Shown here: positions 1-39,659 of the stretch, in pieces
How positions within the stretch are numbered: position 1 is the stretch's first letter
How the letters are laid out: every line of letters begins with the position of its first letter
Assembly (NCBI GenBank): GCA_016204585.1
Contig: JACQKH010000045.1
Coordinates: 1 to 39,659, forward strand
DNA: 39,659 nt
Reading direction: 5' to 3'
From: Candidatus Kerfeldbacteria bacterium
GTDB taxonomy: Bacteria > Patescibacteriota > Patescibacteriia > SBBC01
Made by a program: the position numbers and the translations under genes
The notes under the pieces: model-generated
Told to the model about the DNA's origin: nothing
Database searches by the model: none
What the model saw: only the letters and a program-made list of their open reading frames with translations

Positions 1-27
1 ATCATATATAAATTACCTGTCGAGACC

Positions 28-600
28 CTAGTCGAAACGAATTTCGATCTGGTCTTTGTCGCGCATGACGTAGCGGTCGAACTCGCTGTTGGCCTGTCCG
101 TTGACCGTCATAGACAATTTGCCATCTGGCCCATTGCATTGGTCAAGAACGCAGGTCGAAGAGAGCTGTTTTCCCCAAAGCTCGAAGAACCGTTTCAGTC
201 GAAGGTCGTCGCGGAGCACGCGGCCGCTGAATTCTAGGTGGATAACCTGCGGGTCTTCGTGCGTATGAATGCTGCTGTGGGCACCAGTGGTACCGAGATT
301 TTTAGGGATGGTGACGGGCGAACCTTTGATCGCCACGTTCATTTGCGGATGCCAGTGGAGGCCGTTACGGGAAACGACATCGGATTCAGGCACCGGTGGT
401 CGCCTGGCCACATCCCAAATTCCAAATCCGCCCGCGCCGACAGCCACTACGATCAGTCCACCCCAGAGGACTACCCGACTGAGTGATCGAAGTTTTGTCC
501 TTCGCGCCTGGCCCTCGGTTTTAAGCTGACGACGAAGCAGCCGACGTTGCCGCTTGGTCAGCGGCTGACCGGATTGGTTAAGGTTGTCGTTCGGGTTCAA
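28..600 (-). CDS. Single-pass membrane protein with His-rich extracytoplasmic domain (putative metal-binding)
   Basis: Basic N-terminus, one TM helix, then HWH/HTH/IHLE motifs and two Cys. Last gene of the metal operon; TTG start is uncertain. Confidence 0.65.
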   Translation of the reverse strand: MNPNDNLNQSGQPLTKRQRRLLRRQLKTEGQARRTKLRSLSRVVLWGGLIVVAVGAGGFGIWDVARRPPVPESDVVSRNGLHWHPQMNVAIKGSPVTIPKNLGTTGAHSSIHTHEDPQVIHLEFSGRVLRDDLRLKRFFELWGKQLSSTCVLDQCNGPDGKLSMTVNGQANSEFDRYVMRDKDQIEIRFD

Positions 601-793
601 CCGGGTAGCCTTCGTTAGACAACGTTTTCGCCAGGGACTTCAGGTCGAGCGAGTCATCGTGCTCGACGGTGAGTTGGCATTTTACGGCGTTGACTTCAGC
701 TTTCTGAACACCCGGCGCGTCCTCGCAAATGCCTTCCATCACCAGGGCGCACGAGGCACAATCGTAGTGCAAGACCTTGAAAGTAGTTTTCAT
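578..793 (-). CDS. Heavy-metal-associated (HMA, CopZ-like) chaperone
   Basis: 71 aa, DCASC CxxC motif, GV..AEV, C-terminal GY typical of the HMA fold. Confidence 0.85.
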   Translation of the reverse strand: MKTTFKVLHYDCASCALVMEGICEDAPGVQKAEVNAVKCQLTVEHDDSLDLKSLAKTLSNEGYPVEPERQP

Positions 794-916
794 GCCGTGG
801 ATCTAGGCCGATGAATCGGCACGCTACAGTTTTTGGTCATCCCGTTAGACGGTCCCATGTTAATGTTTCAATAATTGTTCCATCCCAATCTTTTCAAAAT
901 GTGCCGTCTAACGGGA

Positions 917-1924
917 TCATACCGCGTTGATGGTACCGCTGAACATGCCCATGCCGCAGGTGAAGGTATAGCGGCCGGGTTTTGGAAACGTGGCGGCGAT
1001 GGTGGTCGGCCGATCCTGGGCCACGGCGGTTTCTAAGTTGAGCTGCGGCAGGCGGAAGATGCTGGTACAGCCGAGACGGCCTTGTGCATTGAGACTGATC
1101 GTGACTGGCTGGCCGGCTGGCACCGTTAATTCATTCGGGTCGTAGCCGGTAGGCAGAACGCTGATGACGAGATTGGTGGCCGCCGCGTTGTCCTCGGCGC
1201 CCGCACTCTCGCCGCCGAACGCTAAACGCGCGCCAGCCATCACGTTCTGAAAAGAGTACGACGATCCGGACGCCACCAGCGCACCGTTAAAGCTGTACAG
1301 GCCAAGACCGACCACCAACGCGGCGGCCGCGTACTTGAGGCGGCGCTGGAAGAAGGATGTCTCTTTTGCCAGCACGCCGATGATGAAGAAGAGCGGGACC
1401 GTGCCAAGGGTGAAGGCCAGCAGGATGGCCGCGCCTTGCCATGCGCTGCCCGTGGAAATGGCAGCCAGTTCCATGGCTTGGGTCGTGCCGCAAGGAATGA
1501 GGATAGTCAGGAAACCGAGAATGGCCGGAGCAATCAACGCCTGGCTCTTGGCCCGCTGCCTGATGAAACGGCGAACTGCGGCTGGCGGGGCGATGGTCAG
1601 CCAGGGCAGCCAGTGCGGAGCGATCAGCCGAATCCCGGCCACCACCATGAATAGACCGGCCACGACCTGCAAGGTTATTTTCATGCCGCTGGAAATGGTC
1701 AAACGATCGCCCAGCCATCCCAAGCCCAATCCGAGCACGGTGTAAGCGATGATTTTCGCCACCAGAAAGGCGCTGACCGGCAGGAACAGCCGACGCCAGC
1801 CCCGGAGTTCCTCGTCACCATCATTGCGGCGAGCGAGCAGGCCGACGAGCAAGCCGCCCTGGACCGCAAAGCAGGTTAATCCGCCGGTAGTCAGGCCGGT
1901 GATGAGTGCGGTAAAAGGGGACAT
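917..1924 (-). CDS. DsbD_2/TauE-like membrane protein fused to a C-terminal cupredoxin-like domain
   Basis: GGLTC and IPCG motifs in a multi-TM region; C-terminal P..LTVPAGQPV..GC...PGRYTFTCGMGMFSG. Confidence 0.85.
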   Translation of the reverse strand: MSPFTALITGLTTGGLTCFAVQGGLLVGLLARRNDGDEELRGWRRLFLPVSAFLVAKIIAYTVLGLGLGWLGDRLTISSGMKITLQVVAGLFMVVAGIRLIAPHWLPWLTIAPPAAVRRFIRQRAKSQALIAPAILGFLTILIPCGTTQAMELAAISTGSAWQGAAILLAFTLGTVPLFFIIGVLAKETSFFQRRLKYAAAALVVGLGLYSFNGALVASGSSYSFQNVMAGARLAFGGESAGAEDNAAATNLVISVLPTGYDPNELTVPAGQPVTISLNAQGRLGCTSIFRLPQLNLETAVAQDRPTTIAATFPKPGRYTFTCGMGMFSGTINAV

Positions 1925-1949
1925 GTCGTGTGGATAAATTAAGCTAGCC

Positions 1950-1987
1950 TACTACACAGTGTAGTACAGGTCGGCCAGCCGAGTCAA
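1950..1987 (-). promoter_or_regulatory. Sigma70-like promoter with overlapping palindromic operator
   Basis: Minus strand TTGACT (1987-1982), N18, TACACT (1963-1958). Inverted repeat TACTACAC-A-GTGTAGTA at 1950-1966 covers the -10. Confidence 0.65.
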
Positions 1988-2003
1988 CCGCGCCGCGTAA
2001 CGA

Positions 2004-2861
2004 CTACTCGGCTGCAGCCCGGTCCGTTTCAGGTTGCGCCACCTCGACTTTGAACTTCAATCGGCCACGAGGATTACCAGCGCCCGGGGTAAAGTCATCG
2101 TCAAGGTTGACCTCGACGCGCTGGAGCTTAAAAGCATACTTTGAGTCAATTAAGGACCGTTCAGCCGGCGCGGTTTTCACGAGTGACGGGGTCGGTAGCT
2201 TAGCTTTAAAAATTTCAGGCATGTCGTCGAACGGCCACTTGCCCCACAAGTGATAATCTTTTCCGCCCCAATCAGCCCGCGGCCCACGCGCCACTTGAAG
2301 ATGAACTTCACGGCCTTTAAATTCGAAGACCCTATCGACTTCATTGACAGACGGATCGGCCTGTACTTCGGAACGTGTCTCAGTCAACAGTGTTTCGTAG
2401 TCGGAAGATTGAGGAATCTCAGGCAATTCATCGAACTCCGCGTCGCCCCAGATTTGACTGACTTCCTGGCCGATCCGTTCTTGCCCGAGCCGGATATTTT
2501 TCATGGTGACCGAGCCGATTTCGGGTATTTCGGCCGCTTTGGTTAAGCCCTCGATTTTTAAGCTCTCGTAGACTTTGCCGGTTGCTTCGTCCCAACCACG
2601 GGCAATATCTGCCACGTATCTTCCGACCTCACGCTTAAGACGGATATCCGCTTTCGGCATTTGTTCGATGGCGGTTATCTTTTCTTCCGGCGTCGAGCCC
2701 GGGATGGCCTCGTAGGCAGCTTGCGCTTGCGCGCGTTTTTCCGGCTTCGGATCGTCGTAGCCGGCTAAACCGTTTAACGTCTCGGGTGCGGTTGATGAAT
2801 ATTCGGTTTCGATTGATGTTAGCTCATCCGGTTCTGGCGGAGGGCTGTCGAACTGGCTCAT
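2004..2861 (-). CDS. Hypothetical acidic soluble protein
   Basis: 285-aa ORF with ATG start and protein-like composition; no family recognised. Confidence 0.65.
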   Translation of the reverse strand: MSQFDSPPPEPDELTSIETEYSSTAPETLNGLAGYDDPKPEKRAQAQAAYEAIPGSTPEEKITAIEQMPKADIRLKREVGRYVADIARGWDEATGKVYESLKIEGLTKAAEIPEIGSVTMKNIRLGQERIGQEVSQIWGDAEFDELPEIPQSSDYETLLTETRSEVQADPSVNEVDRVFEFKGREVHLQVARGPRADWGGKDYHLWGKWPFDDMPEIFKAKLPTPSLVKTAPAERSLIDSKYAFKLQRVEVNLDDDFTPGAGNPRGRLKFKVEVAQPETDRAAAE

Positions 2862-3133
2862 ATGGTAATGGCGGGTGAATGATTATTGGTTTAAAAATAC
2901 ATGAGGATACGCCAAAAAACAATTTCCGTCAACGTTACATGACCGAAAAAATTCGAGCCCTAGACAGGAAGACTGGGACTCGGTGTAGCCGGGCGTATTC
3001 AGTTGTCTTGTGTCGAACTGCGAACCACTACTCACCAGACTGCTATCTCCGGCTGCTCGCTAACGAACCACTTTCTTTGTGAAGAGGAGTGTACGGTTTC
3101 TGTCGAAAACGGTTCAAGATTCTAGAGCCAGAC

Positions 3134-3161
3134 TTGAATTTTTAGTACGTCATGCTACCAT
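3134..3161 (+). promoter_or_regulatory. Putative promoter of tRNA-Arg
   Basis: TTGAAT, N16, TACCAT with a TG extended -10, about 11 nt before the tRNA. Confidence 0.5.
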
Positions 3162-3172
3162 AATCCAGCTGT

Positions 3173-3250
3173 GCGCCCGTAGCTCAGTCCGGATAGAGCA
3201 TCAGCTTGCGGAGCTGGGGGTCGCAGGTTCAAATCCTGCCGGGCGCACCA
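3173..3250 (+). tRNA. tRNA-Arg(GCG)
   Basis: GCGCCCG/CGGGCGC acceptor, anticodon arm TCAGC-TT-GCG-GA-GCTGG, GGTTCAAATCC T-arm, encoded CCA. Confidence 0.93.
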
Positions 3251-3330
3251 ACTGATGGTGAAATTGAGACGTAGTCGCTGAGAGTTGCAAGCCAGCCTCG
3301 TAAGATTCGAACGAAGTGAGAATCTGTACG

Positions 3331-3401
3331 GGTTCAAATCTCAAGCGAAGCGAAAACCCCGCACCCGACGTGTAAGGAGAGGTGCGGCAGTTGCCGGGCG
3401 C
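3331..3401 (+). repeat. Interrupted copy of the tRNA-Arg 3' end
   Basis: GGTTCAAATC (3331-3340) and TGCCGGGCGC (3392-3401) match the tRNA 3' end, separated by an insert containing a CCGCACC...GGTGCGG hairpin. Confidence 0.6.
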
Positions 3402-3474
3402 GTTTGGTTTAAAAAGCAAAGACAGAAGTTGATTGTGGAGACCCTTCGCAACGCTCAGGGTTTGACGCTGCGCC

Positions 3475-3978
3475 TCAAATTTTGAACAACCGTCCGACTG
3501 CGTCCGAGGCCGGTTCCTCTTCTTTTTCCAAGTCCTCGCTTAAAAACCGAAGAAGTTCTCGGCGGAGTTTCACCGGGTCTGTACCCTCGAGCGGAATACC
3601 GAGGACCGGCCGGAGCGAGCTCTTGAAGCGAAGGTAAAGTGTCTTGGCTAGTGGTGGTTTGTAGATAATCCAAAACCTTGCCAGATCATCATAGGCGTAG
3701 AAATTCTTGGCAATCTCAACGCCGTCCTCGGTGATGTTGATAGTTAGGATGTTTGGTTTCTGGCGAGACTGGAAAATGATGATGGTGAAAGCCAGGACGA
3801 TGATGATGGCGAACAGGGGGTTGCGGTCGTAGATTGACCAGACCAGCACCAGCAGTACGAAAACTGACATGCCGATATACCAACCGCGACTCCGTTGATA
3901 GCGCGGAACCTCCGGGAATCTCCATGATATCAACGTTTTACCGTGGTCGGTTGGTTGAATGGTTTGTCGGTCTGGCAT
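3475..3978 (-). CDS. Two-TM membrane protein with C-terminal PH-like domain (DUF5673/YcxB-like)
   Basis: W..PE...YQRSRGWY, two TM helices, ITEDGVEI..FY.Y..L..FWIIY. Probable ATG start at 3978 rather than 4044. Confidence 0.75.
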   Translation of the reverse strand: MPDRQTIQPTDHGKTLISWRFPEVPRYQRSRGWYIGMSVFVLLVLVWSIYDRNPLFAIIIVLAFTIIIFQSRQKPNILTINITEDGVEIAKNFYAYDDLARFWIIYKPPLAKTLYLRFKSSLRPVLGIPLEGTDPVKLRRELLRFLSEDLEKEEEPASDAVGRLFKI

Positions 3979-4043
3979 AGGATTGTTGATTATGAAAACT
4001 GCTGTTTTTACCGCCACTTGTATTATATTATACAACCTTTTCA

Positions 4044-4112
4044 AGGAAGGCGGGATCCCGCCTCAGGCGGAGGCGGTAGCCCCGCACCACTCTATAGTAT
4101 TCGGGTGCGGGG
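4044..4112. repeat. Cluster of short GC-rich palindromic elements
   Basis: AGGAAGGCGGGATCCCGC (4044-4061, repeated exactly at 4334-4351) and a CCCCGCACC...GGTGCGGGG hairpin (related copy at 3357-3387). Confidence 0.65.
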
Positions 4113-4135
4113 TTTTCGAGATTCGCCTAGCACCA

Positions 4136-4225
4136 TGGCGGAGAGGGTGAGATTCGAACTCACGGTGGCCTTTCAGCCACAACAGTTTTCAAGACTGTCC
4201 CTTTAAACCGCTCAGGCACCTCTCC
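4136..4225 (-). tRNA. tRNA-Ser(TGA)
   Basis: GGAGAGG/CCTCTCC acceptor, ACAGT-CT-TGA-AA-ACTGT anticodon arm, long variable arm, G73 and CCA. Confidence 0.95.
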
Positions 4226-4239
4226 GCCATGGTGCTGGG

Positions 4240-4379
4240 TTCAAGACCGTCGCTTTCGACCGCTCAGGCACCTCTCCGCCACGCTGCGGGACAAGACTGT
4301 CCCTTTTCCTGCCACCTTAATCTAGCATTTCTTAGGAAGGCGGGATCCCGCAGGAGGCGGGACAACCGCTCCGGCATCC
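4240..4379 (-). repeat. Two degenerate copies of the tRNA-Ser(TGA) 5' half
   Basis: 4240-4281 reads TGGCGGAGAGGTGCCTGAGCGGTCGAAAGCGACGGTCTTGAA on the minus strand. 4292-4306 plus 4364-4379 form a further copy split by palindromic inserts. Confidence 0.75.
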
Positions 4380-4390
4380 AACCGTGGCGG

Positions 4391-4499
4391 GCCACATGAG
4401 TTAAGTACCCAACGCGCCTGCCTACCAGCAGGTAGGCGCAACCATTATAAGGCTTTTCTGAAGATTTTTCTAGGAGACAATTGAGGCATGTGGGTCGGG
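4391..4499 (-). promoter_or_regulatory. Promoter-containing direct repeat, copy A
   Basis: Alignable to 4967-5056. Minus strand TAGAAA-N17-TATAAT (4472-4444). Carries a 20-bp palindromic insert at 4417-4436. Confidence 0.7.
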
Positions 4500-4514
4500 A
4501 TTATCTCTGACGAC

Positions 4515-4841
4515 TTAAGCAAACTTGCTCAACAGAATTACTGATGTGATTGCTGCAATAATGCCGATAATTTCATAGACATTCAACTTTTCGTGAAAAG
4601 AGAAAACTCCAATTGCGACGAGAAGTAAAACGGTTGTCAGAGAGTAAATAACTCCAAGAGAAGAAAGTTTAATGTGCTTCATTACATAAAACCAGCCAAA
4701 AGCAGTTGAAGCATATATTATAAACCCAATTACAAACCACTTGGTTTCAATGAACCTTTGTCCGTGGCCCGCCAACTTAATAAAATAGTCACCAATGACA
4801 CCGACGGTGCTTAATAGGATAATTACGAGAATAGGATTCAT
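4515..4841 (-). CDS. Small multidrug resistance/EamA (DMT superfamily) membrane protein
   Basis: 108 aa, four TM helices, GD.FIK, LSSLG.IYS, F.EKL....IIGI; visibly AT-rich DNA. Confidence 0.8.
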   Translation of the reverse strand: MNPILVIILLSTVGVIGDYFIKLAGHGQRFIETKWFVIGFIIYASTAFGWFYVMKHIKLSSLGVIYSLTTVLLLVAIGVFSFHEKLNVYEIIGIIAAITSVILLSKFA

Positions 4842-4966
4842 ATGTTAGCCGAATTGGTCACAATTATTTATCCAATAAATCCAGCATTCTGCTTCGACCA
4901 GGCGCAACTACTTTGAATGCTTGGGTCGCTCGATACTAAGTTCTATTGGCTCTCGGCTCCGCTCGA

Positions 4967-5056
4967 GCCACTCGAGTTAAGTGCTCAACCCGCGCAAGCA
5001 TGATAAGGGTCTTTCGACGTTTTTTCAAGGAACTGATTTGAGGCACGTGGGTCGGG
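4967..5056 (-). promoter_or_regulatory. Promoter-containing direct repeat, copy B
   Basis: Minus strand TTGAAA (5028-5023), N17, TATCAT (5005-5000); homologous to 4391-4499. Confidence 0.7.
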
Positions 5057-5067
5057 GTCTAAAACTT

Positions 5068-5298
5068 TTATTTTAGGAATTCGGGTTTGAAGGGTCGATA
5101 TAAATTATCAAGCTTTTCCGCTGTGCCCTCAGATAATTTGCCCTGATCCCTTATTTCTTCTTCCGCCCCTTCTACCGCGCTTTGAATGTCCTCAAGCCGA
5201 TCGCCAAAAGCCTCTGGAGAATTAGCCAGAACCATTTTGATTGCTTGAAGAACAGTTGCTTGCTCAGACTCTCTGTTCTCTCGTATTTTTCTTTCCAT
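5068..5298 (-). CDS. Small hypothetical acidic helical protein
   Basis: Probable ATG start at 5298 (MERKIRE..., 76 aa) after an AT-rich leader; the longer ORF extension runs through repeats. Confidence 0.55.
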   Translation of the reverse strand: MERKIRENRESEQATVLQAIKMVLANSPEAFGDRLEDIQSAVEGAEEEIRDQGKLSEGTAEKLDNLYRPFKPEFLK

Positions 5299-5485
5299 AT
5301 TGATGGTTTTAATGAATAAAAGTGAATTAAAGCGTCTCTTTTCCCTGTGACCCGCAATTGCCATATATTCCTGCGCACCGGGTCGCTCGAGCCACTCGAT
5401 TCGTTCCCATACAGATGGTTGGAGCCCGAGCAGTGCGAGGGCGGAAACCACGAGTGAGGAGTCACGAAAGTGACGACGAATCGAG

Positions 5486-5553
5486 TGGCGGAGAGGGCGA
5501 GATTCGTCAGGTCATCCGACCTGACGCCGAGTCGAATGACTCGGCGAACTCAC
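5486..5553 (-). repeat. Interrupted copy of a tRNA-Ser 3' end
   Basis: TGGCGGAGAGGGCGAGATTCG[40-bp double hairpin, 5507-5546]AACTCAC versus the tRNA sequence TGGCGGAGAGGGTGAGATTCGAACTCAC. Confidence 0.75.
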
Positions 5554-5621
5554 CAGCTAGGCGAGTCAATTCGGTATCCTCGCGAGTATACACCTGGGAA
5601 AATAATACTACATGAGTCGCA

Positions 5622-5715
5622 TGGCGGAGGGAGTGAGATTCGAACTCACGATAGGGGTTTAACCCCCTATAACAGGTTAGCAACCTGCCGCCTTCAGCCA
5701 CTCGGCCATCCCTCC
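5622..5715 (-). tRNA. tRNA-Ser(GCT)
   Basis: GGAGGGA/TCCCTCC acceptor, GCAGG-TT-GCT-AA-CCTGT anticodon arm, long variable arm, G73 and CCA. Confidence 0.95.
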
Positions 5716-5739
5716 GCCATGCGACCCCTCTTTGTGGAT

Positions 5740-5991
5740 TTACTCGCCGATAGCATCACGATATTGTTGTCTAAGCATTCTTCGCCCTTCAGTTGTTTTC
5801 AGGAAGGTTTCTCGACGGAGGGCATCGCTGCGATGTGAGTAGTACTCATACCCGATCAATTTTAAGGGCAGGTACTTGCTTGTGGATGTGACTCTGCCAG
5901 CTTGATGTTGTTTTATTCTATCCTTAAGGTCTTCGGTCGAACCCTTATAAATATCTTTGTTGGATAGTTTCAGAAAGTAGACGTAGGTCAT
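5740..5991 (-). CDS. Stand-alone GIY-YIG nuclease (UPF0213-like)
   Basis: MTYVYFLK..IYKGST.DL..RI.QH..G....T..Y.P.KLI.YE......A..RE..LK. Probable start at 5991. Confidence 0.88.
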   Translation of the reverse strand: MTYVYFLKLSNKDIYKGSTEDLKDRIKQHQAGRVTSTSKYLPLKLIGYEYYSHRSDALRRETFLKTTEGRRMLRQQYRDAIGE

Positions 5992-6112
5992 AGATGGTAC
6001 ATGACATAGATAATATGCGCCACCTATTTTTTCACTCGGTCGGTCCATCCGACCCGATCCGGTCGAATATGTCCCGTCGTTATGACGGGGTGACCGGCCA
6101 CCTCTCCAAGTG

Positions 6113-6231
6113 AACATTTGACTTTTGACCATTCGTCTTTGCTCAGGGTCATCCTGAGCTTTGTCGAAGGATGACATGTGACATTTGACAAACGCCTCTA
6201 GTCACACGTCAAACGTCAATGGTCAAATGTT
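6113..6231. repeat. Heptamer-periodic inverted repeat (TGAC/GTCA family) with a nested palindromic insert
   Basis: CATTTGA-CTTTTGA-CCAT[insert ~6133-6171]TGA-CATGTGA-CATTTGAC ... GTCACAC-GTCAAAC-GTCAATG-GTCAAAT, just after the comF stop. Confidence 0.8.
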
Positions 6232-6236
6232 TCCTC

Positions 6237-6866
6237 CTATCCCTTGGCAATAGTCAGGACAGTGATGTGTTTCATTCCTGCTGAACGGAGTACGGCCGCC
6301 ACTTCTGATGATGTGGCACCAGTAGTGAACACATCGTCCACGATTATACCATTTTTCGGCAATTGTCCAAGTCCTGGCTTGAGACGAAATGCAGCTCGGA
6401 CATTAGTCAATCGTTCATCCTCAGCCAGCTCGACCTGGGGTTGGGTGTGGCGAATGCGATCCACCGCCTCGATAAACATCAGATTAAGGCGCTTGGCCAG
6501 AGAACGCGCGATCAGCGTGGACTGATTAAATCCGCGGTTGCGCTGGCGCTTGGGATGTAGCGGCACCGGAACGACCGCGTTGTCAGTCAGCTCACGACCA
6601 AAGGCGGTGGCCAGCGTCTGCCCGATCGGTTCAGCCAGCACCTGTCCGCCGTTGTATTTAAGTTCCTGGATGATTCGTTTGAGCACTGGGATATCGTACG
6701 AACCGAGCGTTAGCAGTTGGTCTACCCGGGCGACCGGCTGCGGGGTCCGTCTGGGTTTGAGCGGGGCCAGACACGGCGCGCAGAGCCAAGCATCCTCCTG
6801 GCCGCAGATCCGGCAGGATGGCGGGAAGAGAAGGTCTAATGCCAGGGTGGAGATTGATGCAAACAT
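6237..6866 (-). CDS. comF: ComF family competence protein (Zn ribbon + phosphoribosyltransferase)
   Basis: LFPPSCRIC..LCAPC, VPVPLH..R...RGFNQS, IIVDDVFTTGAT. Confidence 0.93.
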   Translation of the reverse strand: MFASISTLALDLLFPPSCRICGQEDAWLCAPCLAPLKPRRTPQPVARVDQLLTLGSYDIPVLKRIIQELKYNGGQVLAEPIGQTLATAFGRELTDNAVVPVPLHPKRQRNRGFNQSTLIARSLAKRLNLMFIEAVDRIRHTQPQVELAEDERLTNVRAAFRLKPGLGQLPKNGIIVDDVFTTGATSSEVAAVLRSAGMKHITVLTIAKG

Positions 6867-6915
6867 TGATGGCGTGATTATGCGCCACCTTTGTTGAACG
6901 ATTGTTCGACGCTAT

Positions 6916-9432
6916 TTACTTTTTCTTACTGGTTTTTTCGAGGATGATCTTGCTGTTTCGGACAGCGACCCGTACGACTGAACCAGTCTTGACGCTGCCG
7001 ATCAGGAGCCTTTCCGCCAGCGGACTTTCGACCGTGTCTTGGAGCACGCGGCGGACAGCCCGCGCCCCTTGGTCAGGACTGAACCCTTGCTGGGCGATGA
7101 GTTTTCTAGCCGCGGCGGACAGCTCCAGCTTGACTTCTTGGGATTTGGCCCGCTCGACAATCTGGTTGAATTGGAGCTCGACGATTTTTTCAACTGAGCG
7201 GATCATCAGCGGTCGGAAGGTGATGACCTTGTCAATGCGGTTCAGAAACTCCGGCCGGAATCCACGCTCGAGCTCTTGCAGTTGTCGTGCGCGCACCTCG
7301 TTGTACTGCTCGGCAATCTTTTGCTCTTCGGCTTTGGTTTCCGCGTCAAAGCCGATGGCCGCCACTTTGTTGAAGTTCTGCAGTCCGATGTTCGAGGTCA
7401 TGATGATGATGGTGTTCTTGAAGTTGACGCGTTTGCCGGTGGCGTCAGTCAGGTGGCCGTCGTCTAGGATTTGCAGCAGGATGTTGAAGACGTCGGGGTG
7501 GGCTTTTTCGATTTCGTCAAAAAGTACGACCGAGTACGGACGGTGTTTGACGGCGTCGGAGAATTTGTTGCTTTCACGATAGCCGACATATCCGGCCGGC
7601 GCGCCGATCAGTTTTGAGACGTTGAAGCTCTCGCCAAACTCGGACATATCAATGCGGATCAGCGATTTTTCATCACCGAAAATCCGGCGCGCCAACTCCT
7701 TAGCCGTTTCGGTCTTGCCGACTCCGGACGGTCCGATGAAAATGAAGGAACCGATCGGACGGTTTGGATTTGACAACCCGGCGCGCGAACGGCGGATCGA
7801 GTCGGCAATGGCGTGAATGGCCTCGTCTTGGCCGATGATCGCCTGCTTCATTTGATCTTCGAGGTGCAGCAGCCGCTCGCGCTCAACCCTGACCAGGTCG
7901 TACACCGGAATACCGGTGATGCGAGCCACTACCTCGGCAATGTCCTCTTTGCCGATAGTGCCGACGTTCGGCGGCAGGAACTTAGCCTCGCGCTCGCGAG
8001 CTTTCCCTAGCTTTGTTTCGATTAGTCGTTCTTGGGTCTGCAACCCGAGCGCGGCTTGAAACTCTTCGCGGGAAACAGCGTTCTTCTTTTTTTGCCGGAG
8101 TGAATTGAGCTCTTCCTCGAGCAGTCGAATCTTGCGCATCGAGCTGGTGCCAGGCGATTCGACCTTCGTCTTCGAGGCGGCTTCGTCAACCAGATCAATC
8201 GCCTTATCCGGCAGGAACTTATCCTGGATGTAGCGTTCGGACAGCTCGACCGCTGCCTCGAGCGCTTCGTCCGTGATGGTCACGCGGTGGTACTTCTCGT
8301 AGTTTACCTTGATGCCCTTGAGGATAGTAAGTGTTTTCTCGGTGGTCGGTTCAGCCACCATAATCGGTTGGAAGCGCCGTTCGAGCGCGGCGTCACCCTC
8401 AATATGCTTTTTGTATTCGTCGAGGGTAGTAGCGCCGATGACGCGGACGTGGCCTTTGGCCAGGGCCGGCTTCAAGATGTTGGCTGCGTCCATTGAGCCG
8501 GAGGCCGAGCCGGCGCCGACGATGGTGTGTAATTCATCAATAAACAGGATGGTGTTCGGATCGGACTTCATTTCGTCGATGATCTGTTTTAAGCGCGATT
8601 CAAACTCGCCGCGGTAGATCGTACCGGCCACCACCAGCGCCAAATCGAGCGTCAAGATGCGTTTGTTGAGAAGCGCGTCCGGCACCTCGCCCTTGACTAT
8701 TTTCTTGGCCAAACCCTCGACAATAGCCGTTTTACCGACGCCCGGGTCGCCGATCAGCACCGGATTGTTCTTGGTCCGGCGCGCCAGGATATGGACCAGT
8801 CGCTCGATTTCTCGTTCGCGGCCGATGACCGGATCAATTTTTTTCTGTTGCGCGACGTTGGTCAGATCGGTCGCGAAGTAGTCAAGGGCCGCCGTTTTTT
8901 GGCGCTCCTTGGTCGTACTCGTCCCTTCGCCGTCGCGGACATTGCCGTCGAAGAAACCGGAGATGTCGGGGAACTTCGAGGTGGACCGCAAAATCAATTG
9001 AAGATGCTGCTTGGTTTCCTTCGGGTTGACGTTGTGCTCGGCAATGAACTTTTCAACGGTGGCGTCGTTGATCTCCAAGATTCCCCACAGCAGGTGTTCG
9101 GTGCCGACGTATTTATGTTCGTAATGGTTGGCGATCAGGACAGCTTTTTCCAGCGCGCGCTTGGCCGGCAACGAGAAACGGAGGTCGCTGATCGACAGCG
9201 GGCTGGAGCTGACCGAGTCGTTTCGTTCGCGGATGCTGGTCTTCAGACGGGCCACGTGGAAACCGGCTCGGCTGAGGATTTCAAAGGCAATTCCGCCTTT
9301 GGCCTCGGCCAGTCCGAACAGCAGGTGTTCTGGATTGATGTAGCGGTTACCCAGCTCTAACGCCAAACCGGCCGCATGCTGCAGCGTATTCTTGAGATGC
9401 GTCGTGAATTTGTTGAGAATGTCTGGTTGCAT
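6916..9432 (-). CDS. clpC: ATP-dependent Clp protease ATP-binding subunit (ClpC-type)
   Basis: Clp-N repeats, two AAA modules ([14 protein letters not shown]; [21 protein letters not shown]), short coiled-coil middle domain, IGF loop. Confidence 0.93.
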
Positions 9433-9585
9433 GGGGTAGTGATGGGGTAGTGAGTAGTTTGGCAGCGCGTACTTTAGTGCGCGGTTATGGTAGTGCGCCT
9501 TTAGTTTTAGGTATTAGCGTCAATTACAAAGTGTAGCAGAAAAGACGGCGGCAGCAAAACGTTGTACCACAGCGGCTTTTCGATG

Positions 9586-10497
9586 TCAAGGATTTTTACT
9601 CGCCGAGTCCATTTGGCGGAGCGCGCGAACCCGCTCCTCGATCGGCGGGTGGGTCATGAAGAGCCGTTTAAGCTTGCGACCAGAGTTGCCGAAAGGGTTG
9701 GTGAAAAACATGTGAGCAGTGGCGTCGTTGGCGGTGGCTAGCGGCCTGGAGTTAAGACTCTGAATTTTTTCCAGCGCCTTGGCCAGACCCTCGGGATATC
9801 TAGTCAACAGCGCGCCCGAAGCATCGGCCAGCAACTCGCGGCGGCGCGAGACTGCAAAATGCACGAGCTGGCCGATGAGCGGAGAGAGAATCAGGAGGAC
9901 AATGCCGATGAGCGCCAGTACGCCGGCGCCGCGATCGCTGCTACGCCGTCCGCCGAAGCGACCGGAGTAGAAGAACCAGCGGGCCAGCAGCGTGACTGCG
10001 TTCACCAGCATCAGCACCAGCATCAGGTAGCGGATGTCGAAGTTCCTGATGTGACTGAGTTCGTGGGCCAGCACTCCCTCAAGTTCTTCGTTGGCGAGCT
10101 TCTCGATCGCACCCGTGGTAACGGCGATCGAGGCGTGCTTTGGATCTCGGCCGGTGGCGAAGGCGTTGATGGAGGGATCGGTTATTAGATAGAGCTTGGG
10201 CATCGGCGTCCCCGCGGCCATGCCCAGATTTTCCACCAGGTTGTAGAGATAGGCATTGTCCGGTTTCGAGATCGGACCTTTCGCGCCGGCGACAGCCAGA
10301 GCGACCCGATCACCGGCGTAGTAACCACCAAGCGTCATGCCTAGAGCGATGAGGAGAGCCAGGAAGAGCCCGCCCAGGCCATAGTCGGTGAATTCGCCGA
10401 TAATCCAGCCGAGCCCGGCCACGAACAGCACAAAGAATGTAAGCAGCAGGGCGCTCTTGAGCTTGTTACGCGAAATGTAGTCGTAGGTCGTGGGCAT
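9586..10497 (-). CDS. htpX: M48 zinc metalloprotease HtpX
   Basis: NAFATG, HELSH, RRRELLAD, THPP..ERV. Confidence 0.93.
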   Translation of the reverse strand: MPTTYDYISRNKLKSALLLTFFVLFVAGLGWIIGEFTDYGLGGLFLALLIALGMTLGGYYAGDRVALAVAGAKGPISKPDNAYLYNLVENLGMAAGTPMPKLYLITDPSINAFATGRDPKHASIAVTTGAIEKLANEELEGVLAHELSHIRNFDIRYLMLVLMLVNAVTLLARWFFYSGRFGGRRSSDRGAGVLALIGIVLLILSPLIGQLVHFAVSRRRELLADASGALLTRYPEGLAKALEKIQSLNSRPLATANDATAHMFFTNPFGNSGRKLKRLFMTHPPIEERVRALRQMDSASKNP

Positions 10498-10506
10498 GAG
10501 TGGGTG

Positions 10507-10575
10507 AGCTTGTAGCTTTTAGCTGATAGGTGGCAGCAAAAAATTGAGCCGCTAAAAGCTAACAGCTACCAGCTA
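10507..10575. repeat. Heptamer-periodic inverted repeat (TAGC/GCTA family)
   Basis: AGCTTGT-AGCTTTT-AGCTGAT-AG ... GCTAAAA-GCTAACA-GCTACCA-GCTAG between lemA and htpX. Confidence 0.8.
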
Positions 10576-11127
10576 GAACTTCACTGCTACCGGCTGTTTC
10601 TCGGCTTCGCCTTCGACCTCGAAGAACTCGCGCGGCTTAAAACCGAACGTTTGAGCGAGCAAATTGGTGGGGAAAGTCTGCTGGCTGGTGTTAAAGTCGC
10701 GAACATTGCCGTTATAGAATCGGCGGGACGCTTGGATTTTATTCTCCGTGTCGCTTAGTTCGTCTTGGAGTTTGGCGAAATTCGCGCTGGCTTTTAACTC
10801 GGGATAGGCTTCGGCGATGGCGAAGATCGACTTAAGAGTTTGCGACAGCGCGTTTTCGGCTTGTGCTTTGTCGTGCGGCGTTTGCGCACCCATGGCCGCG
10901 GATCGCGCTTTGGTAACATTTTCGAACGCTTCGCGTTCGTGCTTAGCGTATCCCTTGACTGTTTCCATCAGGTTGGGAATCAGGTCGTAGCGGCGCTTGA
11001 GCTGAACATCAATATCCGACCACGATTCGTTCGTGCGGTTGCGCAGACTGATCAGCCGGTTGTACATGGTCATGATCCACAGCAGGATCAGCACGATGAT
11101 ACCGACGATTATCCAGGTGATAGTCAT
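10573..11127 (-). CDS. lemA: LemA family protein
   Basis: YN.L..LRN....WSDIDVQLKRRYDLIPNL, E.YPELKA..NF..LQ.EL..TENKI. Confidence 0.95.
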   Translation of the reverse strand: MTITWIIVGIIVLILLWIMTMYNRLISLRNRTNESWSDIDVQLKRRYDLIPNLMETVKGYAKHEREAFENVTKARSAAMGAQTPHDKAQAENALSQTLKSIFAIAEAYPELKASANFAKLQDELSDTENKIQASRRFYNGNVRDFNTSQQTFPTNLLAQTFGFKPREFFEVEGEAEKQPVAVKF

Positions 11128-11177
11128 AAAGTTCTCCTTAAATTGTTTCGTTAACGAATGGACAAAGCAGTTAGCAA

Positions 11178-11693
11178 TTAGTTTGTAAGAATATCGATCC
11201 GGTCAGCGACCACGCTCGTTTGGCCGTCAATCACGTCAATTGAGTGGACGTCCACTGAACCGCCGACCTTAATATCCGAGAAGGTCGCCGCGGTCCGCGG
11301 TCGGGCGGCATTCGCGTCGAGACTAACCGGCGCTTTACCGATCGTGGCTACTTCGGTGTTCTGCAACATGTTGACCAGGATGATCTGCTCGCGGGCGTTG
11401 CCGTTCACGTTCTGGAAGAGGCGAACCGCTAAGCGGTTGTCGTTGATTTCCTTGATGATGCCGACGAACGAATGGCGGCCGGCCGGCGCATCAGTGGTGA
11501 TTCTGGTGGTCGTGTTTTGCGCGGCGACCGAACTTCGCGTTGCCTGGACGTTGACTGGTCGATTCTTGTACCAAATCGTGAAGATCGAGAGGGCGCCGAG
11601 CATCGAGGTCAAGACTATCACGATTGTTACTAAATGTTCATTACCCCATAGTCGTGCGCCGGCACGAGTTTTTTTTAAGGAGATTTGTTCCAT
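11178..11693 (-). CDS. Membrane-anchored protein with OB-fold-like (DUF5666-like) domain
   Basis: One TM helix, then G.IKEI.......V...T.V...FSDIKVGGSV.V....VADRIDI. Probable ATG start at 11693. Confidence 0.65.
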   Translation of the reverse strand: MEQISLKKTRAGARLWGNEHLVTIVIVLTSMLGALSIFTIWYKNRPVNVQATRSSVAAQNTTTRITTDAPAGRHSFVGIIKEINDNRLAVRLFQNVNGNAREQIILVNMLQNTEVATIGKAPVSLDANAARPRTAATFSDIKVGGSVDVHSIDVIDGQTSVVADRIDILTN

Positions 11694-11738
11694 TGACTTT
11701 TCGAGTAGAATGTGGTTTTGCCGAACGTGAAAATCTTG

Positions 11739-11792
11739 TCGACAAAACCGCTTTCTTTTGGTAGTATATGTAGGAAGGCGACTGTCTGTCAA
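11739..11792. promoter_or_regulatory. Overlapping divergent sigma70 promoters
   Basis: Plus: TCGACA (11739), N17, TG-extended TAGTAT (11762). Minus: TTGACA (11792-11787), N18, TATACT (11768-11763). Confidence 0.6.
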
Positions 11793-11821
11793 AGGACTAA
11801 AACAAGTCGTTAGCTTCAACC

Positions 11822-12724
11822 ATGCGAAAAATTCAAACACGCTCTAAATCAACCAAGCGTTTCGTGCTCATGGCTGTGCTCGGCGTACTTGGGATTTTTG
11901 TTATCTTTAGCATTCCGCTTAAAGTACGTTCAGTAACTTACGAGGCGCCGAGCGGCTCGCCGCCGGTAAGCGACAGTTCGGCAGCGCTCAACGTTTCGTC
12001 CTCAATCCAGACCAAGATCGGAGGTTTAACGCTTAACAACGGACTGACCATTGGGAACAATTCAAACTTAAACGTCTTTGGCGACGTTTGCTGGAATGGA
12101 GTTTGTAAGAATTCGTGGGCTGAGGTTTCCGGAGTGTCGGCCATCGAGAGGTTCGTGAAATTGATATCGGACCCTACCGACCCAAGCGGCTGGGCTGACC
12201 TAACTGGATCAGACAACGCCACGACTTTGAAACTCAACTCGCCGGTGCCGACGTTTCCGGCCGCTGCTCCGGGAGTGGATGCCGGGGTGTTTGGTCAGGA
12301 CGACGGCTCGAGTGCTTCGGCGAGCTACGGAGTGGCTGGTTATGCTAGCCGGAATAGCGACAAAAGTTATGGCATCTACGGTACTTCGTCGGCAACAAGT
12401 CCGTCCTGGGCCGGGTACTTTGCCGGAAACGTGGCGGTAAGTCCGGACAATGACCTGATCGTCGGCGGATCGATTACGCAAGGCAACGACTCGAACGTGA
12501 GCGAGTTGTGCATCAATGACGTCTGCCGTTCGGAAATCCTGCTGACCGGTGACCAGTACTGGACCGTCAGCGGCAACGACCTTCAAGTCGCTGATACCGG
12601 CTTGAATCTGGCGGTCGGCGGAAAAGATTCGCGGGCCAGTTTTTTCGTCCAGAACAACGCCAGCCGTTTGAACGTCACGCTTAAAGTGAACGGGGTCGGC
12701 AATAGCGCTGACCTGTCGCTATGA
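11822..12724 (+). CDS. Secreted fibre-like surface protein, family A paralogue 1
   Basis: Signal peptide; LNVSSSIQTKIGGL, CWNGVC..SW, GVxG repeats, WAGYFAG, ELCINDVC. Confidence 0.75.
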   Translation: MRKIQTRSKSTKRFVLMAVLGVLGIFVIFSIPLKVRSVTYEAPSGSPPVSDSSAALNVSSSIQTKIGGLTLNNGLTIGNNSNLNVFGDVCWNGVCKNSWAEVSGVSAIERFVKLISDPTDPSGWADLTGSDNATTLKLNSPVPTFPAAAPGVDAGVFGQDDGSSASASYGVAGYASRNSDKSYGIYGTSSATSPSWAGYFAGNVAVSPDNDLIVGGSITQGNDSNVSELCINDVCRSEILLTGDQYWTVSGNDLQVADTGLNLAVGGKDSRASFFVQNNASRLNVTLKVNGVGNSADLSL

Positions 12725-14136
12725 ACAAGTCACTGGTCTATGCTCCGCCGATCGTAGTAGTGACATTTGTCACGGTGCTGGTTGGGCTGCGCGTTTCCGC
12801 CGCCACCTTTTCAGCGCCGAACTTGCCCGAGCCCGGCGGAAATATCTCATTGCCGTTGAACACTTCTTCAAGTCCGCAGACCAAGGCCGGAGGATTGACC
12901 GTGGAGGGGGATGCGACAATCCAGAACGGCTTAACGCTCGGTCAGGCCGGTGGCTCCAGCAAGATCTGCTGGAATGACGACGGTACCGGCCTGAACTGTC
13001 GTAATAACTGGGGCGAGCTCAGTACGGTCACTGGTTACTTGCGCTTGAACTCGGGCGGAGCTGGTCCAGCCGATACCGGACACATTCAAATACAAGGCAC
13101 CTCCGGATCCAGTGATCCGGTCGCCACCGTCACGGTTCGCGCCGGCACGACAACCGCACCTTCCGAGTCGTCTTACGGCGTTTACGGAGTAGCCGTTGGC
13201 GGAGTTCCATCCGCGATAAGTTACGGCGTTCTCGGTCAAGCCACGGTGAATTCATTTCAGCGCGCCGCGATCTTTGGGAGCAGCGCCGGTTTCCCGAATG
13301 CTTGGGCCGGGTACTTTACCGGCGGCGACGTGGGCGTGGCAGATCAATTTGATCTGGCTGTTGGCGGCACCGCCGTCCTGAATAACACCACTCAGCTATG
13401 CCTCAACAGCACTTGCATTGATAGTTGGCCGCCTGATGCGGGAAGCGGTTTCTGGGAGCGAAGCAGTTCGAATCTTCACCCGCTTGATCCGACCAAGTCA
13501 ATAACCGTAGCCGGCAGCGTGTCGACGGCTCCTTTTCATGTGGCGGTCATCTCGGACGGCTCACCGCCAGATCCGGACAAGGCAGATCTGACCATCATTG
13601 CCGGCACAGCTAAATTCAATCAGTACATTGTCGGCACTCCGCCGCCGTGTAATGATCCGCCTGGCACCTGTTACCTGCCGGCCGCTGATACTTGCGGCGA
13701 TGGAATATGCAGCAACAAGGAATGCGATTCCGGAACGACACCGGGCTGTACCACCGCCGACCCGAACCACTGCCCGGCTGATTGCGACATCACCCCGCCG
13801 GATGACGTCGGGGTTGACACTGAGCTCGAGGTCTGCGCGGGGAGCGGGTGTCCTCCGCCAACTCCGCCGACTCTCTACGTTAAGTGGACTAACCCAGGTA
13901 ATTCGGATTTTGCCGGTACCAGAGTCATCGTGAGTTCCGACCGCTATCCGACCGGGCCGACTTACATTGGTGACCTCGGGATCATGAAAGATATCGCTAA
14001 ACCCGGGACCACGTATAGCGCACCATGCAATCTTAGCACGCGGTACTATGCTGCTCTATACGCTTACGACCAAATGGGTAATTTCGCGCCCGGCATTCTC
14101 TACGATCCGCTCTGCACCACGCTGCCTGTCCAGTAG
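12721..14136 (+). CDS. Secreted fibre-like surface protein, family A paralogue 2 (Cys module + FN3-like C-terminus)
   Basis: PLNTSSSPQTKAGGL, YGVYG repeats, WAGYFTG, LCLNSTC..SWP, CGDGIC...CPADC, WTNP..SDF.GT...YDQ.GNF; ATGA overlap. Confidence 0.75.
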   Translation: MNKSLVYAPPIVVVTFVTVLVGLRVSAATFSAPNLPEPGGNISLPLNTSSSPQTKAGGLTVEGDATIQNGLTLGQAGGSSKICWNDDGTGLNCRNNWGELSTVTGYLRLNSGGAGPADTGHIQIQGTSGSSDPVATVTVRAGTTTAPSESSYGVYGVAVGGVPSAISYGVLGQATVNSFQRAAIFGSSAGFPNAWAGYFTGGDVGVADQFDLAVGGTAVLNNTTQLCLNSTCIDSWPPDAGSGFWERSSSNLHPLDPTKSITVAGSVSTAPFHVAVISDGSPPDPDKADLTIIAGTAKFNQYIVGTPPPCNDPPGTCYLPAADTCGDGICSNKECDSGTTPGCTTADPNHCPADCDITPPDDVGVDTELEVCAGSGCPPPTPPTLYVKWTNPGNSDFAGTRVIVSSDRYPTGPTYIGDLGIMKDIAKPGTTYSAPCNLSTRYYAALYAYDQMGNFAPGILYDPLCTTLPVQ

Positions 14137-14155
14137 CGACTTGGGCTTTTGAAAC

Positions 14156-15502
14156 ATGAAACATATATTACGTCATAATTCAGTCCTCGTCATTCGCCTG
14201 ACCACGGCCTTGGTCGCGATGGCTGCTGTTTTAGCGGCTGGCCGGGTGGCTGCTCAGATCAATCCATTCAGTCCAACTGAACCGCCAGGAAAGCTTCCCG
14301 GGTATTTCGACGTTCTTCCCTTGAATACATCGTCATTTTCTCAGGTTAAGGAAGGTCCTCTTACGGTCAATGGGCCGTTCACCGTGGGCCGCAGCATTGT
14401 CGGCAGCTTCTTGAACGTTAGCGGTTCGATTCTTTGGAACAGCGACCGGCGCGACAACTGGGAAACAATCGGCAGTCGGAATTTCGTTCACCTCTATGAC
14501 CTTTCGCATCCGGTCGGAATTGCCGATGTGGGCGTCGCGTCTGTGGTCGGTGACACCAGCGGAACCGCAACTTTTACGGCCAAGGCCGGCACCGGGAGAA
14601 ATACCGCTGGGGTTTCCGGCTACTCGGCGGCCACTGGTTCCGGACTAAGCGCCGGGGTGGTCGGTGAAACACAGAATCCGACCGGTTACGGCGTTTACGG
14701 AACGGTTGGGTCGAACACCCAGGCCTGGGCTGGGTATTTCTCGGGCAACGCCGGGATTGCCGCGCCGCGCGATTTAATCATCGGATCAGTCGGCGGCGGT
14801 GTTTCCGCAGCCCGGACGAACGTTATTTCCGAAGTCTGTCTTAACGGCGACTGCCGTTTGACCTGGCCGCCATCCGGCGGAACGCTTTGGTCAGTCAACG
14901 GCGCGACGCTGTGGCCGTCGTCGGAAACGGTCAGTCTGATCGCGGGCGGCACTGAACCAGACGCGGTAAAGCGTTGCGTGACAAATCCGAGCGTACCGGA
15001 TCCCAACAAGTCGAAATTTAGCGTGATCAACAATCCTAATTTCACTTCGGACGTCTGCCTGGTTAGCGGGACTGCCTCGTTGGGACAAATTGTTATTGGC
15101 GCACCAGTCAGCGGAACGCCGACCGCCACTACCTGCGGCGACGGGATTTGCAATGGCAACGAGACCGGAGGCTACGGCCAGCCGACCTATTGCGGGAAGG
15201 ATTGCGACTTCACTGCACCAAACTCGGTTACCGGCGCCACTGCCAGCGGTTCGCCGCAGGTCACGATCAGTTGGACCAACCCGGCGGCCTCGGATTTCTC
15301 CGGCACCAAAGTGGTCATGACCATCGGTACGCCGCCGTCTAAGATTCAGGGCGCCAGCCTGATCGGAACGGAAGTTTCGCGGCCGTCAAGCAGCTTCACC
15401 AGCGCGCCCCTGACGCCGGGCACGTACTACTTCGGTCTCTACAGCCACGACCAGGCCGGCAACTTCGCGACCGGAGTTATTGTTGAGGTCAGATTACAGT
15501 GA
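14156..15502 (+). CDS. Secreted fibre-like surface protein, family A paralogue 3 (Cys module + FN3-like C-terminus)
   Basis: PLNTSSFSQVKEGPL, WAGYFSG, VCLNGDCRLTWP, CGDGIC...CGKDC, WTNP..SDFSGT...HDQAGNF. Confidence 0.75.
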   Translation: MKHILRHNSVLVIRLTTALVAMAAVLAAGRVAAQINPFSPTEPPGKLPGYFDVLPLNTSSFSQVKEGPLTVNGPFTVGRSIVGSFLNVSGSILWNSDRRDNWETIGSRNFVHLYDLSHPVGIADVGVASVVGDTSGTATFTAKAGTGRNTAGVSGYSAATGSGLSAGVVGETQNPTGYGVYGTVGSNTQAWAGYFSGNAGIAAPRDLIIGSVGGGVSAARTNVISEVCLNGDCRLTWPPSGGTLWSVNGATLWPSSETVSLIAGGTEPDAVKRCVTNPSVPDPNKSKFSVINNPNFTSDVCLVSGTASLGQIVIGAPVSGTPTATTCGDGICNGNETGGYGQPTYCGKDCDFTAPNSVTGATASGSPQVTISWTNPAASDFSGTKVVMTIGTPPSKIQGASLIGTEVSRPSSSFTSAPLTPGTYYFGLYSHDQAGNFATGVIVEVRLQ

Positions 15503-15514
15503 TCAAACCGATTC

Positions 15515-16420
15515 ATGAATAGAACAAATCAACGCCGACCAACTCCATTTCGCACACTCGTTCGAGTTCACGCCCGAACCGGTTTGGCGGTCGCGGCGGT
15601 TCTCAGTATGATCGGATTTCTCCGCCTGGCGCTGCCGGCTTGGTCGGCCACGATTACCCCGGGCGCCAACCAGAAGGTGACGGTCTATCAGGGCGTGGCG
15701 ATCGTGGCGCCTGGCGACCCGGGCGCCAGCATCATGGAGATTGGAAACGCCGGCCGGGACATTGCCAGCACCGGCAGCATCTTCCTCCGGCCGAACAGTA
15801 CCGGTTCCGGCACCCGCTTCTACCAGTGTACGGCCGGGTCGTGCTTCGGACTTCAGAATCTTGATCTGACCGGCGATTTAACCATTGGTAAGGACTTGTG
15901 TTTTTTCGGCGGGGACTGCCGTTCGAGCTGGCCACCTGGGACGACTGAGTGGAAACTAATCAACGTCTTCGGACCGGTGCTCCAGCCGAAAGTGCTGACA
16001 AACGCCGTCCACGTCGGCAGTCCCGGATCGCCGGTGCAGGGCGGCCCGGCGCTCAACGTGGCCGCGCCTGGCGGAGTCGCGACGTATGTGAACCGCGGTT
16101 CCGGTTATGCCGGCCTGTTCGACGGCAACGTGTCCACGACCGCTGACGTCAAGGTTTACGGTACGATAACCTCAAACGGACGGCCGGTCTGGGATGCTTC
16201 AAACGATGGTCAGGGGTCGGGATTGGACGCCGGGAAAATTGACGGAATGGTTGTGAGATACGAAACTCCGGACAGATGCACCGACGGTCGAGATCAGCAA
16301 GAACATCTCTATTGCCTGTGTTTTAGCGGCCGCCAGGCGGACGGAATAACGCCGCTTCCCGGAGCAGATTCGTTGGGCCGTGATTTCTACCGTTGCGCCC
16401 CGCTGTTTAATTACTTCTAG
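15515..16420 (+). CDS. Secreted fibre-like surface protein, family B paralogue 1
   Basis: Signal peptide; QKVTVYQGV, EIGNAGRDIASTG.IFLRP, LCFFGGDCRSSWP, VWDASNDGQGSGLDAGKIDG. Confidence 0.75.
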   Translation: MNRTNQRRPTPFRTLVRVHARTGLAVAAVLSMIGFLRLALPAWSATITPGANQKVTVYQGVAIVAPGDPGASIMEIGNAGRDIASTGSIFLRPNSTGSGTRFYQCTAGSCFGLQNLDLTGDLTIGKDLCFFGGDCRSSWPPGTTEWKLINVFGPVLQPKVLTNAVHVGSPGSPVQGGPALNVAAPGGVATYVNRGSGYAGLFDGNVSTTADVKVYGTITSNGRPVWDASNDGQGSGLDAGKIDGMVVRYETPDRCTDGRDQQEHLYCLCFSGRQADGITPLPGADSLGRDFYRCAPLFNYF

Positions 16421-18364
16421 ATGCCAATGCGAAAGCAAGTGAAAAAACGTTATCGGCAAAGCACCAGCCTTCTCCGCAATAGTTTGATGGCCATTTTGCT
16501 CGTGCTATTGCTGACGGTGTTCCGGTCAACCCTCAACGTGAAATCCGCCTCGGTGACCGGCGCTCCGGAGAAACTCAAGGTAACGGCCGGCGTTCTGATC
16601 GTCAATACCGGCGCCGCCAGCGACAGCATCCTCGAACTCGGCAACGCCGGCCGGGATATCGTCTCAACCGGCGACATCTACTTCCGGCCGGACAACACCT
16701 CAGCCGGACTCCGCTTCAGCGGGAATACGACTGATAACACGCAGGACTTGCTGGTGACCGGCGATTTGAGCGTCGGCCGGAACATTTGTTTGGGCGGCGT
16801 CTGCCAGAGCGCCTGGCCGTCAACAATTGATCTATGGGAAACAGTGACCAACGCCGGGTTTACCTACCTTCAGCCGAAGCAAGATGCCGGAATCAACCCG
16901 GCCATCCAGATCGGCGATCCGGTCAAGTTCTGCGCGATTGACGGCAACGAATGTACCTACTCGGGCGATTGTCGTCAAGAGAACTGCATTGCCAATTCAT
17001 GCGAACAAAGCGGCGGCTATTGCGAAGATTACACCTGGTGTCCGAACCTGGCTTGCACTGGCGCAGGCGGGGTGTCTGGCAAGAACGCCCTCGAGGTCTA
17101 CGGCCGCACCACCGGCAGCGCGCTGCAAAGCGGCGCAGGTTACACCTTTTTCGGCGAGTTTGACGAAGCAGGCAATCCCATCCCCGGCAGCGGCAACGTC
17201 AGGGTCAGCGGCATTCTCGACGTGAATAAACGTGATGTCAACTGGCTGTTCAATGATATTTCGAACCGTTCATCTCTGAAGAGGCTGGCCGCAGGAGTTG
17301 ATGTGTTTACCAAAGCGTTCCACTACCTGAACAATGATCCATCCCCGTTCGAGATGCCGACGGAAATTGACGCGGACACGCTTATCGCTGAAGCAGCGAC
17401 GCCTTTCACCAATCCGTCAACCAAGAAAAAGGACTTCTTTTGGAAGAAAAAAGACGTGACGTCCCAATCGGAGGGCTATACCTACCATTATGACGCGTTG
17501 TGCGTGGCTTCGGATTATACAAATCTTTGTCAGGGAGGGACTGCCAGCGGAAATCCCTGTGTTACCCCGGCGCAGGTGACTGCGTGCACAAATGGCGGCG
17601 GAACCTGCAAAACCCTTTGTAAAAACGAACAACAACTGTGTAAAGCCGAGATGGCCGGTCGCTGCGCGGCTGGCAGTGGAAAGGATATAGGGCTTGGATA
17701 TAACGTTGACTTTGAAAATTTTCCATGTAACCCGGCGGAAAATGGGCCGCTACCCGGCGGATTAAATCCGGCCTGTGGAACCGGAACCTGCACCACCTCA
17801 TCTTGTCCTTCCGGATACAACAACTGCTCGCCGCCGATAGTTTCAGGCGAGTGTCAGAGACTAGCATCGAACGGAGGTATTACTCTTACCGGAAGGACTT
17901 GTCGAAGTTCGAATGACTGTCAATCTACGACTAACCCGCTTGATAATTGGTATCCAGGAGAAATCTGCGTTTTTGGCAAGCTTTTTGTCTATGAACCAGG
18001 GGCGGGAGCGGTTTCCTGTCAAAATAGTGAACAGACCTACGGCAGCGCTTCTTGCGAATATAAATGTAAGCAGACAAATACCGCCGATTGGTATAATAAT
18101 ATCCCCGGGGTCTATCCAGCTTGCACCGGTCAAGATCAATGCACGTCTTTGAACCCTGACGACATAAACATTTATCGAACCTCCGGCTACTGCACCTGGC
18201 GAAATAGCTATCCCCAGGATCGGACCGGCCAGCGGTGGTTCTGCGATTGCGTTCTCCATGAATCGTTGCCATACACCACGACCACAACCGGCAGCGGCGG
18301 AGACCTATGCACGAATCGGTTTTTCAGGGAGCAACTTCCAATTACTGCGGTTTCACCGCCATGA
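16421..18364 (+). CDS. Secreted fibre-like surface protein, family B paralogue 2 (Cys-rich)
   Basis: ELGNAGRDIVSTG.IYFRP, ICLGGVCQSAWP, IDADTL, long Cys-rich C-terminal half. Confidence 0.75.
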   Translation: MPMRKQVKKRYRQSTSLLRNSLMAILLVLLLTVFRSTLNVKSASVTGAPEKLKVTAGVLIVNTGAASDSILELGNAGRDIVSTGDIYFRPDNTSAGLRFSGNTTDNTQDLLVTGDLSVGRNICLGGVCQSAWPSTIDLWETVTNAGFTYLQPKQDAGINPAIQIGDPVKFCAIDGNECTYSGDCRQENCIANSCEQSGGYCEDYTWCPNLACTGAGGVSGKNALEVYGRTTGSALQSGAGYTFFGEFDEAGNPIPGSGNVRVSGILDVNKRDVNWLFNDISNRSSLKRLAAGVDVFTKAFHYLNNDPSPFEMPTEIDADTLIAEAATPFTNPSTKKKDFFWKKKDVTSQSEGYTYHYDALCVASDYTNLCQGGTASGNPCVTPAQVTACTNGGGTCKTLCKNEQQLCKAEMAGRCAAGSGKDIGLGYNVDFENFPCNPAENGPLPGGLNPACGTGTCTTSSCPSGYNNCSPPIVSGECQRLASNGGITLTGRTCRSSNDCQSTTNPLDNWYPGEICVFGKLFVYEPGAGAVSCQNSEQTYGSASCEYKCKQTNTADWYNNIPGVYPACTGQDQCTSLNPDDINIYRTSGYCTWRNSYPQDRTGQRWFCDCVLHESLPYTTTTTGSGGDLCTNRFFREQLPITAVSPP

Positions 18365-19254
18365 CAAAAGCATTAAAAAACTCTTTCATCATAATCTGGT
18401 TGGTGGCGGCGATTGGGATTTTCCGTTTCAGCCCGTCCGCCTTTTCCAAACCGCTAACCTCCGGCGCCAGCCAGAAGCTGACTGTTTACGAAGGCGTTAT
18501 CACCATTGACCACACCCCTGGCGGAAACATCCTGGAGCTCGGCAACGCCGGCCGGGACATCGCCTCAACCGGCGAGATTTTCGTCCGCCCGGGAAACACC
18601 ACGGCCGGCACCAAGTTTTATGCCGCCAGTCCATCCGAACCGCAAAATCTGTTGCTGACCGGAAGACTGACGGTCAATAAGGGTTTGAACTTTAACGGCC
18701 AATACATTACTGGCTGGACTACCGGCAGCTCCTTCTGGTTGCCCGCGGCCGGCAATTACGTCGAGCCGAACCCGCTGGCTTACGGAGTTCAGTTCAACAG
18801 CGATACCAACGTCTTGGCGAATAACGGCGCAAACCAGAGCGCGCTGTACGTAGTCAACTATGACCTGTCAGGATTGGCCGCCAAGTTCGAATCCCCGCCG
18901 CCAATTAATCAGACAATCAACATCTACGGCAACCTCGAGGCGACCGGAAATATCAGGAGCGGCGCTGAAGGCAACCTGTTTGACGTTTGGACTGACTCGA
19001 ACGACGGATATAAGGCCGCGCCGACCGGACCTGATTATCTGGATTTGCTGGATGCGGACTTGCTCGACGGGGTTAACCTTGACCTGGCCAAGGGAATCGA
19101 CCGCAATCCTCCTCAGAATCCGGCTTGTGATATTAATCTTGAGGCCTCATCTAACATGTCGTGTCTGTGCCGCGCAAATCCCAACAATCCGGCTGTATTC
19201 GAGTGCATCGAACTCACCTGCAACAGACCGGGAGATTGTGTATCATCCTCCTAA
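18361..19254 (+). CDS. Secreted fibre-like surface protein, family B paralogue 3
   Basis: ATGA-coupled start at 18361; QKLTVYEGV, ELGNAGRDIASTG.IFVRP, VWTDSNDG...LDADLLDG, small Cys-rich tip. Confidence 0.75.
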   Translation: MTKALKNSFIIIWLVAAIGIFRFSPSAFSKPLTSGASQKLTVYEGVITIDHTPGGNILELGNAGRDIASTGEIFVRPGNTTAGTKFYAASPSEPQNLLLTGRLTVNKGLNFNGQYITGWTTGSSFWLPAAGNYVEPNPLAYGVQFNSDTNVLANNGANQSALYVVNYDLSGLAAKFESPPPINQTINIYGNLEATGNIRSGAEGNLFDVWTDSNDGYKAAPTGPDYLDLLDADLLDGVNLDLAKGIDRNPPQNPACDINLEASSNMSCLCRANPNNPAVFECIELTCNRPGDCVSSS

Positions 19255-19262
19255 TAGCCACC

Positions 19263-22200
19263 ATGAGAAGAAAGTTAGTAGAACCCATCTCAAAATTCCA
19301 TTCCGGCTCTGCGGAGCGGAATTTCGGGCTGCGGGACTTCGTCTCGGATTCGAAATATCACGGATATTCCTCATCCTCCGACTCGTCCCTCGCCACGAAA
19401 TTCCGCCCCTCGGCTCGAAAGCGAATTTTGAGATGGGTTCTAATCATTTCAGCGGCGTTTAATCTCAAGGTTCTGAAAAGCTTCATGCTGGTTGTGATGG
19501 CTGGAGCGATTTTTGTCACCATTCCCTCCAGCAGCCGGGCCAGCAATTTCGTCAAGGTCGGCTCGCCGTTCAGCGCGCCGATCAACCTCTACGGCGTGAC
19601 CACGCTCTACGACCGGGCGGAGAAAACTTACAAGGCCTGGGCGGTTGGCGGTCTGGTCTTCACCGATCCCGCTACCGGAACGGAAACCACAACTACGGCA
19701 GTCATGATGTACTTCAATGGTTCGTATTGGGCAAAGGTGCCGATTCCCCCCGTCGGCCGGCCGCTACGGTCGGTTTCCGTTATCCAGTATTTAAGAACAA
19801 TTGACTCGGCCGGAAACAGACTTACCCAGCCGAAATGGGCGCTTTCCGGCTGGGCCGTAGGCGATAAAGTGCCGGATCCCGACAACCCAGGCATGTATAT
19901 CGGCGCGACCATTTTAAAGCTCGATCCGGACGTAAACGCCACTAATCCGCTGGCCTTCAACTCCTGGACCAAGCAGCGAAAGATTAAACCGCCTTCATCG
20001 CTGGCTGGTAAACCGTGTCCCGAAGACTTTGTTGAAAATCTGACCCTGTGCACCAACTGGACCGAGAACAATCTCAAGGCCGTGGCCGCGGTTAACGATC
20101 GCTTGGCCGTGGCCGTCGGCGAGGCCGGCACGGTGCTGCACTATGATTTGTCGTTCGATAAGTCTATTTACACTTCGCCGTCGTACGATACAACTGTTGA
20201 GTATTGGAATTCGCAATCAGGATTTGCTCCAACCGACACCATCAACGCGGTAACCTTCCTGGACGAAGCTCATGGCTGGCTGGCTGGAGCTAACACTAGT
20301 GTCAACGAAGGCCGGGTTTGGAAGTACACCAAACAAAGCAATCAGTACGACACGATGGGATCATTAAATATTCCGGACATTATTTACACAAGCATTGCAG
20401 CCACCCTTCGTCCTTCGCTGACGTCGGGAGACCCCTTAAAAAGCGTATTGTGGCTAGGTACAACCTTTAGCGCTATCCCGTCCTACGGCCTCATCCGTTT
20501 CGATGAGAAACTTAATCGACTTTCTTCTACTTACGGGACCGGCGCTCCGGTTAGCGGCATAAGTTTGACCAGGCGCGCCGGCGGCCAGGATCAGAACCTC
20601 CTCCAGAACGGTTCATTCAACGCCGACCGGAAAGACGAGAGCGTCAGTAAGCGCATTCCGGACGGCTGGGAACTCAGCAGTCCGTATTACGGCGGGTCAA
20701 CGAATTTTACTTCGCCGCTGAATCTCCAATCAGCAAATCTAGTTGATCGAGTGTCGGGCAATCCGGCCTATGTTGGCGAGTCGGCCCAGTCAGTGACCAA
20801 GACTGACGGCGTAACTGCTAGAACGCTCGTGATCCACCACTCAGGACTCGCCGATTATTTCAATGCCTTTTCAAACAATTTTCCAAACGATACCTATGCG
20901 AGTTTTTCGAGTGGATCAACGCCTGTCAGTTTGCAGATGGAAGATGCGACAACTCCGCTCATGTCAACGCTAGTTCCTGGCCAGGGTGATTATTTCTCAC
21001 TCCCTACCCACGCCAACAGCAACGGATACGTTGGTCCGCCGGTTCAGGTCGGCCTATCCATCAACGGATTTTTGCGTATTCCCGGTGTGGAGTCATCCGA
21101 TCGGCAGTACGAGTTTAAAATCGAGCATCCGAAGGGCTGGGTGAATTTCGATATTGAGAATGATGTCAGCGGCGACACGCTGGTCTGCCACGGCGGCAGT
21201 AATCACGGCGCAGCGTGCACCAGTTTGTCCGATCCGTCCTGCACCAGCGGCGGCGGCGTCTGCAGCCCGAGCTCCCAGTATCCGGCTAACAGCGCTGATC
21301 CGGTAACTGACAATTCTCTGATTGCTTGGAACCCGGGAATTTGCCAGAATGATCCGTTGATCCCTACCAGAATTTGCGTGGGGGGAAGTAACGAAGGCGA
21401 AGTCTGTGATGATCCGACTGACTGCTTGGACGGCGGGACCTGCTTCCCGAGCACGCAAAAGGTTCAGTGCTTCAACAACGACGAGTGTAACATCGGCCGG
21501 TGCTTTGAACCGAACTACTACAATAGTAATGATAATAATATATACAGCGTGGGGCCAATTCGCTGCACGAATGATGAAACATGCCAAAGCGTATATGGCA
21601 ACAATGCCAGTTGCGTGCCGTTTAATTCCCCCCCGAATTGCGTAGACGCTCCGTCAACGGGAGAATCAACCTCTAAGCCAATTGAGTTCAGGCAAGGAGA
21701 CGGGTTTAAAGCCCGCGTCTGCGACGGTGGTGCTAATAGCGGGCGGTCGTGCGTAGACAGTTCACAATGCCCCGGCTCAGCGTGCGGGCTGAAGGGACTG
21801 GGGTGGTTTCCGTTTACTCTCCGTTATTTTCAGCCGTGGAAAAGGGCTTGCTCGGGGAGCCCAATGATGCGTTGTTATGACAACTCTGATTGTGTCGCGC
21901 CGGCAATCTGTGAGAATACGGATTTGAGCTACTACTATGAAGGGCAATGCACCAAGAAAGACGGAACAGTGACTGGAACATGTTCCAGCAATGTCAATGA
22001 TGCAAATGGCATTAGCCCCTGTGGTTACGAAAACGACGCGTACGGAAATCCCACCGTCAAGATCAACTGTCAGAATATACGGACTAAACCTGACCGCTCG
22101 AGCTTGAAGGTGTCCTACCGTGAAGTTGGCGCGCCGACTTGGAATCCCGTGCAAGATTCCGACCTGCTGGTGTCGGCCAACCCTAACTTCGTTCCGGGCG

Positions 22201-25112
22201 AAACAGATCGCGCCTCGATTGTCCAGGAAGTTCCATTTACCACGCTGCCGGGCACGAGTTTTTCCGTCAGCGGTAAATACAAAATCGAATTTCCGAACGA
22301 CTTTCTACCAGCCACCGCTTCGCCCAGCGATCCCCGGCAGCCGAAGTCTCCGCAAGCCGGCATCCGCGTCCGTTGCACGAACGGGACGAACGACGCCTGC
22401 GGTTACGACGTACAAACCTTCCAAGCTAACTCGGCGATTGGCGTGAGCGGCCCCGGGACGTCTTGCCGACGTCCGGACGGAACGACCTACGGCCGGAGTT
22501 GCACCACCAACGCCCAATGCGACGGTGGTGACACGTGTGTTGGACAATGGGTTGATTTTTCCGCCACCGTCACCAAGCAGAATCGTAACGCCGGTACCGG
22601 TCTGCGCACGGCCGACGATCCGAGCCAGGGCTTGGTCATTGAATGCTTTGCCGACTATGGGGCGCGCGTCGGTTGCGACGATATTACGGTGGTGCCGCTA
22701 AGCGAAGCGGCCCTCAGTGGCTTTGACCAGGTTGACGCCTGGGCCGTGGATGAGGGCGGCGCAGTCTATCAAAACACCCTGGATTTCAACAACTCCTTGC
22801 CCGACCCGGACCCTTGGAGAGTAGTCGTTCAACCATCGGCCGTACCCCTCCGCAGCGTGGCGGCGGCTGATTCCTATCATCTCTGGTCAGTGGGTGACAA
22901 GACTTCCGACGCGAACGCCACGATTCTTCGCTTAAGCCCGGGAAACGTCAGCGGTTGGGCGTGGATCGGCGCTTCCAGCTCGGCCTCGTCCGGCGACGCG
23001 CTCGGCTGGATTGATTTCAACTGCGGCAACCTCCAGTCATGCGTGAAACAACCCTCTAACTTTGGGGTAAACGTCGAGCTGACCGGCGACGAGGCTGGCC
23101 GGATTGCCGGCAGCGCCTGGCAAGGCACCGAGGATCCGAATGACGTCATAGATTACGGCCCATGCATTGGTGGCGACGGTTCTCCGACAACTAGTCCTTC
23201 TTGCGACGTGGTGTGTTCGAATAACAGTTTGCGCCTTTGCTCGAACAGCAGTCAGTGTGAGGGTACTTGCAGTAAAAACCAGGGATTTAGGTGTAGCACG
23301 GACGCCGACTGCCAGGTTAGCTGCGCTGCCAATCCGGTGGCCTGCCGGTCAATCGGCTGGTTGTCATTCGATAAAAAGGTAACCGGCACTCCGCCTGAAC
23401 TGCCGTACAACACTGCTTATGACCCGGATGATCGTAGCACATACTATACCGCCAAGTTTGACAACGTTACAGACAAAATTGACGGTTGGGCGCGCTTTGA
23501 ACTCGGCCAATGCAGCGTCTCAAAGCAGTCATGCTTCCAGTCAACTTCCTGCCCATTACGCCAGAGCTGCGAATGGTCAGGCGCAGCGTCGGTGCCTGGA
23601 CAGATTCCGGCCGCTGAAGCGAACGCCAAAGCCGGTTGGGTTAAGCTGCGCGGCGATGATAATCCGTCATCTCCGGTGACCGGCGACTTTTTCGGTTGTC
23701 AGGATTGTACTGAGATTGTGGGTGGAACTACTCCTGGGTATTGCGGTACTACCTCAACTGAGTGCGGTATTGACCTTGATTGTCTAGATGCTGGATATAC
23801 CGGCCCGGATGCACAATGCTTAAAGACATGCAAGATTTGCACCAAGTACTCTAGCGGAGCCGTGGCTACTGATTATCCGGCGTGCAATTCCTGCTCGCGG
23901 TGCACCCTCAAACGATGCAAGACCCAGAACGCAAATCAACGATGCACAGGGGACTATCAATGTAACGACATCGCCGGCGATTGCCAGAAGTACGGCATCA
24001 CTGACGACGGAACGGGAAATATCTGTTTCGGCGATCTGGCGGACGGCACCAAGTGCGTTATCGGGGCGCAGTGTATTTCCTGTAACAGCTGCAGCAAGTA
24101 CGGCGTGTCACTAGATGTCGGCGATACCAAGAATTTCAGCGGCTTCGCCTGGAGTCCGGACCTCGGCTGGATTGACTTCAGCCTGGTGACGCTCGGCGGG
24201 CAAGCGTTTTTCCAAACGAAATTCGGCGACATCTACGCTGGCGGCGATATTGGCAGCACGGCCACCGGCCTCCCGCCCGGCTACCCGGGTGGTTCAGCCC
24301 AATGCAACGCCACTTACCGGATCGTGTCAGCCGGCACCATCACCAACTTCTGCTCGGCCGCGCCGGGCGGGCTGGCCAGTCCCTTTATCGAACCGGGGGC
24401 GCAGCTCTTTCCGTTGCCGGTTCCCGAAAACCGATTCACCGCCAGGATCGGCTCGCTCGACATTGAAGGTTTGACCGCCGTGGCGAAAACGGTTGGCAGC
24501 AAGAACTTCAACAAGTACGGGGACGAGGTGGTGGACGTACCGGACGGAGAGGAACTCTCCCACGTTTGCGACGGAGCGGTAACGGCCGGTCGCTGCGATA
24601 ATAACGATTCCAAGCTGCTCGGGAAGGTTTATCATGTCAAAGGAGATTTCGTTATTGATCGTGACTTTTCGTTCAACGCCGGAGTGAGCTCGGTCGAGAG
24701 CGGAGCAGGCACTTTCGTGATTGACGGCGTGCTACGCGTGCAGGGAAATACTTCCTATCCACCGGCCGGTGCGTTGATTCAAAACCGGCGGCAGCTCCCG
24801 TCAGCCGGATTTTTCGTGCTCGGTCCTGGCGGTATTACGGTCGAACCGAATGTTTCCAAAATGGTCGGTGCCTACTACGCCAACGGTCAAATCACGGTCA
24901 ATTCCAGCGGGTCAGGCGGAGACAATCAATTGGTGGTCAGCGGTCTGATGGTCGCAAAAACCTTCGGTTTCCAGCGGACCTTCCGGGGTATCTCCGGTGA
25001 GCAACAACCGGCCGAACAAGTGATCTACGACGGTCGCCTGACGGTCAACACGCCGCCGGGCTTCTCGCAGCTGGCGCAGGGTTTGCCGAACTTGCAAGAA
25101 GTTGTGCCGTGA
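19263..25112 (+). CDS. Giant multidomain Cys-rich secreted surface protein (~1950 aa)
   Basis: Probable ATG at 19263. Propeller-like WAVG repeats, CBM-like NLLQNGSF, PA14-like segments, CxGGxNxGxxC repeats, GWAW/GWIDF repeats, beta-rich C-terminal domain. Confidence 0.8.
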   Translation: MRRKLVEPISKFHSGSAERNFGLRDFVSDSKYHGYSSSSDSSLATKFRPSARKRILRWVLIISAAFNLKVLKSFMLVVMAGAIFVTIPSSSRASNFVKVGSPFSAPINLYGVTTLYDRAEKTYKAWAVGGLVFTDPATGTETTTTAVMMYFNGSYWAKVPIPPVGRPLRSVSVIQYLRTIDSAGNRLTQPKWALSGWAVGDKVPDPDNPGMYIGATILKLDPDVNATNPLAFNSWTKQRKIKPPSSLAGKPCPEDFVENLTLCTNWTENNLKAVAAVNDRLAVAVGEAGTVLHYDLSFDKSIYTSPSYDTTVEYWNSQSGFAPTDTINAVTFLDEAHGWLAGANTSVNEGRVWKYTKQSNQYDTMGSLNIPDIIYTSIAATLRPSLTSGDPLKSVLWLGTTFSAIPSYGLIRFDEKLNRLSSTYGTGAPVSGISLTRRAGGQDQNLLQNGSFNADRKDESVSKRIPDGWELSSPYYGGSTNFTSPLNLQSANLVDRVSGNPAYVGESAQSVTKTDGVTARTLVIHHSGLADYFNAFSNNFPNDTYASFSSGSTPVSLQMEDATTPLMSTLVPGQGDYFSLPTHANSNGYVGPPVQVGLSINGFLRIPGVESSDRQYEFKIEHPKGWVNFDIENDVSGDTLVCHGGSNHGAACTSLSDPSCTSGGGVCSPSSQYPANSADPVTDNSLIAWNPGICQNDPLIPTRICVGGSNEGEVCDDPTDCLDGGTCFPSTQKVQCFNNDECNIGRCFEPNYYNSNDNNIYSVGPIRCTNDETCQSVYGNNASCVPFNSPPNCVDAPSTGESTSKPIEFRQGDGFKARVCDGGANSGRSCVDSSQCPGSACGLKGLGWFPFTLRYFQPWKRACSGSPMMRCYDNSDCVAPAICENTDLSYYYEGQCTKKDGTVTGTCSSNVNDANGISPCGYENDAYGNPTVKINCQNIRTKPDRSSLKVSYREVGAPTWNPVQDSDLLVSANPNFVPGETDRASIVQEVPFTTLPGTSFSVSGKYKIEFPNDFLPATASPSDPRQPKSPQAGIRVRCTNGTNDACGYDVQTFQANSAIGVSGPGTSCRRPDGTTYGRSCTTNAQCDGGDTCVGQWVDFSATVTKQNRNAGTGLRTADDPSQGLVIECFADYGARVGCDDITVVPLSEAALSGFDQVDAWAVDEGGAVYQNTLDFNNSLPDPDPWRVVVQPSAVPLRSVAAADSYHLWSVGDKTSDANATILRLSPGNVSGWAWIGASSSASSGDALGWIDFNCGNLQSCVKQPSNFGVNVELTGDEAGRIAGSAWQGTEDPNDVIDYGPCIGGDGSPTTSPSCDVVCSNNSLRLCSNSSQCEGTCSKNQGFRCSTDADCQVSCAANPVACRSIGWLSFDKKVTGTPPELPYNTAYDPDDRSTYYTAKFDNVTDKIDGWARFELGQCSVSKQSCFQSTSCPLRQSCEWSGAASVPGQIPAAEANAKAGWVKLRGDDNPSSPVTGDFFGCQDCTEIVGGTTPGYCGTTSTECGIDLDCLDAGYTGPDAQCLKTCKICTKYSSGAVATDYPACNSCSRCTLKRCKTQNANQRCTGDYQCNDIAGDCQKYGITDDGTGNICFGDLADGTKCVIGAQCISCNSCSKYGVSLDVGDTKNFSGFAWSPDLGWIDFSLVTLGGQAFFQTKFGDIYAGGDIGSTATGLPPGYPGGSAQCNATYRIVSAGTITNFCSAAPGGLASPFIEPGAQLFPLPVPENRFTARIGSLDIEGLTAVAKTVGSKNFNKYGDEVVDVPDGEELSHVCDGAVTAGRCDNNDSKLLGKVYHVKGDFVIDRDFSFNAGVSSVESGAGTFVIDGVLRVQGNTSYPPAGALIQNRRQLPSAGFFVLGPGGITVEPNVSKMVGAYYANGQITVNSSGSGGDNQLVVSGLMVAKTFGFQRTFRGISGEQQPAEQVIYDGRLTVNTPPGFSQLAQGLPNLQEVVP
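19279..19442. mobile_element. 164-bp MITE-like hairpin element inserted in frame
   Basis: Perfect 20-bp terminal inverted repeats TAGAACCCATCTCAAAATTC / GAATTTTGAGATGGGTTCTA, internal stems, TA at both ends. Confidence 0.85.
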
Positions 25113-25114
25113 GG

Positions 25115-25178
25115 CTGACTCTTGACATTTGACCATTGACTTTTGACGGTCAAATGTCACATGTCAAAAGTCAAATGT
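25115..25178. repeat. Heptamer-periodic inverted repeat (TGAC/GTCA family)
   Basis: TGAC at 25116, 25123, 25130, 25137 and 25144, followed by GTCAAAT-GTCACAT-GTCAAAA-GTCAAAT. Confidence 0.85.
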
Positions 25179-25185
25179 TTTACAG

Positions 25186-25214
25186 TAGACAGATAGCTTT
25201 TTTTGTGCTATAAT
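25186..25214 (+). promoter_or_regulatory. Promoter of the pilus assembly operon
   Basis: TAGACA, N17, TATAAT with a TG extended -10. Confidence 0.75.
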
Positions 25215-25266
25215 TTTTGCATGGAATGTTACTTGCCGAGCACCGTTTTTGCGGGTGGTGGTATAC

Positions 25267-26376
25267 ATGGCACTCTTTAAGGGTCGGGGAACAAGTTTTC
25301 TCGGAGTTGACATCGGAACTTCGAGCATCAAGGTGGTGGAATTCCGGAATGAGGGAGGACGTCCGCGACTGGCAACCTACGGCTTTCTCGAACGGCCGAC
25401 GAACATCATCAAACTCGATTCGGTCCAAGAGCAGAACGACGTGGCCGCGGCTTTGACGCAGATCGTTAAAACGTCGCGGGTCAACACCAATCGGGCCGTC
25501 GCCGCCCTCCCGAATTTTTCAGTCTTCACTTCGATTATCAGTTTGCCGGTGATGCCCAAGAAGGAGATGTACGCGGCCGTGCGCTGGGAGGCGAAAAAAT
25601 TCGTGCCGATGCCGATCGAGGAGATGGTGCTTGATTGGCGGTTGTTGAAAGAAAAGAATAAATCACCTAGTCAAACCACCGAATCGGTCAGCCCCGAAGA
25701 TGGGAAAGCGACCGAAGAGAAGGGGCCCAAAAACCTGCGCGTTCTGTTGACCGCCGCACCGAAAAACCTGGTTAAGCGGTACATCGACATTTTTAAGAAT
25801 ACCGGCTTGCGCTTAGTCAGTCTGGAAACCGAATCATTCGCGCTGGAGCGCTCGCTCCTCGGCGGCGAACCAGGATCGTTCATGATTGTTGACGTCGGTG
25901 CCGTCGCCACCAACATCACCATTACGGTCAACGGCGTGCCTCTCCTCAATCGCTCGATCGACGTCGGCGGCGACACCATCACCAAAGCCATTGCCAACAG
26001 TTTAAATGTTGACCTTGAACGCGCCGAACAGTTCAAACGAGACGTCGGCGTCCAAGGGGCGACCGGCGGCGCCAGTCAAATTCCCCGCGCCATCGAATTC
26101 GTCATTACTTCCGTCGTCAACGAAATTCGTTATGTCCTCAATCTTTATCGAAACCAAGGAGAGAAACCGATCGAGAAAGTCATTCTGGCCGGCGGTTCGG
26201 CTTTCTTGACGAACCTTCCCGAATACCTGTCAGCCACTCTGAACATGCCAGTCGTCATCGGCGACCCCTGGGCGCACGTCATCTATCCACTCGATCTCAA
26301 GCCGGCGCTCGATGAGCTGGGTCCGCGCTTCGCCGTGGCCATCGGGTTGAGCATGCGCGAAATCGTCTCGCCCTAA
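25267..26376 (+). CDS. pilM: Type IV pilus assembly protein PilM
   Basis: LGVDIGTSSIKVVE, EAKKFVP.P.EE..LDW, VDVGA..T, GGDTIT, ILAGGSA, FAVAIGLSMR. ATG at 25267. Confidence 0.93.
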   Translation: MALFKGRGTSFLGVDIGTSSIKVVEFRNEGGRPRLATYGFLERPTNIIKLDSVQEQNDVAAALTQIVKTSRVNTNRAVAALPNFSVFTSIISLPVMPKKEMYAAVRWEAKKFVPMPIEEMVLDWRLLKEKNKSPSQTTESVSPEDGKATEEKGPKNLRVLLTAAPKNLVKRYIDIFKNTGLRLVSLETESFALERSLLGGEPGSFMIVDVGAVATNITITVNGVPLLNRSIDVGGDTITKAIANSLNVDLERAEQFKRDVGVQGATGGASQIPRAIEFVITSVVNEIRYVLNLYRNQGEKPIEKVILAGGSAFLTNLPEYLSATLNMPVVIGDPWAHVIYPLDLKPALDELGPRFAVAIGLSMREIVSP

Positions 26377-26381
26377 AAAAC

Positions 26382-27587
26382 ATGCCAGACATTAACTTGC
26401 TAGAAGAAAAAGAAGAAGCCGACGAAAAATCGGCCGCCAAGCCGAAGATTCCGCCGGCGCGGATTGAATACTCCAGCCCGGAATCAAAGGCCGAACACGG
26501 GCGACTACTAAAGAAGCCGTCTACTTTTAGTCTTTGGTTCCGTTCGCTGTTTCGCCGTCCGGGCGCTCAACATCCGCGGCCAACTCCGCCGGTGACCGGT
26601 GAAAAATCTGCTCCTCGCCGTCCTTCTCCGGATACGACCAAATCCAACATCGCCGAGCCGGAGGATATTTTTGCCGACCTGCCGAGTTACGGCGGCGGGC
26701 CAGTCAAGAAACCAGCTGGGCCGTCACCCCAACCGCCGGCGCCTTCCGGTCCGAAGCCAGGAGACTTTCCACCGCTGCCGAGGATGTCTGAATGGACGCC
26801 GACGACCGGGCAATCACCGCGGAAACCGCCGGCAACTCCGAGACCCCCCCGCCCCCAAACTCTTGGCGAATCATCTCCTTCATCATCGCCGTTATCTCCG
26901 CTGATCTCCCAAATTAAGCGGAAGCCTGCCCGCCAAGCGTTGCGTCAACGAGCGCCGGTTGCCGAGGAAGATGCCGGCGTCAACCTGTTGCCGGAAGAAC
27001 TGGTGGTCGATTTCGAGCCACGGAAAAAACTCACCACCCTCGGCTTGGTGGCGCTGGCGGCCGCCTTGGTCGTCGGCGTGATTGACGTCTCGCTTCTTCT
27101 CTGGAAGGAAACTCAGGTCAAGAAGACGAGGGAGAAGGAGGGTGAGGTGGCGCAGACGGTGCAAAGGATTAAGGCGCTCGAGACAGAGCAACGACGGGCG
27201 ATCGCCCTCCGCTCGTCCACGCGGACGATCCGCGCTCTTCTAAATACGCACATTTACTGGACCGAGTTTCTCAAGAAATTTGAAAAATATACCCTACCGA
27301 CCGTCATCTACCCGGGTGGAATAACGACCACCTTCCGCGCCGGAATTACACTGACGGGGAGAGCGCCCGACATCGCCACCATCACCAAGCAGCTGGCGGT
27401 CTACCAGCAAGCGACTGACTTCATTAAGACTGCCAAAGTCGAGAACATCATCCGCAACCATGAGAAGGGGAGCGAGGGAACCTACAACTTCATCGTCGAT
27501 CTTACTTTCGTCGACGAGGTCTACAACAATCCGGTTGATGCCCTAACGGCCCCGACCGAAATCCAAAAGTCACAACCAAAACCATGA
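26382..27587 (+). CDS. pilN: PilN-like protein with long Pro-rich N-terminal extension
   Basis: VNLLP motif, TM helix, coiled coil, W...L..L...TLP.V, ITLTG.A; located after pilM. Confidence 0.75.
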   Translation: MPDINLLEEKEEADEKSAAKPKIPPARIEYSSPESKAEHGRLLKKPSTFSLWFRSLFRRPGAQHPRPTPPVTGEKSAPRRPSPDTTKSNIAEPEDIFADLPSYGGGPVKKPAGPSPQPPAPSGPKPGDFPPLPRMSEWTPTTGQSPRKPPATPRPPRPQTLGESSPSSSPLSPLISQIKRKPARQALRQRAPVAEEDAGVNLLPEELVVDFEPRKKLTTLGLVALAAALVVGVIDVSLLLWKETQVKKTREKEGEVAQTVQRIKALETEQRRAIALRSSTRTIRALLNTHIYWTEFLKKFEKYTLPTVIYPGGITTTFRAGITLTGRAPDIATITKQLAVYQQATDFIKTAKVENIIRNHEKGSEGTYNFIVDLTFVDEVYNNPVDALTAPTEIQKSQPKP

Positions 27588-28288
27588 AACTTCCGCCGAT
27601 AGCTCGCAAACTAATAACGCGGCTGATGACCTCTTACTTCCGCTATTTGGTCTGGTCAGTGGTCGGGGTGGTGTTGCTGCTAGGATTGTTAATGGTTATT
27701 AAACCACAGTTTGAGAACGTTCGTTTGGTCGGTGTCCTGGCCCTCGAGGAAAAAAAACAGCAACTCAAGGATCGGACTACCTACTACGACAAGGTCAAAG
27801 CAATGGTCGAGAAGTACCGATCGCTGTCTGGCGAAGAGACCGAAAAAATTTCGCGAATCCTTCCATCGCGACCGGAGGTTTCCGATCTTTTCCATTCCCT
27901 CGAGTCACTGGCGACTGCTTCTGGCATGACGCTCGAATCGGTGGCGGTCACGAAGGGCTCGAGCGCGGCGACGGCCGCCCAACCGAGCGGCGCCGCATCG
28001 GCCCGCCGGGAGGCGACGGCCGGAGCGCAAAACAGAACCGCCTCGTCCGATACCGTACAATTTCTGGATGTTAATTTGAGCGTCAGCGGACCGACTGATT
28101 ACGCCACGTACAAGCGATTACTGCAGAACATTGAGAAAAGTCAGCGCTTGTTTGACGTCGGCAGCATCGCCTACAAGCCCTCCGAGACGAAGGTCCAGTT
28201 AGCCGGCGAGGAATCGGCTACCGGCAATACCATCACCATCACCTTTAAAACATACTATCTCGAGCCAGCCGGATCTTCGCCTTCCTAA
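27584..28288 (+). CDS. pilO: Type IV pilus assembly protein PilO
   Basis: TM helix, coiled coil, ILP..P....L...L..LA..SGM.L, V.G..Y......L..IEK..RL.DV, TYY. Confidence 0.8.
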   Translation: MKLPPIARKLITRLMTSYFRYLVWSVVGVVLLLGLLMVIKPQFENVRLVGVLALEEKKQQLKDRTTYYDKVKAMVEKYRSLSGEETEKISRILPSRPEVSDLFHSLESLATASGMTLESVAVTKGSSAATAAQPSGAASARREATAGAQNRTASSDTVQFLDVNLSVSGPTDYATYKRLLQNIEKSQRLFDVGSIAYKPSETKVQLAGEESATGNTITITFKTYYLEPAGSSPS

Positions 28289-28293
28289 CAATT

Positions 28294-28608
28294 ATGGCCC
28301 TCGCCCAAAAAAGAAATACCCGACAGTCGACATTGCTCTTGATTGTGCTGGCCGCCATCATTATCGCCGGCATCATCGTCTATTACTCGCTCCGGCCGAA
28401 GACGACGACCACTGGCCCCGGCCGATCAGGTGGCAGCGCCAACGACCTCGAAACGTTTACTGATTTCGGGGAAGATCTTTTTACCGAGGACCAATTTAAG
28501 TCACTGCGTAATTTTTCTAACACCAATATATCTACCCCGCCGTCACCGCCAATTGTCGCACCGCCGGGCGATTCGACCGGGAACCCTGATCCGTTTCGTC
28601 TGCAGTAA
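28294..28608 (+). CDS. Small single-TM pilus-locus protein (PilP position)
   Basis: TM helix, F..L..F and C-terminal GNPDPF; located between pilO and pilB. Confidence 0.65.
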   Translation: MALAQKRNTRQSTLLLIVLAAIIIAGIIVYYSLRPKTTTTGPGRSGGSANDLETFTDFGEDLFTEDQFKSLRNFSNTNISTPPSPPIVAPPGDSTGNPDPFRLQ

Positions 28609-28612
28609 ATCT

Positions 28613-30379
28613 ATGCCGCCGACCGTTGCCACATCGTCCATTGGACCAGAGACGACACTCGTCGATCTGCTGCTTAAGGATGGCCTACTCACTGAGGATC
28701 AAGTGGATTCCCTTCTGCAGGAGAGTCAACGAACGCAGCAGCCGGTCAACGAATTGCTCGAGACTAGAAACCTTGTTCGTGAGGAAGACCTCGTCCGTGA
28801 AAAGAGTAAACTCTATAACATCCCATACATCGATCTGTTCGGCCGGGTTGTTCGGGCAGAAATCCTGAACGTGGTATCAAAAGAACTGGCGGAGAATTAC
28901 CATATGGTGGCGTTCAACAAGAGTGAGAACGAGCTGTCGGTGGCGATGGTTGATCCGTCGAACTTCCGAGCGCTCGAGGCGATCGAGTTCATCGCGCGGA
29001 AGAACCACTTCCGCATCAAGTACTACCTGACGTCGCAGTCGAGCCTGAAGTACATCATCCGCCAGTACGAGAGCCTGTCCGCGGAGGTGGAAGAAGCCCT
29101 TAAGGGCGCGGAGCAGGAGTCCGAGCTCCAGAAGTCAATGTTAAAAGTTGAGGAGAAGGGGCTGGAAGAAGTCGTTAAAACCGCGCCGGTCTCGAAGATG
29201 GTTTCCGTTATCCTCCGCCACGCCGTCGAAGGCAAAGCCTCGGACGTTCACATCGAACCGGTCGGCGACGAGACGCGAGTCCGCTTTCGGATCGATGGCA
29301 TCCTTCACACTTCGCTGGTATTACCCCGCAACGTCCATCAAGCCATCGTCGCCCGGGTTAAAGTTTTATCAAATCTAAAGATCGATGAAACGCGCATTCC
29401 GCAAGACGGCCGTTTCCGGATGGTCATCGAGGGTCACGACATTGACTATCGAATCTCGACTCTGCCGCTGGTGAACAACGAGAAAGTGGTGATGCGAATT
29501 CTCGACACCTCGGAGAACTTGACCAATCTTGACGTCCTGGGTTTTGACGGCAAGACGATGCAAGCCATGAAAGAAAATGTCAAAAAGTCGCACGGCATGT
29601 TCCTGAGCACTGGGCCGACCGGCTCCGGCAAGTCAACGACGCTCTACGCCCTGCTGGACATCCTGAACGAGGAGTCGGTCAACATCGTGACGCTGGAAGA
29701 TCCGGTCGAGTACTTCATGCGGGGTATCAATCAATCGCAAGTTAATCCGGAGGTCGGGTTGACCTTCGCGGCCGGACTTCGGTCAATCCTGCGGCAGGAC
29801 CCCGACATCGTCATGGTCGGTGAGATTCGCGATAACGAAACGGCCGAGCTGGCCGTCCACGCCGCCCTGACTGGCCATATCGTCTTCTCCACCCTCCACA
29901 CCAACGACGCTTTCGGCGCCATCCCCCGTCTGATCGACATGAAGATTGAGCCGTTTCTCATCGCCTCGTCATTGAACGTGGTGATGGCTCAGCGGTTGGT
30001 GCGTCGCGTCTGTCACCACTGCATCAAGGAGGCCAAGATACCGGAATTGCTAGAGAAGGAGGTTTGGCAAGAGATTACCAATGTCGGCGAGAAGAACGTG
30101 CCGCCAGGAATCAAGCTGACAAAACCCCTCCGGTTCTTCCAGGGCCAGGGATGCGTTCGCTGCGAGAACTCCGGCTACAAAGGACGGATCGCCATCGCCG
30201 AAGTGCTGACCGTGACCCCGGAGGTGAAGCGAATTATCGTCAGCGGCGGAAATATAGTCGATAACCTGCGCGAGGAGTTCAAGCATCAAGGGATGTTCTC
30301 GATGCGACAAGACGGAATTTTCAAGGCGTTACGCGGATTTACCACGGTCGAGGAAGTCTGGGATGCGACTAGATCGTGA
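28613..30379 (+). CDS. pilB: Type IV pilus extension ATPase PilB/GspE
   Basis: ASDVHIEP, GPTGSGKSTT, TLEDPVE, LRQDPDIVMVGEIRD, STLHTN, tetra-Cys motif. ATG at 28613. Confidence 0.95.
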   Translation: MPPTVATSSIGPETTLVDLLLKDGLLTEDQVDSLLQESQRTQQPVNELLETRNLVREEDLVREKSKLYNIPYIDLFGRVVRAEILNVVSKELAENYHMVAFNKSENELSVAMVDPSNFRALEAIEFIARKNHFRIKYYLTSQSSLKYIIRQYESLSAEVEEALKGAEQESELQKSMLKVEEKGLEEVVKTAPVSKMVSVILRHAVEGKASDVHIEPVGDETRVRFRIDGILHTSLVLPRNVHQAIVARVKVLSNLKIDETRIPQDGRFRMVIEGHDIDYRISTLPLVNNEKVVMRILDTSENLTNLDVLGFDGKTMQAMKENVKKSHGMFLSTGPTGSGKSTTLYALLDILNEESVNIVTLEDPVEYFMRGINQSQVNPEVGLTFAAGLRSILRQDPDIVMVGEIRDNETAELAVHAALTGHIVFSTLHTNDAFGAIPRLIDMKIEPFLIASSLNVVMAQRLVRRVCHHCIKEAKIPELLEKEVWQEITNVGEKNVPPGIKLTKPLRFFQGQGCVRCENSGYKGRIAIAEVLTVTPEVKRIIVSGGNIVDNLREEFKHQGMFSMRQDGIFKALRGFTTVEEVWDATRS

Positions 30380-30381
30380 AG

Positions 30382-30460
30382 TAGCTTATAGCTTGCTAGC
30401 TTCATTAGCTTGTTGGGAGGTTGCCAAAAAAGCTAAAAAGCTAGGAAGCTAACAGCTAAC
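30382..30460. repeat. 7-9-nt periodic inverted repeat (TAGC/GCTA family)
   Basis: TAGCTTA-TAGCTTGC-TAGCTTCAT-TAGCTTGT ... AAGCTAAA-AAGCTAGG-AAGCTAAC-AGCTAAC after the pilB stop. Confidence 0.8.
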
Positions 30461-30470
30461 ATTAACATCT

Positions 30471-30872
30471 ATGCCGAAAAAAACAACTCATGATGCGTCG
30501 GGAAAACCAAGAATCCTGGTAGTCGAGGATGATTCTTTCCTGGCCGGGATGTACGTCACAAAACTCGGACTCGAGGGATTCAGTGTTGACCTAGCAAGCG
30601 ACGGCCGGGAGGGTCTGAAGAAGGCCAAGGACGGAAAACCGGATCTGGTCCTCCTCGACATCGTCCTGCCGGTGATGGACGGTTTCACTATGCTCGAGCA
30701 CATGAAGTCCGATCCTGAATTGCGCAGCATCCCGGTGGTCCTCCTGACAAACCTCGGCCAGAAGTCTGACGTGGAGAAGGGATTAAACTTAGGCGCGGCT
30801 GACTACCTCATCAAGGCGCACTTCATGCCGAACGAGGTGATCGAGAAGATCAAGAGAATCCTGAACGGCTAA
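30471..30872 (+). CDS. Single-domain response regulator (REC)
   Basis: ILVVEDD, PDLVLLDIVLP.MDG, LLTN, GAADYLIK. Confidence 0.92.
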   Translation: MPKKTTHDASGKPRILVVEDDSFLAGMYVTKLGLEGFSVDLASDGREGLKKAKDGKPDLVLLDIVLPVMDGFTMLEHMKSDPELRSIPVVLLTNLGQKSDVEKGLNLGAADYLIKAHFMPNEVIEKIKRILNG

Positions 30873-30876
30873 TCGC

Positions 30877-31950
30877 GTGTCGACCAGCGAATCCATCATC
30901 ATCCAGCGGATCCTGACGACGGCCGCCGAGTATCGGGCCAGCGACCTGCACCTGACCACCGGTAATCCGCCCATTCTCCGCGTTGACGGGAAGTTGGTCA
31001 TCCTCGAGCAGGAGCAAATGGTGACCCCGGACTTCATGGACGTCGTGAAAGAGATGTTCCTGACACCCGAGCAACAGGCGGTCCTCAAACAAGATCGCGA
31101 GATCACCGTCGCCTACACCCTGGAAAACCGCATCCGATTCAAGGTTTCGATGTTTTTCCAGCGCGGTTACTTGGCCGCCAGTTTGCGTTTGATATCGAAC
31201 GAAATTAAACCCCTCCGCGAACTAGGACTGCCGCCGATCGTCCAGGAATTTACCAAGCTGACCAAAGGCCTGCTCCTAATCACCGGGCCTTTTGGCTCGG
31301 GTCGCACGGCCACGGTCGCGGCCGTCGTCAATGAAATCAACAAAACCAGGTCAGCTCACGTCATCACTATCGAAAAACCGATCGAACACGTCTATGTGAA
31401 CGATCGGAGTTTCATCGAGCAGCGCGAGGTCGGTCGAGACACCAAGTCGTTTGAGCAGGCGCTGGAGACCGCCATCCGCGAGGATGTGGACGTGATTGTG
31501 GTGTCAGAAATGGTTGAGCCGCCGGTCATCCAAGCGGTCCTGACCGCGGCCGAGTCTTCACGATTGGTGATTTCCACGATGAATACCGATTCGGTGATGA
31601 AAACAGTTGAAAGCATCATTAACAGCGCGCCAGCCGACCTCGAGGTAAAGACCCGGCAACAGCTGGCCGGGACGCTCCAGGGCATTGTCAGCCAGCGTCT
31701 ATTGCCGCGGGTCGGCGGCGGTCGGATTCTGGTGGCCGAGGTGATGGCGCCGTCTCCGCCGATCCGGGCGGTCATCCGCGACGGGGCGCTCTTCCAGCTG
31801 CAGAATATTCTCCAAACGAGCCGAGAGAGCGGGACTATTTCCCTTGATCGTTCCCTGGCCGAGCTCGTTAAGACCGGCGAAATCTTAGTGGACGATGCGC
31901 TCGTTTACGCCGTTGATCCCAATAATCTTAAGATGTGGACGCGATCCTAA
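30877..31950 (+). CDS. pilT: PilT/PilU-family retraction ATPase homologue with degenerate catalytic motifs
   Basis: ASDLHL..G.PP.LRVDG, QREVG.DT.SF, SQRLLP; but GPFGSGRT, TIEKPIE, VIVVSEM and STMNT. Confidence 0.85.
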   Translation: MSTSESIIIQRILTTAAEYRASDLHLTTGNPPILRVDGKLVILEQEQMVTPDFMDVVKEMFLTPEQQAVLKQDREITVAYTLENRIRFKVSMFFQRGYLAASLRLISNEIKPLRELGLPPIVQEFTKLTKGLLLITGPFGSGRTATVAAVVNEINKTRSAHVITIEKPIEHVYVNDRSFIEQREVGRDTKSFEQALETAIREDVDVIVVSEMVEPPVIQAVLTAAESSRLVISTMNTDSVMKTVESIINSAPADLEVKTRQQLAGTLQGIVSQRLLPRVGGGRILVAEVMAPSPPIRAVIRDGALFQLQNILQTSRESGTISLDRSLAELVKTGEILVDDALVYAVDPNNLKMWTRS

Positions 31951-31951
31951 G

Positions 31952-32024
31952 AAGCTTATAGCTTCATTAGCTTCGTTAGCTTGTTAGGGCGTTCTAAAAA
32001 GCTAATGAAGCTAGCGAAGCTAAC
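31952..32024. repeat. 7-9-nt periodic inverted repeat (TAGC/GCTA family)
   Basis: AGCTTAT-AGCTTCATT-AGCTTCGTT-AGCTTGTTAG ... CTAAAAAG-CTAATGAAG-CTAGCGAAG-CTAAC between pilT and pilC. Confidence 0.8.
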
Positions 32025-32035
32025 TATCTGCTCCA

Positions 32036-33247
32036 ATGGCCATTTTCGACTACAAGGCGAAGGATTTGAGCGGTCAGTCAATCAGCGGCGCGGTCGAAGC
32101 GCCGAGCGAAGCGGTGGCCCTCGACGTGCTGAAAGAAAAGGAGCTATTTGTTCTGTCCCTCAAGGAACGAAAGCGCATCACCCTCTTTCAATCCTCACTT
32201 GGCTTCCTCCAGCGCGTTCCGCGCAAGGACGTGGTGCTGTTTGCGCGGCAGCTGGCCGTGATGATCTCGGCCACGGTGCCGATCGTCCAAGCCCTCCGCA
32301 TCCTGGTCAGGCAGACCGAAAACGTCAACTTCAAGATTATTATTTCCGAGATCGCCGACGAGGTGGACGGCGGAGCGAAGCTGTCCGCCACGTTGGCCCG
32401 CTACCCGAGCGTTTTTTCTCAGTTCTTCGTGCACATGATCCGCTCCGGCGAAACGACCGGCAAACTGGACGAGACGTTGAACTACTTGGCCGATCAGCAG
32501 GAGAAGGATTACGACCTGATTTCGAAAATTCGCGGGGCCATGATCTACCCGGCCTTCGTGCTCGGCGGCATTCTGGTGGTCGGCGCGGCCATGATGATTT
32601 TCGTCATTCCCAACCTGACCAACATTCTGCAGGAAGGCGGCGGCGAGCTGCCGGCCAGCACTAAAGCGGTCATCGCCACCTCGAATTTTTTCAAGCATCA
32701 GTGGTGGGTTCTCCTGATCGTCCTGGTGACTATTCCGGTCCTCCTCCGATTCGCCATAAAAACTGAGGTTGGCCGTCATCAGTTCGATCGCCTGAAGTTC
32801 CGGATGCCGATCTTTGGGCAGATTTTCCAGAAGATTTATCTGGTCCGGTTTTCGCGCTCGCTCTCGACGCTGGTGGTTTCCGGCATTCCGGTGACGCGCG
32901 GCTTGGAAATCGTGGCTGACGTCGTGGGCAACACCGTCTATCACGACCTGACCCGGGAATCAATAACCGAGATCGAGGCCGGCAACTCGATTGCCACCGC
33001 CTTCGTTAAATCCAAGGACATCCCGCCGATGCTGCCGCAAATGATGGTGGTCGGCGAGCAGACCGGAAAGCTCGACCTTATCCTCGACAAACTGGCGAAC
33101 TTCTACGCCAAAGAGCTGGAAAACATGATTGCCAACCTGACCAGCCTGATCGAGCCGTTGATCCTGGTGATCATGGGCGTCGGTGTGGCCGTGATGGTTA
33201 TGGCCATCTTATTGCCGATGTACAACCTGTCGCAGGCGATAACGTAG
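32036..33247 (+). CDS. pilC: Type IV pilus platform protein PilC (GspF family)
   Basis: FARQLAVMI, GETTGKLD, AMIYP, GEQTGKLD, LIEP, ILLPMY. Confidence 0.95.
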   Translation: MAIFDYKAKDLSGQSISGAVEAPSEAVALDVLKEKELFVLSLKERKRITLFQSSLGFLQRVPRKDVVLFARQLAVMISATVPIVQALRILVRQTENVNFKIIISEIADEVDGGAKLSATLARYPSVFSQFFVHMIRSGETTGKLDETLNYLADQQEKDYDLISKIRGAMIYPAFVLGGILVVGAAMMIFVIPNLTNILQEGGGELPASTKAVIATSNFFKHQWWVLLIVLVTIPVLLRFAIKTEVGRHQFDRLKFRMPIFGQIFQKIYLVRFSRSLSTLVVSGIPVTRGLEIVADVVGNTVYHDLTRESITEIEAGNSIATAFVKSKDIPPMLPQMMVVGEQTGKLDLILDKLANFYAKELENMIANLTSLIEPLILVIMGVGVAVMVMAILLPMYNLSQAIT

Positions 33248-33255
33248 GTAGGCAG

Positions 33256-33281
33256 TTAGGTATTAGGTTTTAGGTGTTAGG
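33256..33281 (+). repeat. Solo heptamer arm (TAGG family)
   Basis: TTAGGTA-TTAGGTT-TTAGGTG-TTAGG just after the pilC stop. Confidence 0.75.
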
Positions 33282-33303
33282 GGGTTGTGAGGGAGTGGAT
33301 GAG

Positions 33304-33380
33304 TAGGTAGGCGGCATCCGCTAACTCCCCTCCACATCAGTGGAGGGGTGGCGACGCCCGTGGCGGAGCCGGGGTGGGTT
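33304..33380 (+). repeat. REP-like double-hairpin element, copy 1
   Basis: TAGGTAGGCGGC...CTAACTCCCCTCC-N8-GGAGGGG...GGGGTGG; related to copies at 34160-34220 (inverted) and 34218-34295 (direct). Confidence 0.7.
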
Positions 33381-33407
33381 GCGAAACCTCGAAAATCGTG
33401 CTATACT
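33379..33407 (+). promoter_or_regulatory. pilA promoter
   Basis: TTGCGA, N17, TATACT with a TG extended -10; SD-like AAGGGGGTGA before the ATG. Confidence 0.7.
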
Positions 33408-33577
33408 ACACTAAGATTCAGCCTGTGGACAATTCTCACGGCTGTAAAAAACTCGTTCGTTCTTGATACTTAAGCCATTCCGAGTAAAAGCTTGTCTTCG
33501 TTCAAGAGATTCAGCAGGCCTGCATCCGTTGAACGAAACGATTCTCGGAAAAAACCGAAAGGGGGTGACGAAACAAC

Positions 33578-34096
33578 ATGAATAATGCAAAGAAAGGGTT
33601 TACGCTCATCGAGCTCTTGGTGGTCATCGCGATCATCGGCATTTTGTCAACCATCGGTCTCGTCGCCCTGAACGGGGCGCGGGCTAAGGCCCGGGACGCG
33701 CGGCGCACCGCTGACATGCGATCCTACGCTTTGGCTTATACCAGTTATGCGGATACGGCGACGTCATTCGATACTGGCGTTGGTTGTGCACCTGAAACTA
33801 ACATCAGTGCTTGTGGAGCATTGCAAACGGCCGCCTCCTCCACGTCTTTACCAAATGATCCGACTACAGGAGCGGCAGCCGCCACAAACTCTAATGCAGC
33901 TTGTGTTGCTGCTGATAAAAATAATCCAGCTTGTAATGCCCTCGCTAACTGGGCAAGGACTGGTGGGGCGTATGCAAACTACACACTTGCATTCGAAGAT
34001 GTTAACGCGTTCTCTATCCTTCTGGAACTAGAAACGGCCGGTACCTGGGGAGCTGCGGGGTTGCATTTGTACCAGCAATCCGGCACCTTCCTGTAA
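33578..34096 (+). CDS. pilA: Major type IV pilin (prepilin)
   Basis: KKG|[28 protein letters not shown]; own promoter, SD and terminator. Confidence 0.9.
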
Positions 34097-34112
34097 TTCG
34101 CGCTTGGTATTT

Positions 34113-34149
34113 GGAAACAAAAAAGGGCTCTGGCCCTTTTTTGTTTTCC
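34113..34149 (+). terminator. Intrinsic terminator (potentially bidirectional)
   Basis: ACAAAAAAGGGC-TCTG-GCCCTTTTTTGT after pilA. Confidence 0.85.
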
Positions 34150-34159
34150 TTTGATGTTG

Positions 34160-34295
34160 AACCACCCCCACCGCGACCTACGTCGCGGTGACCCCTCCAT
34201 GAGATGGAGGGGAGAGTTAGGTAGGCGGCTACCGCCACTTCTCCTCCTTGCAAAGGAGGAGTACCCGTCGCGTTACACGCGACGGGGGAGGTGGT
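34160..34295. repeat. Two oppositely oriented REP-like double-hairpin elements
   Basis: CACCGCGAC-CTAC-GTCGCGGTG with CCCCTCCAT-GAG-ATGGAGGGG; CTCCTCCTT-GCA-AAGGAGGAG with CCCGTCGCGT-TAC-ACGCGACGGG. Confidence 0.75.
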
Positions 34296-34387
34296 CAATC
34301 AACGCCGCCCGCCGCTTCCTTGACCTAGGCGACCATTCCAGTTTACACTGCCTACACATTCGGTGGTGACGAAAAAGGACTTAACTT

Positions 34388-34687
34388 ATGTCAACAAAAC
34401 AACGCGGCGCAACCACGACCGACGTCAAAACGCTCGGGTCAAGATTAGAAGCGACGATCAAAAGGAACACGCGCGAGATTGTCGCGCACTTCAACGCCAG
34501 CCAGGGTGAGCAGAACAAATGGATAAAGGGTGAATTCGAAAAGGTTGACCAGCGTTTTGACGAAATACGCGTCGAACTAGAAGCGATTAAAGAAATGTTG
34601 GCCATGAAACAAGAACTGCGTAATCTCGTGCGCGAACTGAAGGCCAAAGGCATCGAGCTCGACGAGTCGCGGATTTTCGCGCGGTAG
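34388..34687 (+). CDS. Small coiled-coil hypothetical protein
   Basis: 99 aa, AAGGA SD, FEKVDQRFDEI heptads; upstream TTGACC-N18-TACACT (34320-34349). Confidence 0.7.
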   Translation: MSTKQRGATTTDVKTLGSRLEATIKRNTREIVAHFNASQGEQNKWIKGEFEKVDQRFDEIRVELEAIKEMLAMKQELRNLVRELKAKGIELDESRIFAR

Positions 34688-34694
34688 ATTAGGC

Positions 34695-34721
34695 AGCTTC
34701 CTAGCTTCATTAGCTTGTTAG
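34695..34721 (+). repeat. Solo periodic arm (TAGC family)
   Basis: AGCTTCCT-AGCTTCATT-AGCTTGTT-AG after the stop codon. Confidence 0.7.
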
Positions 34722-34754
34722 AGGGCGGAGGAGCATTTGTGATATACTGGATTT

Positions 34755-35174
34755 ATGTTTATCCCTGACCGCCGCGGTCTCGGCCTTATCTCCACCCTCC
34801 TGATTCTCACGGTGGTGGCTGCGTTTTTGGCCGGGGTGGGGTTATTGTTGAGCCAGGAGCGGGCGCGGGTGCGGGACGCCCGGCGCATCGCCGACATGGT
34901 GCGGGTGCAGTTTGCCTTTGAAACGTTGTTCCGCGAAAAGGCCAGTTATAGCGAGGCGGCGTCCGGGTGCGGACAGGTTGAAGTTTTGGTTTCAACGTGT
35001 GCGTTGACCACCTACCTGCCGCAGGTTCAGAATTTGAAAGATCCGGGGAGGTACGCCTACCGAGTTGCCAAAGTGCCGGATGAGAGGGATTACGCTATCA
35101 GCTTTGTGCTGGAGCGGGCGTACGAGAGCTTGGCCAAGGGGAAACACGTGTTGAGCAAGGATGGGGTTCGGTAG
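34755..35174 (+). CDS. Pilin-like protein with non-canonical N-terminus
   Basis: RRG|LGLISTLL hydrophobic helix without E5; RARVRDARRIADM, C..C, DP, Y.ISFVLE, paralleling pilA. Confidence 0.75.
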   Translation: MFIPDRRGLGLISTLLILTVVAAFLAGVGLLLSQERARVRDARRIADMVRVQFAFETLFREKASYSEAASGCGQVEVLVSTCALTTYLPQVQNLKDPGRYAYRVAKVPDERDYAISFVLERAYESLAKGKHVLSKDGVR

Positions 35175-35178
35175 GAGC

Positions 35179-35203
35179 TAGGTTTTAGGTATTAGGTTTT
35201 AGG
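35179..35203 (+). repeat. Solo heptamer arm (TAGG family)
   Basis: TAGGTTT-TAGGTAT-TAGGTTT-TAGG after the stop codon. Confidence 0.75.
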
Positions 35204-35242
35204 TTGTTTGAAGCATAGTCCGGCGCGAGAATCCGCAACGGT

Positions 35243-35801
35243 TGTAGCCCGCCCATTTATGGGCCTAGCACGAACAAGCCGTGATTGAACCATGCGTGGG
35301 TTGAAACCTGTCAGATTGCCGCAGTACGATTACCGAACCGACGGTTATTATTTTGTGACGGTTGTTTCAAGAAACAGAAAAAATATCTTTCAGAATTCCG
35401 AAAATATCATCGAGGAAGAGCTGGAGAACGTAGCAAAACAAATCCAGGGGTTGTCCGTGGATACAAAAATTGTCATGCCGAACCATGTTCATCTGATTTT
35501 AGTTTTAGAGAATTGTGCATTACCGCTGGGGGAGATTATCAGAAGGTGGAAAGCAAAAGTATCCCATTCATTAGGTTACTCTGTTTGGCAGCCGAATTAT
35601 TACGAACACGTTATTCGAGACGAGGAAGCATTGAACCGAATACGCGAATACGTCATTTATAATCCGGAGCTTGAGATTTTAAAATTCGAACAGTTCTATC
35701 CACGCGATGCCGATAAATCGGCGGGCTACAAAAAGATGCCGACCCCGCCCGCCGAAGTCCCGCATGGCGGGACGGGGCGGGTGAATCGGTGGGCTACATG
35801 A
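35243..35801 (+). mobile_element. RAYT element with flanking REP-like inverted repeats
   Basis: TGTAGCCCGCCCATTTATGGGC (35243-35264) and inverted GCCGATAAATCGGCGGGCTACA (35709-35730); third interrupted copy at 35738-35798. Confidence 0.8.
35292..35801 (+). CDS. REP-associated tyrosine transposase (Y1/IS200-like, RAYT)
   Basis: RLPQYDY, YFVTV, MPNHVHLI (HUH), WQPNYYEHVIRD, YVIYNP. Confidence 0.9.
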   Translation: MRGLKPVRLPQYDYRTDGYYFVTVVSRNRKNIFQNSENIIEEELENVAKQIQGLSVDTKIVMPNHVHLILVLENCALPLGEIIRRWKAKVSHSLGYSVWQPNYYEHVIRDEEALNRIREYVIYNPELEILKFEQFYPRDADKSAGYKKMPTPPAEVPHGGTGRVNRWAT

Positions 35802-36601
35802 ATATTGTCATCGGGGTTGTTGTTTTTGTTCTGGGAACCGCGATTGGCAGTTTTTTGAACGTGGTGATTTACCGTTTGCACGCGGGCGGCTCGCCGCTCC
35901 GCGGCCGGTCGCGTTGTCCGCACTGTAAACATCAGCTGGCTGCTGACGATCTGATACCGGTTCTTAGTTTTGTCATGCTGCGCCGGCGCTGTCGCTACTG
36001 CCATAAACCGATTTCTTGGCAGTACCCGCTAGTGGAGCTCAGTATGGGTTTAGTGGCGCTGACCATGATGCTCCGCTACGGACTGTCGGTTGAGTCATGG
36101 GTGGGAACGGTGCTGGGAGCGTTCCTCTTAGTGATTTTCGTTTATGATCTCCGTCACCAGTTAATCCTCGACCGGGTCAGCATTCCGGCCATGGTCGCGG
36201 CGTTGCTAGGTTCGCTTCTGCTTAAGCGACCGCTGACCGATATCGCCATCGGCGGCGTGGCTGGCGCCGCTTTTTTCTTTCTGCAGTACGTGTTCTCGAA
36301 CGGTCGCTGGATCGGCGGCGGCGACATCCGGCTAGGCGCCGTATTGGGGTTGGCCTTGGGCTGGAAGCTGCTGGCGGTCAGCTTGGTACTGGCGTATTTT
36401 GGCGGTTCAACCGTCGCTTTATTTCTAATCCTGACGAAGCGCCGATCATGGTCAAGCCAAATTCCGTTCGGCACGTTCTTGAGTTTGGCCGGCATCGTAA
36501 CTTTCTTGTGGGGTAACGAGATTCTGGTCTGGTACTTGCACGGCGGATTTTTCGATTGGTTCGTCGGCGCGTTCCTGCGGTTTTACAATCCGGCGGTCTG
36601 A
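35798..36601 (+). CDS. pilD: Prepilin peptidase/N-methyltransferase
   Basis: GSFLNVVIYRL, RSRCPHC, CRYC...ISWQYP, YD, GGGD, IPFG.FL. ATG at 35798. Confidence 0.95.
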   Translation: MNIVIGVVVFVLGTAIGSFLNVVIYRLHAGGSPLRGRSRCPHCKHQLAADDLIPVLSFVMLRRRCRYCHKPISWQYPLVELSMGLVALTMMLRYGLSVESWVGTVLGAFLLVIFVYDLRHQLILDRVSIPAMVAALLGSLLLKRPLTDIAIGGVAGAAFFFLQYVFSNGRWIGGGDIRLGAVLGLALGWKLLAVSLVLAYFGGSTVALFLILTKRRSWSSQIPFGTFLSLAGIVTFLWGNEILVWYLHGGFFDWFVGAFLRFYNPAV

Positions 36602-36610
36602 GGAGAAGAG

Positions 36611-37327
36611 TTGGCAGATTGGAGATTGGAGTCGGGAGTTGACGGTTGTCGAATCACAGAGGAAAATAGGGTAGTGGATACTTCGTCAAATGTCAAAGGT
36701 CAAACGTCAAGAGTCAAATGTCGTTCTGGGTTCACCCTACTCGAACTCCTCATCAGCATGGCCATCTTTGCGATTCTCGGGACCTTCACGGTAATGAGTT
36801 TTCGCAGCGCGGGACAGTTGAATAATCTCCGGCAGGCCGCCAATGAGCTGGTGTCGAATCTCCGGCTGGCCCAGTCCATGTCACAGTCCGGGGCAACGGT
36901 GAATAGTTGTGACGATGGGGGTGAAAAATACAAACTCTGCCCTGACGCAACTTGTTCCATCTGTTCTGAGAAAGCGCCAAAAGGAGGGTATGGTATAAGC
37001 GGCGGTGGTCAATTTGGTGCGTGGTCATCGTTGCCGACGTCAAGGTATATGATATTTGCGGAGTTGTTGGGAGATGGGTATGATCTAAACGATGATCCAA
37101 CGATATTTACCGTTGATTTACCGGCTCAAACCTCCATTTCAATGGTAGATTCGAGCGTGATGGGATTGCATTTTCTCAAGGATGGTCACGCCTACGATTT
37201 TTTTGGCAATATAAGCAATCAATATTTTTGCATCTCTCACAGTAACTTTCCAAACGTGTATCGCAAAGTCACCCTCATCGGCGCCACCGGCCAGATTCAG
37301 GAGGAGGCGGTAGCAGCATGTCCGTAA
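36611..37327 (+). CDS. Minor pilin (FimT/GspH-like)
   Basis: G|FTLLELLISMAI, L..AANEL.SNLRLAQ..S, GYGI. Start uncertain (TTG 36611 with SD, or GTG 36674). Confidence 0.82.
   Translation: MADWRLESGVDGCRITEENRVVDTSSNVKGQTSRVKCRSGFTLLELLISMAIFAILGTFTVMSFRSAGQLNNLRQAANELVSNLRLAQSMSQSGATVNSCDDGGEKYKLCPDATCSICSEKAPKGGYGISGGGQFGAWSSLPTSRYMIFAELLGDGYDLNDDPTIFTVDLPAQTSISMVDSSVMGLHFLKDGHAYDFFGNISNQYFCISHSNFPNVYRKVTLIGATGQIQEEAVAACP
36685..36722 (+). repeat. Heptamer arm (GTCA family) inside a prepilin leader
   Basis: GTCAAAT-GTCAAAG-GTCAAAC-GTCAAGA-GTCAAAT-GTC, translated as SNVKGQTSRVKC. Confidence 0.8.
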
Positions 37328-38091
37328 AACATCAAGCTGATCTTCCCAAAGGGCAGGGCCTGCTCGAGACCGTCATCGGCATCGGCGTGATTATCGCCGG
37401 TACAATCGGCAGCGTTACTCTGATCGCGGCAACGGTTACGGCCGGTCGCGCCACCAACAACAAAGTTATCGCCGCCAGCTTGGCGCGTGAAGGGATCGAG
37501 GCGGTTCGCAACATCCGCGATGCGAATTGGCTACGAATTCAGGCGAACGAGGATACGGACTTAAGCATAGCTGACATTCAGCTTCCCAGCTCGTTTGACG
37601 GGTTGTACGATCAGACCAGCAATTACCACGTCGCGGTCCCCGGGTTCAGCTGGGCCGGTAACAGTTGGACCGTTGGCTCGGTACCGGATCCAGCCATGGA
37701 CTTTAATGACACGAACAGTTTTACGACGAAGATGTGTGGAAAGGTTGGGACTCAGCCGCATGTCTGTTCGGAGATTTACCAGGAGGTAGCGACACAAGCA
37801 TTTTATCAGACCGACAAAGGTTTTTCCGCAAGCGTTCCGCCGGCCACACGATTCAAGCGTTTAGTGAATGTCAATCCGATTTGCCGGGAAGACGATGCGC
37901 CAGCCGATGGCATACCGGACGTCGGCTTTAACGCAGCGGAGAGGATTGAAGCGCTGAACGGTTCTACTTGCAGTGCCACTGAGATTCTCGTCGGCCTCCA
38001 GGTTATTAGCAAGGTCTGTTGGGACGACTGCACTGCTCAGAAAACCTTTCAACTTGAAGACCGGCTGTATAATTGGAAATACGTGAAATGA
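37318..38091 (+). CDS. Minor pilin (PilV-like)
   Basis: KG|QGLLETVIGI, A..LAREGIEAVRNIRD.NW, FKR.V, V.SKV.W, LYNWK. Confidence 0.82.
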   Translation: MSVKHQADLPKGQGLLETVIGIGVIIAGTIGSVTLIAATVTAGRATNNKVIAASLAREGIEAVRNIRDANWLRIQANEDTDLSIADIQLPSSFDGLYDQTSNYHVAVPGFSWAGNSWTVGSVPDPAMDFNDTNSFTTKMCGKVGTQPHVCSEIYQEVATQAFYQTDKGFSASVPPATRFKRLVNVNPICREDDAPADGIPDVGFNAAERIEALNGSTCSATEILVGLQVISKVCWDDCTAQKTFQLEDRLYNWKYVK

Positions 38092-38098
38092 GGTGGGT

Positions 38099-38551
38099 AG
38101 GTTTTAGGTAATAGGTTTTAGGAGTTAGTTTTTCTGGGAGTATGAGTATGCTATCAAATTCGTATAAAGAACTTACGGTATGGCAGAAGTCAATGGAGTT
38201 GGTAACTGCCGTTTACAAATTGACTGAACAGTTTCCGAAAGAGGAGTTATATGGATTGACATCCCAGCTAAGGAGATCGGCGGTTTCCATTCCATCAAAT
38301 ATCGCGGAGGGAAAATACCGAGGAAGTAAAAAAGACTATGTACAATTTCTCAGAATAGCATTTTCTTCCGGTGCTGAACTGGAAACACAAATCGAAATCG
38401 CTAAACGACTTCCATCAACAAAAAATTTGGGTTTTATTGACATTGAAGCAACCCTTGAGGAAGTTATGAAAATGCTGAATGCCTTAATTAAGAAACTGAT
38501 TCAATAGCAACGATATAGTTCTTAACACCTAAAACCTAACACCTAAAACCT
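38099..38551. repeat. Heptamer-periodic inverted repeat (TAGG/CCTA family) enclosing the four-helix-bundle gene
   Basis: Left arm AGGTTTTAGGTAATAGGTTTTAGGAGTTAG (38099-38128); right arm CTTAACACCTAAAACCTAACACCTAAAACCT (38521-38551). Confidence 0.85.
38142..38507 (+). CDS. Four-helix-bundle protein (23S rRNA IVP-like family)
   Basis: SYKELTVWQKSM.L...VY.LT..FPKEE.YGLTSQLRRSAVSIPSNIAEG..R....Y.QFL.IA..S..ELETQ; AT-rich DNA. Confidence 0.93.
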   Translation: MSMLSNSYKELTVWQKSMELVTAVYKLTEQFPKEELYGLTSQLRRSAVSIPSNIAEGKYRGSKKDYVQFLRIAFSSGAELETQIEIAKRLPSTKNLGFIDIEATLEEVMKMLNALIKKLIQ

Positions 38552-39426
38552 TGTCTTTTCATCCGATAGTTCAGAATCATAGACTACGTTTATCAACACG
38601 CAACCCACACGGTTTTACATTACTCGAAATCATCGTGGCCACGGCGATTTTAAGCATGGCCACATTAATCGCCACCGGCCTGTTCGTCGCGGTCACTAGC
38701 TCTCAGAAGAAAGTCGAGTCTTTGTCTAAGGTCCAGAGCGACGCCAGATTCTTAATCGAGTCAATCGCCCAGTCCGTCCGTCTCGCCGGCCTGGACTACT
38801 CGTACTATTTGAACCTTGACGGAGATCCGAATACGCGTGATCCGGTTGATCTTTCTGGCGGTTTGCTTTCGATGTCCGCGGTGACGACTGACACAGCCCA
38901 GGTGGTGACCAAGGACGCCAGCGGCCAAACGTTTTTCAGTCGCTACATGAGAGGAAAGTTTGGCGAAGAAGATCGTTATGCCATTGGCGTCTGTACCCGC
39001 ACACCCGCTCAATTCGCCAGCGACCCCCTGCGCTGTGCGTACCCGACGCTGGCCCCAGAAGACTACCAGGATGTTACCCCGACGAACATCACGGTTGACG
39101 CCTTCAATGTTTGGGTCAGCCCAGGTTCAGATCCAAATGCTTTAGCCCCGAGCGGCACCGCCGACTGCTGGACTAATATAAATGCTGATCCGACGCAAGT
39201 TCCACCCGTCTTTGGTTTTGACTCAATAAATTCAAATTGTACATGTACGGATGCTAGCACGGATTGCTGGTCAGGACAGACCTGTGACCGGGGGATTTGC
39301 TTGAATACTAATCAGCAGCCGAAAGTGACGATTGTCATTTCCTCGAGAGGTGGCGGCAGCCGTCAAGCAGAGCAAGCCACCCAGACTCTTCAGACCACCG
39401 TGTCGGCCAGGATTTATAAGCGGTAA
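38551..39426 (+). CDS. Minor pilin (PilW/GspJ-like) with Cys-rich insert
   Basis: G|FTLLEIIVATAI, R..IE.I...VR, QPKVTI.I, LQTTVS.R.Y. Only a TTG start is available after the in-frame TAA at 38530. Confidence 0.82.
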   Translation: MSFHPIVQNHRLRLSTRNPHGFTLLEIIVATAILSMATLIATGLFVAVTSSQKKVESLSKVQSDARFLIESIAQSVRLAGLDYSYYLNLDGDPNTRDPVDLSGGLLSMSAVTTDTAQVVTKDASGQTFFSRYMRGKFGEEDRYAIGVCTRTPAQFASDPLRCAYPTLAPEDYQDVTPTNITVDAFNVWVSPGSDPNALAPSGTADCWTNINADPTQVPPVFGFDSINSNCTCTDASTDCWSGQTCDRGICLNTNQQPKVTIVISSRGGGSRQAEQATQTLQTTVSARIYKR

Positions 39427-39433
39427 CATTGAC

Positions 39434-39659
39434 ATGATGCCATCCAGACGCCATCGCCGACAGAATGAACAGGGAGTGGCCTTGCTGCTGGCTCTTTTGC
39501 TGGTGGCGGCGTTGACGGCGGCCGGCATCGGCGCCTCGACCCTAATCGTCAAGGAGTTCAAGACTACGGCCAGCACTGACCAGGGCATCGCCGCCTATTA
39601 CGCGGCCGACGCCGGGGTCGAACGCGCGTTGTTCACGGTCTTTAACAACCGCATTGCCG
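39434..39659 (+). CDS. PilX-like minor pilin, truncated by window end
   Basis: Own translation: MMPSRRHRRQNEQG|VALLLALLLVAALTAAGIG...AYYAADAGVERAL. Confidence 0.8.
   Translation, partial: MMPSRRHRRQNEQGVALLLALLLVAALTAAGIGASTLIVKEFKTTASTDQGIAAYYAADAGVERALFTVFNNRIA

Follow-up and report, generated by a model that had tools for sequence, protein, structure and literature searches.

Stem-loop insertions within 23S rRNA genes are known as intervening sequences (IVSs), and STRRs, the heptamer repeats of filamentous cyanobacteria, have reportedly been found inside an RNase P RNA gene, to judge from the title of one study. In Salmonella, IVSs at helices 25 and 45 are described as being excised by RNase III (PMC2672173). 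STRRs are described as tandem 7-bp units that lie in intergenic regions and form hairpins between genes of one operon, and their proposed role is in either transcript stability or translational coupling, neither of which is proven (PMC2670836). Heptamers with the unit TAACTGA are distributed patchily across phyla, in Beggiatoaceae, Cyanobacteria and Bacteroidetes; they are intergenic, lie a few bases from start codons and contain stop triplets within the unit (MacGregor 2015, PMC4679880), and within a set one unit is repeated perfectly, nearly all sets being direct (169, as opposed to one indirect set; PMC4679880). Finally, the intercistronic stem-loops of selective RNA processing and stabilisation are reported to set subunit stoichiometry once processing has taken place (PMC4423207).

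The window, a stretch of 39,659 nucleotides, belongs to a ~1 Mb (1.04 Mb) Patescibacteria MAG that is Kerfeldbacteria-like and represents a tiny groundwater bacterium. A model's earlier account of this DNA, referred to here as the sequence-only reading, described repeat arms with a period of about 7 nt at gene junctions, and every array that it named was found in place. The features are as follows, with the strand given where one was assigned and hairpin energies taken from predicted folds:

6113-6133: TTGAC-family arm block with AACATT-TGAC units; on the minus strand, the outer part of a 3' arm; pairs with 6222-6231 in the predicted fold
6134-6171: 38-nt insert that splits the TTGAC-family arm and has its own GC-rich hairpin; it resembles a repeat found on the flanks of a relative's GIY-YIG gene
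6172-6189: TTGAC-family arm of 3 units, from TRF and unit search
6201-6231: TTGAC-family arm with GTCA on the plus strand; on the minus strand, a 5' arm that starts 5 nt past the stop of gene 6237-6866
9501-9517: TTAGG-like trace of 2-3 units, missed by both array detectors and indeed as weak as the sequence-only reading had called it
10505-10530: TAGCT-family arm; on the minus strand, a 3' arm that precedes the start of gene 9586-10497 by 7 nt
10551-10576: TAGCT-family arm; the TAG stop of gene 10573-11127 comes from its first unit on the minus strand
25116-25147: TTGAC-family 5' arm of 5 units, 3 nt past the stop of a 1983-aa gene
25149-25179: TTGAC-family 3' arm with GTCAA units and an AATGTT end; predicted hairpin of 25116-25179, -25.3 kcal/mol, z -6.0
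30382-30411: TAGCT-family 5' arm, 2 nt past the pilB stop
30431-30461: TAGCT-family 3' arm, ~10 nt ahead of the ATG of a response regulator; predicted hairpin of 30382-30461, -36.4 kcal/mol, z -8.3
31953-31982: TAGCT-family 5' arm with 8-9 nt units, 2 nt past a TAA stop
31999-32024: TAGCT-family 3' arm; predicted hairpin of 31953-32024, -37.1 kcal/mol, z -7.9
33245-33281, plus strand: lone TTAGG-family array whose first TAG is the stop codon of the pilC-like gene 32036-33247
34695-34721, plus strand: lone TAGCT-family array, 7 nt past the stop of ORF 34388-34687
35172-35205, plus strand: lone TTAGG-family array whose first TAG serves as the stop codon of gene 34755-35174; a RAYT-like gene follows
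36611-36638, plus strand: G-rich period-7 block of GATTGGA units, 9 nt past the stop of a prepilin-peptidase gene
36685-36722, plus strand: lone GTCAA array of 5 units, in frame within the coding region of a prepilin leader
38098-38128: TTAGG-family 5' arm of a PF05635 cassette (flank inverted-repeat score 43)
38142-38507, plus strand: four-helix-bundle gene in the cassette loop (PF05635 at 132 bits; TIGR02436)
38523-38551: TTAGG-family 3' arm with ACCTAA units, abutting the next gene

TRF gave period 7 for most arrays of the window and period 8-9 for the arms at 30427-30452, 31959-31982 and 31999-32024. A genome-wide period scan, which had been suggested as a check, placed period 7 far above chance: in a fixed 21-nt test there were 63 arrays at period 7 compared to 0-17 at the other, non-harmonic periods from 4 to 13, and 29 at the harmonic period 14. 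A 4-mer recurred three times at 260 positions at period 7, and at 19, 67, 26 and 25 positions at periods 5, 8, 10 and 11, respectively. At a looser threshold 85 period-7 arrays were found versus 8-9 in three block shuffles, and clusters with at least four copies of a 4-mer at 6-9 nt spacing numbered 142 in the real and 11 in the shuffled sequence. Unit alignments bear out the claim of a fixed core with variable spacer bases and, the units being imperfect and the core constant, the arrays are unlike slippage microsatellites of perfect units. The number of families had been put at three; the genome holds at least eight, which include TTGACNN, TAGCTNN and TTAGGTN. Seventy-four AT-rich arrays were mostly intergenic and abutted gene ends. 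They are not confined to operon-internal gaps, as arrays were present in 44/730 co-directional, 6/106 divergent and 5/113 convergent gaps, and a special tie to envelope operons did not emerge, with arrays located on many contigs and between genes of many kinds.

In predicted folds of 12 hairpin regions, energies ranged from -20.8 to -52.7 kcal/mol and z from -3.7 to -8.3, equally on both strands. Each element is composed of two inverted arms, with 3-6 imperfect 7-nt units (sometimes 8-9 nt) per arm, and a loop of any content, in which a PF05635 four-helix-bundle gene is often present. The polarity was constant in 14 of 14 paired loci, the 5' arm being G/T-rich, and also C-poor, and the 3' arm A/C-rich, and thus the element reads alike on both strands. 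In arm pairs from related genomes, which are kin and not independent samples, G exceeded C in the 5' arm in 19 of 26 pairs at the order level and 22 of 24 at the phylum level. TTGAC-family arms have conserved outer ends (AACATT...AATGTT), and the loops of eight TTGAC-family hairpins showed no common sequence, for which reason classification as a MITE was rejected. The stems carry regularly placed mismatches, and spacer bases of the two arms pair at 51 of 75 positions (68%), only a slight excess over the 56% expected by chance (p ~0.03). Units within one site are more alike than units of different sites. Among 59 family-assigned arms, 39 have no partner; such an arm has no stem, and any function of lone arms would therefore not be exerted as a hairpin.

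Two relatives, designated G015 and G002, also have heptad hairpins within their 23S rRNA genes. In G015 the hairpin belongs to the TTGAC family and shares the AACATTTGAC...GTCAAATGTT ends of that family. In G002, two hairpins of the 23S rRNA each have a heptad hairpin inserted in the terminal loop, at RF02541 positions 583/584 and 1218/1219, which we take to be helices 25 and 45; the unit family of these two insertions recurs between two genes at G000 C19:199-280. RNase III (rnc) is encoded in 21 of 21 genomes of the order.

The heptad elements are the Patescibacteria counterpart of the cyanobacterial STRR heptamer hairpins. Both consist of 7-nt tandem units, are intergenic and can form hairpins between genes; they differ in that STRR hosts are filamentous cyanobacteria and that the present units are imperfect, 2-3 of their positions being free, and TTGACNN, TAGCTNN and TTAGGTN presumably also differ from the canonical named STRR units. 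None of the papers returned by literature searches describes a link to PF05635 genes or to 23S rRNA insertion sites. IVSs are likewise stem-loop insertions whose ends are inverted and whose loop may or may not hold a PF05635 gene, and it was the ORF-bearing type that gave PF05635 its name. However, the copies in the window lie between protein-coding genes and not in rRNA (the assembly contains no 23S rRNA), and the accessible part of the published IVS description mentions no heptad periodicity of the arms. The TAACTGA sets share the intergenic location near starts and the stop triplets within a heptamer, but the present arrays comprise many unit families, are built of imperfect units and include inverted pairs of arms. 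REP/REPIN sequences are also short palindromic intergenic repeats, whereas the heptad elements have no conserved full-length sequence. The RAYT-like gene at 35292-35801 (NF047646 at 74.8 bits, PF01797) adjoins a lone array; the gene has an inverted motif of its own on either side, GTAGCCCGCC / GGCGGGCTAC, present in only 3 genomic copies, in place of heptad arms, and a REP/REPIN-RAYT system was set aside. Selective RNA processing and stabilisation provides a working analogy only.

At orthologous junctions, sister genera have a different family, a lone arm or no array (four genomes compared, the relatives being G017, G020 and G015):

Junction of pilB and response regulator: TAGCT hairpin in the window, TTAGG hairpin in G017, lone TTGAC arm in G020, empty (23 nt) in G015
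Junction of pilT-like gene and pilC: TAGCT hairpin in the window, empty in G017 and in G015, TTAGG arms plus a PF05635 gene in G020
Cassette site: PF05635 gene with TTAGG arms in the window, PF05635 gene (73% identical) with TAGCT arms in G020, not covered in G017 and G015

The elements occupy gene junctions and turn over rapidly there. Calling them mobile would rest solely on presence or absence at orthologous sites, and, as an alternative to insertion, arrays may have grown in situ by slippage with rewriting of units.

We think it probable, without great confidence, that the arrays are copies or single-arm remnants of heptad-repeat palindromic elements, both IVS-like and STRR-like, with transcripts processed by RNase III. 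Of the options offered by the sequence-only reading, element remnants and mRNA processing fit best, given that the same hairpins lie in the 23S genes of relatives and flank PF05635 genes. A transcribed stem of 25-35 bp would be a substrate for host RNase III, like the rRNA IVS stems elsewhere. Cutting would excise the element from rRNA and would cleave polycistronic mRNA between cistrons, and an insertion would consequently be harmless, or useful for differential mRNA stability.

The link to four-helix-bundle genes that had been suggested holds, and is more direct than co-occurrence because the genes sit between the arms. PF05635 is the "23S rRNA IVS protein" family, and the cassette at 38098-38551 consists of inverted ends that enclose a PF05635 ORF; the 95th percentile of its flank score in 194 small-gene controls was 24. 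Arms surround 26 of 35 PF05635 genes in 12 relatives of the order, clearly 2 of 3 in the window's own genome, and 24 of 29 across the phylum compared to 3 of 112 shifted control windows. On cyanobacterial and Bacteroidota plasmids the count was 6 of 8, from loci in Nostoc, Calothrix, Pseudanabaena, Geminocystis and Riemerella, and heptad arrays flank the gene at 5 of the 7 cyanobacterial plasmid loci examined. Of the 151 Patescibacteria genomes sampled, 96 contained PF05635/TIGR02436 genes, the copy number reaching 17 in genomes below 1 Mb.

This association, which spans three phyla, would also be expected if the arrays were protein-binding, with the units acting as DNA or RNA sites of an oligomeric protein; the candidate binder would be the Avd-like four-helix-bundle protein encoded between the arms. 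In the order, TTGAC/TAGCT/TTAGG arrays and PF05635 occur together in 9 genomes, arrays only in 1, the gene only in 3 and neither in 7, a split that favours binding, although these genomes are kin and not independent. The closest solved relatives of the protein, 2gsc and 2rld, were each deposited with five chains. The family is related to the DGR accessory protein Avd (PMC10053308). By contrast, this genome has 14 paired loci and 39 lone arms for 3 genes, and the unit sequences are wholly different between genomes, even in orthologous cassettes, while the proteins stay similar, which argues against sequence-specific binding. We consider protein binding an unlikely explanation of the arrays.

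Translational coupling, whereby the hairpin would hide an A/C-rich leader until a ribosome ending near the 5' arm opened it, so that the downstream gene is translated only if the upstream one is, draws on the position of the arms. Measured against genes from a crude ORF caller, 5' arms start 0-7 nt past stops and 3' arms end 0-12 nt ahead of starts, and array junctions such as that of pilB and the response regulator have no Shine-Dalgarno motif. The same proposal was made for STRR hairpins (PMC2670836), and TAACTGA heptamers directly upstream of starts were proposed to be translational signals (PMC4679880). However, the empty orthologous junction likewise has no Shine-Dalgarno motif, most arms are lone, and elements also occur within rRNA, between divergent and between convergent genes, and with a gene enclosed in the loop. 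Coupling is distinctly unlikely as an explanation of the arrays.

The sequence-only reading had most arrays beginning near a stop codon. Starts 2-7 nt past a stop were found at 25116, 30382, 31953, 34695, 38098 and, on the minus strand, 6231, but not for 36685-36722, which lies inside the prepilin ORF. Three genes have the TAG of the first unit as their own stop, at 33245, at 35172 and, for a gene on the minus strand, at its end at 10573. In the stop-bearing orientation, 48 of 59 family-assigned arrays have stops in all three frames, as had been claimed, compared to 24% of composition-matched shuffles and 5% of random 38-nt intergenic pieces. Position and orientation relative to genes are also not random, with lone arms that adjoin a stop being 16:3 stop-bearing, a label that is partly defined by the stops themselves. 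The first arm on the coding strand does carry TGA or TAG; however, the complementary TAGC and TAGG arms bear stops too (TAA), and 25 of 59 arrays still have three-frame stops in the complementary orientation.

These counts could indicate selection of the stop stacks, the arrays being kept as a three-frame translation end directly after a gene, which would guard closely spaced operon genes against read-through and frameshifts. Across 26 independent arm pairs, the 5' arms contain more TAG than CTA (32:3) and more TGA than TCA (23:2), but TAA is not enriched over TTA (21 versus 34). G-rich families with few or no stops exist (GATTGGA at 36611-36638, GGTTTGG/GGAGGTT units), the same elements are found in rRNA genes, where translation is irrelevant, and there are orthologous junctions in sister genomes with no array at all. 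Moreover, a fixed polarity of the hairpins together with the loss of one arm accounts for the orientation rule seen in lone arms, and the stacking arises because a C-poor 5' arm repeats at a period coprime with 3. Thus, the "shared code" of stacked stops is not required to account for the data, since polarity and composition suffice. Selection for the stacks appears quite improbable, and the stacking, while real, is probably a by-product of arm composition. A T/A/G-only unit at period 7 would visit all three frames, and the stops would at most aid tolerance, as an entering reading frame would end at once and the stem would not be melted by ribosomes.

Neutral replication slippage, in which long simple repeats accumulate in permissive non-coding DNA with no function and no mobility, would accommodate the resemblance of units at one site, and heptanucleotides are described as the commonest long simple repeats in many bacteria, for which slippage was proposed (Mrazek 2007, via PMC4679880). 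It is nevertheless very unlikely here, given the imperfect units with a fixed core, the same-family inverted pairs with a single polarity and the conserved TTGAC-family outer ends. Contigs of the organism from three samples span arrays with no gain or loss of units (although contigs can hide rare variants), and slippage leaves the PF05635 association and the rRNA loop sites unexplained. A phase-variable simple sequence repeat was also rejected, as the units are imperfect and those contigs show no unit indels.

Unusual transcription terminators or attenuators without a U-tract are highly improbable: although the stems are stable in predicted folds and the hairpin of 25116-25179 separates the end of a long gene from the region's best promoter-like site (25186-25214; 11 of 12 positions matched, extended -10), many hairpins are operon-internal and a few bases from both genes, convergent gaps are not enriched over co-directional ones, hairpins also occur inside rRNA genes, and a terminator scan flags no array. 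The arrays indeed have no terminator U-tract, as noted earlier, and are not canonical terminators; no heptad array coincides with any of the 25 terminator-like sites listed for 20000-39659, and a classical GC-stem and T-run terminator is present at 34113-34148.

More tentatively, heptad hairpins and PF05635 genes could together represent one unrecognised kind of "IVS element" in Patescibacteria, Cyanobacteria and Bacteroidota that colonises rRNA helices and gene gaps and is tolerated by way of RNase III, a possibility that we regard as rather doubtful. Host RNase III would remove or cut such an element at the RNA level, hence the tolerance, and the loop protein would aid its spread or protection, perhaps via the heptad stem or RNase III. 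If true, this would account at once for STRRs, the origin of rRNA IVSs and the orphan PF05635 family, such that three loose ends, STRR function, 23S IVS origin and PF05635/TIGR02436 function, may be one phenomenon. In three phyla, PF05635 genes are as a rule found between a G-rich and a C-rich heptad arm. In the annotation of candidate-phyla genomes, many odd intergenic stretches, ORFs with extended ends and insertions in rRNA are explained by the elements. Alongside a possible action of the loop protein on RNase III, we note that in 3 of 21 genomes, from two genera, rnc has a PF05635 cassette immediately upstream of it.

The arrays named by the sequence-only reading were all present at their coordinates when the sequence was read directly. 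Its description of a fixed core with varying spacer bases also holds: each array comprises 3–6 units with a core of 4–5 nt (TTGAC, TAGCT or TTAGG) and 2–3 free bases. Tandem Repeats Finder assigned mostly period 7 in the window and period 8–9 to part of the TAGCT arrays. A scan of the host genome (1.04 Mb, 80 contigs, 55% G+C), which that reading had called for, revealed a clear excess at period 7. Genome-wide, 4-mers recurring three times occupied 260 positions at period 7 versus 19, 67, 26 and 25 at periods 5, 8, 10 and 11; a fixed 21-nt test found 63 arrays at period 7 versus 0–17 at periods 4–13, with 29 at the harmonic 14, and at a looser threshold 85 arrays versus 8–9 in block shuffles; clusters of at least four cores spaced 6–9 nt apart numbered 142 versus 11 in a shuffle. 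The merged detectors gave 124 arrays: 74 are AT-rich and lie mostly between genes, and the remaining 50, GC-rich or inside ORFs, were treated as noise or coding repeats. The window holds 11 of the 74 on 3.8% of the genome. Three unit families had been proposed, a number that proved too small: 64 arrays could be assigned to eight families genome-wide, the additions being GAATTAN, GGAGNTT, AAGATTN, GGTTTRG and AAGTTNN. The strict 4-mer detector overlooks imperfect arrays, such as a hairpin in the related genome G017 that was recognised by eye alone. Period 7 was again the top array period in the DNA surrounding 80 pilB loci sampled across the radiation (597 kb), with 46 arrays in 27 loci.

Rfam searches at gathering scores returned three tRNAs only for the window and no matches for four array-rich contig pieces; they ruled out rRNA as the identity of the array-dense contigs C9 and C37, and some array hits on C9 are coding sequence. 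At C9:4147–4184, a SufS-like ORF includes three GAATTAN-type units in its reading frame (21 nt, frame-preserving), which may reflect either an insertion or coincidence. In the window, a 52-nt tandem repeat at 4188–4306 (2.3 copies with 84% matches) extends into the tRNA gene at 4139–4225 and may be a partial tRNA duplication.

Anatomy was assessed on 59 family-assigned arrays, after five lying more than 80% inside ORFs were dropped. Twenty have a partner arm from the same family (14 paired loci), and the 39 lone arms are best read as remnants. Polarity is identical in all 14 pairs: the stop-bearing, G/T-rich orientation forms the 5′ arm and its complement the 3′ arm, the labels being defined partly from the stops themselves. 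Because the element is palindromic, this polarity is valid whichever strand is read. The opposite arrangement may exist at one locus, C23:272/364. Folding energies of twelve hairpin regions range from −20.8 to −52.7 kcal/mol (z −3.7 to −8.3 versus shuffles), the opposite strand being equally stable; a thirteenth fold, of a single arm alone, was unstable. Outer ends are conserved among arms of the TTGAC family (AACATT-TGAC ... GTCA-AATGTT), and the loops of the eight copies compared share no common sequence. Exact inverted duplication was rejected as the origin of the arms, as the free positions of paired arms are complementary only a little above chance (51/75 pair versus 56% in shuffles, p about 0.03). 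One TTGAC hairpin arm is split by a 38-nt insert (6134–6171) resembling a repeat that flanks a GIY-YIG gene in the related genome G015 (locus L087). A small GIY-YIG nuclease gene (5740–6015, minus strand) lies just downstream of the TTGAC hairpin, and a second copy of the gene, at C31:7728–7949, has the same placement.

The ORF at 38142–38507 encodes a PF05635/TIGR02436 four-helix-bundle protein, whose relatives include two solved structures, with five chains deposited in each, and, more weakly, the diversity-generating retroelement (DGR) protein Avd. Of the three clear PF05635 copies in the host genome, two are enclosed by inverted heptad arms, with inverted-repeat scores of 43 and 45; the third scores 25. 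The proposed link between arrays and this gene extends well beyond the host. In other genomes of the order, 26 of 35 copies have flanking inverted repeats scoring above 24 (37 were fetched and two excluded for short flanks), a value that matches both the 95th percentile among 194 small-gene controls and the maximum of 300 random windows. Thresholds were fixed on the host genome, and matched controls were drawn for the phylum set only. That set comprises the 29 best-scoring copies, one from each of 29 other genomes; arms flank 24 of the 29 versus 3/112 windows shifted by 800–1000 nt at the same loci. Among the 24 armed loci, 19 have 7 as their best period and 22 have more G than C in the 5′ arm. 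PF05635 itself occurs in 96 of 151 sampled genomes of the phylum versus 1 of 14 well-known control genomes. Plasmids carry it in 41 records, mostly from Nostoc and its relatives, and period-7 arms were present in 6 of 8 plasmid loci fetched (5/7 cyanobacterial, 1/1 Riemerella). Thus, in three phyla, heptad palindromes often enclose a PF05635 gene; period, inverted symmetry and polarity are conserved, while the unit sequences differ almost everywhere. On a Pseudanabaena galeata plasmid (L164, 45974–46912), cas6 and cas4 border a four-helix-bundle gene that has very long heptamer arrays on either side, of more than 15 units: AAAAGCT upstream and AAAAGCC downstream.

The host PilB is 80–83% identical to Candidatus Kerfeldbacteria MAG proteins, and the host is a groundwater candidate-phyla-radiation (Patescibacteria) bacterium. 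Its pilus gene cluster is syntenic in three same-family genomes (G017, G020 and G015) of two other genera, and junctions compare as follows.

Array content of corresponding junctions
pilB to response regulator: TAGCT hairpin in the window; TTAGG hairpin in G017; lone TTGAC arm at the same point in G020; 23 nt without an array in G015
pilT-like gene to pilC: TAGCT hairpin in the window; empty in G017 (17 nt) and G015 (11 nt); in G020, a PF05635-like gene, interrupted by a stop, between TTAGG arms
giant gene to pilM: TTGAC hairpin in the window; none in G017, G020 or G015
cassette site 38098–38551: PF05635 gene with TTAGG arms in the window; PF05635 gene, 73% identical, with TAGCT arms in G020; site not covered by the G017 and G015 sequences

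Between genera, heptad palindromes are gained, lost or rewritten. A survey of the order (21 genomes) found four-unit TTGAC arrays in 6/6 others of the host family, 0/12 of a second family and 1/2 of a third, with zero matches to a reversed-pattern control; TTAGG and TAGCT arrays are patchy. Excision of the cassette was considered from contig joints that skip 38128–38523 or 35207–38529 and rejected, as these have only 23–24 matching letters per side and much higher depth; they are read as other loci or organisms with the same arm family. A 1983-residue ORF without a Pfam match (19161–25112) lies ahead of the pilM–pilB cluster, and its sister-genome relatives are just 31–39% identical.

Heptad hairpins also occur within rRNA genes. 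The host assembly lacks a 23S rRNA gene. G015, of the same family, has a 23S gene that extends over 3805 nt versus a 2925-position model and contains a TTGAC-family hairpin with ends AACATTTGAC ... GTCAAATGTT, as in the window copies. The 23S gene of G002, another member of the order, carries two inserted heptad hairpins, about 107 and 80 nt long, exactly in the terminal loops of two model hairpins.

Insertion sites in the G002 23S rRNA gene
RF02541 positions 583/584
RF02541 positions 1218/1219

We take these to be helices 25 and 45, the classical sites of 23S rRNA intervening sequences (IVS). The units of the G002 insertions (GTTGTAN/GATTTAA) belong to a family that lies between two genes of the host genome, at C19:199–280. 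In Salmonella, RNase III excises IVS at helices 25 and 45 (PMC2672173). The RNase III gene, rnc, is present in 21/21 genomes of the order; in three of these, representing two genera, the junction immediately upstream of it is occupied by a PF05635 cassette.

Regions with a PF05635 cassette upstream of rnc
C4:15193–16209, host genome, with rnc at 15508–16209; PF05635 copy truncated
C2:24473–25330, G019
C28:4513–5368, G018; PF05635 copy with an internal stop

The arms belong to a different unit family in each. This placement is suggestive only, because it may reflect one inherited insertion. Heptad-repeat palindromes of fixed polarity thus occupy both gene junctions and rRNA loops. We propose that RNase III cuts the transcribed stems, as it does with rRNA IVS. 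Such cutting would make insertion tolerable, and may uncouple the stability of neighbouring cistrons.

Selected stop stacks, the first of the explanations that we rate lower, start from the observation, already made by the sequence-only reading, that the arrays place stops in all three frames. Indeed, 48 of the 59 arrays do so in the stop-bearing orientation, versus 24% of composition-matched shuffles and 5% of random intergenic 38-mers, and 25 of the 59 do so in the complementary orientation. Three-frame coverage is bound to follow when a stop-bearing unit repeats with a period that has no common factor with 3. Relatives supplied an independent set of 26 arm pairs, in which 5′ and 3′ arms were defined without use of stops; here 5′ arms favour TAG over CTA (32:3) and TGA over TCA (23:2), TAA shows no excess over TTA (21:34), and 19 of the 26 have G>C. 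What holds in general is therefore that the 5′ arm is poor in C, and its T/A/G alphabet yields stops at almost no cost; some G-rich families contain few stops. The stops themselves may be the reason for the C-poor arm, ending any entering frame and keeping ribosomes off the stem.

Arrays occupy 44/730 co-directional, 6/106 divergent and 5/113 convergent gaps and, as had been noted, adjoin gene ends, typically at 0–10 nt as placed by our own crude ORF caller. Their orientation is non-random, as anticipated: of lone arms no more than 30 nt from a stop codon, 16 are stop-bearing and 3 opposite; of those equally near a start, 10 are A/C-rich and 9 opposite (Fisher p = 0.04). By our reading, seven of those nine occupy short gaps touching both gene ends. 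This rule needs no separate cause, since a fixed-polarity hairpin between a stop and a start would leave the right arm at either end once its partner has decayed. Translational coupling and binding arrays for the bundle protein are likewise rated lower. Within the order, 9 genomes have both the gene and a tested array family (three were tested), 1 has arrays only, 3 the gene only and 7 neither; these counts were given no statistical test because the compared genomes are kin. Neutral slippage, against which the fixed cores had been cited, is another lower-rated reading; contigs that match the organism's depth, from three samples (DNA from four runs), reproduce the arrays without unit gain or loss, and features of phase-variable repeats were checked for and are absent. 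Lower too are unusual terminators. A terminator scan flags none of the arrays, in line with the earlier claim that they are not ordinary terminators, and intrinsic-terminator features are lacking; the scan did find a textbook intrinsic terminator at 34113–34148, after the pilin gene at 33578–34096. TTGAC units were rejected as −35 boxes, as a promoter scan flags 0 arrays. The region's best sigma-70-like promoter match (25186–25214; TAGACA, 17 nt, TATAAT, upstream TG) comes just after the hairpin at 25116–25179 and before pilM. At 36611–36790, a five-unit GTCAA array (36685–36722) is translated within a prepilin leader (..SNVKGQTSRVKCRSG|FTLLELL..); this orientation is without stops, so here an array has become part of a coding region.

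Among known systems, the closest are rRNA IVS and cyanobacterial short tandemly repeated repetitive (STRR) heptamer hairpins (PMC2670836); TAACTGA direct repeats of Beggiatoaceae are a more distant parallel (PMC4679880). Features of MITEs and of REP/RAYT elements were checked for, and the heptad elements lack them. Our literature search, which covered main texts and few subscription journals, found nothing on heptamer hairpins in Patescibacteria and nothing tying PF05635 genes to heptamer repeats; an earlier description may exist.

A RAYT-like tyrosine transposase gene (PF01797) at 35292–35801 scores 74.8 bits against NF047646, below the cut-off of 80, and is flanked by inverted GTAGCCCGCC / GGCGGGCTAC motifs (35244–35253, 35720–35797) with 3 exact copies genome-wide. 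Of the five Y1 genes in the genome, two come immediately after a lone heptad array and another is within about 450 nt of one; RAYT-like transposases were rejected as mobilisers of the heptad elements, as each Y1 gene near an array has other flanking repeats. Reverse transcriptases were also set aside, as neither of the two genes in the host genome (C40:7623–8777 and C19:10062–10670) showed a connection to arrays; the C40 gene, beside a weak PF05635/Avd-like match, looks like part of an ordinary DGR. In relatives, the junction holding the RAYT-like gene carries a small GIY-YIG gene in G015 and only a lone TAGCT array in G020.

What the first reader, a model, noticed from the sequence alone, without database searches (positions are those of the whole stretch)
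11822..19254. Two triplets of secreted phage-tail-fibre-like paralogues: candidate heterotrimeric host-attachment fibres
Seen: six tightly spaced genes, all with signal peptides. Family A (3 genes) shares LN.SS..Q.K.G.L, GVxG repeats, WAGYF.G and C(L/I)N..C. Family B (3 genes) shares K.(T/K)V..GV plus (L/I)GNAGRDI.STG.I..RP, also similar at the DNA level (~15740, 16637, 18538), and (L/I)DA-type motifs. The C-L/F-x-x-x-C-x-x-x-WP module crosses both families, while the C-terminal tips differ (FN3-like or Cys-rich). Known: VW..(S/G)NDG.GSGLDAD.LDG-type motifs occur in trimeric phage tail fibres. Inference: the 3+3 arrangement suggests two heterotrimeric fibres or a modular adhesin set for an episymbiont, encoded just upstream of the pilus machinery.
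Basis: partly seen in the sequence, partly recalled or inferred. Interest (0 to 1): 0.8.

Follow-up and report, generated by a model that had tools for sequence, protein, structure and literature searches.

The report
Secreted tail-fibre-like proteins beside pilus genes
Six neighbouring genes in a tiny groundwater bacterium encode exported proteins built from phage-tail-fibre-like modules, at least one predicted to form an intertwined trimer, and they sit next to pilus genes as likely host-attachment fibres.

Summary
Six tightly packed + strand genes (11822-19254) form two families of three. A1-A3 share 31-33% identity and B1-B3 share 35-38%. Each has one N-terminal signal-like hydrophobic segment. 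No Pfam or NCBIfam family matches. The B profile finds 1466 proteins. These include long proteins with 9-13 copies of the VW..NDG.GSGLDAD..DG module that end in the tail-fibre chaperone domain Peptidase_S74. Relatives of these are annotated as long tail fibres in cyanophages. B1 modelled as three copies gives an interface along its whole length (score 0.83, best control 0.00). A2 and A3 end in a Cys-knot plus an FN3 domain. A and B share two modules.

Across the order, the block M48/LemA, A genes, giant protein (1400-2100 aa), pilM was kept in 9 of 9 contiguous loci. B varies from 0 to 3 genes at the locus. One family has a single 1038-1159 aa protein that fuses A and B at the same position. 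One relative that lacks this pilus system also lacks A and B.

Reading: these are Sec-exported trimeric fibres of one A+B system tied to one type IV pilus system, probably adhesins. Obligate A1A2A3 and B1B2B3 heterotrimers are not supported. The evidence is computational only.

The parts
11822..12724 (+). A1, the short member of family A (300 aa). It has a signal-like N-terminus, LNVSS..QTK.GGL, two C....C...W modules and WAGYFAG, and no FN3 tip.
   Evidence: Its orthogroup with G003 and G005 has SH-aLRT 96.
12721..14136 (+). A2 (471 aa): an A core followed by a Cys-rich CGDGIC...C..DC knot and an FN3-like C-terminal domain. It has 16 Cys.
   Evidence: Its orthogroup has SH-aLRT 96.
14156..15502 (+). 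A3 (448 aa): an A core followed by a Cys knot and an FN3 domain (residues about 330-448).
   Evidence: pLDDT 77-93 over 330-448; 25 PDB matches at E<=1e-3, all listed ones covering FN3-type domains, target TM up to 0.81.
15515..16420 (+). B1 (301 aa): signal-like N-terminus, conserved N-domain (KVTVYQGV...EIGNAGRDIASTGSIFLRP), C....C...WP module, GYAGLFDGNV module, VWDASNDGQGSGLDAGKIDG motif and a Cys-rich tip.
   Evidence: (homotrimer model 0.83 against 0.00).
16421..18364 (+). B2 (647 aa), the long B type, with Cys-rich insertions and a long Cys-rich C-terminal part (36 Cys). The GSGLDAD motif is degenerate.
   Evidence: The long-B orthogroup spans families f1 and f2 with SH-aLRT 93.
18307..19254 (+). 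B3 (315 aa as listed). The likelier start is 18361, which gives an ATGA overlap with the B2 stop. It has an LDADLLDG variant motif and a Cys-rich tip.
15723..15810 (+). First copy of the 88-nt direct DNA repeat that encodes the B N-domain core. The other copies are at 16620-16707 and 18521-18608.
   Evidence: 73-82% identity.
19161..25112 (+). Giant Cys-rich protein: the ORF is 1983 aa with 80 Cys. The true start is probably 19263 or about 19482. It belongs to no Pfam or NCBIfam family. Orthologues of 1410-2094 aa lie between the fibre genes and pilM in relatives.
   Evidence: C-terminal ~960 aa 24-39% identical in 7 relatives; no A or B modules.
25249..26376 (+). pilM of the adjacent type IV pilus gene set. 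It is followed by a pilN-like ORF, a pilO-like gene, pilB, a response regulator, pilT, pilC and a pilin.
   Evidence: A promoter-like site (11 of 12) lies at 25186-25214; it is a consensus match only.
11178..11840 (-). Divergent small single-TM protein. It is conserved between LemA and the first A gene in relatives (150-220 aa).
9586..11127 (-). M48 peptidase (9586-10497) and LemA (10573-11127), the conserved upstream flank of the block.

Best explanation
The six genes encode Sec-exported, disulfide-rich fibre proteins built from modules of the kind found in phage long tail fibres. They most likely fold as parallel, intertwined trimers. Homotrimers are sufficient. A and B are two parts of a single fibre system rather than two independent sets, because one related family encodes them as a single A-then-B polypeptide at the same genomic position. 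The conserved N-terminal parts would hold the fibres at the cell envelope or on a partner; the neighbouring giant Cys-rich protein is the obvious candidate. The less conserved FN3 and Cys-rich C-terminal tips would contact the target surface. The block is genetically tied to one of the two type IV pilus systems of this candidate-phyla-radiation order. The likely role is attachment to, or recognition of, a host cell alongside that pilus. Shown here: the paralogy, the shared modules, the motif-level homology to fibre proteins, the FN3 tip, the synteny and the fusion. Predicted by a model: the B1 trimer. Inferred: export, surface display, the trimeric state of A, B2 and B3, the partner, and the adhesin function.
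For: No Pfam, NCBIfam or PDB sequence relative was found. The B profile has 1466 hits at E<=1e-3 in 1.84 billion representatives, 104 of them at E<=1e-30. Of the best 150 hits, 42 are at least 1000 aa long, and 38 of those 42 carry 1-13 copies of the G.GLDAD..DG motif. Of 9 long hits scanned with Pfam, 4 end in Peptidase_S74 and 1 has Gp34_trimer plus Phage_tail_fib. hhalign of B against one such protein, P0045, gives 86% probability at VW..NDGSGSGLDADTVDG. P0045 matches 93 phage records, some annotated as long tail fiber. Three copies of B1 (residues 45-301): ipSAE 0.83 (runs 0.83, 0.85, 0.78), best of 3 controls 0.00, runs agree in at least 86% of contacts, partner pLDDT at least 73. The tool's calibration for this mark is 20 of 30 solved pairs and 1 of 23 single chains reaching it. 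Contacts are in register (226-226, 93-89, 120-115) along the whole chain. A and B share modules. The A3 tip is FN3. Conservation is highest in the mature N-domains and the motif, and lowest in the tips. In 9 of 9 contiguous loci the order is M48/LemA, fibre genes, giant, pilM. The G008 protein aligns with A over residues 9-399 (99.5%, E 3e-22) and with B over 465-754 (98.7%, E 2e-16). G001 has only the second pilus system (PilB 43% identical) and has neither A nor B. Language-model look-alikes for both A and B were HylP, T4 gp9/10 and BppL_N, all trimeric phage proteins; scores of 0.80-0.84 make this a lead only.
Against: The homology to fibres rests on short modules (about 30-90 aa), not on a whole domain with a solved structure. 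B1 alone finds no phage record by tblastn. Monomer models were poor: A3 has pLDDT below 50 over most of residues 30-320, and B1 averages 65. Fold searches with the B1 monomer gave nothing significant. No S74 chaperone is present in any of the six. The trimer was modelled for B1 only; A has no direct structural support. The signal peptides were judged by hydropathy only. Outside the order, proteins with the A-type N-terminus are not on the pilM contig (0 of 4 genomes). B genes lie away from pilM in G009, G011 and G014. pilM has its own promoter-like site. There is no expression, localisation or binding evidence.
Confidence: 0.55

Rival explanations
1. One reading: A1A2A3 and B1B2B3 each assemble 1:1:1 into a heterotrimeric fibre.
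For: Three A orthogroups are kept in family f1 (SH-aLRT 96, 96, 87). Three A genes are present in 7 of 9 contiguous loci, and also in the G003 and G011 partial loci. Three B orthogroups occur in 7 of 20 genomes of the order, and the long-B group spans two families. The mature N-domains of the paralogues are equal in length and conserved.
Against: The B1 homotrimer model passes on its own. G016 has 3 A genes and 1 B; G011 has 1 B; G009 has 2 A. Family f3 has a single fused gene, which can only homo-oligomerise. Paralogues differ by up to 350 aa in length and in their tips, so they cannot be in register along their whole length. Not tested directly.
Confidence: 0.15
2. The proteins are structural parts of the envelope apparatus of pilus system 1, not adhesins. 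With the giant protein they might form a collar, a conduit or an anchor through the cell wall or surface layer, in a lineage without a secretin.
For: The A genes and the giant are adjacent to pilM in 9 of 9 contiguous loci. G001 lacks both that pilus system and A and B. No secretin gene was seen in the window's pil cluster.
Against: The architecture, with a conserved base and a variable FN3 or Cys-rich tip, together with tail-fibre modules, is typical of receptor-binding fibres. B genes can lie elsewhere in the genome. The sequences diverge fast (orthologues 30-43% identical), which is unusual for core machinery; PilM is 61-77% identical in the same genomes.
Confidence: 0.2
3. The linkage is incidental. 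These are general surface proteins of a variable cell-surface island that happens to lie beside the pil genes.
For: pilM has its own strong promoter-like site. B genes move to another locus in three genomes. A-type N-termini outside the order are unlinked to pilM (0 of 4).
Against: The same block order is kept across three families despite 24-43% protein identity. G001 lacks the pilus system and the fibres together.
Confidence: 0.08
4. A remnant of a prophage or a tailocin: tail-fibre genes left in the chromosome.
For: The fibre-type motif is shared with S74 and gp34-type fibre proteins.
Against: No phage structural, integrase or lysis genes were seen in the window by Pfam. All six have signal-like N-termini, which virion fibres do not need. 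Chromosomal synteny is stable across three families. PHROG matches are weak or absent.
Confidence: 0.02

Closest known systems
Bdellovibrio bacteriovorus MAT (mosaic adhesive trimer) fibres, Caulton et al. 2024, PMC10769870 (passages read)
   Same: Cell-encoded rather than phage-encoded, with a signal peptide and then a conserved beta-rich N-terminal domain. Trimeric fibre of phage tail-fibre type. Diverse adhesive C-terminal tips. Several paralogues per genome. The organism lives by attaching to other bacteria. That paper itself raises possible interplay with type IV pili.
   Different: MATs are about 1000 aa, and 13 of 21 end in S74. The proteins here are 300-647 aa and have no S74. No sequence match was found to any solved chain in the Protein Data Bank copy searched; the MAT tip entries that the paper cites should be among its chains. 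The tips here are Cys-rich or FN3. The genes form one operon-like block beside pilM with a giant protein. A and B are split parts of what is a single chain in a sister family. Similarity to the MAT N-domain could not be tested.
Phage long tail fibres with repeated VW..NDGSGSGLDAD.LDG modules and a C-terminal Peptidase_S74 intramolecular chaperone (e.g. P0041, P0045; cyanophage and Vibrio phage 'long tail fiber protein')
   Same: The VW..NDG.GSGLDA..DG module and the preceding G.A..F.G.V.V.G module. A predicted parallel intertwined trimer.
   Different: One motif copy here against 5-13 in 37 of the 42 long hits. No S74. Signal-like N-termini. Lineage-specific N-domains. Cellular rather than viral context.
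T4 long tail fibre, built from separate homotrimers gp34, gp36 and gp37 joined end to end (recalled; only the listing of PMC5537660 and PMC3004832 was seen)
   Same: Several related fibre genes sit in a row. A fibre split over several genes could explain why sister lineages carry the same modules in one chain.
   Different: No evidence here for end-to-end joints. Each protein here has its own export signal. No chaperone genes of the gp38 or gp57 type were recognised.
PilY1/PilC-type pilus-associated adhesins
   Same: Sec-type exported, large, non-pilin proteins encoded beside pilus genes.
   Different: No Pfam match for any of the six or for the giant. No prepilin motif. No evidence of tip location.

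Membership tests
Phage-type trimeric tail fibre (S74 class) | Parallel intertwined homotrimer | tested here: met
   B1 only, by model: ipSAE 0.83 against best control 0.00, with contacts along residues 45-300. This is a prediction, not a measurement. A1-A3, B2 and B3 were not modelled as oligomers.
Phage-type trimeric tail fibre (S74 class) | C-terminal Peptidase_S74 intramolecular chaperone | tested here: not met
   No Pfam match in any of the six at E<=1.
Phage-type trimeric tail fibre (S74 class) | VW..NDG.GSGLDAD..DG repeat module | tested here: met
   B1 has one near-canonical copy at 225-244. B3 is partial, B2 is degenerate, and A has none. The family consensus keeps the motif.
Phage-type trimeric tail fibre (S74 class) | Viral or tailocin gene context | tested here: not met
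   The neighbours are M48, LemA, ClpB and pil genes. PHROG matches are weak.
Bdellovibrio MAT fibres | Signal peptide followed by a conserved beta-rich N-terminal domain | tested here: inconclusive
   A signal-like segment and a conserved mature N-domain are present. Homology to the MAT N-domain could not be tested: no MAT N-domain sequence was at hand, and the paper's supplements are closed.
Bdellovibrio MAT fibres | Sequence similarity to solved MAT fibre or tip structures | tested here: not met
   Profiles A3, A4 and A5 searched against all PDB chains gave only FN3 (for A) and chance-level rows.
Type IV pilins / minor pilins | Class III signal peptide with the N-methylation motif | tested here: not met
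   None of the six matches N_methyl, whereas the pilin genes at 33578, 36611 and 38551 do. The N-termini are Sec-like.
Fibronectin type III domain (tip of A2 and A3) | FN3 beta-sandwich fold | tested here: met
   A3 residues about 330-448 have pLDDT 77-93. Foldseek gives 25 PDB matches at E<=1e-3, and the listed ones cover FN3-type domains. The profile matches titin FN3 with E 2.4e-6. A2 is included by alignment only.
PilY1/PilC adhesin (for the giant neighbour) | PilC/PilY1 beta-propeller domain | tested here: not met
   The 1883-aa translation has no Pfam family at E<=0.1 and no NCBIfam family.

The most novel reading that the evidence does not exclude
This order of candidate-phyla-radiation bacteria has a cellular, split 'tail fibre' coupled to one type IV pilus system. 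What is one long A-then-B fibre chain in one family has become a kit of three proximal A genes and up to three distal B genes in the others. The separately exported trimers would re-join end to end, as the T4 gp34-gp37 segments do, on the giant Cys-rich protein as a platform. This would give combinable FN3 and Cys-rich tips for host recognition next to the retractile pilus.
Probability: 0.2. Interest if true: 0.8.

Novelty: new variant of a known kind. Interest (0 to 1): 0.62.

Why it matters
How ultrasmall episymbiotic bacteria of the candidate phyla radiation pick and hold their hosts is largely unknown. Type IV pili are implicated in cultured Saccharibacteria (PMC9894109 and PMC12206443, abstracts seen in the listing). 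These six genes, with the giant neighbour, give concrete and testable candidates for the recognition step. They are exported trimeric fibres of phage-tail-fibre ancestry, genetically tied to one pilus system. A natural fused form shows which parts belong together. This would be a second case, after the Bdellovibrio MAT fibres, of a bacterium that lives on other bacteria using phage-type fibres. It would also define two protein families that have no Pfam, NCBIfam or solved relative.

Tried and rejected
Pfam, NCBIfam and PHROGs on the six proteins gave nothing above the cut-offs. The weak rows were HYR, Chlorovi_GP_rpt, phrog_25563 (E 5.5e-6 on B1 203-245) and phrog_11445 (minor tail, E 3.6e-4 on A2).

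Word-indexed homologue searches found only 3-5 proteins each.

The monomer AlphaFold models were poor. Foldseek of the B1 monomer against PDB and BFVD gave no match at E<=0.001. S74 and gp37 rows appeared in the BFVD list only at E 0.26-2.7, so I do not count them.

The atlas look-alikes (HylP, gp9/10, BppL_N, PTL_trimer) scored 0.78-0.84, below the 0.9 bar, and serve as a lead only.

B1 against phage genomes by tblastn gave no match.

The A and B profiles do not match the giant proteins.

No variable/template repeat pair of a diversity-generating retroelement was found in the window.

Public runs: no RNA holder was listed. Four DNA runs of one study hold the stretch, and their contigs differ from it at 2 places only, so there was no sign of tip hypervariability in these data.

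Cluster look-up gave no informative names.

Literature: no paper held 'Patescibacteria' + 'type IV pili' + 'tail fiber' together. In one search, none of the 12 listed papers, out of 115 holding at least 3 of 5 terms, held a CPR term. In one search, 12 of 115 were listed. PMC13278184 was read as abstract and outline only, and it describes unrelated donor-strand-exchange pili. PMC8080830 was read as passages, and it mentions giant surface proteins without fibres. I therefore found no description of these families, within those searches only. The supplements of PMC10769870 (MAT list, capping-loop alignment) were closed and may bear on MAT membership.


Full report
WHAT IS THERE. The stretch 11822-19254 holds six + strand ORFs: A1 (300 aa), A2 (471), A3 (448), B1 (301), B2 (647) and B3 (315). 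They are packed as in an operon. A1 and A2 overlap by ATGA. The following gaps are 19, 12 and 0 nt. B2 and B3 also overlap by ATGA if B3 starts at codon 19, position 18361. Directly after them comes a giant ORF (19161-25112, 80 Cys). After a 136-nt gap that holds a promoter-like site (11 of 12; a consensus match only) comes a type IV pilus gene set: pilM, an unassigned 401-aa ORF, a pilO-like gene, pilB, a response regulator, pilT, pilC, pilins and the prepilin peptidase. Upstream, on the other strand, lie a small single-TM protein, LemA, an M48 peptidase and ClpB. The genome is 1.04 Mb in 80 contigs and about 91% complete. A relative's record is titled Candidatus Kerfeldbacteria. The only public runs holding the stretch are groundwater metagenomes.

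The A proteins are 31-33% identical to A1 and the B proteins 35-38% identical to B1, and they carry the quoted motifs. The B N-domain core is also alike at the DNA level: 88 nt at 15723, 16620 and 18521, 73-82% identical. Two modules cross the families. The first is C....C...W(P), seen as a shared 27-nt stretch and in A-profile hits on B proteins with i-E down to 1e-12 in a set of 155 proteins. The second is (W)AGYF.GNV.V, where hhalign gives 94.9% probability and E 4e-8. Each protein has one N-terminal hydrophobic segment behind basic residues, no other TM-like segment of note, and an even number of Cys beyond it. This fits Sec export and disulfides, but it is a heuristic. Only these 3+3 copies exist in the genome.

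WHAT THE PROTEINS ARE. None of the six reaches a Pfam or NCBIfam cut-off. No solved structure is related by sequence, except FN3 for the A tip. The A3 tip is an FN3 domain: pLDDT is 77-93 over residues 330-448, Foldseek gives 25 matches at E<=1e-3, and the profile matches titin FN3 with E 2.4e-6. It is preceded by a conserved CGDGIC...C..DC Cys knot.

A profile of 24 B proteins, run against 1.84 billion representatives, found 1466 proteins at E<=1e-3 and 104 at E<=1e-30. Of the best 150, 101 are at most 700 aa, and most of the listed ones match as single full-length stretches. Another 42 are at least 1000 aa and match with 3-13 stretches (most 7-13) to profile positions about 160-256. Of those 42, 38 carry 1-13 copies of G.GLDAD..DG. 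Of 9 long hits scanned, 4 end in Peptidase_S74, the trimerisation chaperone of tail fibres and spikes. One has Gp34_trimer plus Phage_tail_fib, and 4 have neither. One S74 protein, P0045, aligns with B at VW..NDGSGSGLDADTVDG. It in turn matches 93 phage records, several annotated as long tail fiber. The homology is at module level, however. B1 alone finds no phage record, and B2 and B3 keep the motif poorly.

TRIMER. Monomer models were poor: A3 has pLDDT below 50 over most of residues 30-320, and B1 has a mean of 65 with pTM 0.29. Fold searches with the B1 monomer were empty. Three copies of mature B1, with a 66-row alignment, scored 0.83 (runs 0.83, 0.85, 0.78) against 0.00 for the best of three controls. 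The runs agreed in at least 86% of contacts and the partner's pLDDT was at least 73. The tool's calibration for this mark is 20 of 30 solved pairs and 1 of 23 single chains, and it holds only roughly here. There were about 1100 contacts from residue 45 to 300. They include same-residue contacts (226-226) and i to i+-5 contacts between chains, which indicate a parallel, in-register, intertwined trimer. No solved relative exists by sequence, so a pass from memory is unlikely. This supports, but does not show, a fibre-type homotrimer. For A the case rests on the modules shared with B and with long multi-module proteins.

RELATIVES. I read the loci in 15 genomes of the order, with pilM placed. Nine have a contiguous stretch from the M48/LemA side to pilM: G000, G005, G013, G007, G012, G016, G014, G009 and G008. 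In all nine the order is fibre genes, then giant (1410-2094 aa), then pilM. The other six are cut by contig ends in or near the giant (G003, G002, G004, G011, G006, G010), and what is left fits the same order.
- A genes: three in 7 of the 9 contiguous loci, and also in the G003 and G011 pieces. G009 has two. G008 has one fused gene.
- B genes at the locus: three in G000, G005, G013, G007 and G012, with the order A,B,B,B,A,A in G007 and G012. G016 has one. G014 and G009 have none; their 2 and 3 B genes lie at another locus. G011 has its single B gene away from the A genes, on another contig.
- Across the 20 genomes of the order that are at least 85% complete, 18 have a B match and 7 have three separate B genes.

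Trees give three A orthogroups within family f1 (SH-aLRT 96, 96, 87). The A proteins of f1 and f2 form separate clades (99 and 99), so either the triplication happened twice or the copies were homogenised. For B, the long type spans f1 and f2 (SH-aLRT 93).

In a sample of 300 genomes of the phylum, full-length B was found only in the same order. Three other genomes match the motif region alone. Outside the order, proteins with the A-type N-terminus are not on the pilM contig (0 of 4).

TWO FINDINGS THAT CHANGE THE READING. First, family f3 (G008, G010) has, in the same position between M48 and giant-pilM, a single protein of 1038-1159 aa. Its residues 9-399 align with the A profile (99.5%, E 3e-22). 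Its residues 465-754 align with the B profile from the mature N-terminus on, including LELGNAGRDIAS...YLRP (98.7%, E 2e-16). It ends with the B C-terminal part. So A and B are parts of one fibre system, and a single gene, hence a homo-oligomer, can do the job.

Second, the order has two pilus systems. G001 keeps only the second one: its best PilB is 43% identical, against 66-82% for the orthologues, and it has no pilM orthologue at E<=1e-30. G001 has neither A nor B. This is one genome, 91% complete.

MECHANISM. My best reading (0.55) is as follows. These are Sec-exported, disulfide-stabilised trimeric fibres. Their conserved N-parts hold them at the envelope or on a partner, with the giant protein as the candidate. 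Their variable FN3 and Cys-rich tips reach outward, and they work with pilus system 1 in attaching to a host. Conservation is highest in the mature N-domains and the motif and lowest at the tips. Orthologues are only 30-43% identical, while PilM is 61-77% identical. That is the pattern of receptor-binding proteins. Obligate heterotrimers (0.15) are disfavoured by the fused gene, by genomes with a single B gene, by the passing homotrimer model and by the unequal lengths. The conserved A triplet keeps a hetero-complex among the A proteins open. A structural role in the pilus envelope apparatus (0.2) cannot be excluded. A phage remnant is unlikely (0.02).

KNOWN COMPARISON AND NOVELTY. The nearest analogue is the Bdellovibrio MAT family. 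Those are signal-peptide-bearing, cell-encoded trimeric fibres of tail-fibre type with a conserved N-domain and swappable tips (PMC10769870, passages read). The proteins here are much shorter and lack S74. They have no detectable sequence relation to any solved chain in the Protein Data Bank copy searched, where the solved MAT tips should be included. They carry different tips, are split or fused between lineages, and are tied to a pilus locus and a giant protein. My searches found no paper describing them (limits are given under Tried and rejected). I rate this a new variant of a known kind. All evidence is computational: there is no expression, localisation or binding evidence.

Noticed in passing
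window 38142-38507 (+): A 121-aa protein of the 23S_rRNA_IVP family (E 9e-39), with a weaker match to bAvd, the accessory protein of diversity-generating retroelements. It sits between pilin-like genes (36611-38091 and 38551-39426). No template/variable repeat pair was found in the window, and the window ends at 39659.
   Followed up: partly
window 35292-35801 (+): An IS200-like (Y1_Tnp) ORF with a weak match (E 5e-5). It lies inside the pilus cluster, just before and overlapping the start of the prepilin peptidase gene (35789-36601).
   Followed up: no
window 19161-25112 (+) and L029, L030, L031, L032, L036, L038, L039, L045: The giant Cys-rich protein has no Pfam or NCBIfam family. Its C-terminal ~960 aa are conserved (24-39% identity) in 7 relatives, while the N-terminal half varies in length (total 1410-2094 aa). 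By eye, the N-terminal part has propeller-like AVG..G repeats; this was not tested.
   Followed up: partly
G009:C2 (L043), G014:C13 (L041), G011:C2 (L042): Where B genes are not at the pilus locus, they lie beside a gene whose product begins like Fe/Mn superoxide dismutase (recognised by eye, not tested) and near a cysteine-desulfurase-like gene. So there is a second recurrent home for B genes.
   Followed up: no
Genomes G001, G006, G008, G010, G019: The order carries two type IV pilus gene sets, with PilB 66-82% against about 42% identical to the window's, plus further PilB/PilT-like ATPases. G001 appears to have lost the first set.
   Followed up: partly
window 33286-33333 and 34200-34247: A 48-nt direct repeat (73% identical) flanks the major pilin-like gene 33578-34096. 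Each copy looks internally self-complementary. It could be a terminator or a regulatory hairpin.
   Followed up: no
window 4136-4290: A 51-nt tandem-like repeat (4188-4238 and 4240-4290, 86% identical) overlaps the 5' part of tRNA-Ser(tga) on the minus strand (4136-4225). It may be a partial tRNA duplication. Other tRNAs lie at 3173-3250 (Arg) and 5622-5715 (Ser).
   Followed up: no
A-family tree: All A paralogues of family f1 cluster apart from all those of family f2 (SH-aLRT 99 and 99), although each family has three subgroups. Either the triplication happened twice, or there was concerted evolution or co-evolution among the paralogues.
   Followed up: no

What the first reader, a model, noticed from the sequence alone, without database searches (positions are those of the whole stretch)
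38088..38551. Four-helix-bundle gene carried in the loop of a heptamer-periodic hairpin: candidate mobile or RNA-level intervening element
Seen: an AT-rich four-helix-bundle gene sits between two minor pilins, bracketed by ~30-bp inverted arms built of 7-nt units (AGGTTTT.../...AAAACCT). Hairpins of the same architecture without a gene, and solo arms, occur at other gene junctions in this window. Known: the family was first found in hairpin-bounded intervening sequences of 23S rRNA, and relatives such as the DGR accessory protein bAvd form pentamers that bind nucleic acid. Inference: gene plus arms is the 'filled' form of an element whose 'empty' forms are the other hairpins. The 4-5 units per arm could match a pentameric ring binding one unit per subunit.
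Basis: partly seen in the sequence, partly recalled or inferred. Interest (0 to 1): 0.85.

Follow-up and report, generated by a model that had tools for sequence, protein, structure and literature searches.

The report
Heptamer-armed IVS-type gene cassette
A small four-helix-bundle gene of the kind first seen inside ribosomal RNA sits here between two pilus genes, bracketed by mirror-image runs of a 7-base repeat, and this gene-plus-repeat design turns out to be the rule for the family across many bacterial groups.

Summary
Window 38092-38551 holds an intact, AT-rich PF05635/TIGR02436 gene between 29-nt inverted arms made of AGGTNTT units. The arms fill the spacer between two pilin genes.

This architecture is typical of the family. 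A strong inverted flank match occurs in 56 of 109 family genes from many phyla, against 6 of 183 control ORFs. It also occurs in 16 of 32 viral-contig loci and 17 of 29 gammaproteobacterial loci. The period is 7 nt (38 cases) or 8 nt (12 cases), and the unit sequence differs between copies. A member inside a 23S rRNA gene (L296) has the same arms.

Gene plus arms behaves as a discrete DNA unit:
- Two 98%-identical ~400-nt copies in one genome are bounded by the arms.
- The cassette is present or absent at orthologous junctions.
- A geneless hairpin in this window (31953-32024) has arms nearly identical to those around a relative's gene.

Dispersed intergenic arrays in a genome carry the units of that genome's own cassettes. 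Relatives without the gene almost lack such arrays.

I read it as an IVS-type cassette outside rRNA, probably part of a REPIN/RAYT-like pairing of protein and repeat. RNA processing and protein-repeat binding are inferred, not shown.

The parts
38089..38091 (+). Stop codon (TGA) of the upstream pilus-operon gene 37318-38091; the cassette begins 1 nt later
   Evidence: Family-wide, the upstream array starts a median of 1 nt after the upstream stop.
38099..38127 (+). Upstream (G-rich, C-poor) arm: four 7-nt units AGGTTTT AGGTAAT AGGTTTT AGGAGTT
   Evidence: I1, D5. The upstream arm has G>C in 48 of 56 cassettes.
38128..38141 (+). Spacer with Shine-Dalgarno-like GGGAG (38136-38140)
   Evidence: Read. 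No sigma-70-like promoter or terminator between 38000 and 38600.
38142..38507 (+). PF05635 / TIGR02436 four-helix-bundle gene (121 aa from 38142; 119 aa if translation starts at ATG 38148), intact, GC 0.38
38523..38551 (+). Downstream (C-rich) arm: TAACACCTAAAACC x2 plus T, the complement of the upstream units; its last base is the first base of the TTG start listed for the next gene
   Evidence: I1, D2
31953..32024 (+). Geneless hairpin of the same architecture (units TAGCTTCAT/TAGCTTCGT/TAGCTTGT, 5-nt loop) between the PilT-like ATPase gene and pilC; its arms are nearly identical to those around the PF05635 gene of G003
35179..35205 (+). Solo AGGTNTT array directly after the stop of 34755-35174, upstream of a RAYT-like gene; relatives carry a PF05635 cassette, a GIY-YIG gene or only a solo arm in this slot
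33256..33281 (+). Solo AGGTNTT array 8 nt after the stop of pilC (32036-33247)
25121..25175 (+). Geneless hairpin of TTGACNT / GTCAAAN units after the 1983-aa ORF
10504..10575 (.). Geneless hairpin of TAGCTTN / GCTAAMA units between two minus-strand ORFs
36685..36710 (+). Solo GTCAAAN array at the 5' end of the pilin ORF 36611-37327 (inside the listed ORF, upstream of the GFTLLE processing motif)

Best explanation
Window 38092-38551 is a complete IVS-type cassette living in a messenger-RNA operon instead of a 23S rRNA gene. It is a PF05635 four-helix-bundle gene with its own ribosome-binding site and no detected promoter. Two inverted arrays of a 7-nt unit bracket it and occupy the whole spacer between the upstream stop and the downstream start.

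Shown:
- This architecture is the family rule across phyla, including a member inside 23S rRNA.
- Gene and arms have a fixed polarity, with the G-rich arm 5' of the gene.
- Cassettes are co-oriented with the host operon.
- Gene plus arms is duplicated, gained or lost as one DNA unit.
- Geneless hairpins and solo arrays of the same units are scattered at other gene junctions of the same genome.
- Relatives without the gene have almost no such arrays.

Inferred:
(a) In the operon transcript the arms pair. This loops the cassette out and brings the upstream stop next to the downstream start. The ~30-bp stem is a likely RNase III substrate, as was shown in vitro for the Coxiella IVS.
(b) The pentameric protein recognises its own unit, one unit per subunit, on a single strand. 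Protein and repeat would then form a REPIN/RAYT-like pair in which geneless hairpins are non-autonomous relatives or landing pads.
(c) Copying between sites uses the arrays, either by recombination or gene conversion between arrays of the same unit or by an unknown protein-assisted step.
For: Family rule:
- Best inverted match between the flanks scores >=12 in 56/109 family genes against 6/183 control ORFs, and >=14 in 48/109 against 3/183.
- Arm period among the 56: 7 nt in 38, 8 nt in 12, other in 6.
- The same architecture occurs in 16/32 viral-contig loci and 17/29 gammaproteobacterial loci.
- L296 is a PF05635 pseudogene inside a 23S rRNA gene, with heptamer arms.
- Warrier 2016 reports 2-3 tandem GACAGAT heptamers, a 28-bp stem and RNase III cuts in the Coxiella IVS (passages).

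Polarity and geometry:
- The upstream arm has G>C in 48/56.
- Both neighbours are co-oriented with the gene in 76/101 loci; both are opposite in 7/101.
- Median gaps are 1, 11.5, 2.5 and 6 nt: upstream stop to array, array to gene start, gene stop to array, array to next start.

Discrete DNA unit:
- Two copies on G033:C4 are 98% identical over 401 nt. Identity starts in one arm and ends in the other, and the flanks are unrelated.
- The junction is filled in G000, G003 and G005, and empty without arms in G006.
- The geneless hairpin 31953-32024 has nearly the same arms as the G003 cassette.

Pairing of protein and repeat:
- 14/39 G000 arrays outside the cassettes carry a unit of the genome's own cassettes, against a mean of 1.7 for foreign units; 0 of 2000 draws reach 14.
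- The test repeats in G033 (12/15 own against 5 and 4 foreign), G032 (6/14 against 3 and 0) and G030 (4/6 against 3 and 0).
- Period-7/8 arrays: 2 in 794 kb from 11 PF05635-negative relatives, against 58 in 829 kb from 11 positive relatives.
- Arm similarity tracks protein identity: 1 of 2000 permutations reaches the observed correlation.
- Units per arm: median 4.6 and 4.5. Homologues 2gsc and 2rld have 5 chains each.

RNA level:
- The arms pair in both the minimum-energy and the centroid fold.
- The genome encodes RNase III.
Against: - No RNA data exist for this organism.
- No contig of this organism joins across the cassette. The joints seen have only 21-24 nt on one side and come from other hairpins of the community.
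- Arm mismatches show no sense-strand G:U bias: 59 against 51, p 0.50, plus 127 transversions.
- Arm complementarity is no better than expected from sharing a unit. Only 3/40 cassettes beat permutations of unit order. Selection for exact base pairing is therefore not demonstrated.
- 25/39 G000 arrays carry units with no cognate gene in this 91%-complete assembly.
- Two PF05635-positive relatives showed no arrays: G020 in 90 kb and G018 in 47 kb. One negative relative (G034) had 2 arrays.
- Y1 transposase genes co-occur with PF05635 (20 genomes with both, 8 with PF05635 only, 2 with Y1 only, 11 with neither). General mobile-element load is therefore a confounder.
- The protein has no recognisable catalytic domain, so no mobility mechanism is in hand.
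- The G033 duplicate could be gene conversion rather than transposition.
- Only about half of family genes reach the inverted-repeat threshold.
Confidence: 0.6

Rival explanations
1. The heptamer hairpins are host-owned intergenic elements, REP-like mRNA or translation signals that arise by slippage. The PF05635 gene is a separate small selfish gene that preferentially lands in their loops. On this reading the arms are the target, not part of the element.
For: - Geneless hairpins outnumber filled ones in the unbiased sample: 10 geneless against 1 filled among 14 inverted pairs in 2.05 Mb.
- 25/39 G000 arrays have units with no cognate gene.
- One G033 copy has further downstream-type units beyond the end of the duplicated segment.
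- The same slot holds other small genes in relatives: RAYT-like or GIY-YIG.
- Heptamer arrays have been described without any gene link in Xanthomonas, Nostoc and Beggiatoaceae (passages).
Against: - 10 of 11 PF05635-negative relatives show no period-7/8 arrays, including three low-GC genomes.
- The empty orthologous junction in G006 has no arms.
- The 98%-identical G033 copies include the arms.
- Gene orientation relative to arm polarity is fixed in 48/56, which random landing in a symmetric hairpin would not give.
- Protein similarity tracks arm units.
Confidence: 0.2
2. There is no mobility. The gene is a domesticated RNA-binding regulator, a ring protein that reads a repeated short motif at fixed spacing. 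It controls its own and the neighbouring genes' translation or processing through the arrays.
For: - Arrays abut stops and starts: 10/10 G-rich arrays of G000 lie within -6 to +12 nt of an upstream stop.
- Co-orientation with operons.
- 4-5 units per arm, and pentameric homologues.
- TAG is part of the consensus unit in 27/50 cassettes.
- From recall, not from any call: HutP reads UAG triplets spaced 4 nt apart, and TRAP reads GAG/UAG repeats.
Against: - Patchy presence or absence at orthologous junctions, and frequent pseudogenes: stops inside the G003 and G005 orthologues and many hits.
- Recent duplicate bounded by the arms.
- AT-rich composition foreign to the host.
- Occurrence on viral contigs.
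Confidence: 0.1
3. The arrays and hairpins are moved by the Y1 (IS200/RAYT-like) transposases of these genomes. PF05635 genes are passengers.
For: - A RAYT-like gene (REP_Tyr_transpos, 74.8 bits, E 6.3e-21) lies 87 nt from a solo AGGTNTT array in the window.
- Y1 genes co-occur with PF05635 across relatives: 20 with both, 8 with PF05635 only, 2 with Y1 only, 11 with neither.
Against: - Only 1 of 6 Y1 hits in G000 lies next to an array, against 3 of 3 strong PF05635 genes.
- G025 has PF05635 but no Y1 hit, and 7 arrays in 33 kb. G011 has Y1 but no PF05635, and 0 arrays in 60 kb.
- The RAYT-like score is below the NCBIfam cut-off of 80.
Confidence: 0.07
4. The gene is the Avd accessory protein of a diversity-generating retroelement.
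For: Weak similarity to bAvd: PF22296 E 2.4e-5 and NF033474 E 3.2e-6.
Against: - Both scores are below their cut-offs: 25.2 against 40, and 27.4 against 80.
- The only reverse-transcriptase hits of the genome are on other contigs (C19, C40). The C40 one has its own weak Avd-like neighbour without arms.
Confidence: 0.02

Closest known systems
23S rRNA intervening sequence (IVS) carrying the S23p ORF (Leptospira, Coxiella)
   Same: - Same protein family.
- Same size class: 453 nt here against 428-444 nt.
- ORF in the loop of a ~28-29-bp stem made by terminal inverted repeats.
- Tandem heptamers 5' of the ORF (Warrier 2016, PMC4990558, passages read).
- A 23S-embedded member with heptamer arms was seen directly in L296.
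   Different: - The window's element sits between two protein-coding genes of a pilus operon, not in rRNA.
- None of the PF05635 hits of the 40 relatives overlaps a 23S hit.
- The literature read here treats the heptamers as a strain-variable detail of one species. It does not treat them as the family's architecture.
REPIN / RAYT systems (Bertels and Rainey 2011; abstracts seen in the listing)
   Same: - A protein gene flanked by inverted copies of a short repeat.
- The same repeat is dispersed through intergenic regions as geneless inverted doublets and singletons.
- Each gene copy has its own repeat family.
- Genomes without the gene lack the repeats.
   Different: - The protein is a four-helix bundle without a known catalytic site, not an HUH/Y1 transposase.
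- The repeats are tandem arrays of 7-8-nt units rather than single palindromes.
- The genes are multi-copy, often decayed and patchy, rather than single-copy and vertically inherited.
Orphan intergenic heptamer repeats: TAACTGA in Beggiatoaceae, Cyanobacteria and Bacteroidetes (PMC4679880); GGGAATC in Xanthomonas and GGGGAYT in Nostoc (PMC4692102)
   Same: - Intergenic tandem heptamers close to starts and stops, often without a Shine-Dalgarno sequence.
- Convergent (inverted) pairs in Xanthomonas (70-75 cases).
- Arm units found here are close relatives, for example GTCAGTA/GTCAGTT, GGGAATA/GGGAGTA and TTAACTG.
   Different: Term searches within these papers found no mention of the four-helix-bundle gene. 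I could not fetch the named genomes to test whether their PF05635 genes carry those units.
DGR accessory protein bAvd
   Different: Below the Avd family cut-offs, no adjacent reverse transcriptase, and the Avd-like gene of this genome (C40) has no arms.

Membership tests
PF05635 / TIGR02436 four-helix-bundle protein (23S rRNA IVS protein) | Score above the curated cut-offs of the family models | tested here: met
   Pfam 132.4 bits against 33.8; TIGR02436 130.7 against 24; NF008911 151.2 against 137.
PF05635 / TIGR02436 four-helix-bundle protein (23S rRNA IVS protein) | Conserved columns (W14, Y25, E35, Q42, R45, S49, N53, E56, S76, E79; the SNIAEG motif) intact | tested here: met
   Alignment A1 of 20 relatives; the invariant columns are numbered on the window protein.
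PF05635 / TIGR02436 four-helix-bundle protein (23S rRNA IVS protein) | Homopentamer of four-helix bundles | not tested
   By homology only: 2gsc_A (E 1.3e-38) and 2rld_A (E 1.1e-11), each entry with 5 chains. No structure or complex was predicted.
23S rRNA intervening sequence (IVS) element | Lies inside a 23S rRNA gene (helix 25 or 45) | tested here: not met
   Flanked by protein-coding pilus genes. No 23S gene is assembled in G000. None of the PF05635 hits of the relatives overlaps their 23S hits.
23S rRNA intervening sequence (IVS) element | Terminal inverted repeats that form a long stem with the ORF in the loop | tested here: met
   29-nt arms, 90% complementary. They pair in the minimum-energy and centroid folds: -128 kcal/mol, z -3.1.
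23S rRNA intervening sequence (IVS) element | Tandem heptamers in the 5' arm (as reported for Coxiella) | tested here: met
   Four AGGTNTT units; compare (paper; L296).
23S rRNA intervening sequence (IVS) element | Excision from the precursor RNA by RNase III | not testable with these tools
   No RNA run holds the stretch. An RNase III gene is present in G000 (PF14622, E 4.9e-39).
DGR accessory protein Avd | Avd model above cut-off, and an adjacent reverse transcriptase with template and variable repeats | tested here: not met
   NF033474 27.4 against 80; PF22296 25.2 against 40. Reverse-transcriptase hits lie only on C19 and C40.
REPIN/RAYT-type system (a works-like comparison) | Gene flanked by inverted copies of the repeat that is dispersed in the same genome | tested here: met
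REPIN/RAYT-type system (a works-like comparison) | The protein is an HUH/Y1 tyrosine transposase | tested here: not met
   The protein is PF05635 and has no Y1_Tnp match.
REPIN/RAYT-type system (a works-like comparison) | Repeats missing where the gene is missing | tested here: inconclusive
   10/11 negative genomes had no arrays and 9/11 positive genomes had some. The samples are 20-180 kb per genome, the genomes are kin and so not independent, and Y1 genes co-vary.
Transposon or MITE with terminal inverted repeats | Transposase gene, and target-site duplication at the ends | tested here: not met
   No transposase lies inside the cassette. No duplication is visible at the ends of the two 98%-identical G033 copies.

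The most novel reading that the evidence does not exclude
PF05635 pentamers and short tandem-unit arrays form a widespread two-component system, analogous to RAYT with REPINs but built on a non-enzymatic ring protein that reads one 7-nt unit per subunit on a single strand. Each protein variant would maintain, spread or regulate its own family of intergenic heptamer hairpins. This would explain two old puzzles together. One is what the ORF of rRNA intervening sequences is for. The other is what the abundant orphan intergenic heptamer repeats of Cyanobacteria, Bacteroidota, Xanthomonas, Beggiatoaceae and candidate-phyla bacteria are.
Probability: 0.35. Interest if true: 0.9.

Novelty: new variant of a known kind. 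Interest (0 to 1): 0.8.

Why it matters
The family is very large: 22,709 representative clusters at E <= 1e-3 among 1.84 billion representatives. It has two solved structures and no known function.

Intergenic heptamer repeats have been reported repeatedly as unexplained. The evidence here ties the two together in four ways:
- The repeats flank the gene in a fixed polarity.
- Their unit sequence tracks the protein.
- The same units populate the rest of the genome.
- Both are missing together in most relatives sampled.

That gives a concrete, cheap experiment: cognate against non-cognate binding of a 120-aa protein to 30-nt oligonucleotides. It also reframes the rRNA 'intervening sequence' as one habitat of a general cassette that lives in transcribed spacers.

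For genome annotation, these hairpins mark operon junctions where small selfish genes (PF05635, RAYT-like, GIY-YIG) come and go.

Tried and rejected
- **RNA evidence.** The look-up of sequencing runs listed four DNA runs of one groundwater study and no RNA holder.
- **Excision or empty-allele reads.** Read laying showed contigs of the filled form (X1 record 8, 37539-39659). It also showed joints 38128->38523 and 35205->38523/38528/38529 with only 21-24 nt on the shorter side and other letters between. These are other organisms' or other loci's geneless hairpins, not excision of this cassette.
- **Wobble asymmetry as a test for RNA pairing.** No bias.
- **Mirror order of unit variants between arms.** Not above permutation: 3/40.
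- **A 23S rRNA context for the first 197 loci.** A conserved 23S motif gave no hit, and none of the PF05635 hits of the relatives lies in a 23S hit. A 23S-embedded member turned up later in L296.
- **Within-genus contrast (g11).** G015 (negative) had 0 arrays in 95 kb, but the positives G020 and G018 also had 0 in 90 and 47 kb. Only G014 had 4 in 180 kb. The result is uninformative.
- **Orientation rule for all G000 arrays with crude gene calls.** Clean only for G-rich arrays next to stops (10/10); C-rich arrays were mixed.
- **RNase III gene next to cassettes.** Found in 3 loci, but all belong to one orthologous slot in one family, so this counts as a single event.
- **Other searches.** Supplementary tables of the papers were not seen. 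Those of PMC4679880 and PMC4692102 list the genes next to the repeats and could bear on the claim that no PF05635 link is in print.
- **What the 'not in print' claim rests on.** Searches, and term look-ups in four papers.
Full report
**1. What is at the coordinates**

The window is contig C14 of a 1.04-Mb, 80-contig genome with GC 0.55. Four runs of one groundwater metagenome study hold it.

Positions 30877-39659 are a type IV pilus operon on the + strand:
- a PilT-like ATPase gene (30877-31950);
- pilC (32036-33247);
- a pilin gene (33578-34096);
- two small ORFs;
- a RAYT-like gene (35292-35801);
- the prepilin peptidase gene (35789-36601);
- several pilin-like genes.

Between 37318-38091 and 38551-39426 lies ORF 38142-38507.
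- It matches PF05635 (E 8.8e-39) and TIGR02436.
- It falls below the cut-offs of the DGR protein Avd.
- Its GC is 0.38, against 0.546 for the window.
- Arms of 29 nt flank it at 38099-38127 and 38523-38551. They are 90% complementary, and each is a run of four 7-nt units.
- The unit pattern is strongly over-represented in the window: 10 matches against 0.35 expected.
- No promoter-like or terminator-like site was found between 38000 and 38600.
- As RNA, the arms pair in both the minimum-energy and the centroid structure.

**2. The architecture is a property of the family**

The two other strong PF05635 genes of this genome have the same layout with different units. C64 uses GAATTAY (7 nt) and C4 uses TTAGCTCG-like units (8 nt).

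I collected 30 loci from 40 relatives and 80 loci from many phyla. I scored the best ungapped inverted match between 130 nt upstream and 130 nt downstream of each gene.
- 56 of 109 family genes score >=12, against 6 of 183 control ORFs of >=120 aa from the same loci. At >=14 the counts are 48 against 3.
- Among the 56, the arm period is 7 nt in 38, 8 nt in 12 and other in 6.
- Carriers include Planctomycetota, Acidobacteriota, Clostridia, Bacteroidota, Gamma- and Zetaproteobacteria, Elusimicrobiota and Patescibacteria.
- The pattern recurs in 16 of 32 viral-contig loci.
- It recurs in 17 of 29 loci from a sample of 201 gammaproteobacterial genomes, of which 39 had the gene. One locus from an unpublished genome was left out.

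L296 from that sample is a decayed PF05635 gene inside a 23S rRNA gene (Rfam LSU match 277-2799). Its arms are made of heptamer units. This matches Warrier et al. 2016 on the Coxiella IVS: a 28-bp terminal stem, 2-3 tandem GACAGAT heptamers before the ORF, and RNase III cuts in the stem (passages). The rRNA IVS and the window's element therefore share one design.

**3. Anatomy shared by the cassettes**

- The arm on the 5' side of the gene is G-rich and C-poor on the sense strand in 48 of 56 cases.
- Both neighbours point the same way as the gene in 76 of 101 loci. Both point the other way in 7.
- The arrays fill the spacers (50 cassettes). Median gaps are:
  - 1 nt from the upstream stop to the array;
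  - 11.5 nt from the array to the gene's start;
  - 2.5 nt from the gene's stop to the array;
  - 6 nt from the array to the next start.
- Arms hold a median of 4.6 units upstream and 4.5 downstream.
- TAG is part of the consensus unit in 27 of 50. Stops fall in all three frames in 22 of 50.

Two tests for selection on base pairing were negative.
- Arm mismatches show no sense-strand wobble excess: 59 against 51.
- Arm complementarity is explained by both arms being arrays of one unit. Only 3 of 40 cassettes beat permutations of unit order.

**4. Gene plus arms is a unit of DNA**

In G033, two copies 39 kb apart and in opposite orientation are 98% identical over 401 nt. Identity begins in the upstream arm and ends in the downstream arm, and the flanks are unrelated.

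In the window's own family the pilus operon is syntenic. Three junctions vary.

| Junction | G000 (window) | G003 | G005 | G002 | G006 |
|---|---|---|---|---|---|
| Pilin / pilin (window 38092-38550) | PF05635 cassette, AGGTTTT arms | cassette, TTAGCTTC-type arms, gene with 1 TAG | cassette, similar arms, gene with 1 TAA | contig ends | empty, 45-nt spacer, no arms |
| Upstream of pilC (window 31951-32035) | geneless hairpin | decayed PF05635 gene, AGGTTTT-type arms, 76.7% identical to the window protein over 60 residues | – | – | – |
| Before the prepilin peptidase gene | solo AGGTNTT array plus RAYT-like gene | solo array only | GIY-YIG gene between direct repeats | PF05635 cassette with other arms | PF05635 cassette with other arms |

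The arms of the window's geneless hairpin are 34/36 and 29/31 identical (my count) to those around the pilin/pilin PF05635 gene of G003.

**5. Link to genome-wide arrays**

G000 has 55 arrays of period 6-9, of which 34 have period 7. Shuffled sequence has none.

Arrays share units with the genome's own cassettes:
- Of 39 period-7/8 arrays outside the three cassettes, 14 carry a unit of one of the genome's own cassettes. The mean is 1.7 for three random foreign units.
- The test repeated in G033, G032 and G030. There, whole families of geneless hairpins share units with a resident cassette.

Inverted same-unit pairs:
- In the unbiased sequence (2.05 Mb) there are 14 such pairs. Ten are short geneless hairpins and one is filled.
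- Across all held sequence, every G-rich-first pair enclosing 100 nt or more encloses a PF05635 gene: 33 by the profile, plus 3 where another frame was longer. That set is biased by how the loci were fetched.

Presence of the gene and presence of arrays:

| Relatives sampled | Sequence | Period-7/8 arrays |
|---|---|---|
| 11 PF05635-negative (six families) | 794 kb | 2, both in G034 |
| 11 PF05635-positive | 829 kb | 58; none in G020 or G018 |

Low-GC negative genomes also have none. Arm similarity rises with protein identity, and the same unit recurs across phyla at about 50% protein identity.

Caveats:
- The genomes are kin and not independent.
- The samples per genome are small.
- Y1 transposase genes co-occur with PF05635. 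However, G025 has arrays without Y1, G011 has Y1 without arrays, and only 1 of 6 Y1 genes of G000 lies next to an array.

**6. Reading**

What is shown:
- a conserved, polar, operon-embedded cassette;
- its gain, loss and duplication as a unit;
- a genome-specific match between cassette arms and dispersed arrays.

What is inferred:
- that the transcript's arms pair and are processed, by analogy to the Coxiella IVS; RNase III is encoded in G000;
- that the stem places the upstream stop beside the downstream start, so the insertion is tolerated inside operons;
- that the pentameric protein reads its unit; the homologues 2gsc and 2rld have 5 chains each.

The closest functional analogy is the REPIN/RAYT pairing (listing and abstracts). 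The protein is not a Y1 transposase, so this is a works-like comparison and not membership. The closest relative by descent is the rRNA IVS, from which this element differs in its habitat.

**7. Prior knowledge**

Heptamer repeats are described as orphan features in two papers: Beggiatoaceae, Cyanobacteria and Bacteroidetes (PMC4679880, passages), and Xanthomonas and Nostoc (PMC4692102, passages). Term searches in both found no mention of the four-helix-bundle gene.

The Coxiella paper notes heptamers in one IVS. Searches found no paper that links the family to heptamer arrays in general. Supplements were closed and most subscription journals are not in the library, so this is not proof of absence.

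**8. Verdict**

RNA-level excision and protein binding remain untested. I rate it a new variant of a known kind, with a plausible and more novel generalisation.

Noticed in passing
window 35292-35801: AT-poorer-than-host (GC 0.455) RAYT-like gene: REP_Tyr_transpos 74.8 bits against a cut-off of 80; PF01797 E 4.9e-5. It overlaps the start of the prepilin peptidase gene. It sits in a slot that holds a PF05635 cassette in G002 and G006, a GIY-YIG gene between direct repeats in G005, and only a solo array in G003.
   Followed up: partly
L002 (G000:C4:13705-16968), L007 (G001), L009 (G004): The RNase III gene (PF14622, E 4.9e-39) starts directly after the downstream arm of a PF05635 cassette. The arrangement is conserved in three genomes of one family, so it counts as one orthologous slot. 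A long stem in the leader of rnc could matter for its autoregulation.
   Followed up: partly
window 33285-33375 and 34150-34300: GC-rich multi-hairpin repeats with a shared TAGGTAGGCGGC motif and CCTCC...GGAGG stems flank the major pilin gene 33578-34096. They are a different repeat family from the heptamer arrays.
   Followed up: no
window 36685-36710: An array of about five GTCAAAN units lies inside the listed 5' end of pilin ORF 36611-37327, upstream of the GFTLLE processing motif. Either the true start is later or the leader peptide is encoded by the array.
   Followed up: no
G000:C40:7623-8777: A reverse-transcriptase gene (PF00078, E 1.5e-22, minus strand) lies next to a weak PF05635 hit (E 1.2e-6, open frame of 211 aa) without arms. 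This is probably a DGR with its own Avd-like protein.
   Followed up: no
L296 (G081:C9:19331-22651): An unnamed 1.7-Mb gammaproteobacterial genome carries a PF05635 pseudogene (1 TGA, 1 TAG) inside its 23S rRNA gene, with heptamer-unit arms. This is a classical IVS.
   Followed up: yes
Read laying joints at 38128->38523 and 35205->38523 (runs X1-X4): Contigs at depths up to 455 carry AGGTTTT-type arms joined by 11-29 other letters. Geneless hairpins of this unit are therefore abundant in other members of the same groundwater community.
   Followed up: no
window 19161-25112: A 1983-aa ORF upstream of the pilus genes ends just before the GTCAAAN hairpin. It was not examined.
   Followed up: no
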